Positions 1-64,000 of a stretch of 64,000 nt of DNA are shown here, one piece after another (position 1 is the first letter of the stretch; the number at the start of each line of letters is the position of its first letter). The notes under the pieces are model-generated. The model worked only from the letters and a program-made list of their open reading frames with translations. It did no database searches and was not told the DNA's origin. The stretch is from Candidatus Lloydbacteria bacterium RIFCSPHIGHO2_02_FULL_50_18 (GTDB lineage Bacteria; Patescibacteriota; Minisyncoccia; Phycocordibacterales; UBA6899), in the NCBI GenBank assembly GCA_001821395.1, contig MHLM01000001.1, forward strand, positions 144,021 through 208,020. The letters run 5' to 3'. The position numbers and the translations under genes were made by a program.

Positions 1-6
1 TTTGGC

Positions 7-2223
7 ATGATACTTATTGAAAGCATGTCAGTAGCAATGAAAAACAAAACGCTGGTCATTGTCGAGTCACCGACAAAGATCAAGAAGCTTGAAGCCTACC
101 TTGGCGATGACTACATCGTCCTCGCTTCCGTTGGACATATTCGCGACCTCCCAAAATCCAATAAGGTCGCTATCGATATCGATGGCGGTTTTGTACCGCA
201 TTATGAAATTGTTCCGGGGAAGGACAAGGTGGTTCGCGAACTCAAGGAGGCGGCGAAGGTCGTCAAAGAAGTCCTCCTCGCAACCGACCCCGACCGCGAA
301 GGCGAGGCTATCGCCTGGCACATCGTCGAAGTCCTCGGCCTAAAAAATGCAAAACGTATCGTATTTCATGAAATCACTGAATCTGCAATACAAGAAGCGG
401 TGAAACACCCCCGTCCAATCGATGAAAACCTCCGCCAGGCACAGGAAGCACGACGCATCCTTGATCGTCTCGTAGGATATGACCTTTCGGGACTTATCTG
501 GAAAAAAGTTCGCTATGGCCTCTCTGCGGGACGCGTGCAATCCCCGGCGCTCCGTATCATCATGGAGCGGGAACGAGAGATCCGTGCGTTCATTCCGGAA
601 ACATTCTGGAGACTGACCGCGGACGTTGCGACCGCAAAAAAAGAACCATTCACGCTCACCTGTAGCGAGGAGCCGAGAGACAAAGAACTTGTAGACAGGA
701 TCCTCAAAGAAGGAAAGATGAATGACTGGTATGTCCTCGAAGTGAAAGAAACCCAGGTTGCGCGCACGCCGAAGACTCCTTTTACTACCTCAACACTCCA
801 GCAGTCCGCATCAACTCGACTCGGACTGTCCCCCTCGCGCACGATGCAGATCGCACAGAAACTTTATGAGGCCGGACTCATCAGTTATATGCGTACCGAT
901 AGCACCAATCTCGCGCAAGAGGCGCAGAAAGAAATTCTCGCTATGATCGAAAAGACCTATGGCAAGGAAAAGGCGATGGCACGTACCTACAAAACGAAGA
1001 GCAAGAATGCACAAGAAGCACATGAAGCAATTCGTCCCACGAGCGCATCAAAGAAAAAGGCGGGACTAACTCCAGAGCAGCAAAGTCTCTATGCCCTGAT
1101 ATGGGAGCGCACGATCGCATCGCAGATGATCGATGCCACCACATTGCGTACAAAAATAGTGGCGAATATAGAGGGAGCAAAGCAGCCAATTCCCGATTTT
1201 CATGCGAACGGATCGCGTATCATCGCAAAAGGATGGCTCGAAGCGGATCCCGATGCCGCTGGCGAAGAAGTCACTCTTCCAAAAGTTTCATCCGGAGATA
1301 AGCTCATACTAAAACAGCTCGACGCCCTCGAGAAGCAAACCGAACCGCTTCCCCGTTACACCGAGGCGGGTCTCATTAAGGAGCTCGACAAACGCGACAT
1401 CGGTCGACCGTCGACCTATGCTTCCATCCTCCGGACCATCACCACGAGAGGTTACGTGAATAAAGAAGGCAAGACGCTCATACCGACTGATACCGGGGAT
1501 GTCGTCAGTTCATTCCTCGAACAACACTTTGCCAAATACATCAGTGACACATTCACTGCAGAGATAGAGCAAAAACTCGATGATATCGCCCTCGGGAAAC
1601 GAAAATATGCAAAGACGCTGAAAGAATTTTATGATCCATTCAAAAAAGATGTGAAATCGAAAGATAAAATTGAGAAGATTACCAACCTTGGTGAGGCACC
1701 GATGGGACTGCTTTGTCCAAAGTGCGGCGGCAATATGATCATCAAGCTCGGCAAGAACGGCAAGTTCTTATCATGCGCAAAATTTCCGGATTGTGACGGA
1801 TTGCGCGGTATCGACGGACAAGAGATCGAGGGCCCCCGTCTCACCGGAGAAAAATGCCCCGACTGCGAGAAGGGTGACCTCATCGAGCGCGAGGGTAAGT
1901 TCGGACGATTCATTGCTTGTGCAAACTATCCGAAATGCAAATACATCAAAAAAGATGCCAATCTTAACCCGGTCACCTCAAGCGGAGTCAAATGTAATAT
2001 CTGCAACGAGGGCGACATGATCGAGCGACGTGGCAGATTCGGGATATTTTGGTCATGTTCGAACTATCCGAAATGCAAACATGCGATCAAGGCGAAACCG
2101 ACGGGGAAATTATGCCCAATGTGCCAAGCACTCATGATGGAAGGTACGAAAACAATTCCCGAGAGATGTTCAAAAAAGGAGTGCCCCAACCATAACCCGC
2201 ACAAGCTCAATAAACCCAAATAG
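7..2223 (+). CDS. topA: DNA topoisomerase I. Toprim N-terminus (VIVESPTKIKKLEAYLG), catalytic Tyr region (LISYMRTDS), and four C-terminal Cys4 zinc ribbons (CPKCGG, CPDCEKG, CNICNEG, CPMCQA). True start probably at M of MKNKTLVIV (near 37).
   Basis: 738-aa ORF; Topo IA motifs read directly from the translation. Confidence 0.9.
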   Translation: MILIESMSVAMKNKTLVIVESPTKIKKLEAYLGDDYIVLASVGHIRDLPKSNKVAIDIDGGFVPHYEIVPGKDKVVRELKEAAKVVKEVLLATDPDREGEAIAWHIVEVLGLKNAKRIVFHEITESAIQEAVKHPRPIDENLRQAQEARRILDRLVGYDLSGLIWKKVRYGLSAGRVQSPALRIIMEREREIRAFIPETFWRLTADVATAKKEPFTLTCSEEPRDKELVDRILKEGKMNDWYVLEVKETQVARTPKTPFTTSTLQQSASTRLGLSPSRTMQIAQKLYEAGLISYMRTDSTNLAQEAQKEILAMIEKTYGKEKAMARTYKTKSKNAQEAHEAIRPTSASKKKAGLTPEQQSLYALIWERTIASQMIDATTLRTKIVANIEGAKQPIPDFHANGSRIIAKGWLEADPDAAGEEVTLPKVSSGDKLILKQLDALEKQTEPLPRYTEAGLIKELDKRDIGRPSTYASILRTITTRGYVNKEGKTLIPTDTGDVVSSFLEQHFAKYISDTFTAEIEQKLDDIALGKRKYAKTLKEFYDPFKKDVKSKDKIEKITNLGEAPMGLLCPKCGGNMIIKLGKNGKFLSCAKFPDCDGLRGIDGQEIEGPRLTGEKCPDCEKGDLIEREGKFGRFIACANYPKCKYIKKDANLNPVTSSGVKCNICNEGDMIERRGRFGIFWSCSNYPKCKHAIKAKPTGKLCPMCQALMMEGTKTIPERCSKKECPNHNPHKLNKPK

Positions 2224-2440
2224 GTAGCTTGCAATCTGCATTGCAAGCGGAAAATTGTTTTTGTGAGACGGAGCATTGTTTCGCCAGCAGGCGAAACGCG
2301 AGTCGGGGTCGCGAGCGTTTTCGTTCGACGGAACGAAAACGACTTGTGACCAAAAACTATTCCCGAACGATGCAGCAAGAAGGAGTGCCCGAATCATAAC
2401 CCCCACAAACTGAACAAGCTCACATAACACAAATACCACC
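2224..2440 (+). repeat. About 125-nt hairpin-rich insert (2224-2350) followed by a diverged duplicate of the last 66 nt of topA (2352-2420). The duplicate encodes IPERCSKKECPNHNPHKLNKLT*; the gene ends IPERCSKKECPNHNPHKLNKPK*. Same element family as the tRNA-linked repeats (motifs TTGTGAGACGGAG, GAGTCGGGGTCGCG, TTGTGACC).
   Basis: Direct repeat of the gene 3' end visible in the sequence. Hairpins gcttgcaat/attgcaagc, gtttcgcc/ggcgaaac, cgttttcgttc/gaacgaaaacg. Confidence 0.6.
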
Positions 2441-2465
2441 CGCTCCAGAGAGCGGGTGATTGATT
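2437..2465 (+). terminator. Stem-loop cacccgctc-caga-gagcgggtg after the topA duplicate; putative terminator.
   Basis: Inverted repeat read in sequence; the downstream T-tract is weak. Confidence 0.35.
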
Positions 2466-2523
2466 CTTGCTCAACTACCTACTTTTTCATCTGTACACAG
2501 TTGCACAAATCTGATTTTTCGTT

Positions 2524-3996
2524 ATGATAAAAAATATGGAACATGTCAAGACACTCACCGAAATTACTGAAGTCATGCGCAGTAAGGAAAAAGAGCACAT
2601 CGATCTCGTGACAAAGGCCTATAACTTTGCTGAACAAGCGCACCACGGACAGAAACGCTACTCCGGGGATCCGTACTTTATCCACGTTGCAGCGGTAGGA
2701 TATACCCTTGCGGAGATGGGCATGGATACGACCACCATCTCAGCAGGGCTCCTGCATGACGTCGTCGAGGACGCAATGGTATCTGAAGATGATATCGAGC
2801 GAGAATTCGGAAAAGAGATCCGTTTTCTTGTCGACGGTGTCACAAAGCTCGGTAAGCTCAAATATCATGGGGTCGAAAGACATGTCGAAAGCTTGCGCAA
2901 ACTTTTCGTTTCCACCGCAAAGGACCTGCGAGTCATCATCATCAAGCTTGCCGATCGATTGCATAATGTGAGCACACTTAAATATATACCGAAGGCCAAG
3001 CAGCATCGTATCGCCATGGAGACACTCGAGATCTATGCACCGATCGCAAATCGTCTCTCCATCGGTAAGATCAAGGGCCAGCTCGAGGATTACTCCTTCC
3101 CTTTTGCTTATCCCGAAAAATACGAAGAACTTCAAGCACTGCTCAAGGAGCGAAATAAGGACAATGAAAAGCGTTTGGAAAAAATATATCGCGGAATCCA
3201 GATAGAGCTTGTAAAGAGCGGAATCGTAAATGTGCATGGTGAGTACCGCATCAAGCGCATGTACAGTCTTTATAAGAAACTCGCGGAACATGACATGGAC
3301 ATCAGCAAGATCTATGACCTGTCTGCACTGCGGATCGTTGTCCCGACCCTTGCGGACTGTTATCGTGCGCTTGGTATCGTACACAGCGTCTGGAGACCGC
3401 TTCCCGGCCGCATCAAAGACTATATTGCCTTTCCAAAACCAAACGGCTACCAATCACTGCACACAACGATATTCACCGGCGACGGCGGCATCGTTGAGGT
3501 ACAATTTCGCACCGAGGAGATGGACCGCGATGCGGCGCTCGGAATTGCAGCGCACTTTGCATACAAAGAAGGAATTCCGGGCGACGTGAGTGGCAAACTT
3601 CCCAATAAGCTCGATTGGGTGAAGCAAGTTTCGCTATTACAGAAAAATATTTCCGCGTCTGGAGAATACCTTGAAAATCTTAAGGTTGATTTTTTCGGTG
3701 ATCGCATATTTCTTTTCACTCCCAAGGGTGACGTTGTCGATCTTCCTCAGGACTCCAGTCCGATCGATTTTGCCTATGCCATCCACTCGGATATCGGAGA
3801 ACATATTTCCGGCGCAAAGATCAACGGAAAATTTCTCGCACTTGATACAAAATTGCACAACGGGGATATCGTCGAAGTCATCACCAAAAAAAATGCGAAG
3901 CCGTCGATCAAATGGGTTGATTATGCGAAAACAACTTTTGCAAAGCGCAGTATTCGTTCATATCTGCAAAAAGAAGAGGAGAAACGAAAGCGTTAA
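2524..3996 (+). CDS. rel: Bifunctional (p)ppGpp synthetase/hydrolase, RelA/SpoT homolog. HD domain (HDVVEDA), synthetase domain (GYQSLHTT), TGS domain. Start may be at M5 (2536).
   Basis: 490-aa ORF with HD and RelA/SpoT motifs. Confidence 0.85.
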   Translation: MIKNMEHVKTLTEITEVMRSKEKEHIDLVTKAYNFAEQAHHGQKRYSGDPYFIHVAAVGYTLAEMGMDTTTISAGLLHDVVEDAMVSEDDIEREFGKEIRFLVDGVTKLGKLKYHGVERHVESLRKLFVSTAKDLRVIIIKLADRLHNVSTLKYIPKAKQHRIAMETLEIYAPIANRLSIGKIKGQLEDYSFPFAYPEKYEELQALLKERNKDNEKRLEKIYRGIQIELVKSGIVNVHGEYRIKRMYSLYKKLAEHDMDISKIYDLSALRIVVPTLADCYRALGIVHSVWRPLPGRIKDYIAFPKPNGYQSLHTTIFTGDGGIVEVQFRTEEMDRDAALGIAAHFAYKEGIPGDVSGKLPNKLDWVKQVSLLQKNISASGEYLENLKVDFFGDRIFLFTPKGDVVDLPQDSSPIDFAYAIHSDIGEHISGAKINGKFLALDTKLHNGDIVEVITKKNAKPSIKWVDYAKTTFAKRSIRSYLQKEEEKRKR

Positions 3997-4094
3997 GGCC
4001 TCATCCATTAATAAGTTGCTATAAAAAATGGCTGATGCACAGAGGACCGTCAACACCAATAACGATGAGGTTATTGGTGGACGAGTCCTAAGCC

Positions 4095-5270
4095 CTAGAT
4101 CGAAAAATTGCTGACCGAGTAGAGAGCGTCGTCTTCGGACTCATCGGTCTTTTTTATCTCACCTTCTGCTTCCGGTATCGCTTCTCGGTCACCTGGAGGC
4201 TCATGATGCTCATCGTCGGAAATATCGGTACTGAATCGTTGGAACGAGTCGAGGTGGTCGGGGGCGTCATCAAGAGGTATGAGCGGGGCTTGCGGAGCCT
4301 CAAACGGCGCAAAAGAATGTCCATCACGGGGAATGACCTCGTCGTGCGATATGCGAATCGGAGTACTCTCCTCGAGTGTTTTCATTGCCTTGCTTGTGTC
4401 CGATGCGGCGGTCGAGGCTTTACGCAGCAGTGAAAGCTGTTCGGAAAAATGCACCTTATCGAGCAATGCACGCAGGTCATCACTGGAGAAGAAATCAATG
4501 ACCAACTTTCCGCCCCCTACCTGTCGACGTTCGATGGAAACGCGCGTTCCTAGGGTTTCCGCAAGCTCCTTTTCAATGAGCTCCATCTCGGGATCGCGAG
4601 GGATCTTGCTGCGTACCCGCTCTTTTGCGATGTGCCGCGCGATCTGTTCTGCCTCCCTCACGGTGAGCTTTTTGAAAAGAATTTCTTTATAGAGCGTATT
4701 CTGTTCTTCTTTTCGATCGGTAAGCATCATCAAAGGGCGTGCATGCCCCTCAGTGATGCGCCCCTGCGCAAGCGCATCGAGGATCTCTTTCGGAAGTACG
4801 AGCAATCGCAATGTATTCGAAACATACTCACGACTCTTCCCCACTTTCTTTGCGATCTCAGTGTGCTTCAAGCTAAATTCTTGTGCAAGCCGCGCAAATG
4901 AAATAGCGCGATCAACGGGATTGAGGTCTTCGCGCTGCAAGTTCTCGATGATGGCGAGCTCGAGCTTGAGACGCGGATCGGTCACCGCCTGAATGATAGC
5001 CGGCACACGCAAGAGTCCCGCAAGCCTGGAGGCGCGCAAACGACGCTCTCCTGCGATGAGTTCGTATTCCACGACCATTCCCCCATCAGGTAGCTCAACT
5101 TCGCTTCGCGTGACGACGAGCGGCTGAAGCACCCCATACTGGCGGATAGAGTCTGCAAGGTCACGCAAATGAGCTTCGTCAAACTCTTTTCTCGGCTGAT
5201 AGGGATTCGGTTTGATCTTCTCGACTTCGATCCAAAAAATGGCGTTGTTTATAAATTCAGACATGCGCAC
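4095..5270 (-). CDS. parB: Chromosome partitioning protein ParB/Spo0J (KIKPNPYQPRKEF, GERRLRASRLAG) with an acidic C-terminal tail.
   Basis: ParB box motifs in the translation. Confidence 0.85.
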   Translation of the reverse strand: MRMSEFINNAIFWIEVEKIKPNPYQPRKEFDEAHLRDLADSIRQYGVLQPLVVTRSEVELPDGGMVVEYELIAGERRLRASRLAGLLRVPAIIQAVTDPRLKLELAIIENLQREDLNPVDRAISFARLAQEFSLKHTEIAKKVGKSREYVSNTLRLLVLPKEILDALAQGRITEGHARPLMMLTDRKEEQNTLYKEILFKKLTVREAEQIARHIAKERVRSKIPRDPEMELIEKELAETLGTRVSIERRQVGGGKLVIDFFSSDDLRALLDKVHFSEQLSLLRKASTAASDTSKAMKTLEESTPIRISHDEVIPRDGHSFAPFEAPQAPLIPLDDAPDHLDSFQRFSTDISDDEHHEPPGDREAIPEAEGEIKKTDESEDDALYSVSNFSI

Positions 5271-5362
5271 ATTCTAGCATAGAACCACCCGCCGCAATGA
5301 TGTGTACAAAGTGTTGATGAGTTTGATTTTTGGATGCGAGTTCGTTACACTATCCCCACAAG

Positions 5363-5400
5363 CTGGAGTGGCGGAATGGTAGACGCGTGAGGTGCTGGAT
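5363..5400 (+). pseudogene. 5' fragment of a tRNA-Leu. It matches 25 of 26 nt to the start of the tRNA-Leu(CAA) gene 215 bp downstream. There is no anticodon or T-arm half.
   Basis: gctggagtggcggaatggtagacgcg vs gccggagtggcggaatggtagacgcg. Confidence 0.5.
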
Positions 5401-5575
5401 TAGCGAAGCAGCGCTTCGCAAGCACCGCAAGGTCGGAGCCATGTCGAGGCTTTGTGAGACAGGCGAGACGGGGTCGCAAGAACTTATGAGCGAAGCGAAT
5501 TAGTTACTTGAGACCGACGTAGTCGTGCGCAGTGTGGATGTCGTGAGAATTGTTCAAAAAAATAAATAGTTCGTA
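5401..5575 (+). repeat. tRNA-linked element copy (core TTGTGAGACAGGCGAGACGGGGTCGCAAG, hairpin gcgaagcagcgcttcgc) between the tRNA fragment and tRNA-Leu(CAA).
   Basis: Motifs shared with 2262-2350, 9362-9532, 57225-57420 and 63270-63300. Confidence 0.5.
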
Positions 5576-5577
5576 TT

Positions 5578-5658
5578 GCCGGAGTGGCGGAATGGTAGAC
5601 GCGCACGACTCAAAATCGTGTTTCGAAAGAAGTGAGGGTTCAAGTCCCTCCTCCGGCA
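5578..5658 (+). tRNA. tRNA-Leu(CAA), type II with a long variable arm. The 3' end is ACA; CCA is not encoded.
   Basis: Cloverleaf folded by hand. Acceptor gccggag/ctccggc, anticodon loop cuCAAaa, T-arm gaggg-ttcaagt-ccctc. Confidence 0.85.
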
Positions 5659-5663
5659 CATTT

Positions 5664-6060
5664 TGAAAAATCAGCCCATGTGGGCGATTTTTCTTATGTG
5701 CCGGAGAGAAAGTGCTCTGCGGCACTTTCGTGAGGGACTTGAAAAGCTTTGCGATGTTTATAAAGAATTCTTATTCTGAATAAACCGCAAGGGTGTACTG
5801 ACCGAGTAGCGGTCAAGTCCCCTCTTTCTTTGACAAAAAACGTAGTAACTCGTGACCAAGTCTGATACCCTTGCGTGCTTTCGTGAGGGACTTGAAAGGG
5901 ATTTCGATATTTTCAAGGAGCCATGCTCCGAGAAAATCGAAATCCACCTGGCGAAGTAATCGCCAAGTCCCTCGTTAATTGCATCAATAAGACCTAGTGA
6001 TTCGTGACCAAGTCCGAGAGTACTGCTCGGCTTCCGTGAGGTGACCCACTAGAGACGCGC
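5664..6060 (+). repeat. tRNA-linked elements, about 2.5 tandem units. Terminator hairpin 5666-5692. Mirror copy of the tRNA 3' end split by a hairpin (tgtgccggag[agaaagtgctctgcggcactttcgt]gagggacttgaa, 5697-5742). Core ATTCTTATTCTGAATAAA ... GGGTGTACTGACCGAGTAGCGG. Direct copies of the T-arm (tcaagtcccctc, ccaagtccctcg, ccaagtccgag).
   Basis: Read directly from the sequence; the same architecture recurs at 10 other loci. Confidence 0.7.
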
Positions 6061-6142
6061 ATGATTGTACCTGCGCATTGCACTCATACATATTCTCAAG
6101 TAGAGTTGACTCAGAATCTCATAGTCAATTTACGGAGGAAAA

Positions 6143-6622
6143 ATGCAACAAATATCGTCCCTCGGTGAGCTTTCGGCGATACAAAGTACCGCACTCGATG
6201 AAGCACTTCTAGTGCTAGAAAACTCCTACAATCCCTATTCTCACTTTTGTGTCGGGGCATGCCTCTATACACAAGACGGAAAACTGGTATCCGGAACAAA
6301 TGTCGAAAACGCTGCGTATGGTTCAACCATTTGCGCCGAACGTTCCGCCATTTTGAGTGCAAATGCACTCGGAATCAGACGATTCATTGGCATTGCGATC
6401 ATCGCGCGCGGAGAAAATTTCGACACAACGGAAGTCACTGGTCCGTGCGGAAGCTGTCGGCAAATGCTTTATGAACTTTCGCAAATTTCGAACTGCGACC
6501 TAGAGATCGTTCTTTCGACGTCAAAGAAGGATAAGATCATCGTAACAACAATCAAGGAACTTCTCCCGCTCGCCTTTGGCCCAGTTGATCTCGGCATCGA
6601 CATCACCAAGTATCAAAAATAA
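6143..6622 (+). CDS. cdd: Cytidine deaminase. Zinc ligands CAE and PCGSCRQ. RBS GGAGG 6 nt upstream of the start.
   Basis: 159-aa ORF with the CDA zinc-binding motifs. Confidence 0.8.
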   Translation: MQQISSLGELSAIQSTALDEALLVLENSYNPYSHFCVGACLYTQDGKLVSGTNVENAAYGSTICAERSAILSANALGIRRFIGIAIIARGENFDTTEVTGPCGSCRQMLYELSQISNCDLEIVLSTSKKDKIIVTTIKELLPLAFGPVDLGIDITKYQK

Positions 6623-6670
6623 TATGTCGGCAATAAAAAAGCGCTCTGATCGAGCGCTTTTTACTTGTAA

Positions 6671-7294
6671 CTATATCTTCCCAACCAGCTCAATCCCCGG
6701 CTTGAGTGTGACCTCTCCCGGTTCCCAGCTTGCGGGACACACATTGCCACCATGCTCAGCGACAAACTTTGCCGCACGTAATTTGCGGAGCAACTCCTTT
6801 CCGCTTCGTCCGATCGCATTGTCGTTGATCTCCATCGTCTTCAGCACCCCCTCAGGATCAACAATGAAGCTTCCGCGCAGAGAAAGCCCCGAGTCCCCGC
6901 CATCGGCAATATACGTTCCGAAGAGCATCGAAAGACTTCCGTCGGGGTCGGCGACCATCGGATATTGGATCTTCTTGATTGCAACCGAAGAATCGTGCCA
7001 TGCTTTGTGTGCGTACACCGTGTCAGTAGAAACCGAAAGCACCTCTGCACCTTCCTTTTTAAATTCTTCATACATGTCCGCCATTTCTTCAAGCTCAGTC
7101 GGGCAGACGAACGTAAAGTCTGCAGGGTAAAAGAAATAGATAACCCACTTTCCAAGGAGGTCTTTTGTCTTAATTTTCGTCAATGCATCATTTTTAGTAT
7201 CGTAGACGGCAAGCTCCATCTCTGGGAGCTTATCTCCGATCGACAGTGATACGTCAACCAGATCTCCACCGCATGCACAGGTCTCTTCATTCAT
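6671..7294 (-). CDS. 2-Cys peroxiredoxin (AhpC/TSA family). Active site FTFVCPTEL; resolving Cys in VCPA.
   Basis: Prx motifs in the translation. Confidence 0.8.
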   Translation of the reverse strand: MNEETCACGGDLVDVSLSIGDKLPEMELAVYDTKNDALTKIKTKDLLGKWVIYFFYPADFTFVCPTELEEMADMYEEFKKEGAEVLSVSTDTVYAHKAWHDSSVAIKKIQYPMVADPDGSLSMLFGTYIADGGDSGLSLRGSFIVDPEGVLKTMEINDNAIGRSGKELLRKLRAAKFVAEHGGNVCPASWEPGEVTLKPGIELVGKI

Positions 7295-7362
7295 AAGTGT
7301 ATAATTTTATATGTAAGGCCCAAATTATAGCATTTTTCGTGAAAAGTTCTATACTCTCAAAC

Positions 7363-8265
7363 ATGAATAATGAGAAGCCAAAAATAGTCGTCGTTGTCGG
7401 TCCGACGGCATCGGGAAAGAGCGATCTCGCGGTAATTATCGCGCAAAAATTTAACGGCGAAGTAATTTCCGCGGATTCACGTCAAGTATATACAGGGCTC
7501 GATATCGGAACAGGAAAAGTGACCGAAGAAGAGATGGGCGGAGTCACTCATCACCTGCTTTCTGTCGTATCTCCGGAGGTCATCTTTACGGTAAGTGAGT
7601 ATCGCACCATGGCACAACATGCGATCGACGAGATACTTGCGCGGGGAAAACTGCCCATCATCTGCGGTGGTACAGGATTTTATATTCAAGCTCTCGTTGA
7701 CGGGATACAGTTGCCCGATGCACCACCGAACCCAAGGCTGCGCGAAACACTGTCTGCGTTCACGACAACAGCGCTTTTTGAAAAACTCACAGCCCTTGAT
7801 CCGGATTTCGCCGACATCGTCGACAAGCACAATCCGCACCGACTCATTCGCGCCATCGAGATCGCGTCAGCGCTCGGGCACGTTCCCTCTCTCGAAAAAC
7901 ATCCGCTGTATGATCCGTGCTTTATCGGCATCTCAACAGATCTCTATACACTCCGTGAGCGCATTCACAAAAGACTCCTCGCACGCCTCAATGCCGGAAT
8001 GCTTGATGAAATAAAAAGACTTCACGCGGAGGGACTGTTGTGGGAGCGAATGGAGGCGCTCGGACTGGAATATCGCTATCTTGCGCGCCACCTCACGGGG
8101 AAGCTTTCGTTCGACGAGATGACGAAAGAGTTAGAAAATGAGATCTTCCATTATGCCAAAAGACAAATGACCTGGTTCAAACGCGATAACCGTATTCATT
8201 GGTTTGAAAAAGATGATCTCGTCGCTGTCGAAAAGGAGGTAGGGAAACATCTCCTTCGAGAATGA
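7363..8265 (+). CDS. miaA: tRNA dimethylallyltransferase (P-loop VVVGPTASGKS). The ORF opens at 7297; the start is probably M23.
   Basis: MiaA N-terminal P-loop and overall length. Confidence 0.8.
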   Translation: MNNEKPKIVVVVGPTASGKSDLAVIIAQKFNGEVISADSRQVYTGLDIGTGKVTEEEMGGVTHHLLSVVSPEVIFTVSEYRTMAQHAIDEILARGKLPIICGGTGFYIQALVDGIQLPDAPPNPRLRETLSAFTTTALFEKLTALDPDFADIVDKHNPHRLIRAIEIASALGHVPSLEKHPLYDPCFIGISTDLYTLRERIHKRLLARLNAGMLDEIKRLHAEGLLWERMEALGLEYRYLARHLTGKLSFDEMTKELENEIFHYAKRQMTWFKRDNRIHWFEKDDLVAVEKEVGKHLLRE

Positions 8266-8328
8266 TCCTTAAAATATAAATTATGTAATTCATATCGGTC
8301 GATACAAATTACATAATATATTAACATC

Positions 8329-8358
8329 AAAAACCCCACTCATGGTGGGGTTTTTTAC
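8329..8358. terminator. Bidirectional rho-independent terminator aaaaccccactcatggtggggtttttt between the convergent miaA and peptidase genes. An 11-bp palindrome (attatgtaatt ... aattacataat) lies just upstream.
   Basis: GC stem flanked by A/T runs. Confidence 0.6.
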
Positions 8359-8360
8359 GA

Positions 8361-9293
8361 CTATTCCTCGCCCATATATTCGGGCGGGAGAACAAAGACG
8401 TGATAATGCGAACGCTCAATGATGAACAGAATTTTATGCTTTTGTTGATCGGCGATAAGCCGGGCCTCAAGCCATGCGCGTTTCTGTTGACCAATATCCT
8501 TCAGACCGAGATCAAGCGAGGACCCACTTGTATGGGTGGAGCACAGAAATGCATAGCGACAGTCTGCGGGCGATAGCCCTCGCCTCACCTCTTTTGCCTG
8601 ATCCTCAAAGGAGCGAATCATCGAAGTAACGCGAAGCGGAACGAAATGCTCACCGGCCTGCTCTTCCAGCGCAAAATGCTGATGCATATCATGAGCAAGT
8701 CCCGCGATATAATCGCGCACCCATGGACGAGTGAACCTCCTGTCGGGAGGGATCTCTTTTGACACCACTTCAACGTAAGGAGACGATATCTCCACAAGCT
8801 GACCTCCCGCTTCACGTCGGATATCCGCGAGATCGCGATATCCTCGAAGCCGAAATGTGCGCGCGAGACAAACTTCATGCCCATGATGCGCCGTGGATCC
8901 GCGCAGTGCGGACCAAAAGGCCCTGAGTCCGTTTTCCTCGCGTGCGGTCTGCTCTCGAAACACGAAATCCACTACAGCTCCAGTGCGATTCGTCTCAGTC
9001 ACATGGCGGATGCATTCCGAAAATGCATCACGTATCGCCTCTTGCTTCGAGGAAAGCAATAGCTTCGCACCAAGCGGCACTCGAGATGGATCGGCAACCG
9101 GTGGCAGCTTATTCTGTCTCACTTTGTGCTTTCCGGACCGTTGGGGCTTCTTTACCTTCTTGCACAGCTTTTGTTTATGATTCTTCCGGCACTCCGCGCG
9201 AACGGACGTGTACTCCGTAGCCGGTGCGGCAAATGTGCTTCCAAAAAGGAGCACCATGAACAAAGCGGCTATCGCTCGTGCAATATGCTTCAT
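8361..9293 (-). CDS. Secreted peptidase M15-like protein (VanY/D-Ala-D-Ala carboxypeptidase fold). Signal peptide; motifs STHTSGSSLD (SxHxxGxAxD-like) and ERSHYH.
   Basis: Signal peptide plus partial M15 zinc-ligand motifs; assignment tentative. Confidence 0.45.
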   Translation of the reverse strand: MKHIARAIAALFMVLLFGSTFAAPATEYTSVRAECRKNHKQKLCKKVKKPQRSGKHKVRQNKLPPVADPSRVPLGAKLLLSSKQEAIRDAFSECIRHVTETNRTGAVVDFVFREQTAREENGLRAFWSALRGSTAHHGHEVCLARTFRLRGYRDLADIRREAGGQLVEISSPYVEVVSKEIPPDRRFTRPWVRDYIAGLAHDMHQHFALEEQAGEHFVPLRVTSMIRSFEDQAKEVRRGLSPADCRYAFLCSTHTSGSSLDLGLKDIGQQKRAWLEARLIADQQKHKILFIIERSHYHVFVLPPEYMGEE

Positions 9294-9361
9294 TGCGTTC
9301 CCCCTTCAAAGAAACCTCTACGTTCACGCTAACATGCCTTAGGGTTTGCGCAAGGAGAGAA

Positions 9362-9532
9362 ATCAGCGGGCCCACGAGGAATCGATCGCAGTACCGTTCG
9401 TTGCGGTCACAGATAATTTCCTCGCCGTCGCACGGAAATTTCCGCGACCCCGACTCGCAACCTCGCTTGCTAGCTCGGTATCAGCTCCGTCTCCCGCAAA
9501 GCGAAAAACTGCATTCGCAGTTATTTCGTCTT
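9362..9532 (-). repeat. tRNA-Trp-linked element. Core GAGTCGGGGTCGCGGAAATTTCCGTGCGACGGCGAGGAAATTATCTGTGACC, hairpin CGGTACTGCGATCG, direct copy of the tRNA 3' end (cgattcctcgtgggcccgc, 9362-9385), partial mirror tgcggg...gagtcgggg.
   Basis: Read on the minus strand. Confidence 0.6.
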
Positions 9533-9534
9533 TG

Positions 9535-9605
9535 CGGGCCCACGAGGAGTCGAACCTCGGACTCTTCTTTTGGAGAGAAGAATTTTACCGCTAAACTATA
9601 GGCCC
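9535..9605 (-). tRNA. tRNA-Trp(CCA).
   Basis: Hand-folded. Acceptor gggccua/ugggccc, anticodon stem cttct/agaag with loop cuCCAaa, T-arm cgagg-ttcgact-cctcg. Confidence 0.8.
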
Positions 9606-9645
9606 TGTATGGGAGAATATAACACGCAACGGGTATTGCTTCAAC

Positions 9646-9671
9646 AAAAAACCACCGAGGGGTGGTTTTTT
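9646..9671. terminator. Hairpin aaaaaaccaccgaggggtggtttttt, terminator for rpmG.
   Basis: Perfect 8-bp GC-rich stem with flanking A/T runs. Confidence 0.6.
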
Positions 9672-9673
9672 GA

Positions 9674-9829
9674 TTACTTCTTTGCTTCTTTGAACGTGAC
9701 GCGCTTGCGGAGTTTTGCGCTGTATTTCTTGAGTTCGATCTTGCGCGTGACGAGCTTCTTATTCTTGCTGGTCCAGTAGACCTCGCCTGTTTCCTTGTGT
9801 TTAAGCTGTATGAGATTATCTTGTGACAT
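9674..9829 (-). CDS. rpmG: 50S ribosomal protein L33. 51 aa: [51 protein letters not shown]. Below the 60-aa cutoff of the supplied ORF track.
   Basis: Translated by hand. L33 pattern (TG..Y.T.KNK...KLELKKY.P..RKHV..KE.K). Conserved rpmG then tRNA-Trp synteny. Confidence 0.6.
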
Positions 9830-9903
9830 ATGGGTCTTGTTAGGTGTTAGCAGGTTACCAAATACCCCTCAAAATGGCAAGTAGGGCCACCAAATAACAG
9901 ACC

Positions 9904-11046
9904 CTAAATAACGTAAAATCGCTTGATGAGTGGATTCAGCCTCGTCACCACCTCATAATGCGTCGTAGCGGCAAATTGAGCCATTTCAGAGGACTCGATA
10001 AGCTCTTTGCCTTGTTTGCCGATGAGCACCACTTCATCCCCCATGCGCACGTTCGGAATGTCGGTCACGTCGACCACGATCATGTCCATAGCGACACGCC
10101 CGACAATGCCGGCGCTTTTCCCCCCGATGAGTACCCTTCCCTTGCTCGACAACATCCTTGGTATTCCGTGCCAATACCCAACAGGGATCACCGCAAGCCG
10201 CGAATCGCGCCGGAGCATCTCCGTAGAGTCATACCCCACGCGCTCACCTTTCTTTACCTCCTTAACCTCGCCGACAACGGCCTTCCAGGCAAGTACGGGA
10301 TACAGGGCGATCGACCGCGACAGATGGTACTTCGCCTCATCAGACGGCCAGAGCCCATAGCAGCCAATACCGATGCGTACCATATCGTAATGCGTATTCG
10401 GATAAAGCATCGCGCCGCCCGTTGCCGCAGCATGACAGATCGGGTCGTGCCCCGCTTCATAGAATAATACTTTCCACTTTTCAAATTCAGCCGCTTGCCG
10501 TTTCGTAGCATCGCTATTCCTCGGGTTTTTTGCTTCAGCGAAATGGGTGTACAGACCTTCGACACGAAAAATACGGAGTGGAGTTTGAGCAATTTCACGA
10601 AGTAGCTTTAGTGCTTCTTCCATCTGGAATCCTTGACGATGCATTCCGGTATCGACCTTGATGTGTACGAGGAGTGGTTTTTTTGACGGTGGTAATTTGC
10701 ACACCTCTTTGAACTGAGCAAAAGAAGATATCGTAATACTGATGTTGTGTTTTCTCGCGTCACGGTAAAGTGAAGGCAACGTGAAACCGAGAACGAGGAT
10801 GGGTACATTGATTCCATTTTTTCGTAACGCCATCGCTTCGGTGATCGAATCAACACCAAGCCAGTCAGCGCCGAGGCGCACCATTTCCGGCGCAAATTCA
10901 TGCAGATTGTGCCCATACGCATTCGACTTCACCACCGCCATCATCATCGTCTTCTTCCCGATCAACTTCCGAAACGTACGATAATTTTTCGCTATCGCGC
11001 GTTTGTCGACCTCGATCCATGTACGTAAATTCTCTGCATATTTCAT
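9904..11046 (-). CDS. alr: Alanine racemase. PLP-lysine motif AVVKSNAYGH. The start is probably M34 of the tracked ORF.
   Basis: Alr N-terminal motif and length. Confidence 0.8.
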   Translation of the reverse strand: MKYAENLRTWIEVDKRAIAKNYRTFRKLIGKKTMMMAVVKSNAYGHNLHEFAPEMVRLGADWLGVDSITEAMALRKNGINVPILVLGFTLPSLYRDARKHNISITISSFAQFKEVCKLPPSKKPLLVHIKVDTGMHRQGFQMEEALKLLREIAQTPLRIFRVEGLYTHFAEAKNPRNSDATKRQAAEFEKWKVLFYEAGHDPICHAAATGGAMLYPNTHYDMVRIGIGCYGLWPSDEAKYHLSRSIALYPVLAWKAVVGEVKEVKKGERVGYDSTEMLRRDSRLAVIPVGYWHGIPRMLSSKGRVLIGGKSAGIVGRVAMDMIVVDVTDIPNVRMGDEVVLIGKQGKELIESSEMAQFAATTHYEVVTRLNPLIKRFYVI

Positions 11047-11242
11047 AACAACATCATAACACTGAACAAACGATATGGAGCAGACTTTAGGCCTCAATGC
11101 GATTGAATAGCTATGCACCGATTGCAATACAGAGGGATGTCGCAACCGAAAGCACGGCGATGGCGAATCATTCTATGACAGCAATACGACGAAACGGTGT
11201 TTTACAAATAAAGACGAAGCTGTTATATTGCATTCACAAATG

Positions 11243-11326
11243 CGTAGGTGGCGGAGCGGTCAATCGCAATAGACTGTAAATCTATCGTCCTATGGGCTAC
11301 GCAGGTTCGAATCCTGCCCTACGCAC
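11243..11326 (+). tRNA. tRNA-Tyr(GTA) with a long variable arm. CCA is encoded (11327-11329).
   Basis: Hand-folded. Anticodon stem ataga/tctat with loop cuGUAaa, T-arm gcagg-ttcgaat-cctgc. Confidence 0.8.
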
Positions 11327-11329
11327 CAA

Positions 11330-11372
11330 ATAAAATGAGCATCCCTTCCGAGGGATGCTCATTTTATTATGC
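11330..11372 (+). terminator. Perfect hairpin aaataaaatgagcatccc-ttccga-gggatgctcattttatt.
   Basis: 17-bp perfect stem. Confidence 0.65.
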
Positions 11373-11374
11373 GT

Positions 11375-11640
11375 AGAGCAAGCGAAGCTTGCGGGCAGGA
11401 TTCGAAGACCCTGAGTTTATCGTAGCGAGCTTGTCCTCAAGCGATGCGAGATTCGAAGGGTGTACTGTCCATGTAATGGAAGAAACTCCTGCCCTTTCAA
11501 TATGGCTTCCGGCAGGATTCGAAGCCGTTCTCCCATGTTTTTGAGCGATGGCTTTGCATCGTGAAAAAATGGGCGACATTGTTTACTTGCGAACAAACCG
11601 ACCCTATGGTCGGTTTTACGTATGGTGTCCAGATATATGC
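11375..11640 (+). repeat. tRNA-linked elements. Mirror of the tRNA-Tyr 3' end split by the hairpin gcaagcgaagcttgc. Core GGGTGTACTGTCCATGTAATGG plus direct copy agaaactcctgccc. Then a second partial unit whose mirror (ggcaggattcgaagccgttctcccatgtttttgag) is identical to the tRNA-Lys element at 24738-24775. Ends in the hairpin aaaccgaccctatggtcggtttt.
   Basis: Read directly from the sequence. Confidence 0.6.
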
Positions 11641-11643
11641 CCT

Positions 11644-13758
11644 CTAAATAGCACCACTCTTACATTGCTTACATAAGTCACGTACATTCTCGGGAACATA
11701 ATCACACGACGGTGCGAGTTTGAAATTCTCGCAGACATTTGCGGGCATTCCGCCACCCGACGCGCCAGCAGGAGGCATCATACCGGTCGGAATTCCTGCG
11801 GGAAGCTCTCCGCTCTTTGGAACTCCCTCGGGACGATAACCTGCTTCGGGGATGCCCTCCTTAGGAATACCCGCTGGCATTCCGGCAGGTCTAAAACTCT
11901 GCATGCACTCAGCGATAAACGGCTGTACGTCTTCCGGTCCTCGTATTGTAGAAACATCACCGATCTTCGACTTGATACAGTCACGCATTTCCGCTGGCGC
12001 CTGCTCGAGCATCTTATCCATTATTGCAGTCGCATTAGCCGCACATGATTGAAATGCATTCCCCATGTCGGGAGAAAGCTCGATGCCGTCTCCATTCATG
12101 ATCTTTTCTACGACATCTTTTCCAAGTTTCTCTTCGATACATGCGCGCATTTCCGGCGGCATCTTCTCAAGACCTTCGCGCGCCTGTTGCATTCCGCTCT
12201 CACGCATGGACTCAAAACACTTTCTCACGATATCTCCGCTTTGCGCATCCATTTCCCCACCCGAAAGCATCTTATCGAGCCCGCTCGACCCAAGCCCTTT
12301 TTCGATACAGGCTTTTGCCTCGGGTGTTGCGATATCCATCGCTGCACTTATCTTTTCTTTTATCTTAGGCATCATATCTGCCATGCAACCCTTGATCAAC
12401 TGACCCATATTTTGTGTGGGCATGAACGTACCTTCTGATATCTTTGCCAGCGCTTCTTCTCCTAATTTTTCCTTTAGGCATACACGCGCTTCTTCAGGAA
12501 GCTGCGGCAAACCGGCACGCAATTGACCCATTCCATCTTTGATCTCTTTCAATTGCTCGGCTGGAATGAGGCCATACTTTTCGGCAAACTTAAAACATTC
12601 TTCCTGGTGCGACGTATCATTACAATACGCCTCACAAGTTTCACGAGAACGGCACCCACCGGGACCCTCTCCGCCGGTCTTCCTCGCCATCTCGGCATCT
12701 TCCTTTGAAATGAGCCCTGCTTTCTCGGCGAAGTTCACACATTCATCGGCATGATCACTTTCGGAACAATATGCTTCACAAAGCGCTTTTGTTGTGCACT
12801 TTCCGGGAGTTTCACCCGACTTCATAAATGGGAGTACTCTGCGCGACTCTGCGACATCTTTTGGATCAATGAACCCTGCTTTCTCGGCAAACGTGAGACA
12901 TTCATCAGCATGGGTCGTATCAGCGCAATATGATTCACATGATTTTTTGTCTGTGCAGCCACCCGGAAGCGTCGCGCCTTCTGCAAGTACTCTGGATATC
13001 CGTTTCGCGTCCTGCAATACATCTTTCGGTATCAGGTTGTGTCGTTCTGCAAATAAGAGGCATTCATCCAAATGCGCGACTCCATTGCAGTACGCCTCGC
13101 ATGTTTTTTGGTCCTTACATGCACCGGGACCGTCTCCTCGGAGAACATCGGCAAACTCCCTCGCGCGAGCAGCCTCTTCCTTTGAGATCATGCCATTTTC
13201 TTCCGCATAATCCGTACACGCTACGATGTGCGCCTTGTCATCACAGTACGTCTTGCAGGACGACTGGTCCTTACAATTTCCGAGCTTAGTGATGGGAAAT
13301 TTATTCTTCTCAGTTTCCGATCGCTGCAGATGCCCGACCGCACCAAACACACTATCGGTCACGACACCGTCATTGGTGAACGTATACACGCGCCCCCACA
13401 AATTCAACCTCATATCATCGGGACGCTGCGTCTGATACGAAGTGGAATATATCCCTTTTGTACCCTCGTTGAAACCACTGACGCTCCAGTTCATGTCGGC
13501 GGCAGTGTATCGAATCGTATATATTTTTCCTGCCATGAGCGTTCCCATGGGGTCGCTCGAACCCTTCCAGCCGGAATCATCAAAATTGGCTGTATCAAAA
13601 TTCACGTAAAATGTTTTTCCCGACTTGATGTACGACTGCCATGGCCCGAGTTCGGGTGCCGCAAACGCAACGATCACCGAGCTCATGAATATTCCCGCAC
13701 AAACGATCAGCACTGCAATGTGTCCTGCGAGCACATTCTTCATGTGAAAATTTTTCAT
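11644..13758 (-). CDS. Secreted or membrane-anchored cysteine-rich tandem-repeat protein. Five ~45-aa modules (C-x5-C-x3-C-x8-9-C, e.g. CKDQKTCEAYCNGVAHLDECLLFAERHNLIPKD) are followed by four ~35-aa repeats (PEEARVCLKEKLGEEALAKI...). The ORF track extends it to 13926, but the start is MKNFHMKNV at 13758.
   Basis: Repeats visible in the protein, and echoed as opposite-strand ORFs in the track. Confidence 0.6.
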   Translation of the reverse strand: MKNFHMKNVLAGHIAVLIVCAGIFMSSVIVAFAAPELGPWQSYIKSGKTFYVNFDTANFDDSGWKGSSDPMGTLMAGKIYTIRYTAADMNWSVSGFNEGTKGIYSTSYQTQRPDDMRLNLWGRVYTFTNDGVVTDSVFGAVGHLQRSETEKNKFPITKLGNCKDQSSCKTYCDDKAHIVACTDYAEENGMISKEEAARAREFADVLRGDGPGACKDQKTCEAYCNGVAHLDECLLFAERHNLIPKDVLQDAKRISRVLAEGATLPGGCTDKKSCESYCADTTHADECLTFAEKAGFIDPKDVAESRRVLPFMKSGETPGKCTTKALCEAYCSESDHADECVNFAEKAGLISKEDAEMARKTGGEGPGGCRSRETCEAYCNDTSHQEECFKFAEKYGLIPAEQLKEIKDGMGQLRAGLPQLPEEARVCLKEKLGEEALAKISEGTFMPTQNMGQLIKGCMADMMPKIKEKISAAMDIATPEAKACIEKGLGSSGLDKMLSGGEMDAQSGDIVRKCFESMRESGMQQAREGLEKMPPEMRACIEEKLGKDVVEKIMNGDGIELSPDMGNAFQSCAANATAIMDKMLEQAPAEMRDCIKSKIGDVSTIRGPEDVQPFIAECMQSFRPAGMPAGIPKEGIPEAGYRPEGVPKSGELPAGIPTGMMPPAGASGGGMPANVCENFKLAPSCDYVPENVRDLCKQCKSGAI

Positions 13759-13762
13759 ATCG

Positions 13763-14050
13763 CTAGAAAGGATTCTGATAAGTGTCGGTATACGGATTGA
13801 CCGTTTTTTCGAACGGATTCGTATCAGGCATCTTTTCGACTGGATTGGATGCACCAGTTTTTTGATAAATATCTCCACCAAAAGATTCGGCGGGTACCGC
13901 CTCTGCCGGTGTGGCATTTGTATCACTTCCTGATAATGTGTTGTCGGTCCCCTTTTGAGAAGTACCGAAATAAAACCAAAACATAAACCCTAAAATGACG
14001 GCGAACACGAGCGCGGCAAGCGCAAGTAGTACATTTTTTTTCATGATCAA
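13763..14050 (-). CDS. Small membrane-anchored hypothetical protein (N-terminal TM, Thr/Pro-rich tail).
   Basis: ORF with a hydrophobic N-terminus. Confidence 0.4.
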   Translation of the reverse strand: MIMKKNVLLALAALVFAVILGFMFWFYFGTSQKGTDNTLSGSDTNATPAEAVPAESFGGDIYQKTGASNPVEKMPDTNPFEKTVNPYTDTYQNPF

Positions 14051-14238
14051 ATTTTATCATATCAAAAAGTATAGTGCGAACAGCCGGACTCCACTATGTC
14101 GTACCTGATCGACAACATATCGTTACAGAGACACATCTTTACCAGGATCTCGATCATCAATTCAAAACGATGAGCTGTGACCATAATGACCCAGCGACTC
14201 TGCTCAAAGAAAAACCGGCGTTCGCCGGTTTTTCTTTA

Positions 14239-16923
14239 TTACACCTTCACATTGGACTTCACTCTCACTTTTGAGCGAATGGGTTCTCTCTTTTTGTCCA
14301 CCTTGATGTCGATCTCTTCGCCTTTCATTCCGACAGTGACTAACCCCCCGGACATCATACGTTCTCTGATGATCGCTGAAGCGACCGGAGTGAGGATCTT
14401 GTCTTGGATCAGTCTGCGAAGCGGCCGCGCACCATACTGCGGATTGTATCCGGCCTTTGCAAGATAGCCGAGCGCATCATTCGAGATGACCAGCTTGATT
14501 TCTTTCGTGAGCAATCGTTCACGAAGTTTTTCAACCTGTAGCGTGACAATATTCTTCAGCGCTTCAGGAGAAAGAATATCAAACATGATGATGTCATCGA
14601 GACGATTCAGAAACTCGGGTCTGAAGTAATCTTTCAACCGAAGCATCACCTTGTCCTTGGTCTGGGTATATTCCTCCGCATCGTTCGCATTACCAAAGCC
14701 GATCGTCTGCATCTTGTCGATGAATTCGCTTCCGATATTGGAAGTCATCACAATGACGGTATTCTTAAAGTTGACAACGCGACCCTTGGAATCAGTGAGT
14801 CGTCCATCGTCTAAGACTTGAAGCAGGATGTTGAATACCTCAGGATGGGCTTTTTCTATTTCGTCGAAAAGAATGACGGAGTACGGGCGATGGCGCACCA
14901 TTTCAGTCAAATTGCCTGACTCTTCATAGCCCACATAGCCGGGAGGAGCTCCGATCAGCTTGGAAACGGCAAATTTCTCCATGTATTCGGACATATCAAC
15001 ACGGATCATCGACTTCTCATCGTCGAAGAGAAATCCCGTAAGCGCCTTGGTAAGTTCGGTCTTACCGACTCCTGTTGGACCCAAAAAGAGGAACGATCCA
15101 ATCGGTCGACCCGGGTCGGCGATGCCGACACGCGAACGCTTGATAGCATCGGCGATCTTTTGGATGGCCGCATCCTGCCCGACCACGCGCTTGCGCAGCT
15201 CGTCCTCGATGCGGTTCAGCTTGGATGCCTCTTCCTCAAGCATGCGCGACAAAGGAACTCCGGTCCATTTCGAAACAACTTTGGCGATGTCCGGCTCGGT
15301 CACCTCCTCGTGCAATATCCGCCGTGAGCTTTGCAATTTTTTTAACTTGGCGGTTTTCTCGATCAGCGATTTTTCCAGTGCGGGAATTTTCCCATAACGG
15401 ATCTCTGCCGCCTTCGCAAGATCACTACGCAATTCAGCATTTTCAGCCTCGAGTCGAAATGTTTCAAGCTCTTTTTTGATATTGCGGAGTGCTAACACAA
15501 GCTCTTTTTCATTCTTCCATTTTAATTCAAATTCACGCGTTTCTTCTTTGAGATCAGCAATCTCCTTGCTGATGATCTTCATGCGGTCCTTTGCCTTTTT
15601 CCCCGCAGCGCCTTCGGACTCCTGTTTCAAGGCTTCATTTTCAATTTCCAGGCGCATGATCTTGCGATGTGTCTGCTCAAGGATCGTTGGCTTGTTTTCC
15701 AATTCGATGCGCAGTGACGATGCGGCTTCGTCGATAAGATCGACCGCCTTGTCGGGAAGAAAACGATCGGAGATATAACGGCTCGACAGATTCACTGCCG
15801 CCAAGATAGAGTCATCGGTGATCTTCACGCCGTGAAATATCTCGTATTTCTCCTTGAGTCCGCGCAAAATAGCCACCGCATCCTCGATCGAGGGTTCGTT
15901 GATATAGACCGGCTGAAAACGTCGCGTAAGCGCCGGGTCCTTTTCGATATATTTTTGATACTCCTTAAGTGTGGTCGCACCGATCGCGCGAAGTTCCCCT
16001 CGCGCAAGTGCAGGTTTCAGCATATTTGAGGCATCCATTGCCCCTTCTGCCGCACCGGCTCCGACGATAGTATGGATCTCATCGATGAAAAGAATGATCT
16101 TTCCTTCAGACCTCTCGATCTCCTTCATGATGGCCTTCAGGCGCTCCTCGAATTCTCCGCGGTATTTCGTACCCGCGATCAGGAGACCAAGATCAAGTGA
16201 AACAAGCTCCTTATCCCGCAAAAATTCGGGAATATCTCCTTTTGCGATACGTTGTGCAAGACCCTCAACGGCTGCGGTCTTTCCCGTTCCTGCCTCACCG
16301 ATGAGTATGGGATTATTTTTTGTACGACGAGAAAGAATCTGAATGATACGGCTGATCTCTTCGTCTCGGCCAACGACGGGATCGAGCTTGTCTTCCTTGG
16401 CAAGCTTCGTGAGCGAGCGCGTGTACTTTCCGATAGCGCGCATTTTCTTTTGCCCTTCGCCTTCGCCATTTCCGCTATCACGCAGCTCATAGAGTACGCG
16501 CAAAACACTTTCTTTATCGATGCGAAATTTCGCTATGATCTCCTGCGCACCTGACGGGACGTTCATGAGCGAAAGAAAAAGATGCTCGGTTGAAATGAAT
16601 TGATCGCTCAACTCCTTTGCAACCGCTTGCGACGCTTCAAGTGCTTGTGCGAGCTCGGGAGTAAGATACAGCTGATAGGACGAGGCGGTCTGACTGCTCG
16701 GCTGATTTCCCTCCTCAAGAGTCTCGATGATCGTCTCCGTCATGATGACGGGATCGATATCGAGCTTCTCGAGAATAGACAGAACCATACTCTCATCCTG
16801 GAGCACAAGACCCGCCAAAAGATGGACTGGTGTGACATGAGTCTGCCCACGCTCAATGGCGAGCTCGTGGGCACGCCTAATCGCATCTCTCGCTTTTGTG
16901 GTGAAATTATTGAATGGTGGCAT
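14239..16923 (-). CDS. clpB: ATP-dependent chaperone ClpB. Clp N-domain, two AAA+ modules (GEAGTGKTA and GPTGVGKTE), coiled-coil middle domain.
   Basis: 894-aa ORF with Walker A boxes and ClpB architecture. Confidence 0.9.
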
Positions 16924-16997
16924 ATGAGTTTACGGTTGAATATAATACTTTTTGTCTGATAACCGCTACAATACAATATATCTTTCTATTGTCAACA

Positions 16998-17909
16998 CTA
17001 CGATGCGCTCACGATATCCTTGGGTTCCCCCGAAGTGGGTGTGGACTGTGCAACACCTGATGAAACTGCGGTAACAAGCTCAAGGATGCGCGATGCCGGA
17101 TAGATTGCCAGACCTGTCCCCACCAGAGGATTCACCACAATACCAACCGCCTGTGCATCGAGATTGACCACGAGAGCGCCGGCATAATCCTCCGGAATCT
17201 TTGGATTCGTGTCTATCGCGGTGACGTGGTCGGGGGTCGTCGTGCTTTCGCTTTTCGTATAATGGAATTTCGAAAGTGTCCCCTTAAAAACCCCCGCTCC
17301 GTCCGCTCCACCCAACGCAATGATCGTTTGCGCTATTTTCGCATCAGTCTGCCGCCCAAAGGTCACGGAATCGAATATATCGGAAGGTATCGTGTCACTG
17401 ATCTTGAGCAACGCGAGCGGAGTCTTCCCGATCGCATCGTGCTTGATCGGTACCGCCAGATAGGATCTCTCTCCGATGGTAATGCGATAGCTGGCGAGTA
17501 CAACAGACTCAACGGAGATGCTCTTTTGGTCTGCAACAATCACACCATCACGAGATACCACAAATCCCGTTGCGAGCGGAGGAGTGCCTGTCGCCTCTGC
17601 CGCAGCAAAGATGAGCGCGATACGAGGCTGATTTTTTTCCACAGCAGCAACAATAAAATCGTCTTCCTTGGCATAGATGGTTACCTCCTTCGTGATAGTT
17701 GTGACCGGCCTTACCGTCGAACTTTCCGGGGTACTCGATCCTGTTACGACACGTTCGATCGTGCGCTCTACTACGCGATTGACTGTTTGCGTCAGCGTCG
17801 GCGGTGCCTCTTCGAGCATAGCAACGGTGATCACTCCCGTGCCAACAGAAACCACGAATGAGGTAAGCATCGTGAGAAGGATCATCTGTTTGTTATTGAG
17901 CTCATCCAT
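16998..17909 (-). CDS. Membrane-anchored secreted protein with an S1/HtrA-like segment (GFVVSRDGVIVADQ, LALLKI). The canonical His/Asp/Ser catalytic motifs are not evident, so it may be a pseudo-protease.
   Basis: Weak motif similarity only. Confidence 0.35.
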   Translation of the reverse strand: MDELNNKQMILLTMLTSFVVSVGTGVITVAMLEEAPPTLTQTVNRVVERTIERVVTGSSTPESSTVRPVTTITKEVTIYAKEDDFIVAAVEKNQPRIALIFAAAEATGTPPLATGFVVSRDGVIVADQKSISVESVVLASYRITIGERSYLAVPIKHDAIGKTPLALLKISDTIPSDIFDSVTFGRQTDAKIAQTIIALGGADGAGVFKGTLSKFHYTKSESTTTPDHVTAIDTNPKIPEDYAGALVVNLDAQAVGIVVNPLVGTGLAIYPASRILELVTAVSSGVAQSTPTSGEPKDIVSAS

Positions 17910-17993
17910 GAGAACAGTATATCGTATTATAAATAAAGTATCGAGTACAAAAATCCGCCCCCATGGTGGGACGGCTTATGCTAAAAAGACAGC

Positions 17994-18569
17994 CTAGAGA
18001 CGACGAGAAACGACTTCCCAGTCGATCGAAGCCCAGAATGCCTCAATATAATCAGCACGCTTTACCCCGTAATCAAGCACGAACGCATGTTCAAAAACAT
18101 CCATCACCAAAAGCGGTGTCGCGCCGGCCAAATGCCCCGTATCGTGTTCATTGATCCATACGTTGAAGAGCGCATCGGACTCCTTATCGTGAACGAGCAT
18201 TGCCCAACCAATACCTCGCATTGCACCCGTAGCCTTGAAATCTTTTTCCCATGCACCCACACTTCCCCAGGTTGAGATAATCTTTTGCATGAGAGGATGC
18301 CCTTCGGCTATCATCTTTCCCATGGAAGCCATATTTCCGAAATAAAGTTCGTGCAAACGCATGCCATCATACTCCCACCCGAATCTCCGCTTGAGTTCAG
18401 CATATTCGGGAGTTGTGAATGCTCCATCTGCAGATAATGAATTTAATTTCTCAACAAGCGCATTCGTATTCTTGACATAACCCTCATAGAGACCAAAATG
18501 ATTTTTCAGTAATGCGTCGCTAAAACCCTTTGTCCCCAAAAGATACTCGAACTTTTTTGCTGTGTACAT
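17994..18569 (-). CDS. sod: Fe/Mn superoxide dismutase (DVFEHAF ... LDY).
   Basis: SOD metal-ligand motifs. Confidence 0.85.
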   Translation of the reverse strand: MYTAKKFEYLLGTKGFSDALLKNHFGLYEGYVKNTNALVEKLNSLSADGAFTTPEYAELKRRFGWEYDGMRLHELYFGNMASMGKMIAEGHPLMQKIISTWGSVGAWEKDFKATGAMRGIGWAMLVHDKESDALFNVWINEHDTGHLAGATPLLVMDVFEHAFVLDYGVKRADYIEAFWASIDWEVVSRRL

Positions 18570-18622
18570 AATTGCTCTGTTAATTATAAAAATATTTTAA
18601 TGATCATACCGATTCTAACATA

Positions 18623-19372
18623 CTATTCGGTCATGACTTTTCCCCACAATTCGCGATCAAGACTTTCTTTCCCGTGTGTCAAAATAAAATAATTAAGGTA
18701 CATGAACGGGATGTTGAGCAATCCCACGACCCACTTGAGTACGAGCTGCCCCCAGATCAGCGCCAACATAAGTTCCATACTCACACCAACATATGCAATA
18801 AAAACAAAAAGCACACTATCAATCGTTAGTGCGGGAATCGTCGAGATAACGTTGCGTAACCATAAATGTTTTCCATGGGTACGTTCTTTGAACCACGCAT
18901 AGATATACGCATCGATATTTTCCGAGATGAAAAAGGCGACCCATGATGCGATGGTCATCTGGGGAACAACGACAAAGAGGCTATCCCAATATTTTCCTTG
19001 TTCACTCCAAAACGGATGAGGTTCGAACTGTGCACCAAGCCAGAGAAAGAAGACCATCGCCATCTGAGCAATGAGCGCAATGAAGATCATGCGCTGCGTT
19101 GCCTTGCGTCCGAATCGTTCATTGACGATATCGGTAAGCAGAAATGTCACAGAAAATACCAATACTCCCGCTGAGGTGGTGAACAAACCCATGCTGCCGA
19201 GATCGAACGAAGCAACTTTGGTCGCGAGTATTTGTGACATCAGTACGAACGCAACGTACAGTCCGACCAAGAGGTCCGAACTTCCCAGCCTGCGTGCATA
19301 CAAGCTTCCGAGCAACGTAAAGCTCGTTACTCCTATGACCCAATACGCAAAAAGAGGAATCAGCATATGCAA
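18623..19372 (-). CDS. Polytopic membrane protein resembling YhhQ/DUF165 (queuosine-precursor transporter family).
   Basis: About 6 TM helices and family-like length. Confidence 0.4.
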   Translation of the reverse strand: MHMLIPLFAYWVIGVTSFTLLGSLYARRLGSSDLLVGLYVAFVLMSQILATKVASFDLGSMGLFTTSAGVLVFSVTFLLTDIVNERFGRKATQRMIFIALIAQMAMVFFLWLGAQFEPHPFWSEQGKYWDSLFVVVPQMTIASWVAFFISENIDAYIYAWFKERTHGKHLWLRNVISTIPALTIDSVLFVFIAYVGVSMELMLALIWGQLVLKWVVGLLNIPFMYLNYFILTHGKESLDRELWGKVMTE

Positions 19373-19386
19373 CCATTATACGATTC

Positions 19387-20601
19387 CTATACCAATGCAA
19401 CAACGAGTGTTTTACGGATCTCCAGAAGCGCGAAAAGAAAGAGGTCGATATCTTTTTTTGTTGTGCTCCGCCCAAGACTGATGCGCAGACCGCTTGGCTC
19501 TCCGTCATGCCCTGCGGCCTGAAGCGCCATCAGTACGTGAGAATGTTCCGCATCTGCTTCATTGCATGCACTCTTGGTTGAAACGGCTATACCCTTCGCA
19601 TCGAGTGCGATCGTAACAAATTCATGATCGGCACCACGGAGAGCAATATTTATATTATTGGGAAGTCGTGACGTAAGACTGCCGTTAATGGTCACATCTT
19701 CCTGCGTTTGAAGTTCCGCGATCAAATAATCTTGAAGTTGCATGAGGCGGTCGCATTCATTCCTTCTTTCGGACGCAGCGATCCGTAGCGCCTCCGCGAA
19801 TCCGACGATGAGCGGAATGTTCTCAGTCCCTGCACGTAATCCCCTCTCCTGACCTCCACCCGTGATCAACGGATAAACGGGGATCGTTCGTCCGACAAAA
19901 AGGAGCCCAATCCCCTTCGGTCCGTAAATTTTTGCCGCATTCAATGTCATAAGATCGACGCCAAGCTGCGGAACTCGAAGCTCAAGATAATTTGTCGCCT
20001 GGCACGCATCGGTATGAAACAGGGGGTAGCAATCATCGCCCTCCGCACGCACGTCGCGAGACGTCCCTCGTACTTCTTTTTTCCAATTGCGTATCGCACG
20101 TGCAATTGCTCGGATCGGCTGCACAACGCCGATCTCATTGTTCGCGTACCCGATTGAAATGATCACCGTATCCTTGGTTATCGCACGAAGCAATTCATCA
20201 ATGTCGATAATACCCTCTTTATCAACGGAAATAATGGAAAGCGTTGCACCTTCCCTCTCCAATGCGCGTGCCGCAGCGAGCACGGCATCATGCTCGATCG
20301 CGCAGACGACAATATGAGGGGTTTGCTCGGGATGATTCTGCCTCCACGACATCACCGTTCCCCTGAGCGCCAAATTACAGGATTCTGTTGCACTTCCCGT
20401 GAAAATTATTTCATCGGCATGCACCCCAAGTTCTTCTGCAATAGACCTTCGGGCATTCGCCATGGCACTCTTAGCAAGAACACCCTCCTCGTGGATCGAT
20501 GATGGGTTACCGAACGTTTCTCCCCAGTATAGGGCCATTGCTTTCTGCACCTCGGTTGAGACAGGTGTCGCGGCGGCATGATCAAGATAAATGCGTTTCA
20601 T
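19387..20601 (-). CDS. Cysteine desulfurase, class V aminotransferase (NifS/IscS-like). PLP-lysine region NAAKIYGPKG.
   Basis: N-terminal LDHAAATP and PLP motif. Confidence 0.85.
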   Translation of the reverse strand: MKRIYLDHAAATPVSTEVQKAMALYWGETFGNPSSIHEEGVLAKSAMANARRSIAEELGVHADEIIFTGSATESCNLALRGTVMSWRQNHPEQTPHIVVCAIEHDAVLAAARALEREGATLSIISVDKEGIIDIDELLRAITKDTVIISIGYANNEIGVVQPIRAIARAIRNWKKEVRGTSRDVRAEGDDCYPLFHTDACQATNYLELRVPQLGVDLMTLNAAKIYGPKGIGLLFVGRTIPVYPLITGGGQERGLRAGTENIPLIVGFAEALRIAASERRNECDRLMQLQDYLIAELQTQEDVTINGSLTSRLPNNINIALRGADHEFVTIALDAKGIAVSTKSACNEADAEHSHVLMALQAAGHDGEPSGLRISLGRSTTKKDIDLFLFALLEIRKTLVVALV

Positions 20602-20695
20602 GTATTTTTCAGTCTATGATGCAACGCCTTGTTTGACAATATATTTTGAATACGTAACCTGAGGCAAGGATACTTCTTTCATTTCAAGGAAATTT

Positions 20696-20953
20696 ATGAT
20701 TTGGTCAATCGTGATTACGCTCGTGGTTGCACTTTGCGCAGGGTTCTGGCTCAAGTCCTCGGCACTTGCATGGCTTTCGGTATGCGCTGTCATCATCACG
20801 TTGATCCGCACCAACAAAAACGGTGACGCGTTAGCATTTGTCTACGCAATTATCGCAATCATCATCGCGTGGACTACGTTCTATTTTTCGACATACCAGC
20901 ACTGGGTCGGCGATCTCTTTGGATATTTTATGAAAGAGTTCGTACTTCGATGA
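20696..20953 (+). CDS. Small hypothetical membrane protein (2 TM).
   Basis: ORF with hydrophobic segments. Confidence 0.3.
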   Translation: MIWSIVITLVVALCAGFWLKSSALAWLSVCAVIITLIRTNKNGDALAFVYAIIAIIIAWTTFYFSTYQHWVGDLFGYFMKEFVLR

Positions 20954-21047
20954 GACACGAGGACGGCATGCCGTCCTTTTTATTTTTTTGCATAATAGTC
21001 CGCAGTTGATAGCATTGGGGTAGGACAAAATAGTACGAGGAGTTTCA

Positions 21048-21215
21048 GTGAAAGCACTCAAAAGTGAGCGAGCAAAAAGGATATTGAGCGGCTGCAATGG
21101 TGCACACCAGGGGATGATGCGGACGCCCACACGCGGCGGGAGCGCAAAAGGTGAGTTTGATTGTCCGGTATGTCGTCAAACCTTCAGGTGGGTGAAGGTA
21201 CCCAAAGCCAAGTAG
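21048..21215 (+). CDS. Putative 55-aa CxxC protein (VKALKSERAKRILSGCNGAHQGMMRTPTRGGSAKGEFDCPVCRQTFRWVKVPKAK) with a GTG start. RBS GAGGAG 7 nt upstream. A rho-independent terminator (gcacccgaaagggtgttttttg) follows the stop.
   Basis: RBS plus terminator bracket a short ORF; not in the ORF track (<60 aa). Confidence 0.3.
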   Translation: MKALKSERAKRILSGCNGAHQGMMRTPTRGGSAKGEFDCPVCRQTFRWVKVPKAK

Positions 21216-21259
21216 CACCCGAAAGGGTGTTTTTTGCAAATTTGGGAAGCTGGGCTATT

Positions 21260-21712
21260 ATGTACTGCATGACACCATCACTCATCACCATTGTAATTCT
21301 GGGAATAGCAATTATCGTCCTCGTTGTATGGCTTATCTTGCTCGAGCGACGCATTGCCAAACTCGTCGGAGGGAGTGACGCATCTTCACTCGAAGACACT
21401 ATCACCAAGAATCAGAAAGATCTCGGCGAACTGTTCGCATTCAAACAAGCGGTGGAAACCGAGATCAATGAGATCGACAAGCGAATGAAGAAAAAGCTTC
21501 ACGGCGTGCGCATGCTCCGCTTCAACCCATTTCATGGCACCGGCTCCGGAGGAAACCAGAGCTTTGCCACTGCGTTTCTTGATGAAGAAGGCAACGGAGC
21601 AGTACTTTCTTCTCTCTACTCACGTGAAAAGGTCAGCATTTTTGCAAAACCGGTTGTCAACCGAACATCTGAGTTCGAATTGAGCGAGGAAGAGAAAGAA
21701 GTACTCAAATAG
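21260..21712 (+). CDS. Hypothetical membrane-anchored protein (N-terminal TM, coiled-coil, GTGSGGNQSF motif).
   Basis: ORF; start taken at MYCMTPS. Confidence 0.45.
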   Translation: MYCMTPSLITIVILGIAIIVLVVWLILLERRIAKLVGGSDASSLEDTITKNQKDLGELFAFKQAVETEINEIDKRMKKKLHGVRMLRFNPFHGTGSGGNQSFATAFLDEEGNGAVLSSLYSREKVSIFAKPVVNRTSEFELSEEEKEVLK

Positions 21713-21787
21713 CTGAATAAGTTTGTTGTTGAGCCGTGGTTTCTCGACACTATTAATATTGTGTGGTAGTATCGCCATATTGCAATT

Positions 21788-23293
21788 ATGGCTGAAAAAA
21801 ACACAACATCATCCGTAGAACGCTCGCCAATCGTCGTCATTATGGGTCACGTTGACCACGGAAAATCGACGCTTTTGGACTACATCAGGAAAACGAATAT
21901 CGTAGCTACTGAAGCGGGTGGTATTACCCAGCATATTTCCGCATATGAGGTAACCCACAAGGACGCAAAAGAAACGGAAAAGAGGATCACCTTCTTGGAC
22001 ACGCCGGGGCACGCAGCATTCCAAAGTATGCGCTCACGCGGGGCACGCGTTGCCGACATTGCCGTACTCGTCGTATCTGCGGAAGATGGAGTAAAGACTC
22101 AAACGATAGAGGCGCACAAGGCGATCGTAGAGGCGAAGATCCCCTACATCGTAGCAATCAACAAGATTGACAAGCCAAATGCGAATATTGAGAAAACGAA
22201 ACAGACACTCGCAGAAGCTGAGATATATATCGAGGGATACGGCGGCGACATTCCCTTTGTCCTGATCTCCGCAAAAACAGGGCAAGGAGTTCCGGAGCTG
22301 CTCGACATGATGCTGCTCATCGCAGAAATGAACGAACTCACCGGTGATACAAGCATCCCCGCAAAAGGTGTGATCATTGAATCTAAGATGGATCCTAAAA
22401 AGGGTATTATTGCGACCGTCGTGATCACTGACGGCACATTAAACAAAGGGATGTTCGTCGTTGCCGAAGGGGCAATGACGCCCGTACGCGCGATCGAGAA
22501 CTTCTTGGGAAAACCTCTGGAATCGGCAACATTCTCGTCCCCAATTCTCCTTTCAGGATGGACTGCCGTACCGAACGTCGGGGCAGAATTCACTGCACTG
22601 GAAAACAAAAAAGGGGCGGAGGCCTTGGTGGGACAAGCAAATCTCGTTAAAAAGATCGTTGTCAAAGACTCGTTACCGGCTGATGGAGTGCTCTTTCCCA
22701 TCATCATCCGTGCCGATGTTGCTGGGTCGCTTGAAGCTATTGTTTCCGAGATAGGAAAACTGAAACATGAGCGGGTCATATTAAAGGTCATCCAAAAGGG
22801 CGTCGGGGCCGTCAATGAAAGCGACATCAAACTTGCCTTTGGAACGAACAATCCCGTCGTGATCGCTTTTCACACAAAGGCTGACACGCCTGCGATCGAT
22901 CTCGCTGCACGCACCGATGTCACCATCCATCAATTTGACGTCATCTATAAGCTAACCGAATGGCTTGAGGAAGAGATCAAGCGTCGCGCGCCGCATATCG
23001 AAATGGAAGAAAGACTCGGAGAATTCCGCATCATTCGCTGTTTCAGCCAACAAAAAAATCTTCAGGTTGTCGGTGGCGCCGTTCTATCGGGAAAAATGGT
23101 CAACGGTGCGAGGGTGAAGATCATGCGCCGCGAGGTTGAGATTGGGGAAGGAAAGGTCGTTGAACTGCAGTCACAAAAAGTGAAGGCGGCCGAAGTTCTT
23201 GAGGGCCATGAATGCGGGCTTCAGGTAGAATCCAAATTCACCCTTGCTGAACGCGATGTGCTTATCCCCTATATTATTGTCAAAAAACAATAA
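21788..23293 (+). CDS. infB: Translation initiation factor IF-2, short form ([17 protein letters not shown]).
   Basis: GTPase G1-G3 motifs. Confidence 0.9.
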
Positions 23294-23431
23294 CATGATG
23301 GAACTTTCCCAAATGGCGAACTTCTTTGTTGCGGGTCCCCAGCGACTCGGTCAACATATCGGAATATGTCTTCCTCGTCCCCTTCCCCGCGTCGCGAATT
23401 TCATCCATTTGAGTAAGTTCCACTGCAAAAT

Positions 23432-23791
23432 ATGAGTAAGCTCAAACATCAGCGTGAGGAATTCATGCTCAAGGATCTCGCCGCGGATTTCCTTTCGCGT
23501 CAATCGAACAGAACTTCACTTATCACCGTCACGCGCGTGATTCTTTCTGACGACCAGAAACGCGTCGACATACTGTTATCTGTTCTTCCCAAAGAAGCAG
23601 AAAAGGCGGCACTCATTTTTGCTAATCGCATGACGACAGAATTCAAAGAATACATCAAAGCACACAGCAGAATCCGCATTCTTCCGAAGATACATTTTTC
23701 ACCTGATTTCGGCGAGCAAAATCGACAGCGCATCCAAGAGCTCCTCGAACTTGTTGACGGTGAGCAAGAAACTGGAACTTCGCAAAAATAA
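23432..23791 (+). CDS. rbfA: Ribosome-binding factor A.
   Basis: Size, KH-like core, and conserved infB-rbfA synteny. Confidence 0.7.
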   Translation: MSKLKHQREEFMLKDLAADFLSRQSNRTSLITVTRVILSDDQKRVDILLSVLPKEAEKAALIFANRMTTEFKEYIKAHSRIRILPKIHFSPDFGEQNRQRIQELLELVDGEQETGTSQK

Positions 23792-23810
23792 TTGGTATAG
23801 TTTGCGCTAT

Positions 23811-23882
23811 GGCGTAGTGGCGAAGTGGTAACGCATAGATCTGCAAAATCTACATGCACCGGTCCGATTCCGGTCTACGCCT
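23811..23882 (+). tRNA. tRNA-Cys(GCA).
   Basis: Hand-folded. Anticodon loop cuGCAaa, T-arm accgg-tccgatt-ccggt. Confidence 0.8.
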
Positions 23883-23955
23883 CCCTAAAACATTTTGTTG
23901 CAAAATGTTCGGGCGATCATTTTGCAACAAAATGATTTAGCCATGAACAAATGCT

Positions 23956-24036
23956 GCCCGGGTGGTGAAATGGTATACACAGGAGACTTAAAATCTCCCG
24001 TCGCAAGGCATGTGGGTTCGACTCCCACCCCGGGCA
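23956..24036 (+). tRNA. tRNA-Leu(TAA).
   Basis: Hand-folded. Loop cuUAAaa, long variable arm, T-arm gtggg-ttcgact-cccac. Confidence 0.85.
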
Positions 24037-24038
24037 CA

Positions 24039-24205
24039 AAGTAAATAAATCCCTGATGGGATTTATTTACTTTGTGCCCGGGAGAAAGCAAGCTGCCTTG
24101 CTTTCGCGTGGGAGTCGAAGCCCGTTTCGTTATTTGCGAAGAATTCCTATTCTGAGAAAATCGAAATGGGGTGCTGACCCAGCAAAGATCGAACCTCCCA
24201 CGTTA
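24039..24205 (+). repeat. tRNA-linked element. Terminator agtaaataaatccc-tgat-gggatttatttact. Mirror tgtgcccggg[agaaagcaagctgccttgctttcgc]gtgggagtcgaagccc. Core GAATTCCTATTCTGAGAAAATCGAAATGGGGTGCTGACCCAGCA. Direct copy gatcgaacctcccacg.
   Basis: Read directly from the sequence. Confidence 0.7.
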
Positions 24206-24623
24206 ATAGTGTAAAATGAGTCAATGAATAAAAAGATCGTCGCATCACTGACTCTCTCAATCGTTGTTTCATTTCTGATAATAGTTACTGTTTCGAATTA
24301 TTTTGCTGAGAAAGAAATAGCGAACCAGCGCTCTGAATACACAACTCGAGGAATAGCCTTTGGCGAAACTCTTGCCCCGTAGGCATACCTTTTCCATATG
24401 CATGCATGGGGCTTTGTGTTCGTGAAACCAATATAAAAAATTTGCTTGTAGATGTGGTGATCTTTTGCATTCCCACATACATTCTTGTCTATGCTTTACT
24501 TGTTTTGATAGCCAAAAGAAGATCTCGAATAGGTGACGTTTCATCAAACGTAAATTAGCCCCAGTGTTCGAATCTATTGCGAATCTTCCTTGATTTGCTA
24601 TGATAGCGAAGTTAGGGAAAATT

Positions 24624-24697
24624 GCCTTCGTAGCTCAGTTGGTAGAGCAGCTCGCTCTTAACGAGACGGTCGCAGGTTCGAATCCTGCCGGGGGCAC
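24624..24697 (+). tRNA. tRNA-Lys(CTT). CCA is encoded.
   Basis: Hand-folded. Loop cuCUUaa, T-arm gcagg-ttcgaat-cctgc. Confidence 0.8.
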
Positions 24698-24700
24698 CAT

Positions 24701-24880
24701 AAAAAAATCCGCGACAAGCGGATTTTTTTATGGTGCCCCCGAAGAAGTGCCCTGCGGCACTTCTGGCAGGATTCGAAGCCGTTCTCCCATATTTCTGAAT
24801 GATTCATATCATGAGGAAATGGGAAACGGGTACTGACGCAGTAGGCGTCGAAACTCCTGCCGTGAGATTTCAAAAGACTG
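24701..24880 (+). repeat. tRNA-linked element. Terminator aaaaaaatccgcgacaagcggattttttt. Mirror tggtgcccccg[aagaagtgccctgcggcacttctg]gcaggattcgaagcc. Core GTTCTCCCATATTTCTGAATGATTCATATCATGAGGAAATGGGAAACGGGTACTGACGCAGTAGGCG. Direct copy tcgaaactcctgccgtgag.
   Basis: Read directly from the sequence; the core is about 80% identical to the unit after tRNA-Val(GAC). Confidence 0.7.
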
Positions 24881-25070
24881 AGTATATTTCGCATGCCTGC
24901 GCATGCAGGTCTTCAAAATACGAAACCCAACATGCAGAGCTTGTCTTCGTGTCCCCAATGGCATCGGTGTGATTTCGCACTTGCGAACAAGTCTATGAGA
25001 ACCCAACTGATGTCGGTTTATTCTTCCACTTCCCTTTTATCCAAATTCCAGTACTATAGCCCTACACCCT

Positions 25071-25152
25071 GCCCAGGTGGCGTAATTGGTAGCCGCGCCA
25101 GTCTTAGGAACTGGTCTCGCAAGAGGTGGAGGTTCAAGTCCTCTCCTGGGCA
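25071..25152 (+). tRNA. tRNA-Leu(TAG).
   Basis: Hand-folded. Anticodon stem ccagt/actgg, loop cuUAGga, long variable arm. Confidence 0.8.
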
Positions 25153-25400
25153 CAAAGAAAACCGCGTAAGCGGTTTTTGTGTGCCCAGAGCGACTGAATA
25201 CTACAAAGAGTACTTCATTTTTCTAAAGCAGAATACTGCTAAGAAAAATTGGTCGCACCACAGAGAGTACTTCATTTTTCTAGAGCAGAATACTGCTAAG
25301 AAAAATTGGTCGCTGCTTCAGTCGCGCGAGAGGACTTGAAGCCGTTCTCCTGTATTTTTGAAGATTTCTTAATCTGACAGGTAGCCCAAATCTTGCACGC
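25153..25400 (+). repeat. tRNA-linked element. Terminator aaaaccgcgtaagcggtttt. Mirror tgtgcccagag[~130-nt insert]gagaggacttgaagcc. The insert is a hairpin (gcgactgaa ... ttcagtcgc) whose loop holds 2 x 52-bp tandem repeats (AGAGTACTTCATTTTTCTARAGCAGAATACTGCTAAGAAAAATTGGTCGC). Core spacer GTTCTCCTGTATTTTTGAAGATTTCTTAATCTGACAGG.
   Basis: Read directly from the sequence. Confidence 0.65.
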
Positions 25401-25438
25401 CAGTCTCTACGTAATCATCATGGATAGATTCATGATGA

Positions 25439-27166
25439 TCATTCATTTCCCATCAATTCGTTTATTTTAGCCGAAGTGGTTTTACCAACATATCCGGTCC
25501 CCCTAACAAGACCCCAGGGCGCTAAAACATCTTCGGTATATTTTTCTTGGAATTTTATAACTGCTTTATAAGTCAAGAGGCCGAAATAATCAGTTTCCTT
25601 ACCCGGAGAGCCAACACCCGAATCAGCCAATCGAGTATCGGGGTCGGAATTGAGGAAAATTTGCAAGCGTTTTATGTCTGCATTTGTTTGTCGGTATTGT
25701 CGGTATTGAGTAAATGGGTTAGTAAATGGCAAAATATTTATTCGCAAATTTTCCGTTACAGTAGTACCCGATCTTAGAACGATTATGCTTGAAGCAGTAT
25801 CTGATGATCTGCCGTAGGCAGTGTAAAATTTAACATAAACGGTATATTGTCCATCCGGACAGATTAGATTTTTAAGTGTACCGCCAAATTTTGAGCATAA
25901 GTCCCATAGCTTGAAGGCGACATAATCTTCTCGGCTGGCATCAGTGAAATCTCCAGTCATTGAAATCGCCAATTGCTTGATGTCCATTCCCGCATTAAAA
26001 CCAAGTATGACATTTCTATTTGACGTTGTGCTTGATCCGGAATTTACAAAAACCTTAAATCCACCTGTCGGCGTTATCGGCAAATTACTCCAACCTGCTG
26101 GCATACCACCTCCCCCACTTGAAGTTACAGCAGGAGTTACTAAGACGGCGTCCCAAATCAAAGTAAAATTATGAGAGTTGGAATTTCCGACGTTATCTGA
26201 GGCAGTAAAACTGATTACATAAGTTCCGTTAGTATCGACTGAGATAGTTGTGCTCGACGCGGTACCGTCTCCAAACGTTACCGCACCAGGTCCTGAAACT
26301 TTTGCCCACTGATAAGTTGAAGCGTTCATATCGCTCCCGGAATCTGAAGCTGCAGCGACTTGAGTAAATGTAGCTCCTTTATTTTGATCATCTCCAGCAC
26401 TAATGGTGGGATTTTGTTTATCAATTTTTATGATATTTGACGATTCTGTGTTCTCAATATTCCCTAAATTATCTACTGAGTAGTACCTTATATATTGCTG
26501 ACAACTAGAACCTGAGTCACACGACAAACTAACACTTGTTCCTTCAGTGGTTGGCACGCAGCTATTATTAGTGTCAACGCAATAATATGTATGCGCTATT
26601 CCGCTTCCGCTATTATCAGACGGGTTCAAATTAATAGTAAGATCTGAACTATGCCAATTATCATCAGCATTATCGGTTGTAGTTGGAGACGTATTTCCCA
26701 CTACAATCGATTCATTAAATGAAACGCTCCAATCGTAAAGGGGCAGTCCGGTACTGCCTGAAGATGGCGATACGCTCGTATCTGTATCTCGAATATTACC
26801 ACCTACGGCAGTAGCATCGCCGGCTTGTGCGCACCAAGATGCAACAACATAGCAACTCCAGGCGTATCTCAAATGTTGATCTGTGCCAGTCGGCGTATCA
26901 CTTAGAGTAATTTTTACTTGACTGTTATTATTTATAAGTTCTACTGAATCTATTGAAACACTATTGCCACCAGCCTGTGTAAATTCAAACCCATAATCAG
27001 GACGCTCCGCAACGTTGGCAGTATCAATAGCTAATGTTCCATAAGGGATATTATAATTGGCGATTATTACGTTACTCGATCTCAAAATCGATGATGGCAT
27101 GAGGGGATTCCAAGTCTGTCCCTCAAACAATACTTTATCCATAACTTTTGCAAACATCTCTCCCAT
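25439..27166 (-). CDS. C-terminal part of a giant surface protein: Ig-like/beta-rich region plus a C-terminal peptidoglycan-binding domain (YFGLLTYKAVIKFQ ... GYVGKTTSAKINEL). Probably continuous with the upstream ORF via an A8 homopolymer frameshift.
   Basis: PGBD motif. The 85-nt overlap with the upstream ORF contains A8 at 27166-27173; one extra A would fuse the two frames. Confidence 0.6.
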   Translation of the reverse strand: MGEMFAKVMDKVLFEGQTWNPLMPSSILRSSNVIIANYNIPYGTLAIDTANVAERPDYGFEFTQAGGNSVSIDSVELINNNSQVKITLSDTPTGTDQHLRYAWSCYVVASWCAQAGDATAVGGNIRDTDTSVSPSSGSTGLPLYDWSVSFNESIVVGNTSPTTTDNADDNWHSSDLTINLNPSDNSGSGIAHTYYCVDTNNSCVPTTEGTSVSLSCDSGSSCQQYIRYYSVDNLGNIENTESSNIIKIDKQNPTISAGDDQNKGATFTQVAAASDSGSDMNASTYQWAKVSGPGAVTFGDGTASSTTISVDTNGTYVISFTASDNVGNSNSHNFTLIWDAVLVTPAVTSSGGGGMPAGWSNLPITPTGGFKVFVNSGSSTTSNRNVILGFNAGMDIKQLAISMTGDFTDASREDYVAFKLWDLCSKFGGTLKNLICPDGQYTVYVKFYTAYGRSSDTASSIIVLRSGTTVTENLRINILPFTNPFTQYRQYRQTNADIKRLQIFLNSDPDTRLADSGVGSPGKETDYFGLLTYKAVIKFQEKYTEDVLAPWGLVRGTGYVGKTTSAKINELMGNE

Positions 27167-29169
27167 TTTTTTTCTTGGGTATTCACGTCCATATGGAGCT
27201 TGTCCGACCGATAATGATATTGATACTTTGGCTGGACCAAAATAATTTTTCCGGGATTATCTATATGCGCGTTTAATTGTGCTTCAGCTATTTCCCCCGT
27301 TGGCGCGGAATTCATTTGATTTATAAATAATGGGATAGTGTCGTTACGGCTAGTCAGAGTATTAAGATCGGTTTCATAATCCAACTGCCATTCTTCAAGA
27401 TAACTTTTATAATTTGCTCCGGCACCACCCACATAATCACTTTCTCCGTGAATTGAAGTAACTGCGATGGGTCGATACAGCTCGCCTAGCGTACTCTCAA
27501 CGTAAGTTTTAGTTACACTTGCCTGTGTCATACCCTTGTTATACCAAGATGTCCCCTTTTTTAAACCACTGTAGTTAGTTCCACCATGTGCATGGAGGCC
27601 AACGACAATTGGACTGAGAAGATCTTCATACGCATGAAGGCTATTGGCCATTCCTGATGAGATTGTTTCCACATTACCGCCCTCTCCTTGCCCAGACTCA
27701 ATTAATGGTATGAGCGGAGCAGCTGTTCCTTCAACTCCGGGGGTAAGCATAAGATTATTATAAGGCTGCGTAACGCTTATAGGCGGTGAAGCATAATAAA
27801 CTACGGCCAGACTTTGCCCCGTTGACAATATCTGATAGTAGGTTGTTTGCTCATTTACCGCGAAGGAAACAGTCCCGGAATTATTTGTAAGAGCAGGAGT
27901 TGCTGACACGCTTATTATATGAGGAGACCCACTCGTACTTGTAGGTGTATAGGTGAATGTTTTTGCATCTGACGAACCGGACCACGACAACGAAGTTGGC
28001 GCAAACGTTCCGGCACCAGTTGATGACGATGTAATCGTGCCGGTATATTCGCCATCAGGCGTCACAATAAAATTACCGGATGCTGTAGCCATCGTGCCAG
28101 ACGACGGGCCGGCAAAAGTAAATGATGTAGCGGGTGGCGCAAGGGTGACGACTGAAAATTCAGAACTGTCTGCGGTTGCAGGGACGCCATCGGTAACCCT
28201 GAGCTTGTAATAATAAATCGTAGCGGGAGATAGTCCGGTATCTGATAATGTGAGCGATGTTTGTCCGCTTAAAATATTCCCAACACCCGGCGTAAAACCG
28301 CTGCTTATGCTACGGTACCACTGATAAATATAGGGTGCTATTCCTCCTGTTGCTTCCGAAGATGAAAGATCGATACTTGAATCTGTTTTCTCCATTAAAC
28401 TAATTGAGCCGGCGCTAAAAGTAGAAAACGGATATTCAAGCCCTGTGCCCGAATTGTATAAACTCGTGATCTCATCTGGAGTTAGTATTTTTTTCCAAAA
28501 ACCAACAGAATCAATGCGCCCGTCCAAATACATTGTAGCACCAGAAGCCTGAAATCTCCCGATTGTAAATGCTGCGCTAGTATTTGCCGGCTCGGAACCG
28601 GCGACGCTTGTATTGGTATACGTATTATTAACAGTTATGGTATTAGTATGAGTGGTAGCATTGTGGCTACATGTGAGAAAATACCATTGGCCAATCTGGA
28701 CTCCCCCCGTTGGAGTCACATATGCATCTACCGATGGAAAAGTAGAACAGCGAAACGTGTCGGAACTAACACCGTAATACAAAGCATATTCTCCGGTGCT
28801 GCCATATTTTCCAACAAACGTCATATTTGTTGATTTGGTATCAAGATAGACCCATGCAGAAATAGTAAAATCTATACCGCCTATACTCAAACTGGGATTA
28901 TCAACGATGCTTAAATATTCTGAGTTAGCCATAGTTAACTGCGCAGAATTTCCAAGTTTGCCAACTCCTTGAGTCACCGTATTGTTGTCGGTCAGATTAT
29001 TTGAACTAACACTATCTGCTCGCGTACCACTTACCTCATCTAATTTCCAATAAGAAATAAGTGATGTGGATAAATCCGTTGCAAAAACATGAGAGAAAAA
29101 TTGTGTGTACAACGACACCGAAATTAAAAGCAGGGCAAATATTTTAAAATTTTTTCGAAAGGTTTTCAT
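27082..29169 (-). CDS. N-terminal part of the giant surface protein: signal peptide, LamG/concanavalin-like domain (DFTISAWVYLD), Ig/FN3-like Thr/Ser-rich repeats.
   Basis: Signal peptide and LamG-like motif. Confidence 0.6.
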   Translation of the reverse strand: MKTFRKNFKIFALLLISVSLYTQFFSHVFATDLSTSLISYWKLDEVSGTRADSVSSNNLTDNNTVTQGVGKLGNSAQLTMANSEYLSIVDNPSLSIGGIDFTISAWVYLDTKSTNMTFVGKYGSTGEYALYYGVSSDTFRCSTFPSVDAYVTPTGGVQIGQWYFLTCSHNATTHTNTITVNNTYTNTSVAGSEPANTSAAFTIGRFQASGATMYLDGRIDSVGFWKKILTPDEITSLYNSGTGLEYPFSTFSAGSISLMEKTDSSIDLSSSEATGGIAPYIYQWYRSISSGFTPGVGNILSGQTSLTLSDTGLSPATIYYYKLRVTDGVPATADSSEFSVVTLAPPATSFTFAGPSSGTMATASGNFIVTPDGEYTGTITSSSTGAGTFAPTSLSWSGSSDAKTFTYTPTSTSGSPHIISVSATPALTNNSGTVSFAVNEQTTYYQILSTGQSLAVVYYASPPISVTQPYNNLMLTPGVEGTAAPLIPLIESGQGEGGNVETISSGMANSLHAYEDLLSPIVVGLHAHGGTNYSGLKKGTSWYNKGMTQASVTKTYVESTLGELYRPIAVTSIHGESDYVGGAGANYKSYLEEWQLDYETDLNTLTSRNDTIPLFINQMNSAPTGEIAEAQLNAHIDNPGKIILVQPKYQYHYRSDKLHMDVNTQEKKWERCLQKLWIKYCLRDRLGIPSCHHRF

Positions 29170-29503
29170 AATTCGTTACTCTTTCGCCATTGAAGATATA
29201 TCATAAAATGATGGTTTTTAAAAAAATATTTTGTAAACACTTTCCAAAAAATCACCACCAACACAACCAACGATGAACCACCACCACCCGGCTTACGCCG
29301 CAAAGTATTGTAGGGCGAATAAAAGCTAAGGCCGTGGTGAATTCACCAAGCCCGAAAAAAATTAACCCCTTGCTCATTTTAGCCCAAAATATTTCGTATT
29401 TTGTTTCTAATCTTGTATCTCTTGTTCGTATTGTACCATATTTTTCCAAGTCAAAGACAAAATCGCCAATATTGAATTAGCCGCTTACCTCCTCTCAAAA
29501 CCC

Positions 29504-29531
29504 TTGACTTTTCCCCTATTTTTGCTATAAT
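29504..29531 (+). promoter_or_regulatory. Near-consensus sigma70 promoter: TTGACT, 16-nt spacer, TATAAT. A second TTGACA sits at 29566. RBS AGGAG at 29590, ATG at 29600.
   Basis: Hexamers read in the intergenic region upstream of the 328-aa gene. Confidence 0.55.
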
Positions 29532-29599
29532 GCTGACAGATATTTTCGTACTATCCGTAAGGGTAGATTGACACTTTCATAGTTTTTTTAGGAGCTACC

Positions 29600-30586
29600 A
29601 TGACTATTTCTGAAAGCACCTTAGACAAGGTCGGCGCAATGGGCGCTGCATTCTCTCTCATTGACCTCATTCGCGGGTTCAGCCATGGAGGCGTTCACGT
29701 CGGCGGAGGCACGGGCGGAGTAGGTTTTCTTACTTCTCTTCTCACTGTGCTCGTCAGAGTATGGGAAGAAAAAGGCGGGAGCATGAAAGACGAAAGCGAA
29801 ATGCTCGAGTCAATGTTTGCAAACCCGCAAGCAAAGAATGAAAAACTCACACCGCAGGAACGTACCAAGATCGCGGCCGTCATCAAGGCGATGACTCCGG
29901 CAGAGCAGAAAGTGTTCCGCATCGCAATTTTTGTGATGGACCCCGATGTGACGACGATCGAAGTACCGGAGAAAAAAGACAAGGACGGCAAAGTCATCGC
30001 TGTAGCCGGAAAACGAACCGAAAAAACGGGAATTGATCCTCGGGTCAATGTCCTGCACGGTATCGCCGAGCACGTCCATGACAACCTCGATAACGTCACC
30101 GAAGTGGCCGAATTACTTCGCGGTACGGGGGCGCTGGGTGGAAACAACGAGGCACTTAAGTTTCTCGTCAAGGTACAAGTAGAGCTCAAAAAGCTTCTTT
30201 GCACGTTCTTCGGGGTCGAATCCGTCGATCTTATCACCTTCGACATGGTCAAAGAAAAGGCAACCGTGCTCATCGGAAATATCGGTGTGCCGAATGCCAA
30301 TTTGCCGGGACCTCCGGTCGGTCCGCTCATGCGAGTGGGTCGCCTCATCACGCCGGGGAGTTATCGCAATGCTCCTGCATCGAAAAGCGTGAAGTCCAAG
30401 AAAGAGGTAAGGTCGACGAGCCTGCTGAAGATGTTTGCAGTGGTAGCATGTATCACCGGCATCCTCGCTTACGGCTTGTACTTCGGAGCTTCAAAGTACC
30501 GAGCGTACCAAAGAGATACTGAGATTGACAACATCATCAACGCGTATCAACCGACCAAAACGTCGGCTGAGCAGCCGATGAAATAG
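29600..30586 (+). CDS. Hypothetical protein, 328 aa. Gly-rich N-terminus (GGVHVGGGTGGVGF), C-terminal TM anchor.
   Basis: ORF with strong promoter and RBS. Confidence 0.55.
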   Translation: MTISESTLDKVGAMGAAFSLIDLIRGFSHGGVHVGGGTGGVGFLTSLLTVLVRVWEEKGGSMKDESEMLESMFANPQAKNEKLTPQERTKIAAVIKAMTPAEQKVFRIAIFVMDPDVTTIEVPEKKDKDGKVIAVAGKRTEKTGIDPRVNVLHGIAEHVHDNLDNVTEVAELLRGTGALGGNNEALKFLVKVQVELKKLLCTFFGVESVDLITFDMVKEKATVLIGNIGVPNANLPGPPVGPLMRVGRLITPGSYRNAPASKSVKSKKEVRSTSLLKMFAVVACITGILAYGLYFGASKYRAYQRDTEIDNIINAYQPTKTSAEQPMK

Positions 30587-30604
30587 GTCTCAAGGAGAAA
30601 TCTC

Positions 30605-32227
30605 ATGAGTTTATGGAAAAAAGCAGGCTACGGCCTTTTGGGAATTTCGGCCATTCTCGGTCGAAGGACCCTCTCGTCCGCATACGACCGCCAGATCGAG
30701 GGCATTACCGACGCGCATATCAAATATGTCGGCGGCGCAATGCTCTTCGGAGTTTGCGGTCTCGTGCTTAACTTCATCTTTTTGATGAATGGGATGCACG
30801 GCATGCAAACAGCGCTCTTCGGAGTTATCTGTCTTGCGTCACTGTATTACATGATCGCGCCAAAAATGAGCATTCCGCTCATCATCGCGGCCGCAGCGGT
30901 TCATGCCGGAGAGGCGAAAGATCAAGCGAAGCTCAAACTGCTCGGCGACGGAGTGAAAGACATTGTCAATCTGGCAAGTCTGGCACTCTTTTGGATCGGT
31001 GTGTACATCGTCGGAACGATCATTGCCCCATGGGACTTGAGTTGGGAATTCTTTCTTTTCCTTCACATGTTCATCATCATGGCACTACTGCTCTTTGTGA
31101 GCGGCAAGGCATCGGTCAGCACGAAAGTGTACGATAATTGCTTCAAGTTCACCATTGCTGTGATCGTTGTCAGCGTACTCACGATCGCAATCGGACGTGA
31201 GCACGTAGGACCATTATGGGCGCAATTCTCCGCAAGCAAAACTTCTCGTATCGAGGCCAAGTTGAACGCAAGTTCGATTAAGACCGCAGACGAAGCGTCA
31301 GCCGAGTGGATTGAGAAGAATGTTCACATCGATAAGCGGACCGGTGAGCAATTCGTCATCGTTACCGACAAGGTCACCGGCAAACAAAAACCGGTCGCCG
31401 CACAGCCCTACATTGAGAGGGAGAAGCAACGCAGGAACGAAACCATCCGCTCGGTCACGGAAAAAGGCGGAAAGACCAATGCGACAAACACGAGACAGGA
31501 TAATAAGGGAGGTTACTTCTCTTATGAATACTGGAACGCAAAAGCGCATGAATGGTCGGAATCCTGGGGGGTACCACTCTTCGTCGGCATCATTGCAGTA
31601 TTGGCAATGGTCGTGGCACACTTCATTCCCGTCATCTGGGGAGGAAAGAAACTCTTTGGAAAGTCAGGTACTGAAACGGCAAAGGTTGTTAGTACGCCGA
31701 AGGAGTCCGGAAACGGACTTGTTGCCACATTACTCGTTGCGGGTGCTCTCGTGTATATTGGCTTTCAGTATACGCAAGGTGAACGAGGAGCAAAAGCCAA
31801 TATGGCACCGCAAACAAGCGTTGCGACATATGCCACACTAAAGAAAGGAGATGCCGGTCTGTGGATGGCCTACTGGAGTGACATGAACGGGCACTCCATT
31901 TACAGACTTCCTCAAGATAGATGGCATGGGCGAACTGTTTCGCTTTTGCCAGGCAGCTCTGTTTCGAATGTGTCCGACATCACGCTTGTTTTTGATCCTA
32001 ATGATCCAAGTACCAATATCTCATTTAACGGAGATTGCGTTGCCGGTAGCTACGATATTCAAAAAGAGTGCGTCGGATACTGGAGAACAGAAGTGGGGTC
32101 CGGTACTTTCAGGCTTGAATGGTGGGGAAGCCAGGAAACATTCCACATTGCACTGTTTCCGGGACAACTGCCGGCAAAAGGACAGGCACAAGCCATCAAG
32201 GAGATACGCTTCGTAAAAAAACAATGA
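30605..32227 (+). CDS. Hypothetical polytopic membrane protein, 540 aa. About 5-6 N-terminal TM helices, two further TMs, and a C-terminal soluble domain. No ATPase motifs.
   Basis: ORF with hydrophobic segments. Confidence 0.55.
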   Translation: MSLWKKAGYGLLGISAILGRRTLSSAYDRQIEGITDAHIKYVGGAMLFGVCGLVLNFIFLMNGMHGMQTALFGVICLASLYYMIAPKMSIPLIIAAAAVHAGEAKDQAKLKLLGDGVKDIVNLASLALFWIGVYIVGTIIAPWDLSWEFFLFLHMFIIMALLLFVSGKASVSTKVYDNCFKFTIAVIVVSVLTIAIGREHVGPLWAQFSASKTSRIEAKLNASSIKTADEASAEWIEKNVHIDKRTGEQFVIVTDKVTGKQKPVAAQPYIEREKQRRNETIRSVTEKGGKTNATNTRQDNKGGYFSYEYWNAKAHEWSESWGVPLFVGIIAVLAMVVAHFIPVIWGGKKLFGKSGTETAKVVSTPKESGNGLVATLLVAGALVYIGFQYTQGERGAKANMAPQTSVATYATLKKGDAGLWMAYWSDMNGHSIYRLPQDRWHGRTVSLLPGSSVSNVSDITLVFDPNDPSTNISFNGDCVAGSYDIQKECVGYWRTEVGSGTFRLEWWGSQETFHIALFPGQLPAKGQAQAIKEIRFVKKQ

Positions 32228-32239
32228 ACGTTCTTTTGC

Positions 32240-32275
32240 TCACAAGAGCAAAGACCAAGGCATGATTGCCTTGGT
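32240..32275. terminator. Bidirectional terminator aaagaccaaggc-atgatt-gccttggtctttttttt between convergent genes.
   Basis: Perfect 12-bp stem plus a T-run. Confidence 0.65.
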
Positions 32276-32311
32276 CTTTTTTTTAAAAAACAAAGTATTC
32301 AGACCTACGCC

Positions 32312-32668
32312 CTAAATAGGAACAGTTGTTTGAATAGTAGGCGCGGTACCCAGTCCGCCGAGCGGTGCAAGTCCCAATTCTGTTTGGATGAATCCGATGA
32401 TCGACCAGAGCGCTACAATCACAAAAATACCCACCATGCCCCATACGAGAAACATCCTCCCCTCCTGCACCGCCTTCTCATCATCGGCATGCCAAATGAA
32501 TTTTACGACACCCCAAAAAAATACCGCAACCGCACAACCCAACAGTACGGGCATGATGGTCTGCATGAGATTAATGAGATCATCCATGATGGTGATCACC
32601 GACGTCTGAGCAAGTGCAAATGTTGGTAAGAAAAAAAACGTACCGAGAATAAAAGATCGTTTAGACAT
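32312..32668 (-). CDS. Small secreted 2-TM protein, paralog 1 of 8. VirB2/TrbC pilin-like topology (signal peptide, TM1 FFWGVVKFI, loop HADDEKAVQEGR, TM2 WGMVGIFVIVALW).
   Basis: Paralog alignment by eye. Confidence 0.55.
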   Translation of the reverse strand: MSKRSFILGTFFFLPTFALAQTSVITIMDDLINLMQTIMPVLLGCAVAVFFWGVVKFIWHADDEKAVQEGRMFLVWGMVGIFVIVALWSIIGFIQTELGLAPLGGLGTAPTIQTTVPI

Positions 32669-32981
32669 AATTCATCAGCGTCATATCGCCGCCTATTGAG
32701 CTAATAAGGAATCGCATGATACCAAACACGGCAACCATGATGAACATGCCAATGATACCCCATATCATACCGAGACGCCCCTTATCGCGCATCTCCGCAT
32801 TATCCGGATTCCAGATATACGCGACCACTCCGTAGATAAAATAGACGGTCGCGAGTGCAAAGAGCAAAGCGATGATAGGATTCAAAATATACGTCGAGAT
32901 GTTGCCGACGAAAGTGAGCACCGATGCGGGAATCGGGGGCGCAGCTGCTTCTGCTACGCTTGGAAAAAAAATGTTTAACAT
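32661..32981 (-). CDS. Small secreted 2-TM protein, paralog 2 (start at MLNIFF; loop NPDNAEMRDKGR).
   Basis: Paralog alignment by eye. Confidence 0.5.
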   Translation of the reverse strand: MLNIFFPSVAEAAAPPIPASVLTFVGNISTYILNPIIALLFALATVYFIYGVVAYIWNPDNAEMRDKGRLGMIWGIIGMFIMVAVFGIMRFLISSIGGDMTLMNYV

Positions 32982-33084
32982 GAATAAATTATAGCATCTC
33001 AATAAAAATTGACTATCCGAATGAGCAAACAAAAACCCCCGAGAACATTCTCGGGGGGTTTTTGTAATCCTATTTTTATCAGGA

Positions 33085-33441
33085 CTAGACTCCAGGAACA
33101 GCAAATGCTGGTGGTGTTGACGTGGTTATTGTCCCAGTCAATCCAAGCTGAGTCTGAGCCCAACCAAGAATACCCCAGAGAGCGACCATGACAAAGATCG
33201 CAACCATACCCCAGATCATAAGCGTCTTACCCTGCTCCTTTGCGGCTTCATCGCTTGCATTAGCGATATATTTGACCAAGCCCCAAAAGAACGCAACGAC
33301 CGCAAGACCCATGAGTAATGGGATCAAAAGCGAGATAATACCCTGAACGCTGTTTACGAGATCGGCGATACCGGTGAGCACGGTTGCTGCAGAAGCAACT
33401 GCGGGACCCACAAGCATCATTCCGATGATAAATTTCTTCAT
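33085..33441 (-). CDS. Small secreted 2-TM protein, paralog 3 (start MKKFIIG, signal peptide ending ASA; loop NASDEAAKEQGK).
   Basis: Paralog alignment by eye. Confidence 0.55.
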   Translation of the reverse strand: MKKFIIGMMLVGPAVASAATVLTGIADLVNSVQGIISLLIPLLMGLAVVAFFWGLVKYIANASDEAAKEQGKTLMIWGMVAIFVMVALWGILGWAQTQLGLTGTITTSTPPAFAVPGV

Positions 33442-33615
33442 AGATTTGATAATAATTAATAAATACACCGCCAAAACTATAACTTAATGCTATCGCACAA
33501 ACCGATGTCAAGCAATAGAAAAAAAAGATACCTGTGGATTACTGTTTCCGTTACCCGGAATCACAAAAATCGACCTCTTCACATGCCTGATGATCATATT
33601 TTTGTACGATAAGAG

Positions 33616-33978
33616 CTAATGGATGCCGCCAGTCGAATCCACATAATCCGGTGCGCCTCCCGGCATAATCCCAAATGTATCAACAAGAAGAATTCGCACT
33701 ATTCCCCATACGGAGAAGAGCACGACGAACGCGATAATCCCCCAAATGATGAATTGCTTTCCTTTTTCACGTTCAACGGGATCGTTCGCATTACCGATAA
33801 ATTTTACGACGCCCCAGAAAAAGAACATGATGGCAGCGATCCAGAAAAATTGTCCGGCCTTCACCAAAATATTGTAGACAAGCACCTCGAGGTCAAAGAC
33901 GTCCGTGACTTGCGCGAAAACAAGGGATGGAGTGCCAAGAAGCGTCGCAATACCGAACTGTTTGTTTATTGTTCTCAT
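33616..33978 (-). CDS. Small secreted 2-TM protein, paralog 4 (loop NANDPVEREKGK).
   Basis: Paralog alignment by eye. Confidence 0.55.
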   Translation of the reverse strand: MRTINKQFGIATLLGTPSLVFAQVTDVFDLEVLVYNILVKAGQFFWIAAIMFFFWGVVKFIGNANDPVEREKGKQFIIWGIIAFVVLFSVWGIVRILLVDTFGIMPGGAPDYVDSTGGIH

Positions 33979-33993
33979 GAAAATAAAAAATAA

Positions 33994-34338
33994 TTATGAG
34001 GGCGTACTCAAAAAAGGAATACCGAACGAACCTCCAAAGAGTGTTGAATTCAAGATACCGATGAGTCCCCACATCCCAAGCACAACCGCGATACCGATGA
34101 TGGCCCACAGCAGATAGGGCTTGATCTCTTCGCGCCTTTTCTCATTATCTGAATTCATCATATAGAGCGCGATACCATATACGAGTCCGGCGATAAGCGC
34201 GGCAAAGAAAATGGAGATAATGTTCTTTAAGACTCCCAAGAGCAACTCGACGAAACTCTTGAAGTCCGTCGGCGTAGTAGCGGCAAAAGTAATAAGGGGG
34301 GAACAGAAGACTAGCGTCGCAAAGATGAATTTTTTCAT
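33994..34338 (-). CDS. Small secreted 2-TM protein, paralog 5 (start MKKFIFATL; loop NSDNEKRREEIK).
   Basis: Paralog alignment by eye. Confidence 0.5.
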   Translation of the reverse strand: MKKFIFATLVFCSPLITFAATTPTDFKSFVELLLGVLKNIISIFFAALIAGLVYGIALYMMNSDNEKRREEIKPYLLWAIIGIAVVLGMWGLIGILNSTLFGGSFGIPFLSTPS

Positions 34339-34345
34339 ATACATA

Positions 34346-34684
34346 TTAAAATAATATCGCCGTACCATATACCATGTCTGCGATGACTTTTGCACCAAGG
34401 ATAATGAGCCCGCCAACGAGTGTCCACGTGAGCCAGATCTTCGCCTTCGTCACCTGCGCTTCATCCCCCCCCGCGGTGACGAACTGAAAACCAGCATAAA
34501 TAATACAGCACGCGAGCGCGGGTATGCCGACCAGCTGCATGATCTCGATCAGCCAATAGATAAAATCCTGAAGCGTAAGAATTGAGGGAGCCGGATTTGA
34601 TAGCAGTGTCCATGATGCAGCAAGTGAAATTCTTGGTTGCGAGAGGGTGAGTGTGGCGAAAGATACTAAGGCTGTTTTTTTCAT
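34346..34684 (-). CDS. Small secreted 2-TM protein, paralog 6 (loop AGGDEAQVTKAK).
   Basis: Paralog alignment by eye. Confidence 0.55.
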   Translation of the reverse strand: MKKTALVSFATLTLSQPRISLAASWTLLSNPAPSILTLQDFIYWLIEIMQLVGIPALACCIIYAGFQFVTAGGDEAQVTKAKIWLTWTLVGGLIILGAKVIADMVYGTAILF

Positions 34685-34703
34685 AAAGGTATTGGGATTC
34701 AGA

Positions 34704-35063
34704 TCACAATGAGCTAATAGTCGCCTGTATCGCTGCGGCGATCACTTTCGCACCGAGCAGCACGAGTGCCCCCAACAGTGTCCACTTGAAGGTGGTACGA
34801 GCCTTCGCAATCTGCGCCTCATTGTCCCCCGCGGTCACAAAGAGAAATCCGCCATAAATGATGAACATCACAATAATGGGCACTCCGATAAGAAAAACGA
34901 GGTCGACGATAGCGAGCAGGAGATCGGGAATAGAGGTAATCCCACCGTAAGTGATCGGGTTTACATAGCTTGACGAAGCAGCAGACGCCGTATGCGTACC
35001 CATTAAAAGTCCGAGCGTTGTCAGGTTTAATGGTTTTGTTATGTAGTGTTGCATAAGTATCAT
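34704..35063 (-). CDS. Small secreted 2-TM protein, paralog 7 (loop AGDNEAQIAKAR; start uncertain).
   Basis: Paralog alignment by eye. Confidence 0.5.
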   Translation of the reverse strand: MILMQHYITKPLNLTTLGLLMGTHTASAASSSYVNPITYGGITSIPDLLLAIVDLVFLIGVPIIVMFIIYGGFLFVTAGDNEAQIAKARTTFKWTLLGALVLLGAKVIAAAIQATISSL

Positions 35064-35067
35064 GAAT

Positions 35068-35541
35068 TTATGGCCCCAAGAAATTAAATGACGATCCGGT
35101 ACCAAGGAAGAATTCGAGGATGAAATTAACAGTCACCCACGCCGCAAGTGCGATAATGAGTCCCCAGAACACATTCAAGAAAACGTCGTGCGCCTGTTTG
35201 ACTTGGCCTTCATTGCCACGATTGGTCACGTAGAGAAAACCGGCATAGGCGAACATGACCGCACCCAATGGTGCTGCGATCTTGAAAATGAGGAAATTGA
35301 TCACATTCTGCGCAGTCTCGATCACGTCGTTAAAATAACATTCCTCATGATTACCCGGGGTGGTAGCATTTGATGCCCAGACCAAGGGGCTCGGATCTTT
35401 GACCGCACCGTCTCCATTAATGTCAAATCCGCAAGGAATGATCGTTGACGGTGAAGCTGCGAATACAGAGAATGGGGTCACGAGTATCAAAACACCGAGG
35501 AATATCGCAGAAACAAATCGATGAGTGACACTGTTGTGCAT
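35068..35541 (-). CDS. Small secreted 2-TM protein, paralog 8 (longer N-terminal domain with 2 Cys; loop NRGNEGQVKQAH).
   Basis: Paralog alignment by eye. Confidence 0.5.
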   Translation of the reverse strand: MHNSVTHRFVSAIFLGVLILVTPFSVFAASPSTIIPCGFDINGDGAVKDPSPLVWASNATTPGNHEECYFNDVIETAQNVINFLIFKIAAPLGAVMFAYAGFLYVTNRGNEGQVKQAHDVFLNVFWGLIIALAAWVTVNFILEFFLGTGSSFNFLGP

Positions 35542-35556
35542 AGCAATAAGTGAAGT

Positions 35557-36876
35557 TTAGTAGCGAGACAAAGCAACGTCAAGTTCCGTGTTCAATTTTG
35601 CAACAGCCGTAGCGGTGTCATTCCTCCCTGACGAGACTGATTCGACCATCGCTTGGAATGCTTTGTCGGAAATTTCCGGCTTTGGATCAAGCCAGGTACG
35701 TGCACGAATGGCCGCTTCGAAAAATACCGCCATCGCCGCATCGGTCGGAGGAACCGCGAGCAGGTCTCTTCGAACGGGGGGCAGATTGTACGCCGCAGCA
35801 AAGTCTTTTGCGGGATTCGCATCAAAGAGCAGTTTCTGCATAGCAACAAAGGCGGTGCTTTTATTTTTGGAGGTCTTCAGCACAGCGAGACCATGCACCT
35901 TTGCAAATGTTACCTCAGCCGTCGTTCCTCGCGGTTCCGGAACCTGTGCGACCGCAAAATTCAGGTGTGGATTTTTTGCCTTGATCTCGCTATATGCACT
36001 CGCGTAATCGAAATATACCGCGAGATTTCCGTTGATGAATTCATTGCGCGAATCACTGCGCGCACGACTCCATGTAAAAATATTTTTGAGCGGATTCGAA
36101 AAATCCATAAAGAAACGGAGGGCAGAAACAACATCCTGATCGGCAACAAATTGACCGGCATCGGATTTTGCAACCATGCTCTTGGGTGTTTTCCCATTCA
36201 TCTTGACGATAGGGTTACCCACCTGAAGAAAGAGCATCGCAAGAATGTCTTTCGCATGGGTCACATTGACATACTCCCCAAATGAAATTGCGCTCTGAAC
36301 AAGTTCGGAGGTACGTACGTCGCGTTTTGTGAATTTGGGGGTAAGCGTCAAGAACTCATCCCAGAACTTGGGCACTTCGGTAACCGATGCATTGGTAAAA
36401 ATATCTCTGTTCCAATACATGACCATCGGGTCGATCGCAAACGGGAGCGCGACCAGCCCCTCATCGCGCATATATATCTCCGATGCCTGAATGAAGCTCG
36501 ATGAAAAAAGACCCGGTGAAACAGCAGTGTACGGTACCAGCTCGATCTTATCGAAATGGCGCAGAATGAGATCATCGGGCAAAAGCAGAACATCGGGGCC
36601 CGTTCCGCTTGCGAGCGCCTCAACGATATCACTATCGAAATTTTTCGGATCATGAAATTGATACGAAATACTAAAATTCTTTTTATATATATCGTTAAAT
36701 TTCTTGATCGTCTCCGAAAGACCCGCGGTGTCCTGAAAAGTACCCCATATGACGACGTTCCCCTGAGCCCCAGGAACGGTCGTGTCACCCTTTTTAGGAT
36801 CCGACGTTGCAAACACAAGAAGACCGACAACGGCCATTATTCCAAAAAAAGTAAGAAGAATCGTCTGAAATTTCAT
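35557..36876 (-). CDS. Extracellular solute-binding protein (ABC transporter SBP family 1, MalE-like), membrane-anchored.
   Basis: N-terminal TM, length and SBP-like composition. Confidence 0.6.
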   Translation of the reverse strand: MKFQTILLTFFGIMAVVGLLVFATSDPKKGDTTVPGAQGNVVIWGTFQDTAGLSETIKKFNDIYKKNFSISYQFHDPKNFDSDIVEALASGTGPDVLLLPDDLILRHFDKIELVPYTAVSPGLFSSSFIQASEIYMRDEGLVALPFAIDPMVMYWNRDIFTNASVTEVPKFWDEFLTLTPKFTKRDVRTSELVQSAISFGEYVNVTHAKDILAMLFLQVGNPIVKMNGKTPKSMVAKSDAGQFVADQDVVSALRFFMDFSNPLKNIFTWSRARSDSRNEFINGNLAVYFDYASAYSEIKAKNPHLNFAVAQVPEPRGTTAEVTFAKVHGLAVLKTSKNKSTAFVAMQKLLFDANPAKDFAAAYNLPPVRRDLLAVPPTDAAMAVFFEAAIRARTWLDPKPEISDKAFQAMVESVSSGRNDTATAVAKLNTELDVALSRY

Positions 36877-36891
36877 AGGTACAACGTAGCG

Positions 36892-37452
36892 CTATGCCCG
36901 CATCTCCGTACTATTCACCTGATAAAGACCTTTCCGAAATATAAGACCATAATGAAAATTTCCCGCATTGACTGTTTTTTCAAAGGTGAAATTCAGCGAT
37001 TCAACGAGCTTTCGCGCTTCTGTTTCAGGAAACACTTGTTCGGTCGTCGGTCCCATATTATTGAAAGACGCCGTCCAGTCGATCAGCATGAGTCTTCCAC
37101 CCTGCTTGAGTACTCGGCGTGCCTCATCCAGAACGTTTTTTTTATCGGATGCCTGAAAGAGCACGTTCGAAACAACGACGACATCGCATACCCCATCGCT
37201 CAATTTCGTCCCGCCCAAAAGTTCGACATCTCCCCAGAGAAATGAAACATTGCCGATGTGCTTTTCTTTACAGGTATTTTCGAGGCGCGTAAGCAAGTCC
37301 TTTTGCACCTCGATCGCGTACACCTTCCCTGTTCCGTGCATGGCTTCTGCCGCAGCGATTGTATATGCACCCGACCCCGCGCCAAAATCTGCAACCACCA
37401 AATTATCGGCTAACCCTAATTGTTCGATATTCTTCTCCGGTGCTGAAAACAT
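36892..37452 (-). CDS. Class I SAM-dependent methyltransferase (motif I VADFGAGSG).
   Basis: Rossmann MTase motif. Confidence 0.7.
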   Translation of the reverse strand: MFSAPEKNIEQLGLADNLVVADFGAGSGAYTIAAAEAMHGTGKVYAIEVQKDLLTRLENTCKEKHIGNVSFLWGDVELLGGTKLSDGVCDVVVVSNVLFQASDKKNVLDEARRVLKQGGRLMLIDWTASFNNMGPTTEQVFPETEARKLVESLNFTFEKTVNAGNFHYGLIFRKGLYQVNSTEMRA

Positions 37453-37541
37453 TCGTCAATTATAGCATTTTCTGAAGATATACGGGAAGCGCACAATCCC
37501 CACCTACATTGCTCCTGCTCTTTGGGGGCGTAGAACTTACC

Positions 37542-37796
37542 CTATCGATAGATATCATGAGTACCCACATCAAGATAATAGATGGCATCCTTTTCTTTTT
37601 TAATGATCACCCGATAGGTAAAGTTTGCGGAAAAGGCATACCAAGATCTGAATTTTCCATGAAGTTTGTGAAACTTCAAAGATTCAGCGTCTTTTTCTTT
37701 CTCAAATAAAGATACCGCGCGAAAGACGTCATTTTGCACTTCCTCGTCGCATTTTTTGAGTGAGCGAAGGAAGCGTGCCGTATAGAGATACAGCAT
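37542..37796 (-). CDS. Type II toxin, RelE/ParE family.
   Basis: 84-aa basic protein immediately downstream of a small antitoxin-like ORF; paralog of 48753-49028. Confidence 0.6.
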   Translation of the reverse strand: MLYLYTARFLRSLKKCDEEVQNDVFRAVSLFEKEKDAESLKFHKLHGKFRSWYAFSANFTYRVIIKKEKDAIYYLDVGTHDIYR

Positions 37797-37797
37797 A

Positions 37798-38016
37798 TTA
37801 GAATTTCTTAAATAATTTCTTCAGGTCTCCTCTATACACGCGTCCGGCCTTAATGTCCGCCTCTGCTTCGTTGAGACGGCTCAGTGCGCGCTCCTCCTGC
37901 AATCGCCCAAGCGCAAAACGCACGAGATGTGCTTTCGACTCACTCGTCCCCGCTCGTAACTCTTCTTCAATGAACGACTCCAGCTCTTTGGTGATCGGTA
38001 CGGTAATTGTTGACAT
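37798..38016 (-). CDS. Antitoxin (RHH/ParD-like), partner of the RelE/ParE toxin.
   Basis: 72-aa ORF overlapping the toxin start; paralog of 48543-48752. Confidence 0.55.
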   Translation of the reverse strand: MSTITVPITKELESFIEEELRAGTSESKAHLVRFALGRLQEERALSRLNEAEADIKAGRVYRGDLKKLFKKF

Positions 38017-38276
38017 GTACTATATCCTAGTACTATCTGATAGTACTGTCAATATCACCTTAACTTTACTTTCATTCTTCACCAAACATGAATGAAGCGA
38101 TCTGTGCGAGGAATTGGAGAATCTTTATATCGGCCAAATTATCTCAAGCTTGCAGATAGAGATGCAGTGCGAGGCAAAACAGAAATACGCAAGCAAGCCT
38201 TACTCAGAGTAAGGTGCAGCGCATATTTTTGTTTTAACAAAGCAATGCGCTCTATGTGCAAGCTTTTCTCTCCTGC

Positions 38277-40754
38277 TTACAGGGTTATTAGGGAAGCGAT
38301 GGAATCGCCTTCCCGCAGCTTCATGATCCGTACCCCCTGTGTCTGACGACCAAGGATCGGCACTTCTTTCAGTGTCACACGAATGACCTGGCTATTCTTT
38401 GAGATCGCAACAATCTCCCCATCGCGATCGGCGACCACAAGTCCCGTCATAATTTTTCCCGTCTTTGGTGTCACTTTTGCAGTTTTGATCCCTGACCCGC
38501 CGCGTTTCTGCACTTTATACTCTGAGAGTTTACTCATTTTACCGTAACCCTTTTCTGAGAGCACGACAAGAAGCGGATCGGCATCGGTTTTCTTGATGAC
38601 ATCGGCGGTCACGATCTTATCTTTGCCCTTCAGGTTCATACCGCGCACCCCTCCGGCGCTCCTTCCCATTTCGCGCACGTCAGAGTGCTTAAAACGGATA
38701 GACTGACCCTCTTGCGAAACAAGGGAGATATCATCGCCCGTTTCAACAAAACGTGCGGTGAGGAGCTGGTCGTTCGGCTGAAGCTTGATCGCAATGAGTC
38801 CGCTGCGGCGCACATCGCGGAAACCGTCTGCGGCGACCTTTTTGACCACTCCGCACTCGGTCACCATAACTAAGGAGAGTTTTTCTGCTGTCTTCATCTC
38901 CTTCGGCATCGCGAGCATCGAGGTCACCGACTCGTCTCCTCCGAGCGACAGATAATTCATGATGGATTTCCCCTTTGTTGCCCGCCGCCCCTCCGGAAGC
39001 TCATAGGCTTTTATCTGGTACGCTTTACCCTTGTCCGTAAAAAACAGGATGTCGGCGTGCGTTGATGTCGTCAAGAACATCTTCACGAAATCTTCTTCTT
39101 TCGTATCGAGATCCATCACGCCCACTCCGCCGCGTTTCTGCGTATGATATTCCACGGGATCGGTACGCTTAATGTATCCGCCATCAGAAAAAACAAGTAC
39201 GGTTTCCTTCTCCGGAATGGTGTCCTCGATGGAGATCGTCTGCACTCCGCCTTTCATGATCTTTGTACGACGCTCATCTCCATACTTCTCTTTCATTTCT
39301 ATCATCTCCGCCTTGATGACGCCCATCATCTTCTTCATACTTGCGAGGATCGACTCAAGCTCTTTGATGATCTCACTAAGTGCCTTCAGTTCATCATCGA
39401 TCTTCTTGCGCTCAAGGCCTGCAAGTTTTGCAAGTTTCATTTCAAGAATTGCGGCAGCTTGCTTATCAGAGAACTTGAATTCCTTCATCAGATTTGCATG
39501 AGCGGTCGGAGTATCTTTTGAGGCCTTGATGAGTTTGATAATCGCATCAATATGGTCGAGTGCCTTTTTAAGCCCAAGTAAAATGTGCTCGCGGTCTTTT
39601 GCTTTTGCAAGATCAAACTCTGTGCGTCGCTTCACTACCGCTTTGCGATGTTTGATGAAGACCTCGAGAATACTCTTGATCGAAAGTGTCTGGGGGACTC
39701 CGTCAACAAGCCCGACCATATTGTAGTGGAACGTTGTTTCGATCTCGGTATGTTTGTAGAGATAGTTCAAGACTTTCTGCGGAGGTACGCCCTGCTTCAA
39801 ATATACGGCAATACGAATATCGCCCTTTGCGGACTCATCACGAAGATCTTTGATGCCTTCAAGTTTTTTCTCACGCACAAGGTCGGCGATCTTCTCGAGA
39901 AGCATCGCCTTGTTCACGCGGTACGGTAAGCTCGTGATAATGATTTCTGTTTGCCCTGCCTTCTGCTCCACGATCTCCGCCTCACCGCGGCAAACGACTC
40001 CCCCGCGCCCTGTTGCATATGCATGACGGATATCTAACTTATTGTAGGCAACTCCACCGGTCGGAAAATCCGGACCTTTGATGAATTCGAGCAGATCCTC
40101 TCCCGTTGCCTCTGGGTTATCGATGAGATGAGTCAATGCATCAACGACTTCACCGAGATTGTGCGGAGGGATAGAGGTCGCCATACCAACCGCAATACCC
40201 AGCGTACCGTTCAAAAGAAGATTCGGGACAACCGACGGCAATACCGAAGGTTCTTTTTTTGAACCGTCATAGTTCGGACGGAAGTCAACGGTATCCTTAT
40301 CGAGGTCACGAAGTACCTCCCCCGCAATACGCGACATCTTTGCTTCCGTATAACGATATGCAGCAGCGGAGTCTCCATCGATCGAGCCAAAGTTCCCTTG
40401 ACCCAAGACCAGAGGGTAGCGCATCGAGAAAAGCTGGGCCATCTTGACCATCGCATCATAGACAGATGAGTCTCCGTGGGGATGGTACGATCCGAGCACC
40501 GCACCAACCACCGTCGCTGATTTTTTGAATCGCGCAGAGGAGGAAAGCCCCATTTCATGCATCGCATAGAGGATGCGACGATGGACGGGCTTCAGTCCAT
40601 CACGCACATCGGGAAGTGCGCGGTCCACAATAACAGACATCGCGTAATCAATGAATGACTCTCGCATCTCTGTGACGATGTTGACCGGCAATACTCCAAC
40701 CGTACCGATCTCCGGAGTTGGGCTTTCTTCTTTTTTTTCTACTGCTTTGCTCAT
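38277..40754 (-). CDS. gyrA: DNA gyrase subunit A.
   Basis: 825-aa ORF with GyrA N-terminal breakage-reunion domain and C-terminal beta-pinwheel repeats. Confidence 0.9.
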
Positions 40755-40769
40755 AATGATGAAATAATT

Positions 40770-41114
40770 TTATGGGTTGGTATTCAATGATCCTATATCA
40801 ATGGCGCTCGTTGTTGCTACGTCACTTGCTCCAACGCTCGCCACAAGCTGGTTTTGTTCAGCGGCATATTGCAACTGCCCGGTAGTTTCGCTCCATTGCG
40901 AAAGTGCGCTGTTTTTCATGTCAGCAAATATGTTGCCAACTACTTCCGTCGGCGATACTTCCTGCACGCTCTTGTCGGATGCTCTTACCTCAGAGTTCCG
41001 CCCCTCCCACCAGACTGAAACGATCAGCACCGACAGAAGCACCGTCGTTACCACAGCAATCTGCTGGCGAACATGACGGGGTTTTGCTTTTAATGTATCT
41101 AAATAATCAAGCAT
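40770..41114 (-). CDS. Hypothetical membrane-anchored protein.
   Basis: ORF with one TM. Confidence 0.4.
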   Translation of the reverse strand: MLDYLDTLKAKPRHVRQQIAVVTTVLLSVLIVSVWWEGRNSEVRASDKSVQEVSPTEVVGNIFADMKNSALSQWSETTGQLQYAAEQNQLVASVGASDVATTSAIDIGSLNTNP

Positions 41115-41122
41115 AAATATAG

Positions 41123-41791
41123 TTACGCATGGAGAAGCGGTTCAAGGACGATAACGTCCCCTTCCTTTCCTTCAAGGTCTTTCTTTTTCAATATCAATTT
41201 TTCTATTTGTACGACATCTTCCGCTCCTGCTTCTTTCAAAAATGCTTTCAGTTGCTTGTCGTTCTTATCTTCAAAATCAACGGGAATGATAAGCTTGGCG
41301 TCGAGCATGACCGCGATCTTGCCGGCATCAGAAGGGGTCAACACATCACCTCCCGATATCGGAACAACGAGAATATCAACTTCCCCGATACCCTCGATGG
41401 TCTCAGGCGATAGCTCTGTCCCCGCAAGCGCTCCAAGGATGCAGATCCGGATGCCTTCGAGCTCTACTGTATATATAGTATTCAACAGACCGGCCTCTCC
41501 GACGGATTTCGGTGATAAAAAACCGGAGACGGCGACTCCGCCTATCTCATACTCCCCCGGACCGGACACAACGAACGGCACCTTGTCGCCATGCGAAAGG
41601 TTTTCTACTCCGTTCAATTCCGGGTGATTCATCGATACCAAACCGATGCGTGCAGCAAAACGGATCGGCTTCATGCGCGACTGTTTTCCAAAAGGATTCG
41701 CAGCAATAACAGTATCTCCTTGAGCGATCTTTATGAACTGGCCTCCATGGTACGTGATTATCATGCGGTTGAGTATAACAATTTCATTCAA
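41123..41791 (-). CDS. MBL-fold metal-dependent hydrolase (COG2220-like; N-terminus MIITYHGGQFIKI).
   Basis: Family-like N-terminus. Confidence 0.5.
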   Translation of the reverse strand: MNEIVILNRMIITYHGGQFIKIAQGDTVIAANPFGKQSRMKPIRFAARIGLVSMNHPELNGVENLSHGDKVPFVVSGPGEYEIGGVAVSGFLSPKSVGEAGLLNTIYTVELEGIRICILGALAGTELSPETIEGIGEVDILVVPISGGDVLTPSDAGKIAVMLDAKLIIPVDFEDKNDKQLKAFLKEAGAEDVVQIEKLILKKKDLEGKEGDVIVLEPLLHA

Positions 41792-41889
41792 AAAGGGAAA
41801 GACAAAAACAGTTGAAAAATAGCGACATATTGTGTGTAATGCACTAGTCTAATGGGTATTGACATTATACACATATAATGCTATTACTC

Positions 41890-42220
41890 TAGAAGAGGTG
41901 ATTGGAATTCCCACAAGGGTTGCTGGCAAAAGAAGGACGAGCATGATGCTCATCTGTGCCGTGCAAACCATCGACTGCCGCGTATGACGCGCCCCGTCCC
42001 CGACAACATGTAGGGATGCGGCCAAAGACTGCGGCGCGCGGGTTCATATCCGTCACCATTTCGTCGCCGTCGGGCGACAGCACGGACCAAGGGAGTTGCC
42101 TTCCCCTGGTCCACAACAATGAAAGGGGCAGGATGCACCACATTCGCGATCCCACCTGATCTTTCCCACCTCCCCCAAACCGCTCGCGAACCCCATTCAA
42201 TTGGTAACGCATATGAGCTT
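41890..42220. ncRNA. GC-rich, ORF-poor island with many stable hairpins (ggaccaaggg...cccctggtcc, gtcgccgtcgggcgac). Candidate structured RNA such as RNase P RNA or tmRNA; class and strand not resolved.
   Basis: Compositional contrast with the AT-rich flanks and lack of a credible ORF. I could not convincingly align the P4/CR-I motifs by eye. Confidence 0.3.
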
Positions 42221-42955
42221 CAAAAAAAGCTGATCATCAATCAGCACTGCGCCGAGTCGACTGCATGGAAAGAGATGAGCCCCGAAAGGATAGTAAAGAG
42301 AAACGCTTCGTAAAAAGCAGATCTCCTGGCCGAGCTCCACACCAAGTGCAAAGATTCACAGCAGACAGGCCACGCCATAAAAACGCGTGGTCTTCTTTTA
42401 TTTACCAAAACTTGACAGTATTTGAGGAGATGGATAGATTAAGGCCTCGTGGTAAGCACTGAGCAATCAGACACAAACCTTGTTCATTCCCTTTGCTAAG
42501 GAGAGAGTATCGATGAAACGCAGTCAACAGAGTTTTATTTAAACGCCAGCCGGCCGGTGCTCGAAATAGGTTTGTCCCCAAAAGGACTCCCGTATTGAGC
42601 GCGAAAGCCCAAAGCCCCCACCCTAAAAGTGGGGGCCAATTTTTTACATAGGGTACCCCTCTGTACATAGGGTACTCCTATGTAGCAGTGACTTGCATAA
42701 TTGGGACTCATTTGATAGTCTTTTGGCACAACTGAATATTAACAACACTATTGGGATTAACCCGTCATCAAGTAAGGGGGTTCCTCAAAATGGATGAAGT
42801 TCGAGACGTGGAGAAAGGGACGAGGAAGACATATTCATATATGTTGACCGAGTCACAGAGGCTCCACAACGAAGAAATTCGCCATTTTTAGAAACACTCA
42901 CTGAGACGACCCCCAAGAGGAACAGTTATCTGCCCTCACGCAGATTTTTATTTTT

Positions 42956-44080
42956 ATGACTACAATAGAAGAAGATGAAGTGATCATCATTGGCGGCGAG
43001 CAAGTGCTCGACCCTGGCCACGTGATGACGAAGTATATGGCGGAGATCGTGAAGCGCCCGGAGCCGGGTGAGATTGTTGAAGGTCCCGTCATCAAAGTAG
43101 ACAAGAAGGCTGTGTATATCAACATGCCTCCTTACGGCATCGGTATCATCTATGGCCGTGAGTACATGAACGCGCGCGACCTCGTGAAGCACATGAACAT
43201 CGGTGACGTCATCACCGCAAAGGTCGTTGAGAGCGAGAATGAGAATGGTTACGTCGAGCTTTCACTCAAGGAAGCACGTCAGTCGCTTATCTGGGCCGAG
43301 GCGGAAGATTACGTACGCAAGAAAACCGTACTGGACCTTATGGTAAAGGATGCGAACAAGGGCGGACTCATGCTCGACTGGCAGGGTATCTCAGGATTCC
43401 TTCCCGCATCACAACTCTCGGGAGATCATTACCCTCGCGTCACGGATGGTGACAAGGATAAGATCCTCGAGGAATTGAAGCGACTCGTTGGAGAGAAGCT
43501 TTCGGTCGTGATGATCACCGCGGTTCCAAAGGAAGGCAAACTCATCTTCTCGGAGAAGGAGCAGAATCAGAAAGAGAAGGAAGAGATCGTCGCGAAGTAT
43601 CGACTCGGCTCGATTGTCGAAGGAGAGATCACCGGCATCGTCGACTTCGGTGCATTCATGAAGATTGAGGAGGGTCTCGAGGGGCTCATCCATATCTCAG
43701 AGATGGATTGGGGTCTTGTGGACGATCCACGCAAGCTCTTCAAGGTTGGTGAGCATGTGAAAGCGCAGATCATCGAGATCAAGGATAATAAGGTTTCGCT
43801 TTCCGTAAAGGTTCTAAAAGAAAACCCATGGAAAAGTGCTGAGAAGAAATATAAGAAAGGTGATGTCGTGAAAGGTGTTGTTATCAAATTCAACAAGTAC
43901 GGCGCACTTGCCTCCATTGAGGAAGGTGTTGCGGGACTCGTCCATGTTTCGGAATTCGGCACAGAAGAGAAGCTTCGCGCCGCGATCGAACTTGGCAAGG
44001 TCTATCCGTTCACCATTACCCTCTTTGAGCCAAAGGACCAGCGCATGACGCTCTCGTTTACGACAGAGAAGAAGGCATAA
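42956..44080 (+). CDS. rpsA: 30S ribosomal protein S1, short 4-domain form.
   Basis: Repeated S1 domains. Confidence 0.75.
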   Translation: MTTIEEDEVIIIGGEQVLDPGHVMTKYMAEIVKRPEPGEIVEGPVIKVDKKAVYINMPPYGIGIIYGREYMNARDLVKHMNIGDVITAKVVESENENGYVELSLKEARQSLIWAEAEDYVRKKTVLDLMVKDANKGGLMLDWQGISGFLPASQLSGDHYPRVTDGDKDKILEELKRLVGEKLSVVMITAVPKEGKLIFSEKEQNQKEKEEIVAKYRLGSIVEGEITGIVDFGAFMKIEEGLEGLIHISEMDWGLVDDPRKLFKVGEHVKAQIIEIKDNKVSLSVKVLKENPWKSAEKKYKKGDVVKGVVIKFNKYGALASIEEGVAGLVHVSEFGTEEKLRAAIELGKVYPFTITLFEPKDQRMTLSFTTEKKA

Positions 44081-44107
44081 GCTCGCTCTCGGTATTGCTT
44101 GTCGAAA

Positions 44108-44150
44108 GAAAACACCACCCACTTGGCCTGCCTGCGCAGGCAGGGTGGTG
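44108..44150 (+). terminator. Terminator aaaacaccaccc...gcctgcctgcgcaggcaggc...gggtggtgttttcg after rpsA.
   Basis: Long GC stem with flanking A/T runs. Confidence 0.6.
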
Positions 44151-44222
44151 TTTTCGTTCGGGAATTGACAACACTATCGCAGTTGATAGCATGAGTATCA
44201 GCAATGTTGTTTGGAGGGAAAA

Positions 44223-44456
44223 ATGGCTGAGATCAAACGTGAACCCACGGGAATTCGCTGCAAACTTGAAAACTGTGAGGACGGGATCATCATCAAGAAA
44301 ACGGTCATCGAACTCGCTATCCCAAAAAGTGAGATTCGCATGGGAGGAGGACCCTTACCGATGCAGCATGTTGTGACCTGCTACTGCAATTCATGCGGGA
44401 CCGTCTACGAGCCCGAAGTCATTCTCAAGAAGATGGGTTCCATGTCTCACCCATGA
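44223..44456 (+). CDS. Small zinc-ribbon protein (CKLENC ... CNSC). Promoter-like TTGACA-N16-TAGCAT. RBS GGAGG 6 nt before the ATG.
   Basis: ORF with expression signals. Confidence 0.45.
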   Translation: MAEIKREPTGIRCKLENCEDGIIIKKTVIELAIPKSEIRMGGGPLPMQHVVTCYCNSCGTVYEPEVILKKMGSMSHP

Positions 44457-44509
44457 ACTGGCAAAATTTTTTGCAAAAAAACCGTACCAATTGGTACGGT
44501 TTTGCTATT

Positions 44510-45022
44510 TCAAAAGAGTTCTCTGCGCCAAAGATAGGCCGGTATCGCGAGTCGTTCGCGGAACGTGAACGATGAGCGGGAGCGAACCCACCATTCGTCA
44601 GCATCGAAATGATAACCGATCGATGGGTCGGTCATTCCCTTTGCGCCGGGGAATCTGGCATTACGGAGACACCGTATGCAGCGTTCCACATGATCCGGAT
44701 GAGCCGCGGCATAAACCTGAGAAACCAAGTGGCGTCGTGCTGACAGAAAACCTGCTGCTGCGTCGGCGACATCGCGCGAAGAGAGATAGCCTCTTTCTTT
44801 CAGCGGAACGGTGTAATGGACCTGCGCACCGAGCGACCGGAGCTCTATAGCGACTTCCCACTGCGCGATCACATAGCAACCTTCTTGGTCACCGCGTACG
44901 TATGACGCGACCATCCTCGCGATCTCCCGAGAACTGAGCGAGGGCTGGGTCTTTCCGATTCTGCCGAAAGAAAATGCAACAATAGCCTTCAAGGAACACC
45001 TCCGTGTATCACGATGCTGCAT
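44510..45022 (-). CDS. Hypothetical protein. Compositionally atypical (GC-rich), function unknown.
   Basis: ORF only. Confidence 0.35.
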   Translation of the reverse strand: MQHRDTRRCSLKAIVAFSFGRIGKTQPSLSSREIARMVASYVRGDQEGCYVIAQWEVAIELRSLGAQVHYTVPLKERGYLSSRDVADAAAGFLSARRHLVSQVYAAAHPDHVERCIRCLRNARFPGAKGMTDPSIGYHFDADEWWVRSRSSFTFRERLAIPAYLWRRELF

Positions 45023-45126
45023 CCAGACTACTTATTCATAAGCATGTCTGCAAGTGCCGAGCAATGAGCCGATGTAACAACTGCAATTCAGGTATCTCGA
45101 CCGAAGAGCGAATTTTCCGAGCGTTC

Positions 45127-45726
45127 TCAGCTCTTCAGGTCCTGCGATCTTACTTTTTTGATCGTATCTTTAAATTTTTCATGACCATTAGTGATCAAAA
45201 AGACAATACGTTCCGCAATACCGATACTCCGACTTTTTATCGTGGACAATTCTTCAACAGTAAATTTTTCCAATACAAAATCCCCTGCTTTTCTCCGTGG
45301 TGCGTCCAAGGTGATTGCTGGCGCGACTCCGACGCGGAAGCGGTAGAAATCGCGTGTCTTAATAGCGGCAATAATAGACACCACCCCATTCTGTCCTCCT
45401 GCCCCACGGTCGCGTGCCGAACGCCAGTCTCCGGTTGGAAGATCGGCGTCGTCATGAATAACGATAAGCTGTGCGGCCTGATCGGGACTTTTCACGAGCG
45501 TAAGAAGACTTTTGCCGGACTGATTCATATAAGTCTCCGGCTCGAGAAGGACAACCTCGTTCCCCGCGATCTCACCGTATGACGCTAATGCATCATATGT
45601 TTTTTTATATTCCCAAGAAGAAAAGTTATATTTTTTTCGAAATTGCTCGATTACGATGCGTCCGGCATTATGACGCGTCTTTGCATATTCTCCTCCGGGA
45701 TTTCCCAACCCTACGATAATCCATTT
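45127..45726 (-). CDS. pth: Peptidyl-tRNA hydrolase (MKWIIVGLGNPG).
   Basis: Pth N-terminal motif. Confidence 0.85.
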   Translation of the reverse strand, partial: KWIIVGLGNPGGEYAKTRHNAGRIVIEQFRKKYNFSSWEYKKTYDALASYGEIAGNEVVLLEPETYMNQSGKSLLTLVKSPDQAAQLIVIHDDADLPTGDWRSARDRGAGGQNGVVSIIAAIKTRDFYRFRVGVAPAITLDAPRRKAGDFVLEKFTVEELSTIKSRSIGIAERIVFLITNGHEKFKDTIKKVRSQDLKS

Positions 45727-45860
45727 CATTCCTGCATTGTAACGTAAATTCCTTTTTTTCATAGCATTGTATTTTCCGCGACGTAAATGACGAGCGCTTC
45801 GCGGCGTGTCACACTTATTGCTATTGTGTCAAGGGGTTTTTTCCCGTATGATAAGCGGAA

Positions 45861-46511
45861 ATGAGCACCCAAAATAACCCCGTTTCAGATCAGCAAGACA
45901 CGCACAACATCAACACAGAGAGCACAGAGGGGACGAACAGGAATGAGGGGAAAATTTCTACACTCAGGGTCATTTGGGAAACCGTGCGCTACGCGATCAT
46001 CGCCGCACTCATCATCATCCCCATTCGCACCTTCGTCGCACAGCCGTTTGTCGTATCCGGTAACTCTATGTATCCCACCTTTGAGAATGGGCAATATCTT
46101 ATCGTCGATGAAACAGCAAAATACATCGGTGAATATCATCGTGGTGATGTGGTCATTCTTCGCTACCCCAATGATCCGTCAAAATTCTTCATCAAGCGCG
46201 TAATCGGACTCCCCGGAGAAACGGTGACCATTCAAAATGGCAAGGTTTCAATCACCAGCGCAACACAGAAAGAACCGTTGCTGTTGGATGAGCCCTATGT
46301 GAAAAATCCAAAGTTCGACAGCTCTTCACGCACGCTCGATAACGAAGAATTCTTCGTGATGGGCGACAATCGCGCACAAAGCTCCGACTCGCGTGTATGG
46401 GGCCCGGTACCAAGACGGCTCATGGACGGCAATGCGTTACTCCGACTGTATCCCCTCACGCTCGTCGCTCTCCATCCGGGAGGAATTCAAAGCTTTGGGG
46501 TCACCTATTGA
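45861..46511 (+). CDS. lepB: Signal peptidase I (SGNSMYPTF; GDNRAQSSDSR).
   Basis: S26 Ser and Lys boxes. Confidence 0.8.
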   Translation: MSTQNNPVSDQQDTHNINTESTEGTNRNEGKISTLRVIWETVRYAIIAALIIIPIRTFVAQPFVVSGNSMYPTFENGQYLIVDETAKYIGEYHRGDVVILRYPNDPSKFFIKRVIGLPGETVTIQNGKVSITSATQKEPLLLDEPYVKNPKFDSSSRTLDNEEFFVMGDNRAQSSDSRVWGPVPRRLMDGNALLRLYPLTLVALHPGGIQSFGVTY

Positions 46512-46546
46512 TTATTTTTATTATTTATTCATTTAGTCTTCACGCT

Positions 46547-47938
46547 ATGACAAAGAAAGAGTCCGAAAAGAAAGAGATACCGACAGCCCTCAAGGGAATG
46601 AGAGACCTGATCGGTGATGAATCACACAAGTACCAGGGCTTTTTTGAAAAGGCAGCGGAGGTTGCTATCTATTACGGATTTCAGCCGATCGATGTGCCGA
46701 TCATGGAGCGCGAGGAGGTGTTCCTCTCTACGCAAAGCGAAGACACCGATCTCGTGGGGAAAGAAATGTACTCACTCAAGACAAAGAGCGGGGAAAAACT
46801 CGCGTTGCGTCCCGAGGGTACCGCTCCCGTGATGCGCGCGTATCTTGAGCATGGCATGCAGTCACATCCGCAGCCCGTAAAATTCTACTACTACGGCTCA
46901 TTTTTTCGTCACGACAATCCTCAACGCGGTCGCTATCGTGAATTCAAGCAGTTTGGCATTGAGATGATCGGCTCATCGAAATCGATCAGTGACGCAATGG
47001 TGATCTATTTGAACGCTACCATCCTAAAAGAGGTCGGTCTCACAAACATCATGATTGATGTGAACTCGATCGGAGACAAGGAATCACGCGCGCCATATCT
47101 TCGTGAACTCACCGCATACTACCGAAAACATATCAATCACCTGTGTGCGAACTGTAAGCAGCGCATCAAGACGAACCCCCTGCGCCTGCTCGATTGTAAA
47201 AGTCCCGAGTGCCAACCATTCAAAGAGAAAGCTCCGCAATCGATCGCCCATCTTTCACCTGCAGCAAAACAGCACTTCAAGGAGGTCCTCGAGTTCCTTG
47301 ATGCGCTCAAGCTCACCTATCGCATCAATACTAATCTCGTTCGCGGTCTCGACTATTACACACATACGGTCTTTGAGATCACCGAGATCCCCGACGACCG
47401 ACCGGCTGAGATCTTTGCCGAGAACGCAACACAGCTCGAAGCCACAGATAAGGAGAAGGACGACAAGAAAAAGAAGCATGAGCGTGAAGACGCGGAAAAT
47501 GCGCCGATGTCCATCGCCGGAGGAGGTCGTTATGATTACCTTGCGAAACGCCTCGGAAGCAAAAAAGACATTCCCGCAGTCGGAAGCTCCATCGGTGTCG
47601 ATCGTGTGCTATTGTCCCCCAACTACAAAGGCTCGGCACCACGCATCGTAAAGAAGCCGAAGATCTATTTCATCCAGCTTGGTTTCGAGGCAAAACTAAA
47701 GTCACTCGAGATCATTGAAGTACTGCGTAACGCACGTATTCCCGTTGTTCATGCACTCAACAAAGATTCGCTCGGAGCACAGCTTGGTATCGCCGAGAGA
47801 ATGCAGGTTCCCTATGCGCTCATCTTTGGACAGAAGGAAGCGCTTGAAGGCACGGTGATTGTGCGCAACATGCTCACCCGCTCACAGGAGACAATAAAGA
47901 TCGCAAAGCTGGCGGATTATATAAAAGCCATCAAATAG
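46547..47938 (+). CDS. hisS: Histidyl-tRNA synthetase (start MTKKESEKK; motif LRPEGTAPVMRAY).
   Basis: Class II aaRS HisRS motifs. Confidence 0.85.
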   Translation: MTKKESEKKEIPTALKGMRDLIGDESHKYQGFFEKAAEVAIYYGFQPIDVPIMEREEVFLSTQSEDTDLVGKEMYSLKTKSGEKLALRPEGTAPVMRAYLEHGMQSHPQPVKFYYYGSFFRHDNPQRGRYREFKQFGIEMIGSSKSISDAMVIYLNATILKEVGLTNIMIDVNSIGDKESRAPYLRELTAYYRKHINHLCANCKQRIKTNPLRLLDCKSPECQPFKEKAPQSIAHLSPAAKQHFKEVLEFLDALKLTYRINTNLVRGLDYYTHTVFEITEIPDDRPAEIFAENATQLEATDKEKDDKKKKHEREDAENAPMSIAGGGRYDYLAKRLGSKKDIPAVGSSIGVDRVLLSPNYKGSAPRIVKKPKIYFIQLGFEAKLKSLEIIEVLRNARIPVVHALNKDSLGAQLGIAERMQVPYALIFGQKEALEGTVIVRNMLTRSQETIKIAKLADYIKAIK

Positions 47939-48108
47939 AAACCGCTCGGCATTGCTTTTTGAGGGCACGCATAAAAGTCTGCTGACTTTTTGCTCAGACT
48001 CCGCTCCGTCGAGCTCCGTAGCCCCTCAAAAAGTAACACCTCGCTCCCAGGTGCGTATTTCGAGTTGGCATGTGTATAATATGAATAGTTTGAAGACACC
48101 AAAAAAAT

Positions 48109-48477
48109 ATGCTTGCTAAAATAAATTATCTTTTTGCCTCGAGGTGGGAGCATCTTAAAAAGTACGGGCAGACATCCGAGTATGAGGCTGTGCCAGGGTC
48201 TGCACTGCCAAGATTAAAATACAAAACACCAAAAGATAATTTACTCTTTTTAATTGAATTTCTTGGTCTTTTCTTATTCGTGCTGCCAACCTTGGCACTG
48301 TGTGTTTGGCTCATAGAAAAGTGTATAGAAAAATTTATTCATTATGCATATCCAGTAGTTCACATACTCGTCTATGTGCCAGTTGCAACTGCAATTTGTC
48401 TCGTGATCTATTATGCGATTTTCCCTTCATTGGTAGACTTTTTAAAACGCAACAAAAGGGAATCAAAAGGTACCTGA
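48109..48477 (+). CDS. Hypothetical membrane protein.
   Basis: ORF with TM segments. Confidence 0.35.
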   Translation: MLAKINYLFASRWEHLKKYGQTSEYEAVPGSALPRLKYKTPKDNLLFLIEFLGLFLFVLPTLALCVWLIEKCIEKFIHYAYPVVHILVYVPVATAICLVIYYAIFPSLVDFLKRNKRESKGT

Positions 48478-48542
48478 CACCTTTTTCTTGACTCTACATC
48501 CTTACGTGATATGATATTATCATATTTAATTATCATATATTT

Positions 48543-48752
48543 ATGTCTACCCTTTCCGTGCCCCTCACCCCTCAACTTGAGATTGAAATTGATCGGATGG
48601 TCAAAAATGGCGTTGCTTCGAACAAGGCCGCAGTCGTGCGCCGTGCAATCGAGAAACTTGTCGAGGATGAGGCGGTGAACGCGGTGCTTCTTGCGCAAAA
48701 TGAGCCAACGCTGAAGGGTGACCTGCGCAAGCTCATGAAAAAAATTCGCTAA
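48543..48752 (+). CDS. Antitoxin (paralog of 37798-38016).
   Basis: MST(I/L)SVP N-terminus shared with the paralog. Confidence 0.55.
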   Translation: MSTLSVPLTPQLEIEIDRMVKNGVASNKAAVVRRAIEKLVEDEAVNAVLLAQNEPTLKGDLRKLMKKIR

Positions 48753-49028
48753 ATGAGCACTATGGCTATCCTTTTTATCTCATTCAAGCCGACTTTTGTA
48801 CGGCAACTCAACAAGCTTGAGTCCGGCTTACAAAATGAGGTATTTGAAAAAATATCCTTGCTCAAGGATGTTAATAACCATAAACTTATTGCAGTCCACA
48901 AATTACACGGGCGACTGTCTGATTGCCACAGCTTTTCAGTGAACTTTAAATACAGAATTGTCTTTCAATATCTCTCAAAAAGTGAAATCGTTCTTCTCGC
49001 GATCGGTGATCATGGCGTGTACAGATAA
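48753..49028 (+). CDS. RelE/ParE-family toxin (paralog of 37542-37796; shared KLHG...FSVNFKYR and GDHGVYR / GTHDIYR).
   Basis: Paralogy read from the sequences. Confidence 0.6.
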   Translation: MSTMAILFISFKPTFVRQLNKLESGLQNEVFEKISLLKDVNNHKLIAVHKLHGRLSDCHSFSVNFKYRIVFQYLSKSEIVLLAIGDHGVYR

Positions 49029-49266
49029 AAATACCCCGCCAAGATAGCGGTTTATATCAAGGCAAACAAATAGAAGGATGCTCGGGGTTACGTACTTTTG
49101 AAAGGCACATGGTCGGGCTCTCCTGCGGAGCCCGCCATCACTCTTTGCCAATTGCTCCATAAGAAATGAACGAAGCCGGAAACTCTTCAAATTTCTAGCG
49201 ACTTGCAATCTAGACGAAGTGTGCTATGGTAATATCAGATTTTTCAACCAAAGCTGGAGAATCAAA

Positions 49267-49665
49267 ATGTTCAGTGCAACACGCATCTTGAATGGGATCG
49301 TGGCGGCGTTACTACTACCAGTAAGCAGCTTCCTTATTCTGGGAACCGCCATCGGTACCGTCATGTGGTGGTCTGGTGCACAACTCGCGCTTGTGCCACT
49401 CCTTTATGTGTTTGATCTTTTTTTTCGCAGGCGAGATTCACGAAGCGATATGACTTGTTCCATTGCGTGGACCCTTCTTTTCTTGCTTGCTACCCTCAGG
49501 AGTATTACAAGATTTTCGCTTGATATTCCTCAAGAAATAGGCGGTCCATTATTTTATCTCTTTACCGCCACGGTTCTGTGCGTACTACCGCTCCTCCTCA
49601 ATGGCACCTATCTTGTGCGACTGATCCTGCAGAAACGGATCGACACGCAGTTGCCTGCAGCCTAA
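49267..49665 (+). CDS. Hypothetical membrane protein (4 TM).
   Basis: ORF. Confidence 0.4.
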   Translation: MFSATRILNGIVAALLLPVSSFLILGTAIGTVMWWSGAQLALVPLLYVFDLFFRRRDSRSDMTCSIAWTLLFLLATLRSITRFSLDIPQEIGGPLFYLFTATVLCVLPLLLNGTYLVRLILQKRIDTQLPAA

Positions 49666-49913
49666 CAATTATCACCGTCCATCTGGACGGTGATTTTTTC
49701 TTACATCCCCCGATCGAAACGCTAAATGTACTGAGACCGAGACATTGTTTTTTGGGACAATAAGGAACTCGAACGCCGTTTCCCAGAATGGATCGCAATA
49801 TTTTCAATACATTGCTCGCTGCGGCGAAGCGAGCACGACAAAAAACAGCAGACCCTTAGAGTGTTTTGAAAACATTGCAACCGAACTGGGTCTATGTTAG
49901 GATTTCCCCACGT

Positions 49914-50168
49914 ATGAAAATCATCGCAGAAGTCAAAAAACAAGGGAGCGAATCAGGGGCGGCAATTATCCGTCGTTTTACTAAACGCGTTCAGGGAACA
50001 AAGGCGCTCATCAAAGTGCGCGCAGATCGTTACTTTACTCGCAAATTGTCCAAATTAAAGACGAAGCGCCGTGCGCTTGTCTCTATGGGTATGCGCGCGA
50101 ATTACGATAAACTGAAAAAACTTGGCAAGATCCCCGACAAAGTGGAAGGTCGCCATGCCCACAAGTAA
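49914..50168 (+). CDS. rpsU: 30S ribosomal protein S21 (IEVK ... AIIRRFTKR ... basic tail).
   Basis: S21-like pattern and rpsU-ybeY synteny. Confidence 0.55.
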   Translation: MKIIAEVKKQGSESGAAIIRRFTKRVQGTKALIKVRADRYFTRKLSKLKTKRRALVSMGMRANYDKLKKLGKIPDKVEGRHAHK

Positions 50169-50565
50169 GAGCCCGGCATCATTTGCGATCACACAACTCT
50201 CAAAAGACAGGGTTCCTCCCCTGCCTTTTTTGGCATTAAAAGAAAAAGTGCTTGGAAAAAAATATAACCTTTCTCTCGCCATTGTCGGTGATGCGCGCGC
50301 AAGGGCGCTCAATATGAAATATAGAAATAAAGAGTACACGCCAAACGTGCTCTCGTTTCCCATCGACAAAATGAACGGGGAGATCTTTATGAACCTCAAA
50401 CAAGCAAAGCGTGAACATCGCGCGCGAGGTGAATCGTTCGAGTACTTTGTGGCACTCCTGTTTATCCACTCCATGCTCCATTTGATTGGGAAGCGTCATG
50501 GCAGTACAATGGAAGGTGAAGAGCAAAAACTTCTCAACGCCTTCAAGATCAAAAACATTCTTTGA
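50155..50565 (+). CDS. ybeY: Endoribonuclease YbeY (zinc motif HSMLHLIGKRH).
   Basis: H-x3-H-x5-H motif. Confidence 0.7.
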   Translation: MPTSKSPASFAITQLSKDRVPPLPFLALKEKVLGKKYNLSLAIVGDARARALNMKYRNKEYTPNVLSFPIDKMNGEIFMNLKQAKREHRARGESFEYFVALLFIHSMLHLIGKRHGSTMEGEEQKLLNAFKIKNIL

Positions 50566-50605
50566 ACTTATCCGGCGCTGACTCGTATCACTCCTAATTT
50601 TAAAC

Positions 50606-51784
50606 ATGGCCAAGCGTATTATTTCCGGAATAGACATCGGCACACACACCGTTCGTGTGGTCATTGCTGAGCATACCGATGGTGGCGGACTGCCGCACAT
50701 TCTTGGTGTGGGAAAGGCAGAATCACGAGGCCTTCGACATGGCTACATCATCAATATTTCCGATGCAATAAAAGGAGTGAGAACGGCAGTCGAGCAAGCG
50801 GAACAATCAGCGGGTGTGCGTATTCGGGAGGCGTATATTTCTATCGGCGGAGTCGGACTTGAAGGAACACAAACAACCGGAGCGGCGATCATCTCGCGAG
50901 CAGATTCTGAGATCACCGAGGCTGACGTCGAACGTGCACATCGCGCATGTGAACAAAATCTGGTAAATGCCGCCAACAAAAAAATCCTCCACATCATACC
51001 GATCGAATACCTGATCGACGGCAAGAAGATATATGGGAGACCGGCGGGAATGAAGGGGCTCAAGCTTGAGGCAAAGTGTCTCATCGTCACATGCCTCGAA
51101 CAGCACTTAAGCGACCTCATTCGCGCCGTAGAAGAAGCGGGAATTGAGCCGGTTGACGCTTGTGCCTCTCCTATTGCTGCGTCATTTGTTGCGCTCACAA
51201 AAGCACAACGCATGGCAGGCGTCATTCTGGCAAATATCGGAGCAGAAACGATCTCTATTGTTGTATATGAAGAAGGAATACCTATTTCCCTGGAAGTATT
51301 CCCCATCGGCTCGACCGACATTACGAACGACATCGCGCTCGGACTAAAAATACCACTCGAAGAAGCGGAGCTAATCAAGCTCGGAAAGAAAGCGCACGAG
51401 TTCCCCAAAAAGAAATTGAACGACATCATTCTTTCTCGTCTTGAAGATATGTTCAGTCTCGTTATCGCACATTTAAAAAAGATCGGGAAGCATGAACTCT
51501 TGCCTGCCGGCATCGTGCTCACGGGTGGCGGGTCGGGCATCGAAACGATCGAGGACTTTGCTCGTGCAGCAATGCGACTCCCATCCACGATCCCCACCAA
51601 TACGATCGATTTCACCAATAACCCCAAATCAAAAAAACAGATAAAAGATACGTCTTGGTTCGTCGCGTATGGACTTGCCATTTGGGGTGCGACCAATGAT
51701 CGCCCGTCCATGGCCGCTGCAGGAAATTTCTTGAACAACATAAAAGCGATGGCGTCCAATCTCTTGAAGCAACTGATGCCGTAA
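50606..51784 (+). CDS. ftsA: Cell division protein FtsA (actin-like ATPase).
   Basis: N-terminal GIDIGT motif and position before ftsZ. Confidence 0.8.
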   Translation: MAKRIISGIDIGTHTVRVVIAEHTDGGGLPHILGVGKAESRGLRHGYIINISDAIKGVRTAVEQAEQSAGVRIREAYISIGGVGLEGTQTTGAAIISRADSEITEADVERAHRACEQNLVNAANKKILHIIPIEYLIDGKKIYGRPAGMKGLKLEAKCLIVTCLEQHLSDLIRAVEEAGIEPVDACASPIAASFVALTKAQRMAGVILANIGAETISIVVYEEGIPISLEVFPIGSTDITNDIALGLKIPLEEAELIKLGKKAHEFPKKKLNDIILSRLEDMFSLVIAHLKKIGKHELLPAGIVLTGGGSGIETIEDFARAAMRLPSTIPTNTIDFTNNPKSKKQIKDTSWFVAYGLAIWGATNDRPSMAAAGNFLNNIKAMASNLLKQLMP

Positions 51785-51931
51785 CAGCAGAGCGCCTTGG
51801 CAACCGATCATTTATGATCTGTATAACAGCCTGCTCCCCGAGCGTTCGCTTTCCTTCTCTTTTTTGTTATACTCTAGGGTATTATCGACTAATTCAGCAC
51901 GGGTGGAGCCGTGTCATTAATACGTATTATC

Positions 51932-53179
51932 ATGCCCAAAGTTAATCCGGAGATCGAAGCTTTTGCCCGCATCAAGGTTGTTGGTATTGGAGGTTCAGGA
52001 AGGAATGCAGTCAATCACATGGTGCGTTCAAAGGTGAACGGTGTCGAATTTATCGTTGCGAACACTGATGCGCAAGACCTGCACAATTCGCTCGCGTCGA
52101 AAAAGATCCATATCGGAAAAAATCTTACACGCGGACTCGGTACGGGAATGAATCCCGAGCTCGGTAAGCGCGCCGCAGAAGAGACAAAGGAGGAGATCCA
52201 GGAAGCGCTCAAGGGGGCAGACATGGTCTTCATCGCGAGCGGAATGGGTGGTGGTACGGGCACCGGTGCATCCCCCGTCTTTGCACGTACTGCACGCGAG
52301 CTGAACGCACTCACTATCGGCGTCGTCACGAAACCTTTCTTCTTTGAAGGTACGCAGCGTATGTTCCTCGCAGACAAAGGTCTTGAGGCACTTGAGGCTG
52401 AAGTAGATGCGCTTATCGTCATTCCGAATGATAAACTGCTCAATAACTCCAAAGACACGACCGTCCTCAATGCATTCGCTCAATGCGATGAAGTGCTTCG
52501 TCAGGCGGTCGAAGGTATCTCCGACCTGATCACCACGCCGGGCCTCATCAACGTCGACTTTGCAGACATCAAAGCTGTCATGGCCGATGCGGGAACCGCA
52601 CTCATGGGTATCGGTCTTGCGTCCGGTGAAAATCGCGCGGTTGAAGCGGCGCGGATCGCGATCAACTCTCCGCTCCTCGACGTTTCGATCAACGGAGCAC
52701 GCGGAGTACTATTTGCGATCGCGGGCGGCGAGGATATGACCATGAGTGAGATTCAGGAAGCGGCAAAAGTGATTACAGAATCCGTTGACGCGAACGCTCG
52801 CGTCATATTCGGAGCGATCATCGATAGTAAATTGCGCAAAGGTGAACTCAAGATTACCGTCATTGCTTCCGGCTTCCCTGAAACAGGACGAGCTTCAAAA
52901 AATCAGCAGAAAACGATCGAAAACAAAACTGAGGAATCCGAGGATGACGAGGCTAATGAAGATACGCTTTTCGCGCCAAAAGAAGAAAAATTTGCAGACA
53001 TGGTGCGCAAAGATAAGAGTGGTGCCGAACGCGCGATCTTCAATACTATTCCCGAAGAGAAGCAGCGTGTCGTCTCGGTAAAGCGTGAAGAAGCACAGCC
53101 AAAATTCGAAGCGGAAGACGAAGAGGATGACGACTTGGGAGTGATACCCTCATTCCTTCGCCGCTCCAAGCTTCGCTAA
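51932..53179 (+). CDS. ftsZ: Cell division protein FtsZ (GGGTGTG).
   Basis: Tubulin signature. Confidence 0.9.
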   Translation: MPKVNPEIEAFARIKVVGIGGSGRNAVNHMVRSKVNGVEFIVANTDAQDLHNSLASKKIHIGKNLTRGLGTGMNPELGKRAAEETKEEIQEALKGADMVFIASGMGGGTGTGASPVFARTARELNALTIGVVTKPFFFEGTQRMFLADKGLEALEAEVDALIVIPNDKLLNNSKDTTVLNAFAQCDEVLRQAVEGISDLITTPGLINVDFADIKAVMADAGTALMGIGLASGENRAVEAARIAINSPLLDVSINGARGVLFAIAGGEDMTMSEIQEAAKVITESVDANARVIFGAIIDSKLRKGELKITVIASGFPETGRASKNQQKTIENKTEESEDDEANEDTLFAPKEEKFADMVRKDKSGAERAIFNTIPEEKQRVVSVKREEAQPKFEAEDEEDDDLGVIPSFLRRSKLR

Positions 53180-53342
53180 TAAATTTTGCGAGCTGCTTCG
53201 TTGTCTGCGACGATCGATCCGGAGAACTTATAGGAGTAAGTCCTCTCGGATACGCTCGTCTTGACGCCTTGTATCTCATCAAATTTTATTAAGCGAACGC
53301 GTGCTGGTTTTTCAATATAACTTTTATTTTTAATTATTTTTT

Positions 53343-54266
53343 ATGTACGACTTAGTGATTATTGGAGGAGGACCGGGCGGTGTGGCTGCGGGAGTATACG
53401 CGGCACGCAAGCGTTTAAAAACACTATTCATCACCTTTGACTGGGGCGGGCAATCGACGGTATCCCCCGGTATACAGAACTGGATCGGTACGATAAATAT
53501 TCCCGGAGCCGAACTCGCAGAGAAACTGAAAGCCCACTTAGATGCATATAGGTCTGACATCGTAGAGATCAGAGAACATGAACTCGTTACAAAAATTGAG
53601 AAAACTGAGCATGGTTTCACTGCAACCACCGATGCGGGAGGATCATACGAAACAAAGACCGTACTCGTGACGTCAGGAAGTAAGCGCCGAAAGCTTGAAA
53701 TTCCTGGTGCTGATAAATTTGAACATAAGGGAATCACGTATTGCGCATCATGCGATGGTCCCATGTTTGCCGACCAGGATGTTGTTGTTATCGGCGGAGG
53801 GAATGCGGGTTTTGAAACAGCAGCGCAACTCCTTGCATACGCAAAGAGCGTCACACTTCTTCAGCGCGGCGTAGAATATCGCGCAGACCCAGTGACGGTT
53901 CAGAAAGTACTTTCGAACCCAAAAATGAAAGGTATCACCAATACGGAACTGCTCGAAGTGAAAGGCGGTAATTTCGTCACAGGCCTTACTTACAAAGATC
54001 TGACAGATGGGCAGACGAAGGAGATTCCCTGCAGCGGGATATTTGTTGAAGTCGGTCTCGTTCCGGCAACAGACTATATCAAAGAACTTGTCCCTCTCAA
54101 CAAATACGGACAGGTCATCACCGATCCCCGCACGCAACAAACGCAAACCCCCGGTATTTGGGCAGCGGGCGACTGCACTGATGGTCTCTATCATCAAAAC
54201 AATATTGCCACAGGTGACGGTGTGCGCGCTCTTGAGGATATCTACATGCACATCCACGCAAAATGA
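53343..54266 (+). CDS. trxB: Thioredoxin reductase (FAD GGGPGG; redox CASCDG).
   Basis: Motifs in the translation. Confidence 0.85.
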   Translation: MYDLVIIGGGPGGVAAGVYAARKRLKTLFITFDWGGQSTVSPGIQNWIGTINIPGAELAEKLKAHLDAYRSDIVEIREHELVTKIEKTEHGFTATTDAGGSYETKTVLVTSGSKRRKLEIPGADKFEHKGITYCASCDGPMFADQDVVVIGGGNAGFETAAQLLAYAKSVTLLQRGVEYRADPVTVQKVLSNPKMKGITNTELLEVKGGNFVTGLTYKDLTDGQTKEIPCSGIFVEVGLVPATDYIKELVPLNKYGQVITDPRTQQTQTPGIWAAGDCTDGLYHQNNIATGDGVRALEDIYMHIHAK

Positions 54267-54319
54267 TTTTCTTGCATAAAAAAACCCCGCTGATCGGCGG
54301 GGTTTTACTGTCTTCGAAA

Positions 54320-55960
54320 TTATTTTCCGGCTTTTTGAGATGCTTTCGGCTCCTTGTCCGACATCTTCAATACCTTTTTGACACGTTCGAGTCGAAGGTA
54401 TTCCACGTGGTCCATCGCTTTGACTGCGTCCCGTGCCTTTTCGCCAAAGAGATACAAGGCTGGGTCGCGTTCAATTAACGGTGCCCGTGTCGCGCTCGGG
54501 TCGCTTGATGCTCCCCCTGAGACAATAGCCCCATCGAGGTCACACTCATGGATATCCTTTTTCTGATCGATAACGCCTTCTATGTCGTAATCAATATCAG
54601 GATCGATGCCCTTGCATTGAACAGCGACGTAACTTGTCGGAGAACCGAGGAGATATTCAGCCTCATTCAAACGAACATAGCTGCCATCGCCAAATGGTCC
54701 GATGTTCTGCATCGAGCCTTTTCGCCATGTCCCCTTGCCGATGATCACGCACCTGCCAAGCTTCTTCAGGTCCCCAGCAAAGATCTCCGCGGCTGATGCT
54801 GAACTACCGTTAATGAGCACTGCGCATGCGAGACCATTCGTGATATCGCCACGTTGAGGTTCCGGAATTCTCTCACCGGCTACCGTACCGTATGCATGAA
54901 CACCATTGTTATCGCGGATCGATACCAATGGATCAGTGCTGTCTGCTATCGCGTCAACTGCTTCGTAGGCCTCGGTCAGCAACCCCCCGGGATTGTTTCG
55001 GACATCAAAAATGATCCCCTTCACACCCGAATGTCGAGCGAGCATTTGCTTCACTGACTCGACCATTTTTGAACGTAGCGCAGTCCCGAATTGGACGAGT
55101 TCCACATAGGCGTACTTGGCATTTGGATCGTTCGGCATCCTGAGGATCCGTGTCTTCACCATCGGGACCTTGATTGAGGCACGCACGACAGTGATAGTGA
55201 GGAGTTGATCTTTGTCTCCTCTCAAAATCTCAAGGATGACGGGTGTGTTCGGCTTACCGGCGATCTGTCCGATCGCTGCTTCCATATCAGGAAGAGAAGT
55301 GGTTAACACACGTTTATTACCGTTCACAATGGCGACGATTCGATCACCATCTTTTACCCCAGCCTTTTCTGCGGGTGATCCTTCCATGACATGAACGACA
55401 CCAATTGCCCGCTCATCGGTAAATCCAAAATGTACACCGATCCCCTGCATATCCCCTGACATGCTTTTCATGAATGCAGCAGATTCTTCTTCGTTCATGT
55501 AACCTGAATGCGGGTCGCGTGACGAAAGAATACTGTGATACACGCCGTTCATGCAGGTCTTGAAGTCCACTATCTGCGGCTCGATCACGCACGAGAGCTG
55601 AATGACATCAAACAATTTAAACACCAGAGCCGAAAGGTGGATCTGTTGCGCGGTCATGTTTTCACCGAATTGTTGGGGATGCCGTGCTGCAAACGTTTGC
55701 TCAAGCTCCCGAAGGACCTCTTCCTGGCGATCAGAAGACATATTCCGATCCGATAGGATCTTACGAACGACCTTGTCCACGCACACATCATCATCGGTGA
55801 TAGCGGGGTAAATATTGCAAGCCATGACCGTCAGTGAGACAGCCTTTTGGGACAATACCGCATCGGGCGAATCTTCGGGCGTTCTAGCCCATGCGGTAGT
55901 GGCCATGAACACGTATGACATCACGACCAATGCCACGATACTCCGGAGAGTTGTTTTCAT
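54320..55960 (-). CDS. C-terminal processing (tail-specific) protease, S41 family, with a PDZ domain (FDVRNNPGG).
   Basis: S41 motif and PDZ. Confidence 0.8.
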   Translation of the reverse strand: MKTTLRSIVALVVMSYVFMATTAWARTPEDSPDAVLSQKAVSLTVMACNIYPAITDDDVCVDKVVRKILSDRNMSSDRQEEVLRELEQTFAARHPQQFGENMTAQQIHLSALVFKLFDVIQLSCVIEPQIVDFKTCMNGVYHSILSSRDPHSGYMNEEESAAFMKSMSGDMQGIGVHFGFTDERAIGVVHVMEGSPAEKAGVKDGDRIVAIVNGNKRVLTTSLPDMEAAIGQIAGKPNTPVILEILRGDKDQLLTITVVRASIKVPMVKTRILRMPNDPNAKYAYVELVQFGTALRSKMVESVKQMLARHSGVKGIIFDVRNNPGGLLTEAYEAVDAIADSTDPLVSIRDNNGVHAYGTVAGERIPEPQRGDITNGLACAVLINGSSASAAEIFAGDLKKLGRCVIIGKGTWRKGSMQNIGPFGDGSYVRLNEAEYLLGSPTSYVAVQCKGIDPDIDYDIEGVIDQKKDIHECDLDGAIVSGGASSDPSATRAPLIERDPALYLFGEKARDAVKAMDHVEYLRLERVKKVLKMSDKEPKASQKAGK

Positions 55961-56224
55961 GGTAATCTCCTTTCAAAAAACTTCACTTGTTCCTTATTTA
56001 CCCTATACCAGTTTCAAAATATTGCAAGAGAATTGTCAATAATCAAAAAATAGACGCAAAATTATCGCTTTTGGTGTCTGTCGGTCATTGATTTTTTCTG
56101 CTAAGTTTCCGAAACATTACCTCAAATACAACCGCGCAAACGGAGTCTTGCGGAGACTATGAAAATAGAGATTGTCCTACAACGCACGATATGTTAGTAT
56201 CTCCTTATTCAGATAAACGATATT

Positions 56225-56297
56225 GGGCGGTTAGCTCAGTTGGTAGAGCGCCACTTTGACGTAGTGGATGTCAGAGGTTCGACTCCTCTATCGCCCA
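56225..56297 (+). tRNA. tRNA-Val(GAC).
   Basis: Hand-folded. Loop uuGACgu, T-arm agagg-ttcgact-cctct. Confidence 0.8.
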
Positions 56298-56600
56298 CAA
56301 GAAAAAGCCCCATTGGGGGCTTTTGATTTGTGGGCGAAGAAAGCCAACTGCTTGGCTTTCGCTGGAGGAGTCGAAAAGCTTGGTGATGTTTTTGAGAAAT
56401 TCATATTTTGAAAAAACCACCAAAGTATACTGTCCCCGTAGGGGAAGACTCCTCGATTCGTGACCGACTATTCTGTTGTCTGCATGACTTTCGTTAGAGG
56501 AGTCGAAGACCTTCTCCCATATTTTTGAGGATTTCCTAATCTAAAAAATGTGAAAGGGGTACTGACGCAGTAGGCGTTGAATCTCCTCTATCACCCACGC
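56298..56600 (+). repeat. tRNA-linked elements, 2 units. Terminator aaaaagccccattgggggcttttt. Mirror tgtgggcga[agaaagccaactgcttggctttcgc]tggaggagtcgaa. Unit 1 core GTATACTGTCCCCGTAGGGGAAGACTCCTCGATTCGTGACC. Unit 2 is about 80% identical to the tRNA-Lys unit and ends with a direct copy ttgaatctcctctatcacccacg.
   Basis: Read directly from the sequence. Confidence 0.7.
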
Positions 56601-56691
56601 AGCGACAAAGAAATTATCTGTACCAAGACCTCTTTACATACTAATCCTGAATGCTATGCTTTCACAGGATTGCAACAATGGGTGGACAAAT

Positions 56692-56943
56692 ATGAATCGC
56701 ACATGGAAAGCTTTTTTAGCGAGCATTTTTTTGGGGATTCTCATTGGGATCGGAATATACATGCTCACGGGCAACATGCAGGCAACATTATTTCTCGGGG
56801 TTGGCATCTGGGGCGTCGCGTATTTCATTTGCGTAGGAATCACCTCAATGGCCGCTTCGCTCTCAAAGATCAGGAGTCTTATCGAAAAGCAATGCTCGAA
56901 ATATCAGTCATGTCAGTGCAAAAATGATGCAAAACCGGATTAA
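56692..56943 (+). CDS. Small hypothetical membrane protein (2 TM, C-terminal Cys cluster).
   Basis: ORF. Confidence 0.3.
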   Translation: MNRTWKAFLASIFLGILIGIGIYMLTGNMQATLFLGVGIWGVAYFICVGITSMAASLSKIRSLIEKQCSKYQSCQCKNDAKPD

Positions 56944-57010
56944 CTCCGGTTTTTTATTGGGGCAGACGCTCATTGAACCTCCACTCTTCCTATGCTAGTA
57001 TTTCATCATC

Positions 57011-57084
57011 GCATCCTTAGCTCAGTTGGTTAGAGCATTGCATTCACATTGCAGGGGTCGGAGGTTCGAATCCTCCAGGGTGCA
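57011..57084 (+). tRNA. tRNA-Val(CAC). CCA is encoded.
   Basis: Hand-folded. Loop uuCACau, T-arm ggagg-ttcgaat-cctcc. Confidence 0.75.
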
Positions 57085-57087
57085 CCA

Positions 57088-57425
57088 ACCTAGGACGCAA
57101 CTGCTTGCGTCCGTGGAGGATTTGAAAGGATTTTCATTATCGAGTCCGCGAGGTTGAAAATCACCTGCGGCGGTAGCCGAGAATCCTCCAGGGTGCACAA
57201 ATCAGACACAAAACCTTCCCTGCGGAAGGTTTTGTGTCTGATTTGTGAGACAGAGTCATGTTTTTTCAGCAGAAAAAACAGACGAGTCGGGGTCGCGGAA
57301 ATTTTCGAGTGGCGACGAGAAATTATCTGTGACCAAGGATGGCTTTTCGTCATCGAAATACGAAACCCGTACCACTCCCGTAGGGAGAGAAATTCCTCCA
57401 GGGGTACACCATCAGCAAGAAATTC
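57088..57425 (+). repeat. tRNA-linked elements. Hairpin ggacgcaactgcttgcgtcc. Partial mirror gtggaggatttgaa. Direct copy 1 cgagaatcctccagggtgcaca. 20-bp perfect hairpin aatcagacacaaaaccttcc/ggaaggttttgtgtctgatt. Core TTGTGAGACAGAG ... GAGTCGGGGTCGCGGAAATTTTCGAGTGGCGACGAGAAATTATCTGTGACC ... CCCGTACCACTCCCGTAGGGAGAG. Direct copy 2 gaaattcctccaggggtacacc.
   Basis: Read directly from the sequence. Confidence 0.65.
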
Positions 57426-57432
57426 CTCCTTC

Positions 57433-58152
57433 CTACCTCCACTTCACCCCCTCAAACCAATCTCCCGGGCAGGTGGTCTTTGGATTCGCCATGCGATGAG
57501 GAATGATCCGATCGATTGCAACATTCGGGTAGTGTTCTTGAATGATCCTTTTTGCACCCTCTATCATAGTGTCGGGTGGTGGAGTATGTTCAAAATCCCC
57601 ATCAAGACAAATACCGATACTACGGCAATTGATACCCCAATTCCCCGCCTGCCAGCCTATCTCATCATCATTCAGCAACCGCTCCGCTGTGCCGTCCGTG
57701 CGCACGAGCCAATGATATGCATAGAATACCATCCGCCTCTTTCCTTCTTCTACTCGAAAATGATTTGACCAGACCGGAGTTCCTTCTATCTTTTTTTCCG
57801 TTGACGGGGACAGATAGGACTTCGCGTAAAGCCTGAGAAGATGCATGGCATCAAGTCGCTGCCAGGTGATCCCGCTTTCACCTTTCGTGTGGTGGATGAC
57901 AATCGTATCGAGGGGCTTCCGCTCGGCATCCCAATCCTTTCCTTCTCCCCCCAGAATAACCATTCCATCACTCAAAAGAGCCTCAAAAAAGCCGTATACC
58001 GCGTCTCGCGCCGCCTTACGGGTGCTCCGGTCGGAACCCTCGTATTTGGTCAAAATTGCTTCAAATTCGGGGTATATGACACGATACCAATCATGCCGTT
58101 TTACGGCTGCATTCTTCCACTTGTCTTGGTCAAAAAATGGACTTTCAGGCAT
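57433..58152 (-). CDS. N-acetylmuramoyl-L-alanine amidase (Amidase_2/PGRP fold; IVIHHT, AYHWLV, CPG).
   Basis: Amidase_2 motifs. Confidence 0.6.
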   Translation of the reverse strand: MPESPFFDQDKWKNAAVKRHDWYRVIYPEFEAILTKYEGSDRSTRKAARDAVYGFFEALLSDGMVILGGEGKDWDAERKPLDTIVIHHTKGESGITWQRLDAMHLLRLYAKSYLSPSTEKKIEGTPVWSNHFRVEEGKRRMVFYAYHWLVRTDGTAERLLNDDEIGWQAGNWGINCRSIGICLDGDFEHTPPPDTMIEGAKRIIQEHYPNVAIDRIIPHRMANPKTTCPGDWFEGVKWR

Positions 58153-58215
58153 ACAAAGATTATACCTGAAAACTATCGCTGAAATTAAACTGAATGCGGT
58201 TTGCCGCTGATCGCA

Positions 58216-58878
58216 CTACTCCGCTTCCTTGTCCGTGAACACGATGAGCCGATCTGCGTAACTTTTTTTTGCCTTGTTCCACACCCCGCCACAAGTAATG
58301 AGGTTAAGATGTATTCTTCCGTCGCTTGAACCAAACACCTCTCCGGCATCCGAATTTTCTTTGTACGTACGAACCTCGCGCACGACGAATGTCGTCATCG
58401 TATTTTTATCGTCAACAACGGAGAGTTTGTCTCCGCTTTGCAGTTTGTTGAGGTCATCGAATACTGCGGGTATGCCATTTTTCCATCCATAATGTCCGGC
58501 AACGACGGAGCTCCCAACCTCTCCGGGTCTTGGGCCAAACTCGAACCATGCGACATCATTTGGACCTTTTGGTACCGCCATTGCCCCGTCAGGAGTAACT
58601 CCCACAAATTCAAATGCTGCATCAACGTTGATCTTTGGTATCTTGAGTCGGATCGGAAATCCTACACTCGACTGCTCACCAAGATAAGCAAGGTCTGCAA
58701 TTGACGCAACGGCGATCGGATGCTGCGATACGCGAGTCTCATTCTGCAATAGTTGTCGAGCAAAAAAAGCCCGTCCGAAAAAACCGATCCCGGCTACCAC
58801 AACAAATCCGACCCCCACAATACTGAGGGCAACAAACGATCTTTTGAACGATTTTTTTGATTGCATGGATATGTTCAC
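58216..58878 (-). CDS. Sortase (N-terminal TM anchor; active-site LITCGG).
   Basis: TLxTC-type motif and His-containing core. Confidence 0.75.
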   Translation of the reverse strand: MNISMQSKKSFKRSFVALSIVGVGFVVVAGIGFFGRAFFARQLLQNETRVSQHPIAVASIADLAYLGEQSSVGFPIRLKIPKINVDAAFEFVGVTPDGAMAVPKGPNDVAWFEFGPRPGEVGSSVVAGHYGWKNGIPAVFDDLNKLQSGDKLSVVDDKNTMTTFVVREVRTYKENSDAGEVFGSSDGRIHLNLITCGGVWNKAKKSYADRLIVFTDKEAE

Positions 58879-58887
58879 TCCTTGATA

Positions 58888-59400
58888 CTACTGCGCCGGT
58901 GCCGATTCGCCAACAGCCTCATCTGCGATGTCGGCATCCGCATCGGCCTTGGTATGATGCACGCGTCCATCAATATGATTCGGTGGTGCATAGACCGTAT
59001 AGATCTTTAGGGCTACTGCACCGATATTTCGGAAATTATGCTTCGTACCGGGAACAACGACCACGACGTCACCCGAACTGACCGGAAACTTTTCGTCGTC
59101 AAGTATTCCTTCACCCGTACCGCTCAAGAAGAACAGCGTCTGCTCGGTATATTTATGCGTTTCCTCTCCGACCTCACCATCGGGCGGGATGCTCATGACG
59201 ACGAGTTGGCTATTTGTGCCGGTGAATAAAACGCGCCTAAAGTCTTCGTTTTCTTCCGTCTTTTTTACGATGTTTGTATGGTAGCTCATATATTGCGTAG
59301 GCTGACCGCTTATAGACGAGATCGGCTTCTTGGAGAAATTGAAACCAAGCATATCTGAGGTCAGAAAAATAATGATCAATAAAGAAAATACAATTCCCAC
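58888..59400 (-). CDS. Membrane-anchored cupin-domain protein.
   Basis: Cupin_2-like G(x)5HxH...E...G pattern. Confidence 0.5.
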   Translation of the reverse strand: MGIVFSLLIIIFLTSDMLGFNFSKKPISSISGQPTQYMSYHTNIVKKTEENEDFRRVLFTGTNSQLVVMSIPPDGEVGEETHKYTEQTLFFLSGTGEGILDDEKFPVSSGDVVVVVPGTKHNFRNIGAVALKIYTVYAPPNHIDGRVHHTKADADADIADEAVGESAPAQ

Positions 59401-59539
59401 GATACCACGATACTAATAATGATTTTCATTGTTTTCAGTTGCATATGTTTTTTCAAAGGATTCGTAGCACAAAGGCCCTGCCAACGCAGGGCCTTTCCTG
59501 CCACTAGTTACAAACTACTTCTTTGAAACAGTGTGGGGG

Positions 59540-61348
59540 TTACGCAATGCGTTTTCGGAGCACCATAACCGAAACGAACATGAACATACCGACTGCAAAG
59601 AGCGGCAATGCAAGTCCGTTATCTGTTCCGGCATAACCCGTGTTTGGTAACATCGGAGTAGCAGCGACAACGACCGTCGCGAGCGCAATGTCTCTTGCCG
59701 TCAAGCCATTGGCATCACCCTCGGCAATGACCGTATTGGTCGTGGTCTCTGTCATCATCATACTGCACGTGTAGACCCAGGTCTCGGTGGGATCAAGCTT
59801 TGAATCGCCATTCGTATCACCGTAGACAAATCTCACCGCGTTGCACTTGTCATCAGTAAGGCGAACATTGCTGAGTGCAACTGTTCCCGGATTCGTCACT
59901 GTTTTGGTATACGCAACGATCCCTCCTCCCGCGCGAAGTGCGAGCGGACTCGGAACCTTTGTCACATGGATCAATGGGGGCACGACGGGCAAACCGACGA
60001 CGACTGTCGCACGTGCGATGTCGACCGCGGAGATACCGTTAGCCCATCCGGTCGCGGTAACAATGTTCGTGTGAGTTTCCGAGATCACACTGGAACACGT
60101 ATGGACCCACGTTTCATTCAGGTCAAGCTTACTATCGTTGTTGGTGTCACCTGAAACTAGCACGATAGGACTACAGGTATCGCCGACCATCGTGATATTC
60201 TCGACGGGCACAATTCCGATATTACGAAGTGTGTAGGTGTACGTGACCAAGCCTGGGCCACCGGGTAACGACAAGGGGCTCGCGACCTTGATAACGTCCA
60301 TAAGCGGCGGAACGAGCGGGACGATAGGTGCGGCGATGTCGTTATTCGTGATGATACAGAACTTATTATCACCAGGATTAAGACTTACGCCTCCTTGAAG
60401 GTCACAATCGCCTGAGAACGTACGCGTGTATTTGGTAAGGTCGACTGTTTCAGTGACCTTGTACGCAAGCGCAGGCGCAGGGAATGTGTTGGTCACCCCG
60501 GAGAGGACCGACGCACCGTTAACGAACAACGGGAAATCGGAGATCTTCTTGGTTCCTCCGCCGTCATTCACGACATGCTTCACGACCGTGATCGTTGCAG
60601 GCTGCTTGGAGGACACCGGCACTACAGCACCGGTAGCACATCCGGAAATATTGGTCACACCGCCCGTCGACAAGGTTCCAGTGAGCGCCATCATGCGACC
60701 GACAACCGTTGCACCGGTCAAGAGAGACACATTGCTATTTGCAATAAGCGTCCCCACAAACTGTGTGCCTGGAGATCCTTGTATCGTAGCGTCTCGATCG
60801 ATCTGCCAATAGACGTTGCAGGCATTGACGCCGGCACCCAAAACAACCGTAGCGGCGTTAGTGAATGTAAGGTCGTTATTGATCTGGAAGATCCAAACAT
60901 CCGTAGGGCTTCCGTTCAAGGTAAGCGTCGTATTGATCGTTGCGTCGCCGGAGCGAATATATAGGCCCGGGGCCGGAGTCATGTCCGGAGGAGAAGCAGG
61001 GTCCCACGTCGTTCCAAGAGGTTGATTCGTAGGATTCATACTTGTCCATGCAGCCGTCGCATCGGTCTTTGCAGTTCCCGACAGTCCGCCTGTCCCAAAA
61101 TAGCTTGAACCCCCAACTGTCCAAGGACCGCTGGCTGAAAGACCCGGGTTGACACCGAGGTCACCGGAGACCGTGGCTCCGGAACCGTCGGCAGTCATTG
61201 CCGAACCACCGAAGACAGAGAAACTTGCCGCCGTACCGAGGTTCGGTGCGACCGCAACCGTCGCGAACGCAACACTGGGACCGGTAAAACCGAGAGCCAA
61301 GGAGGCAACGAAGGCTGTTGTTATCGAAACTTTATTAAAAATTTTCAT
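59540..61348 (-). CDS. Sortase-anchored surface protein. Signal peptide, DUF3494 (ice-binding-like beta-helix) domain (LGTAASFSVFGGSAMT ... GDLGVNPG), two DUF11-like repeat domains, C-terminal LPNTG sorting signal with TM and RKR tail.
   Basis: LPNTG plus hydrophobic segment plus basic tail; internal ~110-aa duplication. Confidence 0.7.
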   Translation of the reverse strand: MKIFNKVSITTAFVASLALGFTGPSVAFATVAVAPNLGTAASFSVFGGSAMTADGSGATVSGDLGVNPGLSASGPWTVGGSSYFGTGGLSGTAKTDATAAWTSMNPTNQPLGTTWDPASPPDMTPAPGLYIRSGDATINTTLTLNGSPTDVWIFQINNDLTFTNAATVVLGAGVNACNVYWQIDRDATIQGSPGTQFVGTLIANSNVSLLTGATVVGRMMALTGTLSTGGVTNISGCATGAVVPVSSKQPATITVVKHVVNDGGGTKKISDFPLFVNGASVLSGVTNTFPAPALAYKVTETVDLTKYTRTFSGDCDLQGGVSLNPGDNKFCIITNNDIAAPIVPLVPPLMDVIKVASPLSLPGGPGLVTYTYTLRNIGIVPVENITMVGDTCSPIVLVSGDTNNDSKLDLNETWVHTCSSVISETHTNIVTATGWANGISAVDIARATVVVGLPVVPPLIHVTKVPSPLALRAGGGIVAYTKTVTNPGTVALSNVRLTDDKCNAVRFVYGDTNGDSKLDPTETWVYTCSMMMTETTTNTVIAEGDANGLTARDIALATVVVAATPMLPNTGYAGTDNGLALPLFAVGMFMFVSVMVLRKRIA

Positions 61349-61488
61349 CTTATTTATTGCTAATCTTTTAAGACCATTAATTACTATATTTTACAAGCAT
61401 CTACAAAGAGGCACAAGGCTGATGTGCACAGCAGTGATAGCTGCTATAAAAAACGGAAACCTTTTATAGTTCCCGTTTTTAATGTGAG

Positions 61489-62742
61489 CTATTGATAATG
61501 TGCACTAATATAGGCACGAGTTATCGGTCCAAAATTCCCCAAAGGCGGAGTGATTCCTGCCTGAGCTTGGAATTCTGCAAGTGCTGCGCGGGTAAGGGAG
61601 CCAAAATACGTCGTTGCACCATTTTTTCCAAGTGCTTGTGCCGCCGGACCCTTTCCTTCTGAGATCAGGAATTGCTGAAGTGCGGTGACACTGGTCCCCC
61701 TACTCCCTTCATTGAGACTTATCGCAATCGCGCGCACTTGCTGTCCAAAAGCCGAAGCTGAGGCCCCCTGCTGTGCAGCCTGCGCCGCCTTGAGTGTTCG
61801 CAAGGTTGCCTGCAGTTCGACAAGTCGAGCCTGTAAGGCAATCAGATTTGCACTCGGTGCGACCGACGTAGTCGACGTCTGTGCTTGTGTCGATACTGTT
61901 TGTCCGGCACTCGAAGAAGTGACGGTCGGTGTCGATACAGGCGTCACTACGGGTGTCGGCGTCACGACCGGAGCGACAATCGCTGCGGAAGTTGGCATGA
62001 CAACGGTGTTTGCATCAAGCGTGACTGCCGACTGTGCCAATGCGCGGCCGTTCAATTGGGCGCCGGTATTGAGTACGATTGCCGTCTGATCCAAGATATT
62101 ACCGTTCATGACCGCGGTTGTATTGATGGTCGTCTGTCCGGCAACAACCCAGAAAATATTATTTGCCTGCGCACCTCCGGCGAGGATGATCTTCGCACCG
62201 GAGCTGATGTCGAGGTTCTGTGCGACCTGAAAGATCCAGATACCGTTTGCCGAACCCGAAAGCGTCACATCGGTGGGAATCGTCAGCCCAGTACCCCATT
62301 TATAGACGCCGGCAGGAAGGGTAAGTCCGCCAATGTTTCCCGCGCCAAGTTCAGTAACCGTAGGCGCACGCCCCGCGGCGTCAGTATATGCGTTTTGCAT
62401 GTCGAGTATCGCGGTGGTGAGATTTGCAGGAGTTGGGTCCGCATAGCTCGGTGCATATACTTTTCCGGTCACTAATGCTGATGTAGAAAACGCACTCGCT
62501 GCAGGAAGCGTTAAATCGAATCCGGTAATATACGTCGCAGCCGCCGGACTAACACCAATGTCACCGACAACGGCGGTAGTCCCCGTTGTTGAGATCCCTG
62601 TTTTTGCAAGGATCACGAAATTGCCTGCTGATCCGAGATTTACCGTTCCACCCTCGACCGCTAATGCGATCTGCCCGGTAAGACCGAGCGCTGCAGAGAC
62701 AAGCAGCGTCGCAAACATTGAATACTTATTGAATTTCTTCAT
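61489..62742 (-). CDS. Secreted DUF3494 (ice-binding-like) protein with a C-terminal peptidoglycan-binding domain (ALQQFLISEG ... FGSLTRAALAEFQ).
   Basis: Paralogous N-terminal domain to 59540-61348; PGBD motif. Confidence 0.65.
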   Translation of the reverse strand: MKKFNKYSMFATLLVSAALGLTGQIALAVEGGTVNLGSAGNFVILAKTGISTTGTTAVVGDIGVSPAAATYITGFDLTLPAASAFSTSALVTGKVYAPSYADPTPANLTTAILDMQNAYTDAAGRAPTVTELGAGNIGGLTLPAGVYKWGTGLTIPTDVTLSGSANGIWIFQVAQNLDISSGAKIILAGGAQANNIFWVVAGQTTINTTAVMNGNILDQTAIVLNTGAQLNGRALAQSAVTLDANTVVMPTSAAIVAPVVTPTPVVTPVSTPTVTSSSAGQTVSTQAQTSTTSVAPSANLIALQARLVELQATLRTLKAAQAAQQGASASAFGQQVRAIAISLNEGSRGTSVTALQQFLISEGKGPAAQALGKNGATTYFGSLTRAALAEFQAQAGITPPLGNFGPITRAYISAHYQ

Positions 62743-63229
62743 AGCTATTATTTATTTATTGATAACTTGTTAATTTAACTTACTGACCCCTTAGGGTGCG
62801 GGTCACGTGATATATACGCGATGCGTGTAATGATCCACGGATCAAATTCAACGATGATAACAAGCATGGTCGACAGCCATCCTTGCACTTCGATAATAGT
62901 AACATACTTATTCTCCAATAAGTTAATGCTATGCTTTAAAGCTACTATACTTTATTTATATCATTCCCCAGCCTATCAAACGAACAGATTTTAAGGCCTC
63001 CACGATGATCAGGTCATTGATTATTACAAATAAATGTTTATGCTGTCCGGCGATCTCCCCAACATTCGCGTTGCAGGCATCCGTATAAACAATGGAGCCT
63101 CGCGCACCTTGCGCAATATCATTCATATGTGACAAATATATTGACAGGGTCGTCGCGATTGGTGATGACGATGGGTGCATGGTCCGACATCATTCCGCTC
63201 AACAAAATAACCGCCTAAAGCGGTATTTT

Positions 63230-63434
63230 GTACGAGCGGAGATGAGAGGATATTCGGTCACAGGTTACTAAGCCTTTTAGCGCAAAGCCTACTAAAAGTC
63301 TAAGTATCTTCGACCCCGACTCGGCGACAATACTTTTCAAAACTAAAGTATCGTAAACCGCCTCCGTCTTTCGAATCCTCTCATCTCTCGCAGTGATAAA
63401 TTAAAAAAGACCTTACGGTCTTTTTTAAACCACC
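63230..63434 (-). repeat. tRNA-Ser-linked element. Terminator aaaaaagaccttacggtctttttt. Unsplit mirror tttcgaatcctctcatctctcgcag. Core GCCGAGTCGGGGTCGAAG ... CCTGTGACC. Direct copy gaatatcctctcatctccgc (63238-63258).
   Basis: Read directly from the sequence. Confidence 0.6.
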
Positions 63435-63436
63435 TG

Positions 63437-63523
63437 CGGAGATGAGAGGATTCGAACCTCTGGTGGGGTTACCCCCACGGCAGTTTTCGAAACTGCTGCC
63501 TTCAACCGCTCAGCCACATCTCC
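63437..63523 (-). tRNA. tRNA-Ser(CGA), type II.
   Basis: Hand-folded. Loop uuCGAaa, long variable arm cgtgggggtaaccccacc, T-arm agagg-ttcgaat-cctct. Confidence 0.8.
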
Positions 63524-63607
63524 AATGTGTCCTAGATTCGAGCGATTGGCAAAATCTACCATATCTATCTAGATTTTTCCAGACATTGTGCTAGTATGTG
63601 ACGCATC

Positions 63608-63679
63608 GGCCTCATCGTCTAACGGTTAGGACAGCACCCTTTCACGGTGTAGATCCGGGTTCGATTCCCGGTGAGGTCA
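63608..63679 (+). tRNA. tRNA-Glu(TTC).
   Basis: Hand-folded. Loop cuUUCac, T-arm ccggg-ttcgatt-cccgg. Confidence 0.75.
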
Positions 63680-63860
63680 CTAGTACAAATATGAGCACTC
63701 GTCGAGAGTGCCTTTTTGTCTGTGACCCCAAGTGAGTAAGCTACTTTGCTCACGTCAGATAATCGAAGCCTTTTCCATTATTTGTGAAGGATTCCTATCC
63801 TGAATAAATTGGAAAACGGGTACTGCTCCTATAGGGAGAGATTCTCTGTTGATTCTAGTG
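63680..63860 (+). repeat. tRNA-linked element. Terminator gagcactc-gtcgag-agtgc. Mirror tgtgacc[ccaagtgagtaagctactttgctcac]gtcagataatcgaagcc. Core GGATTCCTATCCTGAATAAATTGGAAAACGGGTACTGCTCCTATAGGGAGAG.
   Basis: Read directly from the sequence. Confidence 0.55.
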
Positions 63861-64000
63861 AAAAGTTTTTGAAATTCTCTGCACCACAAAATTTGCTAAA
63901 TAACGTACTAACTTAAATTCTAACCTGAATTGCAACAAGGAATTATTGGCGCGCTGTCAATAAAACAACATACCCGTCGGGATATACTGGGAGTGCTTTA

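Follow-up and report, generated by a model that had tools for sequence, protein, structure and literature searches.

A 204-nt non-coding, guide-bearing mobile element (positions 2148-2351) has probably inserted into the topA gene at a TAC|G site (2147|2148; the bar marks the junction), and it belongs to a family that is located mostly in tRNA genes. The gene lies in a stretch of 64,000 nt of Candidatus Lloydbacteria DNA, which is called the window here. Judged from the sequence, guide-directed site-specific insertion is the most likely mechanism. The insert is without an ORF; its parts and the related elements in the window are listed in Table 1.

Table 1. Coordinates of the topA insert, its surroundings and the related elements in the window.
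Feature	Position	Strand	Basis or remark
topA (topoisomerase I) ORF, 738 aa; sequence to 2147 native, final 76 nt predicted to be element-borne	7..2223	+	ORF list; 62-92% aa identity to 80 metagenomic topA loci
Target/junction segment TAC|GAAAACAATT, 5' strand of P1	2145..2157	+	junction J between 2147 and 2148
Copy 1, putative element-borne topA 3' end, stop TAG	2148..2223	+	nearest neighbours are not the host's relatives
T1 hairpin GCTTGCAAT-CTGC-ATTGCAAGC after the element-borne stop, part of the insert	2227..2248	+	sequence
Antisense guide AATTGTTTTTG|TG	2253..2265	+	terminal 3 nt base-paired to the trinucleotide that precedes J
Conserved scaffold, 86 nt: AGACGGAG; P2 hairpin 2273-2299; CGAGTCGGGGTCGCG 2299-2313; long P3 hairpin 2307-2351; end TGTGACC	2266..2351	+	covariance model, covariation, fold
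Covariance-model match of the topA insert	2260..2353	+	55.4 bits, E = 1.7e-11
Copy 2, putative displaced native topA 3' end, stop TAA 2425-2427	2352..2427	+	junction J' between 2351 and 2352
Native topA terminator hairpin	2437..2458	+	terminator scan; positional homologue of the post-topA hairpin in L167
relA/spoT-like gene 3' of the native terminator	2524..3996	+	HD_4/RelA_SpoT/TGS domains
Mirror-image family member upstream of tRNA-Leu(caa)	5425..5517	+	covariance model
Family member downstream of tRNA-Trp; partial tRNA 3'-end copy after the element	9403..9498	-	covariance model
Weak covariance-model copy	47967..48030	-	covariance model
Family member with GTG-type guide, tandem array after tRNA-Val(cac)	57242..57336	+	covariance model
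Family member 3' of tRNA-Ser, whose 18-nt guide is antisense to tRNA positions 54-71	63254..63375	-	covariance model

The two topA 3' ends

The 3'-terminal 76 nt of topA, which end with the stop codon TAG, are repeated 204 nt further downstream, where the stop codon is TAA. Both copies can be aligned without gaps and are identical at 57 of 76 positions; the next-best ungapped match to this segment on either strand of the whole window reaches only 38/76. A duplication with mostly synonymous divergence had been claimed in the original prediction and was found here, except that the differences across the last 22 codons (2155-2220 versus 2359-2424) number 16 and not "about 14". The predicted two amino-acid changes are present, as 20 of the 22 residues are the same (IPERCSKKECPNHNPHKLNKPK in copy 1 versus ...KLT in copy 2). 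Nei-Gojobori counts for these 22 codons gave 11.75 synonymous differences at 12.5 synonymous sites, meaning that these sites are saturated (pS 0.94), and 4.25 non-synonymous differences at 53.5 sites (pN 0.079). The resulting pN/pS of about 0.085 indicates coding constraint, and under neutrality the probability that at most 4 of 16 changes are non-synonymous is about 2e-6. One serine codon has even changed its family (TCA versus AGC).

The reading frame of copy 2 is closed on its 5' side by a TGA at 2347-2349, and in 11 related loci the frame offset between the two copies is not fixed, its value modulo 3 being 0, 1 or 2. Translation of copy 2 by read-through or in frame with topA is thereby ruled out, and by the same observations copy 2 does not belong to another, overlapping gene. 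A diversity-generating retroelement with template and variable repeats was likewise rejected, as the mismatches involve all four bases and are not A-specific, and the scanned ORFs of the window encode no reverse transcriptase.

The insert is absent from most of 80 metagenomic topA relatives. In the closest of them (L167, 92% aa identity) the site is empty within the same topA-terminator-relA/spoT synteny, no equivalent of the T1 hairpin is present 3' of topA, and deletion of 2148-2351 in silico restores colinearity with this locus. Compared with L167, copy 1 is 76.7% and copy 2 83.6% identical, the rest of topA being about 82.5% identical. Among 91 topA 3' ends, copy 2 has its best matches in the nearest relatives of the host (L167 with 54/63 and L120 with 52/63), and the best matches of copy 1 are scattered over distant lineages. 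The same polarity was observed at L145, where relatives with 82% identity upstream match copy 2 at 46-49/57 and copy 1 at 34-40/57 positions, and at L150 and L137, where copy 2 is also native-like and copy 1 foreign. Since copy 2 is closest to the host's relatives, it appears to be the displaced native end, and copy 1 would have arrived with the insert. By these sequence affinities, then, the upstream copy is the foreign one and the downstream copy the native one. TopA is accordingly predicted to be made now with a foreign C-terminus, copy 2 having become non-coding. The saturated synonymous sites combined with 20 conserved residues, and the contrast between a host-like and a foreign copy, agree with the earlier proposal that two different topA alleles are present.

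These data also bear on an in-place tandem duplication of the topA end, that is a long target-site duplication followed by divergence, in which both copies would be derived from the resident gene. Such an origin would fit L109, where the copies differ at 2 of 57 compared positions, L194, with an exact 78-nt duplication except at the stop codon, and the partial copies at tRNA-Arg and tRNA-Lys, which match the local tRNA despite the same element. In the window, however, a non-coding copy would have gained non-synonymous changes, indels and stop codons by the time that synonymous sites were saturated. It is moreover copy 2, and not copy 1, that tracks the phylogeny of the host, and the two copies at L145 encode clearly different C-termini of unequal length. 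We thus consider this origin extremely improbable; the reading of the partial copy as a target-site duplication, which the match at tRNA-Lys and tRNA-Arg had suggested, is overturned at topA by the polarity comparisons.

Copy 2 is nearly identical to copy 1 at L109, diverged yet intact at other loci, and decayed or deleted at L024, L007 and L155, which is the behaviour expected of a displaced copy. Its reading frame is intact in the window and at L132, L145 and L147. An intron-like RNA could explain such intact frames, if its removal spliced topA (to 2147) onto copy 2, so that both copies were expressed and selected and an alternative C-terminus was made. Both junctions are indeed C|R, and the guide can pair with the 5' side and with the start of either copy, as group I introns do with P1 and P10. 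But the element stays intact where copy 2 is decayed or deleted, at the three loci named above and in a tRNA-Lys trio in which the element is kept while the partial copy decays. The scaffold is also merely about 60-110 nt long, a group I or group II core is lacking, and Rfam returned no such match at E <= 10. Splicing of this kind is therefore very improbable.

A family of structured elements at tRNA genes

Folding of the 301-nt interval around the topA insert gave z = -6.0, and the guide, the scaffold and the start of copy 2 together fold into a three-way junction (z = -5.0). Positions 2145-2157 pair with the guide in 13 contiguous base pairs, two of them G.U, and this pairing (P1) is present in the centroid fold as well. 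For the search for related elements, a MAFFT alignment of scaffolds of mixed length (A2) proved inconsistent in P2; an ungapped 71-nt alignment (A3) was used instead as the seed of the covariance model. This model has 126 matches in 720 kb of CPR (Patescibacteria) DNA. Family members are structured RNAs of about 60-130 nt and share one layout, in which a gene end is followed by a hairpin, an antisense guide, the conserved three-way-junction scaffold and the displaced gene end. In the model-fitted alignment, the 23 base pairs of the scaffold are formed in 96.9% of cells compared with 75.7% in shuffles, double-change cells number 521 versus 138 in shuffles, and the covariation score of 0.479 exceeds those of shuffles (0.131) and slid controls (about 0.06). 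On this modelling the scaffold is a real structure. Two of its G.U pairs are conserved, which makes it strand-specific and thus points to RNA. Compensatory changes were also found in the tRNA-linked counterparts of the T1 hairpin, and the scaffold strand is always the strand of the gene, including the mirror-image form at gene 5' ends.

In the window, 10 of 11 tRNA genes carry elements of this family. That the topA insert shares its motifs with these elements had been predicted, and it is borne out by GAGTCGGGGTCGCG, which occurs six times with at most 2 mismatches where 0.33 matches are expected, and by the common covariance model. The tRNA 3' end occurs three times in the array that follows tRNA-Val(cac). 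The member at tRNA-Leu(caa) is arranged the other way round, with a displaced copy of tRNA positions 1-26 on the 5' side and the guide on the 3' side (about 5527-5536). As a general observation, one to three structured elements, together with partial tRNA copies, follow nearly all tRNA genes in the window.

The targets of the family include more than 15 tRNA isotypes, topA, 5S rRNA and terminators. A 68-nt scaffold is 100% identical between two CPR classes, where it is located at different tRNAs; this argues for recent horizontal spread. tRNA-Lys and tRNA-Arg also carry nearly identical elements, and in both places the flanking end is that of the local tRNA itself, a case in which a model with an always-carried gene end needs extra recombination between elements. 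In tandem arrays the outermost copy is the most decayed one. Among related hosts the elements are more conserved than the flanking coding DNA, which could reflect a host-level function rather than mobility.

This conservation, with its compensatory changes, would fit selection in situ, as expected if the elements spread by homology-driven homing without a dedicated enzyme. A cassette of gene end, element and gene end, acquired through natural transformation, would then recombine with a naive allele via conserved gene arms (a tRNA, or the zinc-ribbon end of topA), and the RNA would have another role, for instance in the processing or stability of read-through transcripts or in a benefit to the host. 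The layout is exactly that of a universal homology cassette, and the targets rank among the most conserved sequences of a genome. Competence or pilus genes are part of CPR genomes, and the window contains pilin paralogs. On the right-hand side, however, the homology extends over just 16-20 nt at tRNAs and amounts to about 75% identity at topA, insufficient for RecA-type recombination, and neither the fixed 3-nt register and C|R junctions described below nor the occurrence of identical scaffolds at unrelated targets in distant lineages would be explained. We regard homing by homology alone as quite unlikely.

Searches of RNA and sequence collections returned no relative of the family. At the gathering threshold, Rfam 15 detected only tRNAs in the whole window, and at E <= 10 the intervals 2100-2480 and 24690-24880 gave only chance hairpin matches (for 2100-2480 a chance terminator match). 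No match of the insert was found by blastn in phage and plasmid collections, and a pattern scan of the IMG/VR viral contigs yielded a single chance match in high-GC coding DNA. Literature searches on tRNA-linked elements of CPR bacteria, guide RNAs, ribozymes and bridge-RNA-like systems returned no description that matches the family; the tRNA group I introns reported from Patescibacteria are anticodon-loop introns and distinct from it. The family is widespread in CPR bacteria and apparently undescribed.

Guide register, junctions and the proposed insertion mechanism

Pairing of the guide spans the insertion junction and has a constant register of 3 nt before and 6-21 nt after it, which is held in 64 of 98 elements. 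Its terminal 3 nt adjoin AGACGGAG and pair with the 3 nt that precede the junction; in the topA insert the remainder of the guide pairs with the start of copy 1, or of copy 2 or the native site. At the other end of the element, the partial copy after GTGACC begins precisely at the nucleotide that follows the junction. Guides fit the tRNA at which they are located, since runs of at least 7 pairs were found in 34 of 52 cases compared with a mean of 12 when guides were permuted among loci, and at other topA loci the guide covaries with the start of copy 1. Guide type and site type correspond: GAA occurs with TTC|R, GTG with CAC|A or TAC|G, GCG with CGC|A and GCA with TGC|A. G.U pairs are tolerated between guide and target (43 of 762 paired positions). 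The commonest targets are tRNA T-loops (TTC|R, T-loop position 56|57), and the topA site, TAC|G here and CAC|A elsewhere, is of the same class as the CAC|A sites at tRNA 3' ends. The predicted reactive site lies within a continuous helix with a C-G pair at -1, an arrangement that fits no known small self-cleaving ribozyme. In Rfam, no sequence or structure match to such ribozymes (hammerhead, twister, hatchet, pistol, HDV, hairpin) was obtained.

A search for a tyrosine or serine recombinase with matching att cores had been suggested in the original prediction. Pfam scans of the window ORFs (up to about 58 kb) detected no recombinase, transposase or reverse transcriptase, the insert holds no tyrosine or serine recombinase either, and no inverted repeats of core type are located at the crossover. 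Clustering of the ORFs around about 95 loci in search of a linked enzyme gave recurrent families that are all housekeeping except for two, namely a large serine recombinase found at 3 loci and an HTH protein, about 220 aa long, that occurs near tRNA clusters at 7 loci; homologs of both are absent from the window. Because a recombinase and core-type inverted repeats are lacking and a guide with an RNA scaffold is present instead, a classical integrase with an att core is probably not the mechanism. Of the features of an integrative element, the direct repeat of the gene end and the empty sites were found, and an adjacent recombinase was not. The original prediction thus holds as to an element that brings its own gene end and displaces the resident one, given the empty sites and the polarity of the copies, but not as to a classical integrase and its att core.

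The insert might still be a miniature, integrase-less remnant or a cis-mobilisable attL-attR pair, left behind or mobilised in trans by an element whose tyrosine or large serine integrase targets T-loops and the similar topA site; the hairpins would then be protein-binding arms or terminators. A foreign upstream and a native downstream gene end are the textbook sign of attP-borne ends. Crossover in the T-loop is reportedly a known sublocation for tRNA-targeting integrases (Williams, 2002, NAR), tandem accretion at tRNA sites, as seen here, is typical of genomic islands, and at L001 and L056 large serine recombinase genes adjoin the elements. Yet an integrase would leave unexplained why the junction has an antisense copy next to the conserved scaffold, at a distance of 60-120 nt from the crossover, which is kept in fixed register and covaries with the target. 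Conserved G.U pairs and compensatory changes indicate RNA structure rather than protein sites in duplex DNA, the target diversity is too great for a core read by one protein, phage, plasmid and viral collections hold no family member, and no integrase is encoded in the scanned window ORFs or near most of the roughly 95 loci. On balance, an origin from an integrase element is unlikely.

Under guide-directed insertion, the element would consist, in this order, of its own last 25 topA codons with a stop codon, a hairpin, the 13-nt guide and the 86-nt scaffold ending in ...GUGACC, and the resident topA end would be pushed downstream whole. The scaffold would be transcribed on the strand of the target gene, and its guide would pair with an intact target over 3 nt before and at least 6 nt after the junction. 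This pairing would set the C|R phosphodiester of the target beside the element's own 3'-terminal C|R, much as the guide of a group I intron aligns both exons. Strand exchange between the two C|R sites would give insertion and, in reverse, excision or circularisation, and it may be catalyzed by a protein whose gene lies elsewhere in the genome, or by the element RNA itself. Insertion would be harmless even if the element were never removed, because it brings a replacement gene end and its own hairpin. A site that is still intact could be hit repeatedly, which would produce tandem arrays with the newest copy closest to the gene.

We tentatively propose a new class of RNA-guided, ORF-less elements, with a scaffold of about 60-130 nt and a programmable guide, that may use any matching C|R site, carry a spare gene end and a terminator (or promoter), and so colonise essential single-copy genes (tRNAs, topA) harmlessly. 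The exchange might be performed by a new small ribozyme, intron-like and with a circular RNA, or by an undiscovered RNA-guided recombinase of CPR bacteria. If the guide does set the site, the family would represent a very compact natural means of programmable and scarless insertion, in which one contiguous guide is used, the scaffold measures about 70 nt and the cut register is defined. A partner, be it a ribozyme activity or an RNA-guided recombinase, would then still be missing. For TopA, an essential enzyme, the C-terminus would be horizontally swappable in units of 25 codons. The family would also explain the structured elements and partial tRNA copies that follow tRNA genes in reduced CPR genomes, and which can confuse tRNA annotation, operon prediction and the calling of gene ends. 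On a conservative reading, it is a new and widespread class of structured RNA absent from Rfam, with covariation strong enough to warrant curation.

Comparison with known systems

P4-like and P22-like prophages, ICEs and genomic islands at tRNA or tmRNA genes (T-loop class) resemble the family in that they insert at a 3' end, supply a replacement end and leave the gene functional; a partial direct repeat downstream, tandem arrays and empty sites in relatives are further common features. They differ in being kilobases long with an integrase beside the att site, whereas here 204 nt are found with neither an ORF nor an integrase nearby, an antisense guide with an RNA scaffold is present, and targets change with the guide. 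MITEs and CIMEs are likewise small and ORF-less, occur in numerous copies within a genome and presumably depend on mobilisation in trans. In contrast to them, the family has no terminal inverted repeats (the ends are GAAAAC... and ...GTGACC) and no fixed identical target-site duplication, the repeat being 16-80 nt long, depending on the distance to the gene end and consisting of two different alleles; the site is set by the guide, and an RNA structure covaries. A MITE or other non-autonomous transposon was rejected on these grounds.

Introns of groups I and II share with the family a short antisense segment that pairs with both sides of the junction and sets the site, namely the internal guide sequence (P1/P10) and the EBS-IBS pairings, and in both cases the 3' end abuts the second junction and the element is co-oriented with the host gene. 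This trait of group I introns is present here, with the guide anchored beside the scaffold. tRNA genes are favoured intron targets in Patescibacteria (PMC13011429). Members of the family differ by their size of about 60-130 nt, the absence of a catalytic core and of an Rfam match, and a spare exon end that is carried along, so that splicing is not needed; the displaced copy decays, unlike a true 3' exon. A group I intron was rejected since the scaffold consists of P2 and P3 only and has a C paired with G at -1 and a 3'-terminal C where group I introns have U.G at the junction and omega-G at the end, and a group II intron since the insert is only 204 nt long and ORF-less.

Dada DNA transposons are similar in that they insert sequence-specifically into multicopy small-RNA genes, which serve as a safe haven; they are eukaryotic and protein-coding, target tRNA and snRNA genes, make short target-site duplications and use no guide RNA (PMC8869645).

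In IS110/IS1111 elements, as here, a structured RNA encoded by the element picks the site by pairing (bridge or seek RNA; PMC11208160, PMC11208158). The guides of the bridge RNA are split, lie in two internal loops and read both DNA strands, the gene of its DEDD/Tnp recombinase is adjacent, and insertion duplicates a 2-nt core only (PMC11208160, PMC11208158). An IS110-family element was rejected for the topA insert, since there is one contiguous guide, no adjacent ORF or recombinase, and a gene-end replacement of 76 nt (16-80 nt in the family). The bridge RNA reads both donor and target (PMC11208160, PMC11208158), and reading of both by RNA is what it would have in common with this family.

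The two ends of topA

The last 76 nt of topA (2148-2223, copy 1) recur downstream (2352-2427, copy 2) with 57/76 ungapped identity, compared with 38/76 for the runner-up placement when both window strands were scanned, which confirms the duplicated topA 3' end of the original prediction. The prediction had counted about 14 differences in 66 nt; within these 22 codons we found 16, and 20/22 residues are identical. The divergence under coding constraint that it claimed is borne out: synonymous sites are nearly saturated (pS 0.94) with pN at 0.079, and four or fewer non-synonymous changes among 16 random ones would be expected with a probability of about 2e-6; one serine codon belongs to the other family (TCA versus AGC). 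Copy 2 was also considered as a read-through extension of topA and as part of an overlapping gene, and both are ruled out by a TGA (2347-2349) preceding it in its own frame and by the copy-to-copy offset, which takes the values 0, 1 or 2 modulo 3 across 11 further loci arranged like the window.

The C-terminal 307 aa of TopA, used to scan metagenome contigs, yielded 80 topA loci. Empty sites are present in most of these, among them L167, the locus of the closest relative (92% aa), where topA is followed by a terminator hairpin and by the relA/spoT-like gene also found in the window; L167 is colinear with the window without 2148-2351. Copy 2 is identical to L167 at 61/73 positions, level with the rest of the gene (about 82.5%), and copy 1 at 56/73. 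Among 91 topA ends, copy 2 best matches L167 and L120, the two nearest host relatives, and copy 1 best matches scattered distant lineages, which argues that copy 2 is native and copy 1 was delivered with the insert. The clearest case is locus L145, in which copy 2 matches four relatives (82% identical upstream) at 46-49/57 positions versus 34-40/57 for copy 1, and in which the C-termini encoded by the two copies differ in length; L150 and L137 show the same polarity. The downstream copy is therefore the displaced native topA end, and the upstream functional copy came with the insert. Empty sites, a native copy 2 and a foreign copy 1 thus support the interpretation offered earlier, in which an element brings its own 3' end and displaces the resident one. 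The displaced copy is identical in L109, intact but diverged in the window, L132, L145 and L147, and decayed or deleted in L024, L007 and L155.

At L120, a truncated element remnant without a second gene-end copy retains the hairpin, the guide GTTTTTGTG, AGACGGAG and half of the scaffold hairpin P2, showing element decay by deletion. Other, unrelated inserts, each with a gene-end duplication, occupy the same topA 3' site in three loci (L141, L154, L194), so that either the site or the strategy is common to several element types. Two of them carry terminal inverted repeats (CACTAnTTTT...), and one is 23 nt long and flanked by an exact 78-nt duplication differing only in the stop codon.

Guide, junction and RNA scaffold

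In each element, a segment antisense to its own target lies directly 5' of AGACGGAG, always in the same register. This guide pairs through its final 3 nt with the three positions preceding the junction and through the 6-21 nt ahead of those with the sequence beyond it, and the partial gene copy 3' of ...GTGACC starts exactly at the first nt past the junction. For tRNA targets, the junction is located in the T-loop at 56|57 (TTC|R) and the guide ends in ...GAA; a second guide class, ...GTG, is found at CAC|A sites (tRNA 3' termini, trailers and the topA site), GCG guides at CGC|A and GCA guides at TGC|A. Both junctions of every element are C|R. The topA site is CAC|AAAAAC, in the window TAC|GAAAAC with U.G and G.U pairs. 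An uninterrupted run of 13 pairs joins the window guide (2253-2265) to 2145-2157; by reading the sequence, the guide has 12/13 pairs with the native site in which copy 2 replaces copy 1. Guides at further topA loci covary with the first nucleotides of copy 1 there (CCAAAACC, CTAAAAC, CCAAAACCAT). At least seven contiguous pairs anchored at T54 were found in 34 of the 52 elements located at most 160 nt downstream of a tRNA, whereas 200 permutations of the guides among these loci gave 12 on average and never more than 20; 43/762 positions in the guide:target helices are G.U.

The motif set of the topA insert also adjoins tRNA genes in the window, and this, together with the covariance model copies, agrees with the predicted link to tRNA-associated elements. 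Scanning one genome per species for the element pattern yielded at least 118 loci, about 95 of them from CPR/Patescibacteria (Saccharibacteria, Paceibacteria, Nomurabacteria, Lloyd-, Kaiser- and Moranbacteria among the matches listed); the remaining loci are high-GC, are without the flanking motifs and look like chance matches. A covariance model seeded with 18 ungapped 71-nt copies gave six matches in the window and 126 in 720 kb of CPR loci. In the alignment fitted to this model, on which these measures rest, standard pairs make up 96.9% of cells (shuffles 75.7%, slid controls 31-47%), 521 cells are changed on both sides (138 and 54-86) and the covariation score is 0.479 (0.131 and about 0.06). 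The scaffold consists of the P2 hairpin, closed by a short GAC/GUC helix, and of a long P3 with the base GGUCGCG/UGUGACC. Two P3 pairs are kept as G.U (115/119 cells; 82 G.U plus 30 A-U cells), making the structure strand-specific and thus an RNA feature. Guide, scaffold and copy 2 start fold as a three-way junction of P1 (the guide:target helix), P2 and P3 with linkers of 0-4 nt (z = -5.0). The element has no match in Rfam, even at E <= 10, and no family members were found in the phage, plasmid and viral collections searched.

A weak, divergent covariance model match (26 bits) lies between an upstream minus-strand gene and the hisS 3' end; its flanks TTTTTGAGGG / CCCTCAAAAA are able to pair like guide and partial copy. 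At locus L004, the sequences flanking the element are a partial duplicate, in antisense, of a 5S rRNA gene, which extends the targets beyond tRNAs and topA.

Elements at tRNA genes and their neighbours

Upstream of some tRNAs (in the window and at L013, L056, L089 and L090) the arrangement is mirror-image: displaced tRNA 5' copy, closed hairpin replacing P1, same-strand scaffold, junction-spanning guide, AT-rich stretch and intact tRNA. The window example has the scaffold variant GGTCGGAG...CGAGACGGGGTCGCA...TGAGACC followed by the guide AGTCGTGCGC, antisense to tRNA positions 24-33. The scaffold keeps the transcriptional orientation of the gene despite the inverted geometry, which argues that it has to be transcribed together with the gene. 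Tandem arrays with the oldest copy outermost, found at tRNA-Val(cac) in the window and at L147 and L014, are the result of repeated insertion; in the tRNA-Val(cac) array the outermost tRNA copy (about 57405-57425) is the most decayed.

A second, more abundant guide-bearing superfamily, without Rfam match, lies 3' of 10/11 window tRNA genes, often two to three in tandem. In its layout, an antisense guide ending in ...TCGAA/TTGAA precedes a long stem-loop and G(U)GUACU, after which come a small hairpin (such as GACGC-AGUAG-GCGUC) and a partial tRNA copy from position 57; the same C|R junction rule holds. Some members of the main family (L002, L014, L019) also have the GUGUACU motif as a 3' extension.

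The tyrosine or serine recombinase suggested for the element did not turn up: housekeeping genes account for all of the window ORFs scanned, none of which is an integrase, and no protein family is consistently linked to the elements in about 95 loci among the matches listed. Large serine recombinase genes (Resolvase + Recombinase + Zn_ribbon_recom) are present in three element-bearing loci, in two of which (L001, L056) the gene directly adjoins the tRNA/element cluster. Also recurrent, beside element-bearing tRNA clusters, is a protein roughly 220 aa long that has an HTH at its N-terminus and a LAGLIDADG-like 'YWGEGGK' motif; the window encodes no homolog of it.

Coordinates of features in the window and in compared loci (L handles)
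Locus	Position	Feature	Remark
Window	7..2223	topA ORF	ORF list
Window	5340-5577	Mirror-image element upstream of tRNA-Leu(caa)	displaced copy of tRNA positions 1-26 first
Window	57011-57425	Tandem array 3' of tRNA-Val(cac)	three tRNA 3' ends, one element of each family between
Window	5660-5960, 11330-11600, 24040-24200, 24700-24860, 25155-25400, 56300-56600, 57088-57200, 63680-63850	Second superfamily members	
Window	25190-25335	Tandem repeat of about 95 nt (GAGTACTTCATTTTTCTAAAGCAGAATACTGCTAAGAAAAATTGGTCGC, two copies)	flanked by tRNA-Leu(tag) and the guide-bearing element of this tRNA
Window	47967-48030 (-)	Weak covariance model match	
Window	32661-35541 (-)	Four paralogous small T4SS_pilin ORFs	in a row
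Window	11644-13926, 29600-30586, 30605-32227	Large ORFs	no Pfam match
L120	3421-3485	Element remnant	second-closest topA relative
L141	about 1975-2190	Other topA-site insert	
L154	about 3041-3330	Other topA-site insert	
L194	3409-3432	Other topA-site insert	
L004	about 3600-3860	Element with 5S rRNA gene flanks	
L001	4579-6250	Large serine recombinase gene	
L056	4789-6406	Large serine recombinase gene	
L041	5926-7435	Large serine recombinase gene	
L014	2791-3451	HTH protein of about 220 aa	four more loci besides L014, L034 and L070
L034	660-1326	HTH protein of about 220 aa	
L070	2201-2861	HTH protein of about 220 aa	

Spread, mechanism and relation to known systems

Between three related hosts, element identity is 90-95% as against about 78% for topA, and a 68-nt scaffold is 100% identical in one Paceibacterota and one Nomurabacteria genome at different tRNAs. 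Recent horizontal spread is the simplest reading of this conservation; strong selection in situ, reflecting a host function, may also lie behind it. Near-identical elements including trailer hairpins are present at tRNA-Lys (L002, L084, L049) and tRNA-Arg (L014, L070), and gene end and partial copy match the local tRNA each time. If a gene end is always carried, a move between isoacceptors would need an extra step, for instance recombination between elements.

The element is inserted within a conserved gene, at a junction matching its guide, and delivers a foreign gene end plus a hairpin; the native end is displaced and later decays. The guide would dock the intact target, bringing the target C|R phosphodiester beside the C|R at the 3' terminus of the element, and strand exchange between the two sites would insert the element, the reverse reaction excising or circularizing it. 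The RNA itself may be the catalyst, or a protein whose gene lies elsewhere. The object exceeds the topA finding: a widespread, guide-bearing structured RNA family, of which no description was found in the literature searched, colonizes CPR tRNA genes and topA.

Conservatively, this is a miniature integrative element that restores its own target; a new class of RNA-guided or ribozyme-driven mobile element is a possibility that we put forward tentatively. The element is without the integrase that defines integrase islands, the TIR or TSD of MITEs and the defining feature of DGRs, and compared with IS110 elements it has no recombinase and a different RNA. The internal guide sequence of group I introns (P1 plus P10) follows the same targeting logic; however, the element is far smaller than group I and II introns, has no core, and carries C-G instead of the group I U.G at position -1. 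Its outcome is like that of attP-borne gene-end replacement, and its targeting logic resembles intron guides or bridge RNAs.

Follow-up and report, generated by a model that had tools for sequence, protein, structure and literature searches.

Structured, ORF-less units behind tRNA-Leu(CAA) and other tRNA genes of a Candidatus Lloydbacteria genome look like miniature integrative elements

Genomic islands that integrate into tRNA genes regenerate the target and leave the displaced fragment behind as a direct repeat (PMC4383910), and an analogous replacement of the 5' end of a gene by integrating islands is known at dusA (PMC4482086). The units that follow tRNA-Leu(CAA) in the 64-kb stretch of DNA analysed here (the window), which comes from an ultra-small bacterium of groundwater, resemble such tRNA/tmRNA islands (the Islander type, with the T-loop sublocation of tyrosine integrases) in several ways: the target appears split and restored from a copy that the element brings, what is displaced of the native gene remains as a direct repeat, the T-loop holds the junctions, and units accrete in tandem at one tRNA. 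With integron attC sites and the attP(+) site of CTX-phi (XerCD) they share a structure conserved over sequence, in which one strand folds; the stems are imperfect, some mismatches or bulges in them are conserved, and the terminal loop varies. Like attC-type systems, they are small, have no need of ORFs and form arrays. As in the bridge (seek) RNAs of IS110/IS1111 and the EBS-IBS pairing of group II introns, a segment of the element complements the target across the insertion point, so that reprogrammable specificity is possible in principle. Finally, like MITEs, CIMEs and the tycheposon arrays at Prochlorococcus tRNAs (bioRxiv 10.1101/2020.12.28.424599), they are non-coding or integrase-less, would depend on an enzyme from elsewhere and form arrays split by partial tRNA repeats. 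On balance we lean towards reading the locus as a stack of miniature, non-coding, hairpin-rich integrative cassettes, with T-loop-like targets, gene-end replacement and mobilisation in trans by a putative enzyme. They look like a type of miniature mobile element that has not been described before, and what is new in it is the target-matched inverted segment.

The initial annotation had described, around tRNA-Leu(CAA), an upstream copy of the tRNA 5' end, a terminator, a hairpin-split inverted copy of the 3' end and T-arm-like direct copies. All of these features were present, with coordinate errors of at most 1 nt. Two families of structured core were modelled by covariance, R1 (type 1) and R2 (type 2), and the locus (5362-6060) is composed as follows.

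5362-5387, + strand: copy of nt 1-26 of tRNA-Leu(CAA), a 5' fragment, 25/26 identical; kept in the relatives L001, L004 and L005
5388-5452, + strand: conserved part of the upstream composite that folds as a stem-loop (GGTGCTGG..CCAGCACC, then GGAGCC..GGCTT), from a four-genome alignment and fold
5453-5519, + strand: type 2 core, TTGTGAGACAGG then hairpin HP2 (GGGGTCGC..TTGAGACC); R2 match 5461-5519, 69.2 bits, E=3.5e-15
5521-5530, + strand: AGTCGTGCGC, inverted copy of tRNA-Leu(CAA) nt 24-33, invariant across four genomes
5578-5659, + strand: tRNA-Leu(CAA) gene
5663-5695, + strand: intrinsic-terminator-like hairpin AAAAATCAGCCCAtgtGGGCGATTTTT
5696-5706, + strand: b', ATGTGCCGGAG, inverted acceptor 3' strand plus 3 nt of genomic trailer, 100% complementary
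5707-5731, + strand: hairpin H, AGAAAGTGCtctgcGGCACTTTCGT, a module that recurs at other tRNAs with covarying stems
5732-5825, + strand: type 1 unit 1, with a' (5732-5743), three-way-junction core and a* (5814-5825), from covariation and R1 match
5837-5865, + strand: truncated 3' half of a type 2 hairpin, CGTAGTAACTCGTGACCAAGTC, a direct repeat; weak R2 match 5800-5861
5878-5974, + strand: type 1 unit 2, subfamily 1b, with H remnant, a' (5885-5896) and a* (5963-5974)
5989-6060, + strand: second truncated type 2 3' half (5989-6017), then a decayed remnant with CGTGAGG at 6035-6041, recognised as direct repeats

The terminator hairpin forms the centre of a palindrome that extends into the acceptor strand of the tRNA. 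Beyond it, b' is split by hairpin H (GAAAGTGC-tctgc-GCACTTTC) from a' (GAGGGACTTGAA), which is 100% complementary to the tRNA 3' end, and T-arm-like sequence recurs in direct orientation at 5814-5825, 5963-5974 and 6009-6019. About 2.5 tandem units had been counted here. Two are strong, with R1 matches at 5732-5823 (97.9 bits, E=6.5e-20) and 5885-5973 (78.7 bits); the count itself is loose. Tandem Repeats Finder reported no array at this locus, and the gapped direct repeats are spaced at 150-153 nt with 71-83% identity. Seven independent short-read assemblies from ENA, Logan and JGI, one of which spans all of 5271-6142, were 100% identical over the covered parts of that interval. Artefactual duplication is excluded, as far as independent short-read assemblies allow.

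On the 5' side, the copy at 5362-5387 lies 216 nt from the tRNA gene, start to start, and we read it as a probable displaced 5' fragment of tRNA-Leu(CAA). The composite of which it is part is conserved in L001, L004 and L005; two other relatives lack it. The presumed element core TTGTGAGACAGGCGAGACGGGGTCGC occurs once, at 5452-5477. HP2 carries a compensatory change in L001 (GGTC/GACC to GGCC/GGCC), and AGTCGTGCGC spans the end of the duplicated tRNA 5' fragment. The predicted fold of the composite as a whole was no better than that of shuffled sequences (z = 0). The composite is not readily accommodated by a scheme of 3'-side insertion.

The elements are not confined to tRNA-Leu(CAA). Of the 11 tRNA genes in the window, ten are followed immediately, on their own strand, by modular elements devoid of ORFs. 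The modules run in the order terminator palindrome, b' (the acceptor strand of that tRNA, inverted), hairpin H, a' (inverted T-loop and T-stem), structured core and direct copy of the tRNA 3' end (8-22 nt). The units measure 100-250 nt, the repeats are 100-250 nt apart, and no ORF of meaningful length was found inside any unit. The other tRNA loci are the following.

9340-9533, - strand: tRNA-Trp, with terminator, type 2 unit and direct 3'-end copy; R2 match 9401-9460
11329-11605, + strand: tRNA-Tyr trailer, with terminator, b', H, a', type 1 unit and a second partial unit; R1 matches 11395-11490 and 11512-11605
24038-24203, + strand: tRNA-Leu(TAA) trailer, with 25-bp palindrome, b', H, a' and type 1 unit; R1 match 24108-24199
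24700-24862, + strand: tRNA-Lys(CTT) trailer, with palindrome, b' TGGTGCCCCCG, H, a' and type 1 unit; R1 match 24766-24858
25154-25408, + strand: tRNA-Leu(TAG) trailer, with terminator, b', H enlarged by an internal tandem duplication, a' and truncated type 1 unit; weak R1 match 25329-25408
56299-56600, + strand: tRNA-Val(GAC) trailer, with two type 1 units, the second closed by a full-length direct copy of this 3' end; R1 matches 56364-56453 and 56496-56587
57088-57410, + strand: tRNA-Val(CAC) trailer, with type 1b unit, 18-nt direct copy, terminator, type 2 unit and second direct copy; R1 match 57115-57189, R2 match 57280-57338
63225-63435, - strand: tRNA-Ser(CGA) trailer, with terminator, contiguous 23-nt inverted copy, type 2 unit and 16-nt direct copy; R2 match 63252-63326
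63681-63850, + strand: tRNA-Glu(TTC) trailer, with terminator, b', H and type 1 unit, whose a' and a* pair with each other yet have drifted from the tRNA sequence; R1 match 63756-63848

Several type 2 copies are without a' or without the direct copy (Trp in the window, Lys in L174). Since the same element family follows ten of the 11 tRNAs and also sits in topA, the locus is not one integration hotspot, as had been suggested from its layered appearance. The layering itself was borne out: gene-end-duplicating insertions are stacked beside the tRNA, the outer copies being older and more decayed. Likewise, the hairpin-split mirror, which had seemed an oddity of this locus, is a standard module of the unit, matched to whichever tRNA adjoins it.

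The R1 matches were specific in position. All 11 in the window lie downstream of a tRNA on the same strand, and in the window and relatives together 27 of 27 lie 28-534 nt 3' of a same-strand tRNA; neither R1 nor R2 had a match in 1 Mb of unrelated bacterial loci. When the 12-mer of T-loop and T-stem was compared with its best inverted match within 400 nt downstream, 8 of the 11 window tRNAs showed 0-1 mismatches, in contrast to 2-6 (typically 4) at 52 unrelated bacterial loci, which had been drawn in by the universal GTPase peptides of IF-2. Inverted matches to the tRNA end thus exceed chance in the window. The 13-nt a' differs from its cognate tRNA by a mean of 1.3 mismatches and from non-cognate tRNAs by 4.1, and it tracks a T-stem substitution between genomes (CCCAC with GTGGG to CCCGC with GCGGG). 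The b' segment complements the tRNA 3' strand and the genomic trailer, not the 5' strand. A shrunken tRNA duplicate was rejected as its source: at Lys the 3' strand is complemented (GCCCCCG, where the 5' strand has GCCTTCG), and b' continues into the complement of the trailer.

Both cores are maintained as structures. In type 1, 93% of cells were paired and 19 of 21 pairs had changed on both sides (slid controls, 33-57%); in type 2, 92% were paired and 8 of 14 pairs had changed on both sides. The fold lies in the sense strand: type 1 has 28 G.U against 11 A.C, and among 12 type 2 copies one G.U pair is kept in 10. The three-way junction of type 1 has invariant junction nucleotides, and HP2 of type 2 combines a mismatched position (17/69) and a variable loop with unpaired columns: 25 and 60, one per strand, and 65, which stands alone on the 3' strand.

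One such element sits in a protein-coding gene, where its insertion has replaced the gene end.

2149-2427, + strand: element within the topA 3' end, with R2 match 2296-2355 and duplicated 25 codons

Here the proximal last 25 codons (2149-2223) are followed by a hairpin with a CTGC loop, the 13-nt target-complementary segment AATTGTTTTTGTG (2253-2265) and a type 2 core, and then by the distal copy of the 25 codons (2353-2427) and the native terminator. The two copies differ at 18 nt, with 14 synonymous and 2 non-synonymous codon changes. The distal copy and its terminator have their orthologue in the uninterrupted gene of L001; these downstream sequences are the native ones. Among the relatives, L005 has the element and L008 and L009 have its 5' part; AATTGTTTTTGTG is the exact complement of an L008-type target across the junction. 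The empty site in a relative, GGTACGAA, is T-loop-like, and the empty topA allele would be expected to read GGAAGGTACG fused straight to AAAAACTATTCCCGAACG. The support for a putative sequence-specific crossover consists of the 7/8 similarity between the topA site and the T-arm and of the junction positions.

In the comparison across relatives, filled and empty sites were seen between species only. Orthologous tRNAs differ in whether they have a unit and in its type; L176 alone has one at tRNA-Cys, and L004 has an extra unit between the tRNA and a terminator that, in the window, adjoins the tRNA directly. In L008, one unit is flanked by a perfect 22-nt repeat. The same core subfamilies occur at different tRNAs in different genomes, and core clustering gave no sign of a recent intragenomic burst. 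No polymorphism of units was seen among the seven assemblies of the strain.

Set against the described systems, the cassettes differ from each. Target regeneration, the mark of islands, is found in the 8-22 nt tRNA copies and the 75-nt topA duplicate; unlike tDNA islands and prophages, however, the cassettes contain no integrase gene and no kilobase-scale cargo, occur at almost every tRNA whatever its identity and have cores common to different tRNAs; classical islands also lack the inverted, target-matched segment and its covarying fold. The GTTRRRY/RYYYAAC core and the attI or dif targets of the folded-site systems are absent from the cassettes, whose junction sequences read GTGACC|RAA and GGTTC|GAA, and no intI lies in the window; in contrast to attC sites, they duplicate 20-75 nt of the target gene, and the arms of their fold are target copies. 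The window contains no DEDD/RuvC-like transposase or reverse transcriptase, unlike IS110 or group II introns. Where the IS110 bridge RNA has two internal loops, with bipartite guides to target and element ends, and the junctions share a mere 2-nt core, the cassettes have one sense-strand complement of 12-23 nt, contiguous or hairpin-split, and duplicate 20-75 nt of the gene end rather than 0-2 nt; the domain structure of group II introns is absent, as is any Rfam match. MITEs have fixed terminal inverted repeats and short (2-10 bp) target-site duplications, but the 'inverted repeats' of the cassettes are target-derived and differ with each tRNA, and the topA duplication is long and diverged. 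CIMEs and tycheposon satellites are far larger, and the cassettes have target-derived sequence in both orientations.

From these results we propose that a cassette inserts at GGTWC|RAA, which would correspond to tRNA positions 53-59 or to the topA look-alike GGTACGAA, and supplies its own copy of the sequence from the insertion point to the gene end, usually with a terminator. Because it supplies that copy, the target gene would stay intact, and the native gene end would be displaced downstream as a direct repeat. Arrays may then build up as the regenerated site is used again and again and the copies later undergo deletion and exchange with one another; the proximal unit would be the youngest. 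The inverted target copy (a', often b' too) would span the junction; together with the cassette's gene-end copy it would give the sense strand the shape of a branched rod or three-way junction, with the conserved core as its cap. For recombination or for pairing with the target, we infer that it is this folded single strand, whether RNA or ssDNA, that is recognised, much as happens at integron attC sites and at the attP of CTX phage. An enzyme encoded elsewhere may act in trans; a search of 36 large ORFs of the window revealed no recombinase, transposase or reverse transcriptase, and the mobilising enzyme is therefore hypothetical. In an excised circle, the core end GTGACC would be joined to where the proximal copy begins; neither a free nor an excised form has been observed. 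Since the tRNA arm cannot change, the perfect match of a' and b' to the adjacent gene may be maintained by copying across the quasi-palindrome (template switching).

In a stronger version, which we consider possible but unlikely, a' and b' (at topA, AATTGTTTTTGTG) would be a true guide: a tiny non-coding element would locate its site through pairing of its folded RNA or ssDNA with a gene end, take a new template for the guide from each new target and be inserted by a small host or helper enzyme. If this were true, the cassettes would represent a natural, programmable, CRISPR-independent integration system with minimal cargo and a new class of selfish element colonising every tRNA gene of reduced CPR genomes, with possible relevance to genome engineering.

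The conserved folds raise the question of whether the units serve the host, as structured 3' trailers or small RNAs that pair with the last ~22 nt of the tRNA, are inherited vertically and co-evolve with it; roles in tRNA folding, 3' processing and the control of termination or turnover have been considered. The covariation and sense-strand G.U bias fit such a role, a' is a closer match to the tRNA than to the unit's own a*, and a transcript of tRNA plus read-through unit has a very stable predicted fold on the tRNA 3' half (-115 kcal/mol, z = -9). Moreover, some orthologous units are old: between genomes with 69% identity in IF-2, core identity is 91% at Tyr and 81% at Lys, and host function could equally account for this deep persistence. 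However, tRNA biology is irrelevant to the element in topA, orthologous tRNAs carry, lack or swap units, many copies are truncated or decayed, and a strong terminator usually intervenes between tRNA and unit. Such pairing would also unfold the tRNA, and, among relatives, Taylorbacteria have none of the elements, nor do many other CPR loci. We regard a host function as distinctly unlikely to be the explanation.

Doubtful, too, is an RNA-mediated origin, in which retrozyme-, SINE- or viroid-like units would be excised as unit-length RNAs bounded by the direct repeats, with a' as the guide or substrate helix of a small ribozyme and the tRNA-complementary segment acting like a primer-binding site, and be reinserted by a reverse transcriptase in trans. 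The sense-strand fold with its conserved G.U and the invariant junction nucleotides would suit this, and the inverted segment runs exactly from T54 to the 3' end, as in a retroviral primer-binding site: a 22-nt complement of the 3' end is present, including TGG at Lys. At several other loci, though, what b' copies is not CCA but the genomic trailer, such as ATGTGCC at Leu-CAA, and the window holds no reverse transcriptase. At three distant loci the distal copy has CCA and the gene does not, but over 14 copies the pattern is inconsistent (3/14 one way, 2/14 the other), and CCA was dropped as a test of RNA-mediated origin. A search with Rfam 15, which includes group I/II introns, self-cleaving ribozymes, T-box, tmRNA and Y RNA, brought only tRNA to threshold in the window, at gathering and permissive settings, and in the two related loci L159 and L168; up to E = 10, nothing relevant appeared at 5250-6150 or in these two loci. 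By eye, the hammerhead core (CUGA-N-GA/GAAA) was missing, and a box C/D-like internal loop proved to be merely a tandem purine mismatch. Group I introns of Patescibacteria tRNAs lie in the anticodon loop and are a different feature (PMC13011429). DNA recombination accounts equally well for the synonymous divergence in topA.

The initial annotation saw in the locus layered insertions typical of an integration hotspot, and the units could be ordinary scars of large tRNA-integrated prophages or islands deleted down to their attachment-site arms. The regenerated target with its displaced fragment is a hallmark of tDNA islands (PMC4383910); in L001, a large serine recombinase gene abuts tRNA-Leu(CAA), and in L008 and L009 other DNA lies beyond the topA-linked type 2 fragment. 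Generic scars do not describe what we found, namely a small (100-250 nt), ORF-less architecture uniform across ten tRNAs of different identity and across genomes, cores shared by unrelated tRNAs and a covarying, hence maintained, structure. Independent deletions would not repeatedly join a' to the same core. BLAST against phages and plasmids detected no similar DNA, and two IMG/VR pattern scans for a viral origin returned chance or coding matches only. We consider such scars improbable as the source of the units. Finally, a purely mutational origin, in which replication template switching extends tRNA-side terminator palindromes and neither element nor function exists, agrees with the long perfect palindromes that run from terminator into acceptor strand and are rebuilt with different sequence at orthologous loci, and with a new palindrome between tRNA-Cys and tRNA-Leu(TAA) that is missing in a relative with 95% IF-2 identity, but it cannot yield covarying cores, the H module or direct copies, leaves the topA insertion with its synonymously diverged gene end unexplained, and is largely refuted as a full explanation and very improbable.

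With two covariance models and the topA case, the integrative-cassette reading can be tested directly in existing metagenomes and enrichment cultures. If it is true, the principle of integrating into a tRNA and restoring it reaches down to elements of ~150 nt, and a mechanism of folding or guiding is suggested in which the choice of target depends on a nucleic-acid segment that can be copied. It would also give a concrete reason why CPR metagenome assemblies break at tRNA genes. For the organism, it would mean that a symbiont genome of ~1 Mb tolerates dozens of structured, gene-less insertions, at least one behind almost every tRNA, each of which repairs the gene that it interrupts and is sequence-matched to that gene.

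Every repeat feature that the initial annotation had listed at the tRNA-Leu(CAA) locus was recovered with a repeat finder, as follows.

5578–5659, tRNA-Leu(CAA) gene, called by ARAGORN and Rfam
5362–5387, copy of the tRNA 5′ end (26 nt, 25 of 26 identical), 216 nt upstream, found by the repeat finder
5696–5706 and 5732–5743, two inverted copies of the tRNA 3′ end, perfectly complementary, with a hairpin between them
5814–5825, 5963–5974 and 6009–6019, T-arm-like direct copies

The description of the downstream DNA as about 2.5 tandem units was generous: the repeat finder returned loose repeat segments at a spacing of 150–153 nt, but Tandem Repeats Finder detected no array. Seven independent assemblies (ENA, Logan and JGI) showed 100% identity to the window in the covered parts of 5271–6142, which removes, as far as short-read assemblies allow, the possibility that the duplications are assembly artefacts. 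The TopA protein encoded in the window is identical to that of Candidatus Lloydbacteria bacterium RIFCSPHIGHO2_01_FULL_49_22, a member of the Patescibacteria (candidate phyla radiation, CPR). The finding at tRNA-Leu(CAA) is real, and it is more interesting than the lone integration hotspot that had been proposed: the same layout follows nine further tRNAs in the window (Trp, Tyr, Leu-TAA, Lys, Leu-TAG, Val-GAC, Val-CAC, Ser and Glu).

Reading the DNA 3′ of each tRNA revealed this layout at 10 of the 11 window tRNAs; only tRNA-Cys has no unit, and the next tRNA lies 71 nt downstream of it. The order of modules is tRNA, terminator hairpin, b′, H, a′, core and a*. The palindrome of the terminator hairpin extends into the acceptor 3′ strand; b′ is an inverted copy of the acceptor 3′ strand and trailer, H is a hairpin, a′ is an inverted copy of the T-loop and T-stem 3′ strand, and a*, separated from a′ by a core of 60–110 nt, is a direct T-loop/T-stem copy that in some units runs on through the acceptor strand. 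Both a′ and b′ match the adjoining tRNA, whichever one that is, and at Leu-CAA and Leu-TAA b′ runs on into the complement of the genomic trailer. A derivation of b′ from the tRNA 5′ strand was rejected, the Lys 5′ strand being GCCTTCG (two G·U pairs) versus TGGTGCCCCCG in b′. As a control, we scored the best inverted match of the T-loop/T-stem 12-mer at most 400 nt downstream of the tRNA in 52 unrelated bacterial loci retrieved via IF-2. There, 2–6 mismatches were seen, typically 4, in comparison with 0–1 for 8 of the 11 window tRNAs. Most window tRNA genes end in discriminator-C-A followed by an A-rich trailer; Tyr, Lys and Val(CAC) are the only ones to encode the complete CCA. The spacer between tRNA-Cys and tRNA-Leu(TAA) (23885–23955) contains a perfect 17-bp palindrome, a recent insertion or expansion since the spacer in the relative L173 (95% IF-2 identity) is only 20 nt long. 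The tRNA-Leu(TAG) unit has an enlarged H (25170–25325), owing to an internal tandem duplication of about 60 nt (GAGTACTTCATTTTTCTA.AGCAGAATACTGCTAAGAAAAATTGGTCGC, twice).

The cores belong to two families, type 1 (subfamilies 1a and 1b) and type 2, represented by the covariance models R1 and R2. R1 was based on an alignment of 16 units, for which the predicted fold is a three-way junction of an outer stem a′/a*, a long arm P1, which has a purine-rich internal loop and is capped by a small hairpin, and a hairpin P3, whose loop is of the GUAA/GUAG type. Compensatory changes occur in this alignment at 18 of the 21 predicted pairs. When the 32 R1 copies from the window and close relatives were aligned, 93% of cells were paired, with changes on both sides at 19 of 21 pairs; pairing fell to 33–57% when the partners were slid. 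G·U outnumbers A·C (28 versus 11), and the fold is therefore assigned to the tRNA-sense strand, as RNA or sense single-stranded DNA. Type 2, the 'element core' of the initial annotation, starts with (T)TTGTGAGACRG, followed by a variable first hairpin with GAC/GUC closure and a second hairpin, GGGGTCG...YGTGACC. Here 92% of cells are paired, both sides change at 8 of 14 pairs, and one G·U pair is kept in 10 of 12 copies; the window holds six R2 copies. Neither model matched 1 Mb of control DNA, neither units nor cores matched Rfam 15, and nothing similar to the units was found in IMG/VR, a phage collection or a plasmid collection. All 27 R1 hits analysed lie 28–534 nt downstream of a same-strand tRNA, and their a′ segments have a mean of 1.3 mismatches to that adjoining tRNA versus 4.1 to other tRNAs. 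At Leu-TAA, a′ tracks a T-stem substitution, from CCCAC with GTGGG in the window to CCCGC with GCGGG in the compared locus L174. A third core type (GGGAAGGGGYCGGGAAAACGGGAGTTTTCCCGTGGCGGAAA...) follows single tRNAs on three contigs of distant CPR bacteria:

L151, 5330–5616
L159, 8440–8635
L168, 8880–9201

It is flanked like types 1 and 2, by an inverted T-arm copy (a′) before the core and, after it, a direct copy of the entire tRNA 3′ end; a CCA absent from the gene itself is present in two of these three distal copies. This core had no Rfam match, and no unit was found at many other CPR tRNAs.

The decisive case is topA, though it lies outside the coordinates initially annotated. An R2 match at 2296–2355, away from any tRNA and between topA and relA, belongs to a type 2 element in the topA 3′ end (2149–2427). 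After ...GGTACG come a proximal version of the last 25 codons and stop (2149–2223), a CTGC-loop hairpin, AATTGTTTTTGTG and a type 2 core ending in CTTGTGACC; a distal copy of the last 25 codons (2353–2427) directly follows the core and precedes a terminator. Comparison of the two copies shows 18 nucleotide differences, giving 14 synonymous and two non-synonymous codon changes, the latter both in the last two codons. In the relative L001, topA is uninterrupted and its terminator is orthologous to that behind the distal copy, which makes the distal copy the original gene end and the proximal copy an import that the element carried in from a diverged lineage. L005, the nearest relative, has both element and distal copy. 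Its distal copy shows 11 synonymous and no non-synonymous codon differences from that of the window, hence the displaced end is evolving as coding sequence; on this sequence pattern, recurrent or reversible insertion would fit better than a single old event. In sequence, the empty site (GGTACGAAGACC) is similar to the T-arm (GGTTCGAATCC). The distal topA copy begins directly after GTGACC, and distal tRNA copies begin at position 57, after GTGACC (type 2) or the P3 3′ strand GCGTC/GGGTC/GATTC (type 1). Furthermore, all 13 nt of AATTGTTTTTGTG are complementary to the junction-spanning CACAAAAACAATT of L008-type topA, and a target-matched inverted segment is therefore present at a protein-gene target as well. 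In L008 and L009, topA is followed by the 5′ portion of this type 2 element (12790–13270 in L008), truncated after about 30 nt; the roughly 600 nt beyond, in which small opposite-strand ORFs occur, may be cargo or may have been inserted later.

A related composite occupies 5362–5577, consisting of the fragment of tRNA nt 1–26, conserved stem-loops, a type 2 core (R2 match of 69 bits), AGTCGTGCGC and an AT-rich spacer before the intact tRNA-Leu(CAA). AGTCGTGCGC is the complement of nt 24–33 of this tRNA and spans the end of the duplicated 5′ fragment. The composite is conserved in L001, L004 and L005, with a compensatory change from GGTC/GACC to GGCC/GGCC, and is absent from L006 and L008; its whole predicted fold was no better than shuffles. 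Islands of the dusA type displace the native 5′ end of their target (PMC4482086), and by analogy we read the composite as a putative 5′-side insertion with a displaced native 5′ end. It fits the insertion scheme less cleanly than the 3′-side units.

At Leu-CAA, the window contains units 1a and 1b and type 2 fragments, L004 has 1b then type 2 with a perfect CTCCTCCGGCACA at the end of each, L008 has a single 1a unit between perfect 22-nt repeats, and L006 a decayed unit. In L001 a large serine recombinase gene (116–1833; Resolvase, Recombinase and Zn_ribbon_recom) overlaps the tRNA 3′ end, the upstream composite is kept and the small downstream units are absent. No recombinase, transposase or reverse transcriptase was found among 36 large window ORFs checked. 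In L004, the first unit separates the tRNA from a terminator that in the window is directly 3′ of the tRNA, and the two loci thus constitute a filled-versus-empty pair. tRNA-Cys is occupied in L176 only. Core subfamilies are common to different tRNAs across genomes (for example, 1b at Leu-CAA, Val-CAC, Leu-TAA and Lys), and some orthologous units persist: between genomes whose IF-2 proteins are 69% identical, the cores share 91% (Tyr) and 81% (Lys) identity. The Lys locus has its terminator palindrome and b′ rebuilt with new sequence, and H, a′ and core retained. Contigs of relatives often end within tRNA-linked units (L001, L002, L003, L005, L009, L173 and L179–L184), which suggests that the repeats fragment short-read assemblies. 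In L008, the Leu-CAA unit and a 99-aa ORF are both followed downstream by a long hairpin region (9100–9290; GGGTTTACTACTTTTGAAAGG ... CCTTTCAAAAGTAGTAAACCC). The turnover of units at orthologous tRNAs and the type 2 copy in topA both weaken the explanation that the units are RNAs with a host function, which we consider unlikely.

An RNA-mediated or ribozyme life cycle for the units is slightly less probable. That they are scars of large islands is more doubtful again, given their uniform architecture and the covariation of the cores. Pure palindrome mutagenesis is unable to produce the cores and is very improbable. The results demonstrate a family of structured modules that lack ORFs, are strictly tied to the 3′ ends of genes, carry target-derived sequence in both orientations, replace the gene end at topA, and show presence/absence variation and mosaicism among relatives. 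We favour filing the units among tRNA-targeting integrative elements, where they fit best as a new variant. Islands at tDNAs leave a regenerated target and a displaced fragment (PMC4383910), and so do the units; the scale and the added features of the units are not described for these islands. Insertion would occur through site-specific recombination at a T-loop-like site, presumably by a mobilising enzyme acting in trans. In integron attC sites and CTX phage attP, the folded strand is the active form; by analogy, the active form of the units may be the folded sense strand. Template switching across the quasi-palindrome might maintain a′ and b′. Of all features of the units, the target-matched inverted segment most merits testing.

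What the first reader, a model, noticed from the sequence alone, without database searches (positions are those of the whole stretch)
5664..63860. Genome-wide family of miniature ORF-free elements placed after the 3' end of 10 of 11 tRNA genes, each carrying mirror and direct copies of its own target's 3' end
Downstream of tRNA-Leu(CAA), Trp, Tyr, Leu(TAA), Lys, Leu(TAG), Val(GAC), Val(CAC), Ser and Glu the same architecture recurs. (1) A rho-independent terminator hairpin. (2) An inverted copy of the last ~20-25 nt of that particular tRNA (T-arm 3' strand plus acceptor 3' strand, including the post-discriminator nucleotides as encoded in the genome rather than mature CCA), split by an extra hairpin in most loci and unsplit at tRNA-Ser. 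(3) A conserved core of two flavours. Type A: RATTCCTATYCTGAATAAA ... GGGTACTG-N4-6-CAGTAGG or CCC-GTA-GGG hairpin. Type B: TTGTGAGACRGRG ... GAGTCGGGGTCGCGGAAATTT ... GAGAAATTATCTGTGACC. (4) A diverged direct copy of the tRNA 3' end 130-300 bp downstream. Cores are about 80% identical between loci (for example Lys versus Val-GAC unit 2), whereas the terminal copies match each locus's own tRNA. One unit after tRNA-Tyr carries a Lys-type mirror, which suggests exchange between loci. The density is at least 11 copies in 64 kb. The architecture with target-matched termini is unlike IS elements, typical MITEs, REP or BIME elements, or CRISPR. It is most like trans-mobilised miniature integrative elements, or alternatively co-transcribed structured RNAs that mimic or pair with tRNA 3' ends. 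I do not recognise it as a described element class.
Basis: partly seen in the sequence, partly recalled or inferred. Interest (0 to 1): 0.85.

Follow-up and report, generated by a model that had tools for sequence, protein, structure and literature searches.

The report
Structured mobile repeats at tRNA ends
In this candidate-phyla-radiation bacterium almost every tRNA gene (and one protein gene) is followed by a small gene-less, tightly folded repeat that brings a new copy of the gene's end, pushes the old end downstream and carries an inverted copy of it, an apparently undescribed kind of small mobile DNA whose insertion mechanism is still unknown.

Summary
Ten of the 11 tRNA genes in the window, from Candidatus Lloydbacteria RIFCSPHIGHO2_01_FULL_49_22, are followed by ORF-free structured units.

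Each unit has the same order:
- gene 3' end (copy 1)
- optional terminator-like hairpin
- hairpin H1
- inverted copy of the target
- one of three interchangeable cores (A, its variant C, or B)
- displaced old 3' end (copy 2)

The inverted copy pairs with copy 2 to form stem P1, which closes the core. Covariation strongly supports both folds (type A: 29 of 33 pairs compensated). No Rfam family matches.

One sits after topA, where a 75-nt gene end is duplicated with only synonymous differences. That implies arrival with a foreign gene end.

Related Paceibacteria carry the same units after at least eleven further tRNA types, always matched to the local tRNA. Orthologous sites are empty, filled or hold a different core. 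Cores do not follow tRNA identity.

I conclude these are non-autonomous integrative or mobile modules, not RNAs the tRNAs need. No recombinase was found. How the target-matched stem is made is unknown; a folded att site is my inference. A co-transcribed RNA role is not excluded.

The parts
2149..2223 (+). topA 3' end, copy 1 (functional end of the gene, including the stop codon)
   Evidence: Pfam identifies topoisomerase I. This segment is repeated at 77% identity 204 nt downstream (D8). It translates KTIPERCSKKECPNHNPHKLNKPK*.
2227..2351 (+). Type B unit after topA: H1 hairpin with CTGC loop (2227-2248), inverted copy of the start of the duplicated segment (2249-2265), B core (2266-2351)
   Evidence: Model R2 scores 77.5 bits. 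The fold shows H1 and a stem P1 between 2249-2265 and the start of copy 2, z = -6.5. Coordinates.
2352..2458 (+). Displaced topA 3' end (copy 2, 2352-2427) with the original terminator (2436-2458)
   Evidence: Translates KTIPERCSKKECPNHNPHKLNKLT*, so the differences from copy 1 are synonymous over 22 codons. The relative L159 carries this allele as its live topA end and has no element.
5362..5515 (+). 26-nt copy of the 5' end of tRNA-Leu(CAA) (5362-5387) followed by a type B core (5431-5515), upstream of the live tRNA
   Evidence: D12 (96% identical to 5578-5603). R2 scores 71 bits. The Pa stem is flipped to GTC/GAC (by eye).
5665..5824 (+). tRNA-Leu(CAA) unit 1 (type A): terminator-like hairpin 5665-5693, acceptor mirror 5697-5706, H1 5707-5731, T mirror 5732-5743, core 5744-5814, direct T copy 5815-5824
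   Evidence: (mirrors 12/12 and 10/10). R1 scores 93.5 bits.
5842..6020 (+). Further modules after tRNA-Leu(CAA): B 3' remnant (5842-5857), unit 2 of the A/C variant (5885-5974), B 3' remnant (5999-6020)
   Evidence: R1 scores 64.2 bits at 5884-5973. CGTGACC|AAGTC junctions seen.
9365..9532 (-). tRNA-Trp unit: hairpin 9499-9532, 6-nt acceptor mirror 9493-9498, B core 9405-9492, remnant of a type A 3' half 9383-9404, direct copy 9365-9382
   Evidence: R2 scores 76.8 bits. Direct copy 13/13. The orthologous site in L293 holds a complete type A unit.
11328..11607 (+). tRNA-Tyr units: hairpin 11328-11368, acceptor mirror 11370-11376, H1 11377-11392, T mirror 11393-11406, A core 11407-11481, direct T copy 11482-11494; unit 2 at 11511-11607 lacks P3
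   Evidence: R1 scores 74.8 and 17.8 bits. Also.
24039..24201 (+). tRNA-Leu(TAA) unit (type A): hairpin 24039-24072, acceptor mirror 24073-24082, H1 24083-24107, T mirror 24108-24119, core 24120-24190, direct T copy 24191-24201
   Evidence: R1 scores 92.9 bits. Mirrors 12/12 and 10/10. The orthologous site is empty in L115.
24700..24861 (+). tRNA-Lys unit (type A): hairpin 24700-24731, acceptor mirror 24732-24741, H1 24742-24764, T mirror 24765-24777, core 24778-24849, direct T copy 24850-24861
   Evidence: R1 scores 103.2 bits. Fold z = -7.3 as DNA and -4.8 as RNA.
25154..25381 (+). tRNA-Leu(TAG) unit, truncated type A: hairpin 25154-25181, acceptor mirror 25180-25189, H1 position expanded by 2 x 57 nt (25190-25327), T mirror 25328-25340, 5' part of P2 (25341-25381)
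   Evidence: (D10).
56300..56599 (+). tRNA-Val(GAC) units. Unit 1: hairpin 56300-26, acceptor mirror 56329-37, H1 56338-62, T mirror 56363-75, core 56376-446, short direct T copy 56447-55. B 3' remnant 56456-69. Unit 2: T mirror 56495-507, core 56508-78, direct T plus acceptor copy 56579-99
   Evidence: R1 scores 83.9 and 87.6 bits. Direct copy 12/13.
57093..57410 (+). tRNA-Val(CAC) array: H1 57093-112, T mirror 57113-126, C core 57127-180, copy 2 57181-199, hairpin with CTGC loop 57200-243, B core 57248-334, type A 3' half 57335-388, copy 3 57389-410
   Evidence: R1 scores 27.2 bits and R2 88.6 bits. Copy 2 is 13/13.
63199..63428 (-). tRNA-Ser(CGA) unit (type B): hairpin 63401-428, unsplit mirror 63370-393, B core 63256-369, direct copy 63236-255, second terminator 63199-235
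   Evidence: R2 scores 63.2 bits. Mirror 12/12 and direct copy 13/13.
63693..63848 (+). tRNA-Glu unit (type A): hairpin 63693-720, acceptor mirror 63721-729, H1 63730-755, T mirror 63756-767, core 63768-839, direct T copy 63840-848
   Evidence: R1 scores 85.8 bits. The mirror and the direct copy have both drifted from the tRNA yet still pair with each other (by eye).

Best explanation
These are small (about 100-170 bp), gene-less, strongly folded DNA modules. They live inside the 3' ends of genes in a subgroup of Paceibacteria (Lloydbacteria, Taylorbacteria, Nomurabacteria and relatives).

**What an insertion is.** Each insertion is an insertion-duplication. The module brings a replacement 3' end for the gene (copy 1), often with its own terminator-like hairpin. 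Next come hairpin H1 and an inverted copy of the first 12-22 nt of the duplicated segment. Then comes one of three interchangeable structured cores (A, its variant C, or B). The old 3' end is left just downstream (copy 2). The inverted copy and copy 2 pair to form stem P1, which closes the core.

**Shown**
- This architecture.
- The conserved folds.
- Their restriction to this clade.
- Gain, loss and replacement at orthologous sites.
- Stacking and nesting of modules.
- Exchange of cores between tRNA types and between genomes.
- At topA, arrival together with a gene end from another lineage.

**Inferred**
- The modules are non-autonomous and are moved by an enzyme encoded elsewhere.
- The folded P1 plus core is the recombination substrate. 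On a single strand it rebuilds a duplex with the sequence of the target site, as integron attC sites and the CTX phage attP do (from my own knowledge of those systems).
- The arms of P1 are kept or made complementary by copying within the hairpin.
For: **Architecture and statistics**
-.

**Conserved folds**
- Type A, 34 copies: 91% of cells paired versus 63% in shuffles. 29 of 33 pairs carry compensatory changes. Covariation score is 0.575 versus at most 0.108 when partners are slid.
- Type B: 10 of 18 pairs compensated, including GAC/GTC to GCC/GGC.

**Not a known RNA family**
-.

**Clade-restricted**
- Model hits occur only in Patescibacteria loci.
- None in about 95 other loci (738 kb).
- None in 37 distant TopA loci (508 kb).
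- None in the viral contigs, phages or plasmids searched.

**Same frame in other genomes**
- Units follow Lys, Leu, Glu, Tyr, Pro, Val, Ser, Arg and Asn tRNAs.
- Mirror and direct copies match the local tRNA each time.

**Turnover at orthologous sites**
- Cys: empty in the window, L002 and L115; filled in L005 with a 22-nt perfect repeat.
- Leu-TAA: filled in three genomes, empty in L115.
- Trp: type A in L293, type B plus an A remnant in the window.
- Tyr: A in the window and L293, B in L295.
- Lys: A, B plus A, or none.
-.

**topA**
- The two 75-nt copies encode the same 22 residues despite 23% DNA divergence.
- Each allele is the live gene end in a different relative that lacks the element.

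**Displaced copies keep their old context**
- CCA plus terminator in L025.
- The original terminator at topA and at Ser.

**Cores do not follow tRNA identity**
- The window Lys core is 88% identical to the L025 Tyr core and 86% to the L040 Pro core.
- The L115 Lys core is closest to Leu-TAA cores.

**Tandem arrays, nesting and cargo**
-.

**Insulation from tRNA transcription**
- Terminator-like hairpins precede 10 of 12 units in the window.

**Literature**
- Partial tRNA copies are the usual mark of integration (PMC9897764).
- Integrase-less att-flanked elements that stack in tandem are known as CIMEs (PMC5704250).
Against: - No integrase, transposase or reverse transcriptase was found among about 40 ORFs of the window, or beside units in 10 other genomes.
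- No excised form was seen, and no empty site within one population.
- Copies within the genome are old (cores 54-80% identical), yet the fold is kept by compensatory changes. A functional RNA would show the same pattern.
- Type B has an invariant G-T pair and 16 G-T against 1 A-C mismatch (counted from the pair table). The apex of P2 in type A shows 10 against 0. This strand specificity is typical of RNA.
- Units always lie on the strand of the upstream gene.
- In L005 a unit sits between tRNA-Cys and tRNA-Leu, which are only 13-16 nt apart in relatives. It must therefore be transcribed there, unless Leu has gained a promoter.
- A protein cannot read P1 by sequence, because P1 differs at every site. 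The folded-att idea therefore needs structure-guided cleavage, which is untested.
Confidence: 0.5

Rival explanations
1. Cis-acting structured RNAs. The units are transcribed as 3' trailers of tRNAs and of the topA mRNA. They act as RNA, for example as processing or decay signals, 3' end protectors, protein-binding modules with tandem G-A motifs, or switches in which the inverted copy pairs with either the tRNA 3' end or the downstream copy. The match to the local gene end is kept by selection and local gene conversion.
For: - Strong covariation in both folds.
- An invariant G-T pair and G-T far above A-C in type B and in the P2 apex of type A.
- The tRNA-sense strand folds better than the opposite strand in most loci.
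- Units always lie on the same strand as the upstream gene.
- Unpaired motifs are conserved: GTACTG, the AGTAG loop, tandem GA loops and the CTGC loop.
- Old, diverged copies keep the fold.
- The L005 unit between Cys and Leu must be transcribed.
Against: - A terminator-like hairpin with a T run separates the tRNA from 10 of 12 units.
- Orthologous tRNAs carry A, B, both or nothing in relatives with 73-83% identical flanking proteins.
- The same frame occurs at a protein gene, with a 75-nt duplication whose copies differ only synonymously.
- Overall G-T versus A-C in type A is 36 versus 30.
- The mirror pairs beyond the discriminator, so it is a poor tRNA mimic.
- Cores move between tRNA types.
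Confidence: 0.2
2. Nucleic-acid-guided insertion. The inverted copy is a guide that selects the target by base pairing with the gene's 3' end, in the manner of group II intron EBS/IBS pairing, IS200/IS605 guide pairing or IS110 bridge RNAs. A trans-acting enzyme inserts the module next to whatever the guide matches. New tRNA targets arise by changes in the guide.
For: - The mirror always matches the local target, over more than 14 tRNA types and one protein gene, while the cores are shared.
- The mirror is split by a hairpin exactly at the acceptor/T-stem junction in most units.
- Lys and Tyr, which share a T-arm, share closely related units (D2, 104).
Against: - No associated enzyme gene was found.
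- The module must also carry a replacement gene end. At topA this is 75 nt from another lineage, which guide-directed insertion does not explain.
- Known guided systems leave no 13-75 bp direct repeats (from my own knowledge).
- No Rfam match to bridge, omega or intron RNAs.
Confidence: 0.12
3. No dedicated mechanism. The direct copies are ordinary attR scars of past integrations, or products of homologous or illegitimate recombination after DNA uptake. The cores are REP-like or terminator-like intergenic repeats homogenised by gene conversion. The mirrors arise by template switching at palindromic terminators.
For: - Partial tRNA copies are common integration scars (PMC9897764).
- The acceptor mirror is simply an extension of the terminator palindrome.
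- L084 and L293 show units attached to decayed tRNA fragments of variable extent.
- No enzyme was found.
Against: - The same ordered frame (H1, mirror, core, copy) recurs at about 50 units in more than 15 genomes with exact junctions, for example GTGACC followed by T-loop position 57.
- P1 is kept by compensatory change even where both arms have left the tRNA sequence (Glu in the window, L029).
- More than 14 tRNA types were founded independently with matched mirrors, which chance template switching would not do.
Confidence: 0.12

Closest known systems
CIMEs (cis-mobilizable elements): integrase-less remnants of integrative elements flanked by attL/attR at tRNA 3' ends, stacked by accretion (PMC5704250)
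   Same: - Flanked by direct repeats made of the target gene's 3' end.
- The gene is restored by an element-borne end.
- No integrase of their own.
- Tandem stacking at one tRNA.
- Occasional cargo ORFs.
   Different: - 100-170 bp rather than kilobases.
- A conserved covarying fold.
- An internal inverted copy of the target that pairs with the displaced copy.
- One family spread over more than 14 tRNA types and a protein gene.
- No related autonomous element seen.
Folded single-stranded recombination sites: integron attC and CTX phage attP(+) (from my own knowledge)
   Same: - Imperfect inverted repeats fold on one strand into a duplex that stands in for a double-stranded site.
- Structure is conserved more than sequence.
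- A variable branched tip.
- A frequent 2-nt bulge on one arm of P1, reminiscent of extrahelical bases.
- Arrays with or without ORFs.
   Different: - No R/L boxes (GTTRRRY) and no IntI or attI.
- The stem sequence is copied from the target and differs at each site.
- The repeats of the target are 13-75 bp, not 6-7 bp.
- Single-strand recombination was not tested.
MITEs, REP/BIME, and BOX, Correia or RPE-type small intergenic repeats
   Same: - Small, ORF-less, highly structured and numerous.
- Modular, as BOX elements are.
- Often located at gene 3' ends.
   Different: - The terminal inverted repeats are not a fixed sequence read by a transposase. They are target-derived.
- Long gene-end duplications replace short target-site duplications.
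- Strict placement and orientation at gene 3' ends.
Guide-bearing mobile elements: group II introns (EBS/IBS), IS200/IS605, IS110 bridge RNA (from my own knowledge)
   Same: The element contains a sequence complementary to its flanking target, split into two parts by a hairpin.
   Different: - No intron, ribozyme or recombinase hallmarks.
- No adjacent enzyme gene.
- Those systems leave no long direct repeats and do not carry a replacement gene end.

Membership tests
Rfam RNA families (any) | Match to a curated covariance model | tested here: not met
   Only tRNA reaches gathering score in the whole window. At E<=10 nothing overlaps the cores in 56290-57440; the only sub-threshold matches touching the units are generic hairpin hits (miRNA and plastid UTR models) on the terminator-like hairpins.
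Integrative element / CIME | Direct repeats (attL/attR) made of the 3' end of the target gene, with an intact gene on one side | tested here: met
   13/13 or 12/13 repeats at Trp, Val-CAC, Ser and Val-GAC. 22-nt and 49-nt perfect repeats in L005. A 75-nt repeat at topA (D8).
Integrative element / CIME | The element-borne gene end is of foreign origin | tested here: met
   The topA copies differ at 23% of bases but encode the same 22 residues. Each allele is the live end in a different relative. For tRNAs, only the L025 CCA/terminator contrast bears on this.
Integrative element / CIME | Empty and filled versions of the same site; tandem accretion | tested here: met
   Cys, Leu-TAA, Lys, Trp, Tyr and topA sites compared across relatives. 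Arrays in the window, L078 and L123. The compared genomes are different species, not strains.
Integrative element / CIME | A cognate integrase (in cis or trans) and excision as a circle | tested here: inconclusive
   No recombinase in the window or beside units elsewhere. The rest of the genome was not available, and excision is not testable here.
MITE | Fixed terminal inverted repeats shared by all copies, and a short target-site duplication | tested here: not met
   The inverted arms differ at every locus and copy the local tRNA. The duplications are 13-75 bp of gene end.
Integron attC | R''/L'' and L'/R' boxes with GTTRRRY core sites, next to an intI/attI platform | tested here: not met
   No such conserved boxes in alignments A2 or A3. 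No integrase found. Folding as a single strand is compatible with attC (DNA z = -7.3), but recombination is not testable.
REP/BIME with RAYT | 20-40 nt palindromes with a conserved 5' GTAG, dispersed between genes irrespective of neighbour | tested here: not met
   Units are 100-170 nt three-way junctions tied to gene 3' ends. GTAG occurs only in the P3 loop.
IS110 bridge RNA / IS200-605 omega RNA / group II intron | Adjacent recombinase, TnpB or RT gene and the family's RNA fold | tested here: not met
   No such ORFs. No Rfam match.
Diversity-generating retroelement (considered for the topA repeat) | Template/variable repeat pair differing at adenines, with an RT gene | tested here: not met
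   Differences between 2149-2222 and 2353-2426 are not adenine-specific (D8, by eye) and are synonymous. No RT gene.
tRNA-like RNA (RNase P/Z or synthetase substrate mimic) | Acceptor/T minihelix with a single-stranded discriminator-CCA end and a T-loop | tested here: not met
   The mirror pairs through the discriminator and the following 2-3 bases. The T-loop bases are paired inside P1.

The most novel reading that the evidence does not exclude
A new kind of recombination module. A folded, single-stranded 'self-addressed' att site has a stem that rebuilds the duplex of its own target, the T-loop and 3' end of any tRNA gene or the end of a protein gene. A structure-reading enzyme encoded elsewhere could then insert, stack and swap small cassettes, with or without ORFs, at gene ends. 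The target-matched arms would be regenerated by copying within the hairpin. In effect this would be an integron-like cassette system that uses tRNA gene ends as its platform in candidate-phyla-radiation bacteria.
Probability: 0.2. Interest if true: 0.9.

Novelty: new variant of a known kind. Interest (0 to 1): 0.72.

Why it matters
- **Genome biology.** Candidate-phyla-radiation bacteria have tiny genomes, yet this one spends about 150-450 bp behind nearly every tRNA gene on these units.
- **Gene exchange.** If the units are mobile, they are a pervasive and so far unannotated route of gene-end replacement and small-cassette exchange between species. That includes essential genes such as tRNAs and topA.
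- **Assembly and annotation.** The units are a likely cause of contig breaks at tRNA genes and of spurious 'tRNA fragment' calls.
- **Mechanism.** The target-matched stem is the unusual part. A process that writes both a direct and an inverted copy of an arbitrary target around a fixed structured core would be a new way of addressing DNA, whether by a folded att site or by a guide. It could be tested directly with the sequences defined here.
- **If they act as RNA.** They would then be one of the most abundant unclassified RNA folds in this clade.

Tried and rejected
**Known RNA families.** Rfam at gathering thresholds and at E<=10 gave nothing.

**Hammerhead ribozyme.** The three-way junction of type A lacks the conserved CUGANGA and GAAA positions: CTGT occurs in several copies and there is no A9 (by eye).

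**Box C/D RNA.** The P2 loop has CUGA-like and GA motifs, but no guide segments lie between them.

**DGR at topA.** Rejected because the differences are not A-specific and are synonymous.

**Unit-internal promoters.** None found above chance.

**Kissing pair between the H1 loop (CUGC) and the P3 loop (GUAG).** Loop identities do not co-vary across copies.

**RNA versus DNA from G-T against A-C counts.** Clear for type B and the P2 apex, ambiguous for the rest of type A.

**An autonomous partner**
- No recombinase in the window or beside units.
- Both viral-contig pattern scans gave only chance matches.
- Phage and plasmid blastn gave nothing.

**Poorly spent scans**
- The genome-contig scan used a 15-base pattern that was too short. 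Most of its 116 loci were chance hits, and only about 15 were real.
- The metagenome scan with TopA returned only distant relatives (at most 46% identity, apart from two short contigs) with no units.

**Far-flung copies of tRNA ends that might bound large islands.** None in the window.

**'Pseudo-tRNA with a core inserted in its T-loop'.** Rejected because non-palindromic T-loops (TTCAAGT, TTCAAAT, TTCGACT) appear as true reverse complements in the mirror.

Full report
**Source and context.** The window is an ordinary chromosomal stretch of a Parcubacteria/Paceibacteria bacterium. An alanine racemase identical to the window's is named in the protein collection as Candidatus Lloydbacteria bacterium RIFCSPHIGHO2_01_FULL_49_22. 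IF-2 homologues carry Parcubacteria, Lloydbacteria and Paceibacterota names. About 40 ORFs were scanned against Pfam and are housekeeping genes such as topA, relA/spoT, parB, alr, clpB, infB, gyrA, ftsA/Z and hisS. None is an integrase, transposase or reverse transcriptase. An independent ENA assembly is 100% identical over window 6904-14046 and 51489-64000, so the units at Trp, Tyr, both Val, Ser and Glu are not artefacts of one assembly.

**The observation.** ARAGORN and Rfam agree on 11 tRNA genes. Ten are followed by ORF-free units; tRNA-Cys has only a hairpin.
- The reverse complement of T-loop plus T-stem 3' strand is present at 12/12 in seven loci and 11/12 in an eighth. Such 12-mers occur only 2-5 times in the window on both strands.
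- The reverse complement of the acceptor 3' strand, including the bases after the discriminator, is 10/10 in three loci and 9/10 in two. It is unsplit at Ser.
- Direct copies of T-stem plus acceptor are 13/13 at Trp, Val-CAC and Ser, and 12/13 at Val-GAC. Elsewhere only the T part remains, or the copy is diverged (Glu) or missing (Leu-TAG, truncated).
- The 'Lys-type mirror' after tRNA-Tyr is not evidence of exchange by itself, because tRNA-Tyr and tRNA-Lys have the same T-arm.

**Anatomy.** Reading the loci side by side gives one frame:
1. Gene 3' end (copy 1).
2. An optional hairpin with flanking A and T runs that looks like an intrinsic terminator. Its stem is often prolonged by pairing of the acceptor 3' strand with its mirror.
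3. Hairpin H1, usually AGAAAG-N-CTGC-N-CTTTCG.
4. The mirror of the first 12 or so bases of the duplicated segment.
5. A core.
6. Copy 2.

The mirror pairs with the start of copy 2 to give stem P1.
- *Core A* is a three-way junction. P2 is a long hairpin with a tandem GA/GA internal loop and a covarying tip. A GTACTG joiner follows, then P3, a short hairpin with an AGTAG or GTA loop. Core C is a shortened relative of A.
- *Core B* is two hairpins held by conserved bases: A-GAC-GGAG, hairpin, CGA-GTC-GG, then GGTCG, hairpin, (C/T)GTGACC.
- Single-sequence folds reproduce H1, P1 and the cores. The Lys unit gives z = -7.3 as DNA and -4.8 as RNA; the topA unit gives z = -6.5.

**The folds are conserved by selection.**
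- For A, an 8-sequence seed had 25 of 34 pairs with compensatory changes.
- The covariance model then collected 34 copies from 17 sources. In these, 91% of cells pair against 63% in shuffles, and 29 of 33 pairs have changes on both sides. The covariation score is 0.575 against at most 0.108 when partners are slid.
- For B, 10 of 18 pairs are compensated. The three-pair stem GAC/GTC becomes GCC/GGC in three copies and GTC/GAC in one. One G-T pair is invariant in all ten sequences.
- Neither fold matches any Rfam family.

The B model finds five copies in the window.
- One follows the stop codon of topA (2227-2351). The last 75 nt of topA (2149-2223) recur directly after the B core (2352/3-2427) at 77% identity, followed by what looks like the gene's own terminator.
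- The sequence between H1 and the core (2249-2265) is the reverse complement of the start of the duplicated segment, and it forms P1 with copy 2. The frame is therefore not specific to tRNA.
- Both copies translate to the same 22 residues, KTIPERCSKKECPNHNPHKLNK. With 17 base differences that are all silent in those codons, copy 2 cannot be a decaying fill-in duplication. The two ends diverged as working genes in different lineages.
- In support, a relative (L159) has the copy-2 allele as its live topA end, and another (L151) has the copy-1-like allele. Neither has a unit.
- A second B core lies upstream of tRNA-Leu(CAA), behind a 26-nt copy of that tRNA's 5' end.

**Other genomes.**
- A pattern scan of one genome per species gave mostly chance hits. 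The A model then picked out only Patescibacteria loci: Lloydbacteria, Taylorbacteria, Nomurabacteria, UBA6023 and unnamed MAGs. It found nothing in about 95 other loci.
- There were no hits in 37 more distant TopA loci (508 kb), in the viral contigs searched, or in phage and plasmid collections.
- In the positive genomes the units again lie just 3' of a same-strand tRNA: Lys, Leu, Glu-CTC, Tyr, Pro, Val-TAC, Val-GAC, Ser, three Arg and Asn. Mirror and direct copies match that tRNA, including unusual T-loops such as TTCAAAT.
- In L025 the displaced copy still has CCA and its own terminator, while the live tRNA ends CAC|AAG.

**Turnover.** Syntenic loci from relatives differ at the same tRNA. 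These relatives share 73-84% identical flanking proteins.
- Cys is empty in the window, L002 and L115. In L005 it holds an A unit with a 22-nt perfect repeat.
- Leu-TAA is filled in three genomes and empty in L115.
- Lys has A (window, L115), B in front of a decayed A (L002), or nothing (L005).
- Trp has a complete A in L293. The window has B followed by the 3' third of that A.
- Tyr has A units in the window and L293, and B in L295.
- B cores sit inside A frames exactly between the mirror and P2 (L005 Leu-TAG).
- Units stack in tandem (Leu-CAA, Val-GAC, Val-CAC; L078; L123).
- In L078 and L029, ORFs lie between the tRNA and units that still carry that tRNA's mirror and copy: a methyltransferase and proteins with no Pfam match.
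- Core similarity does not follow tRNA identity or host. The window's Lys core is 88% identical to a Tyr core and 86% to a Pro core in other genomes, while the L115 Lys core is closest to Leu-TAA cores.
- The arms nevertheless match the local tRNA every time. Where both arms have drifted from the tRNA (Glu in the window; L029) they have drifted together.

**Interpretation.** Four features mark these as mobile or integrative DNA rather than RNAs each tRNA needs:
- The gene-end duplication with a foreign-lineage end.
- Displaced ends that keep their old terminators.
- Empty, filled and replaced orthologous sites.
- Stacking, nesting and cargo.

Partial tRNA copies are the usual footprint of integration (PMC9897764). 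Integrase-less, att-flanked elements that accrete in tandem are known as CIMEs (PMC5704250). What is not known from those is:
- The size (100-170 bp).
- A conserved covarying fold.
- An internal inverted copy of the target that closes the fold.
- One family that serves more than 14 tRNA types and a protein gene.

So many independent foundings with matched arms call for a process that writes or corrects the arms from the target. I infer that folded P1 plus core is the substrate of a structure-reading recombinase encoded elsewhere. It would be analogous to single-stranded attC and CTX attP sites, which mimic a duplex site (from my own knowledge). I also infer that complementarity of the arms is maintained by copying within the hairpin. 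Neither step is shown.

**What speaks for an RNA role.**
- Units are always on the strand of the upstream gene.
- Type B has an invariant G-T pair and 16 G-T against 1 A-C; the P2 apex has 10 against 0.
- The sense strand folds better than the antisense strand in most loci.
- Copies within one genome are old (cores 54-80% identical) yet keep the fold.
- In L005 a unit lies between two tRNAs that are otherwise 13-16 nt apart, so it must be transcribed there.

**What speaks against an RNA role.**
- Ten of 12 units in the window are preceded by a strong hairpin plus T run.
- Type A overall shows 36 G-T against 30 A-C.
- The mirror pairs past the discriminator, so the unit is a poor tRNA mimic.
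- Orthologous sites turn over quickly.

I keep the RNA reading as the main rival at about 0.2.

**Verdict.**
- The finding is real, reproducible in a second assembly and far beyond chance.
- The family appears undescribed: no Rfam match, and nothing in five literature searches.
- I class it as a new variant of a known kind, namely non-autonomous integrative or intergenic repeat elements.
- There is a real chance (about 0.2) that the target-matched folded stem reflects a new recombination mechanism.

Noticed in passing
window 25200-25313; L293 9620-9678: A 57-nt segment is tandemly duplicated (95% identical) inside the H1 position of the tRNA-Leu(TAG) unit. A related segment sits at the H1 position of a unit in another genome. 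The H1 hairpin may therefore itself be a site where further sequence is inserted.
   Followed up: partly
window about 23903-23947: A perfect hairpin of about 20 bp, with no T run, lies between tRNA-Cys and tRNA-Leu(TAA). tRNA-Cys is the only tRNA without a unit, and relatives have only 13-16 nt in this spacer.
   Followed up: no
L293 5082-5879 and L295 7423-8004: A LAGLIDADG homing-endonuclease ORF abuts the 5' end of tRNA-Tyr in one relative. An AEP-like (primase-polymerase) ORF sits between rpmG and tRNA-Trp in another. Neither is present in the window, and both are candidate actors in tRNA-linked DNA exchange.
   Followed up: no
window 5362-5387: A 26-nt copy (96% identical) of the 5' end of tRNA-Leu(CAA) lies 216 nt upstream of the live gene, with a type B core between them. 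This is the mirror-image situation, with a displaced 5' end, compared with all the other units.
   Followed up: partly
L084 2790-3010: A second unit behind tRNA-Arg(CCG) carries its own 3' two-thirds of a different tRNA-Arg(CCG): anticodon arm, T-arm and acceptor. Older gene ends of variable extent are evidently pushed downstream by newer insertions.
   Followed up: partly
window 5655-5662, 24033-24040, 25149-25156, 56294-56301; L025: Live tRNAs next to units mostly end discriminator-CA-AA(A/G) rather than CCA. A displaced copy in L025 keeps CCA. Insertion may therefore change how the tRNA 3' end has to be matured.
   Followed up: no
window 12565-13275 (inside ORF 11644-13926, minus strand): A 760-aa ORF with no Pfam match contains several internal repeats of about 150 nt (64-76% identical).
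   Followed up: no
window 32480-33822: Three neighbouring small ORFs on the minus strand share a conserved 42-nt segment, so they look like a paralogous small-protein cluster. The relative L005 has T4SS-pilin-like small genes, but at a different position in its locus.
   Followed up: no
L292 (Logan contig), equal to window 9534-11252: A short-read contig of the same organism stops exactly at the 3' end of tRNA-Trp and 10 nt inside tRNA-Tyr. Assembly graphs appear to branch at these tRNA/unit borders.
   Followed up: no
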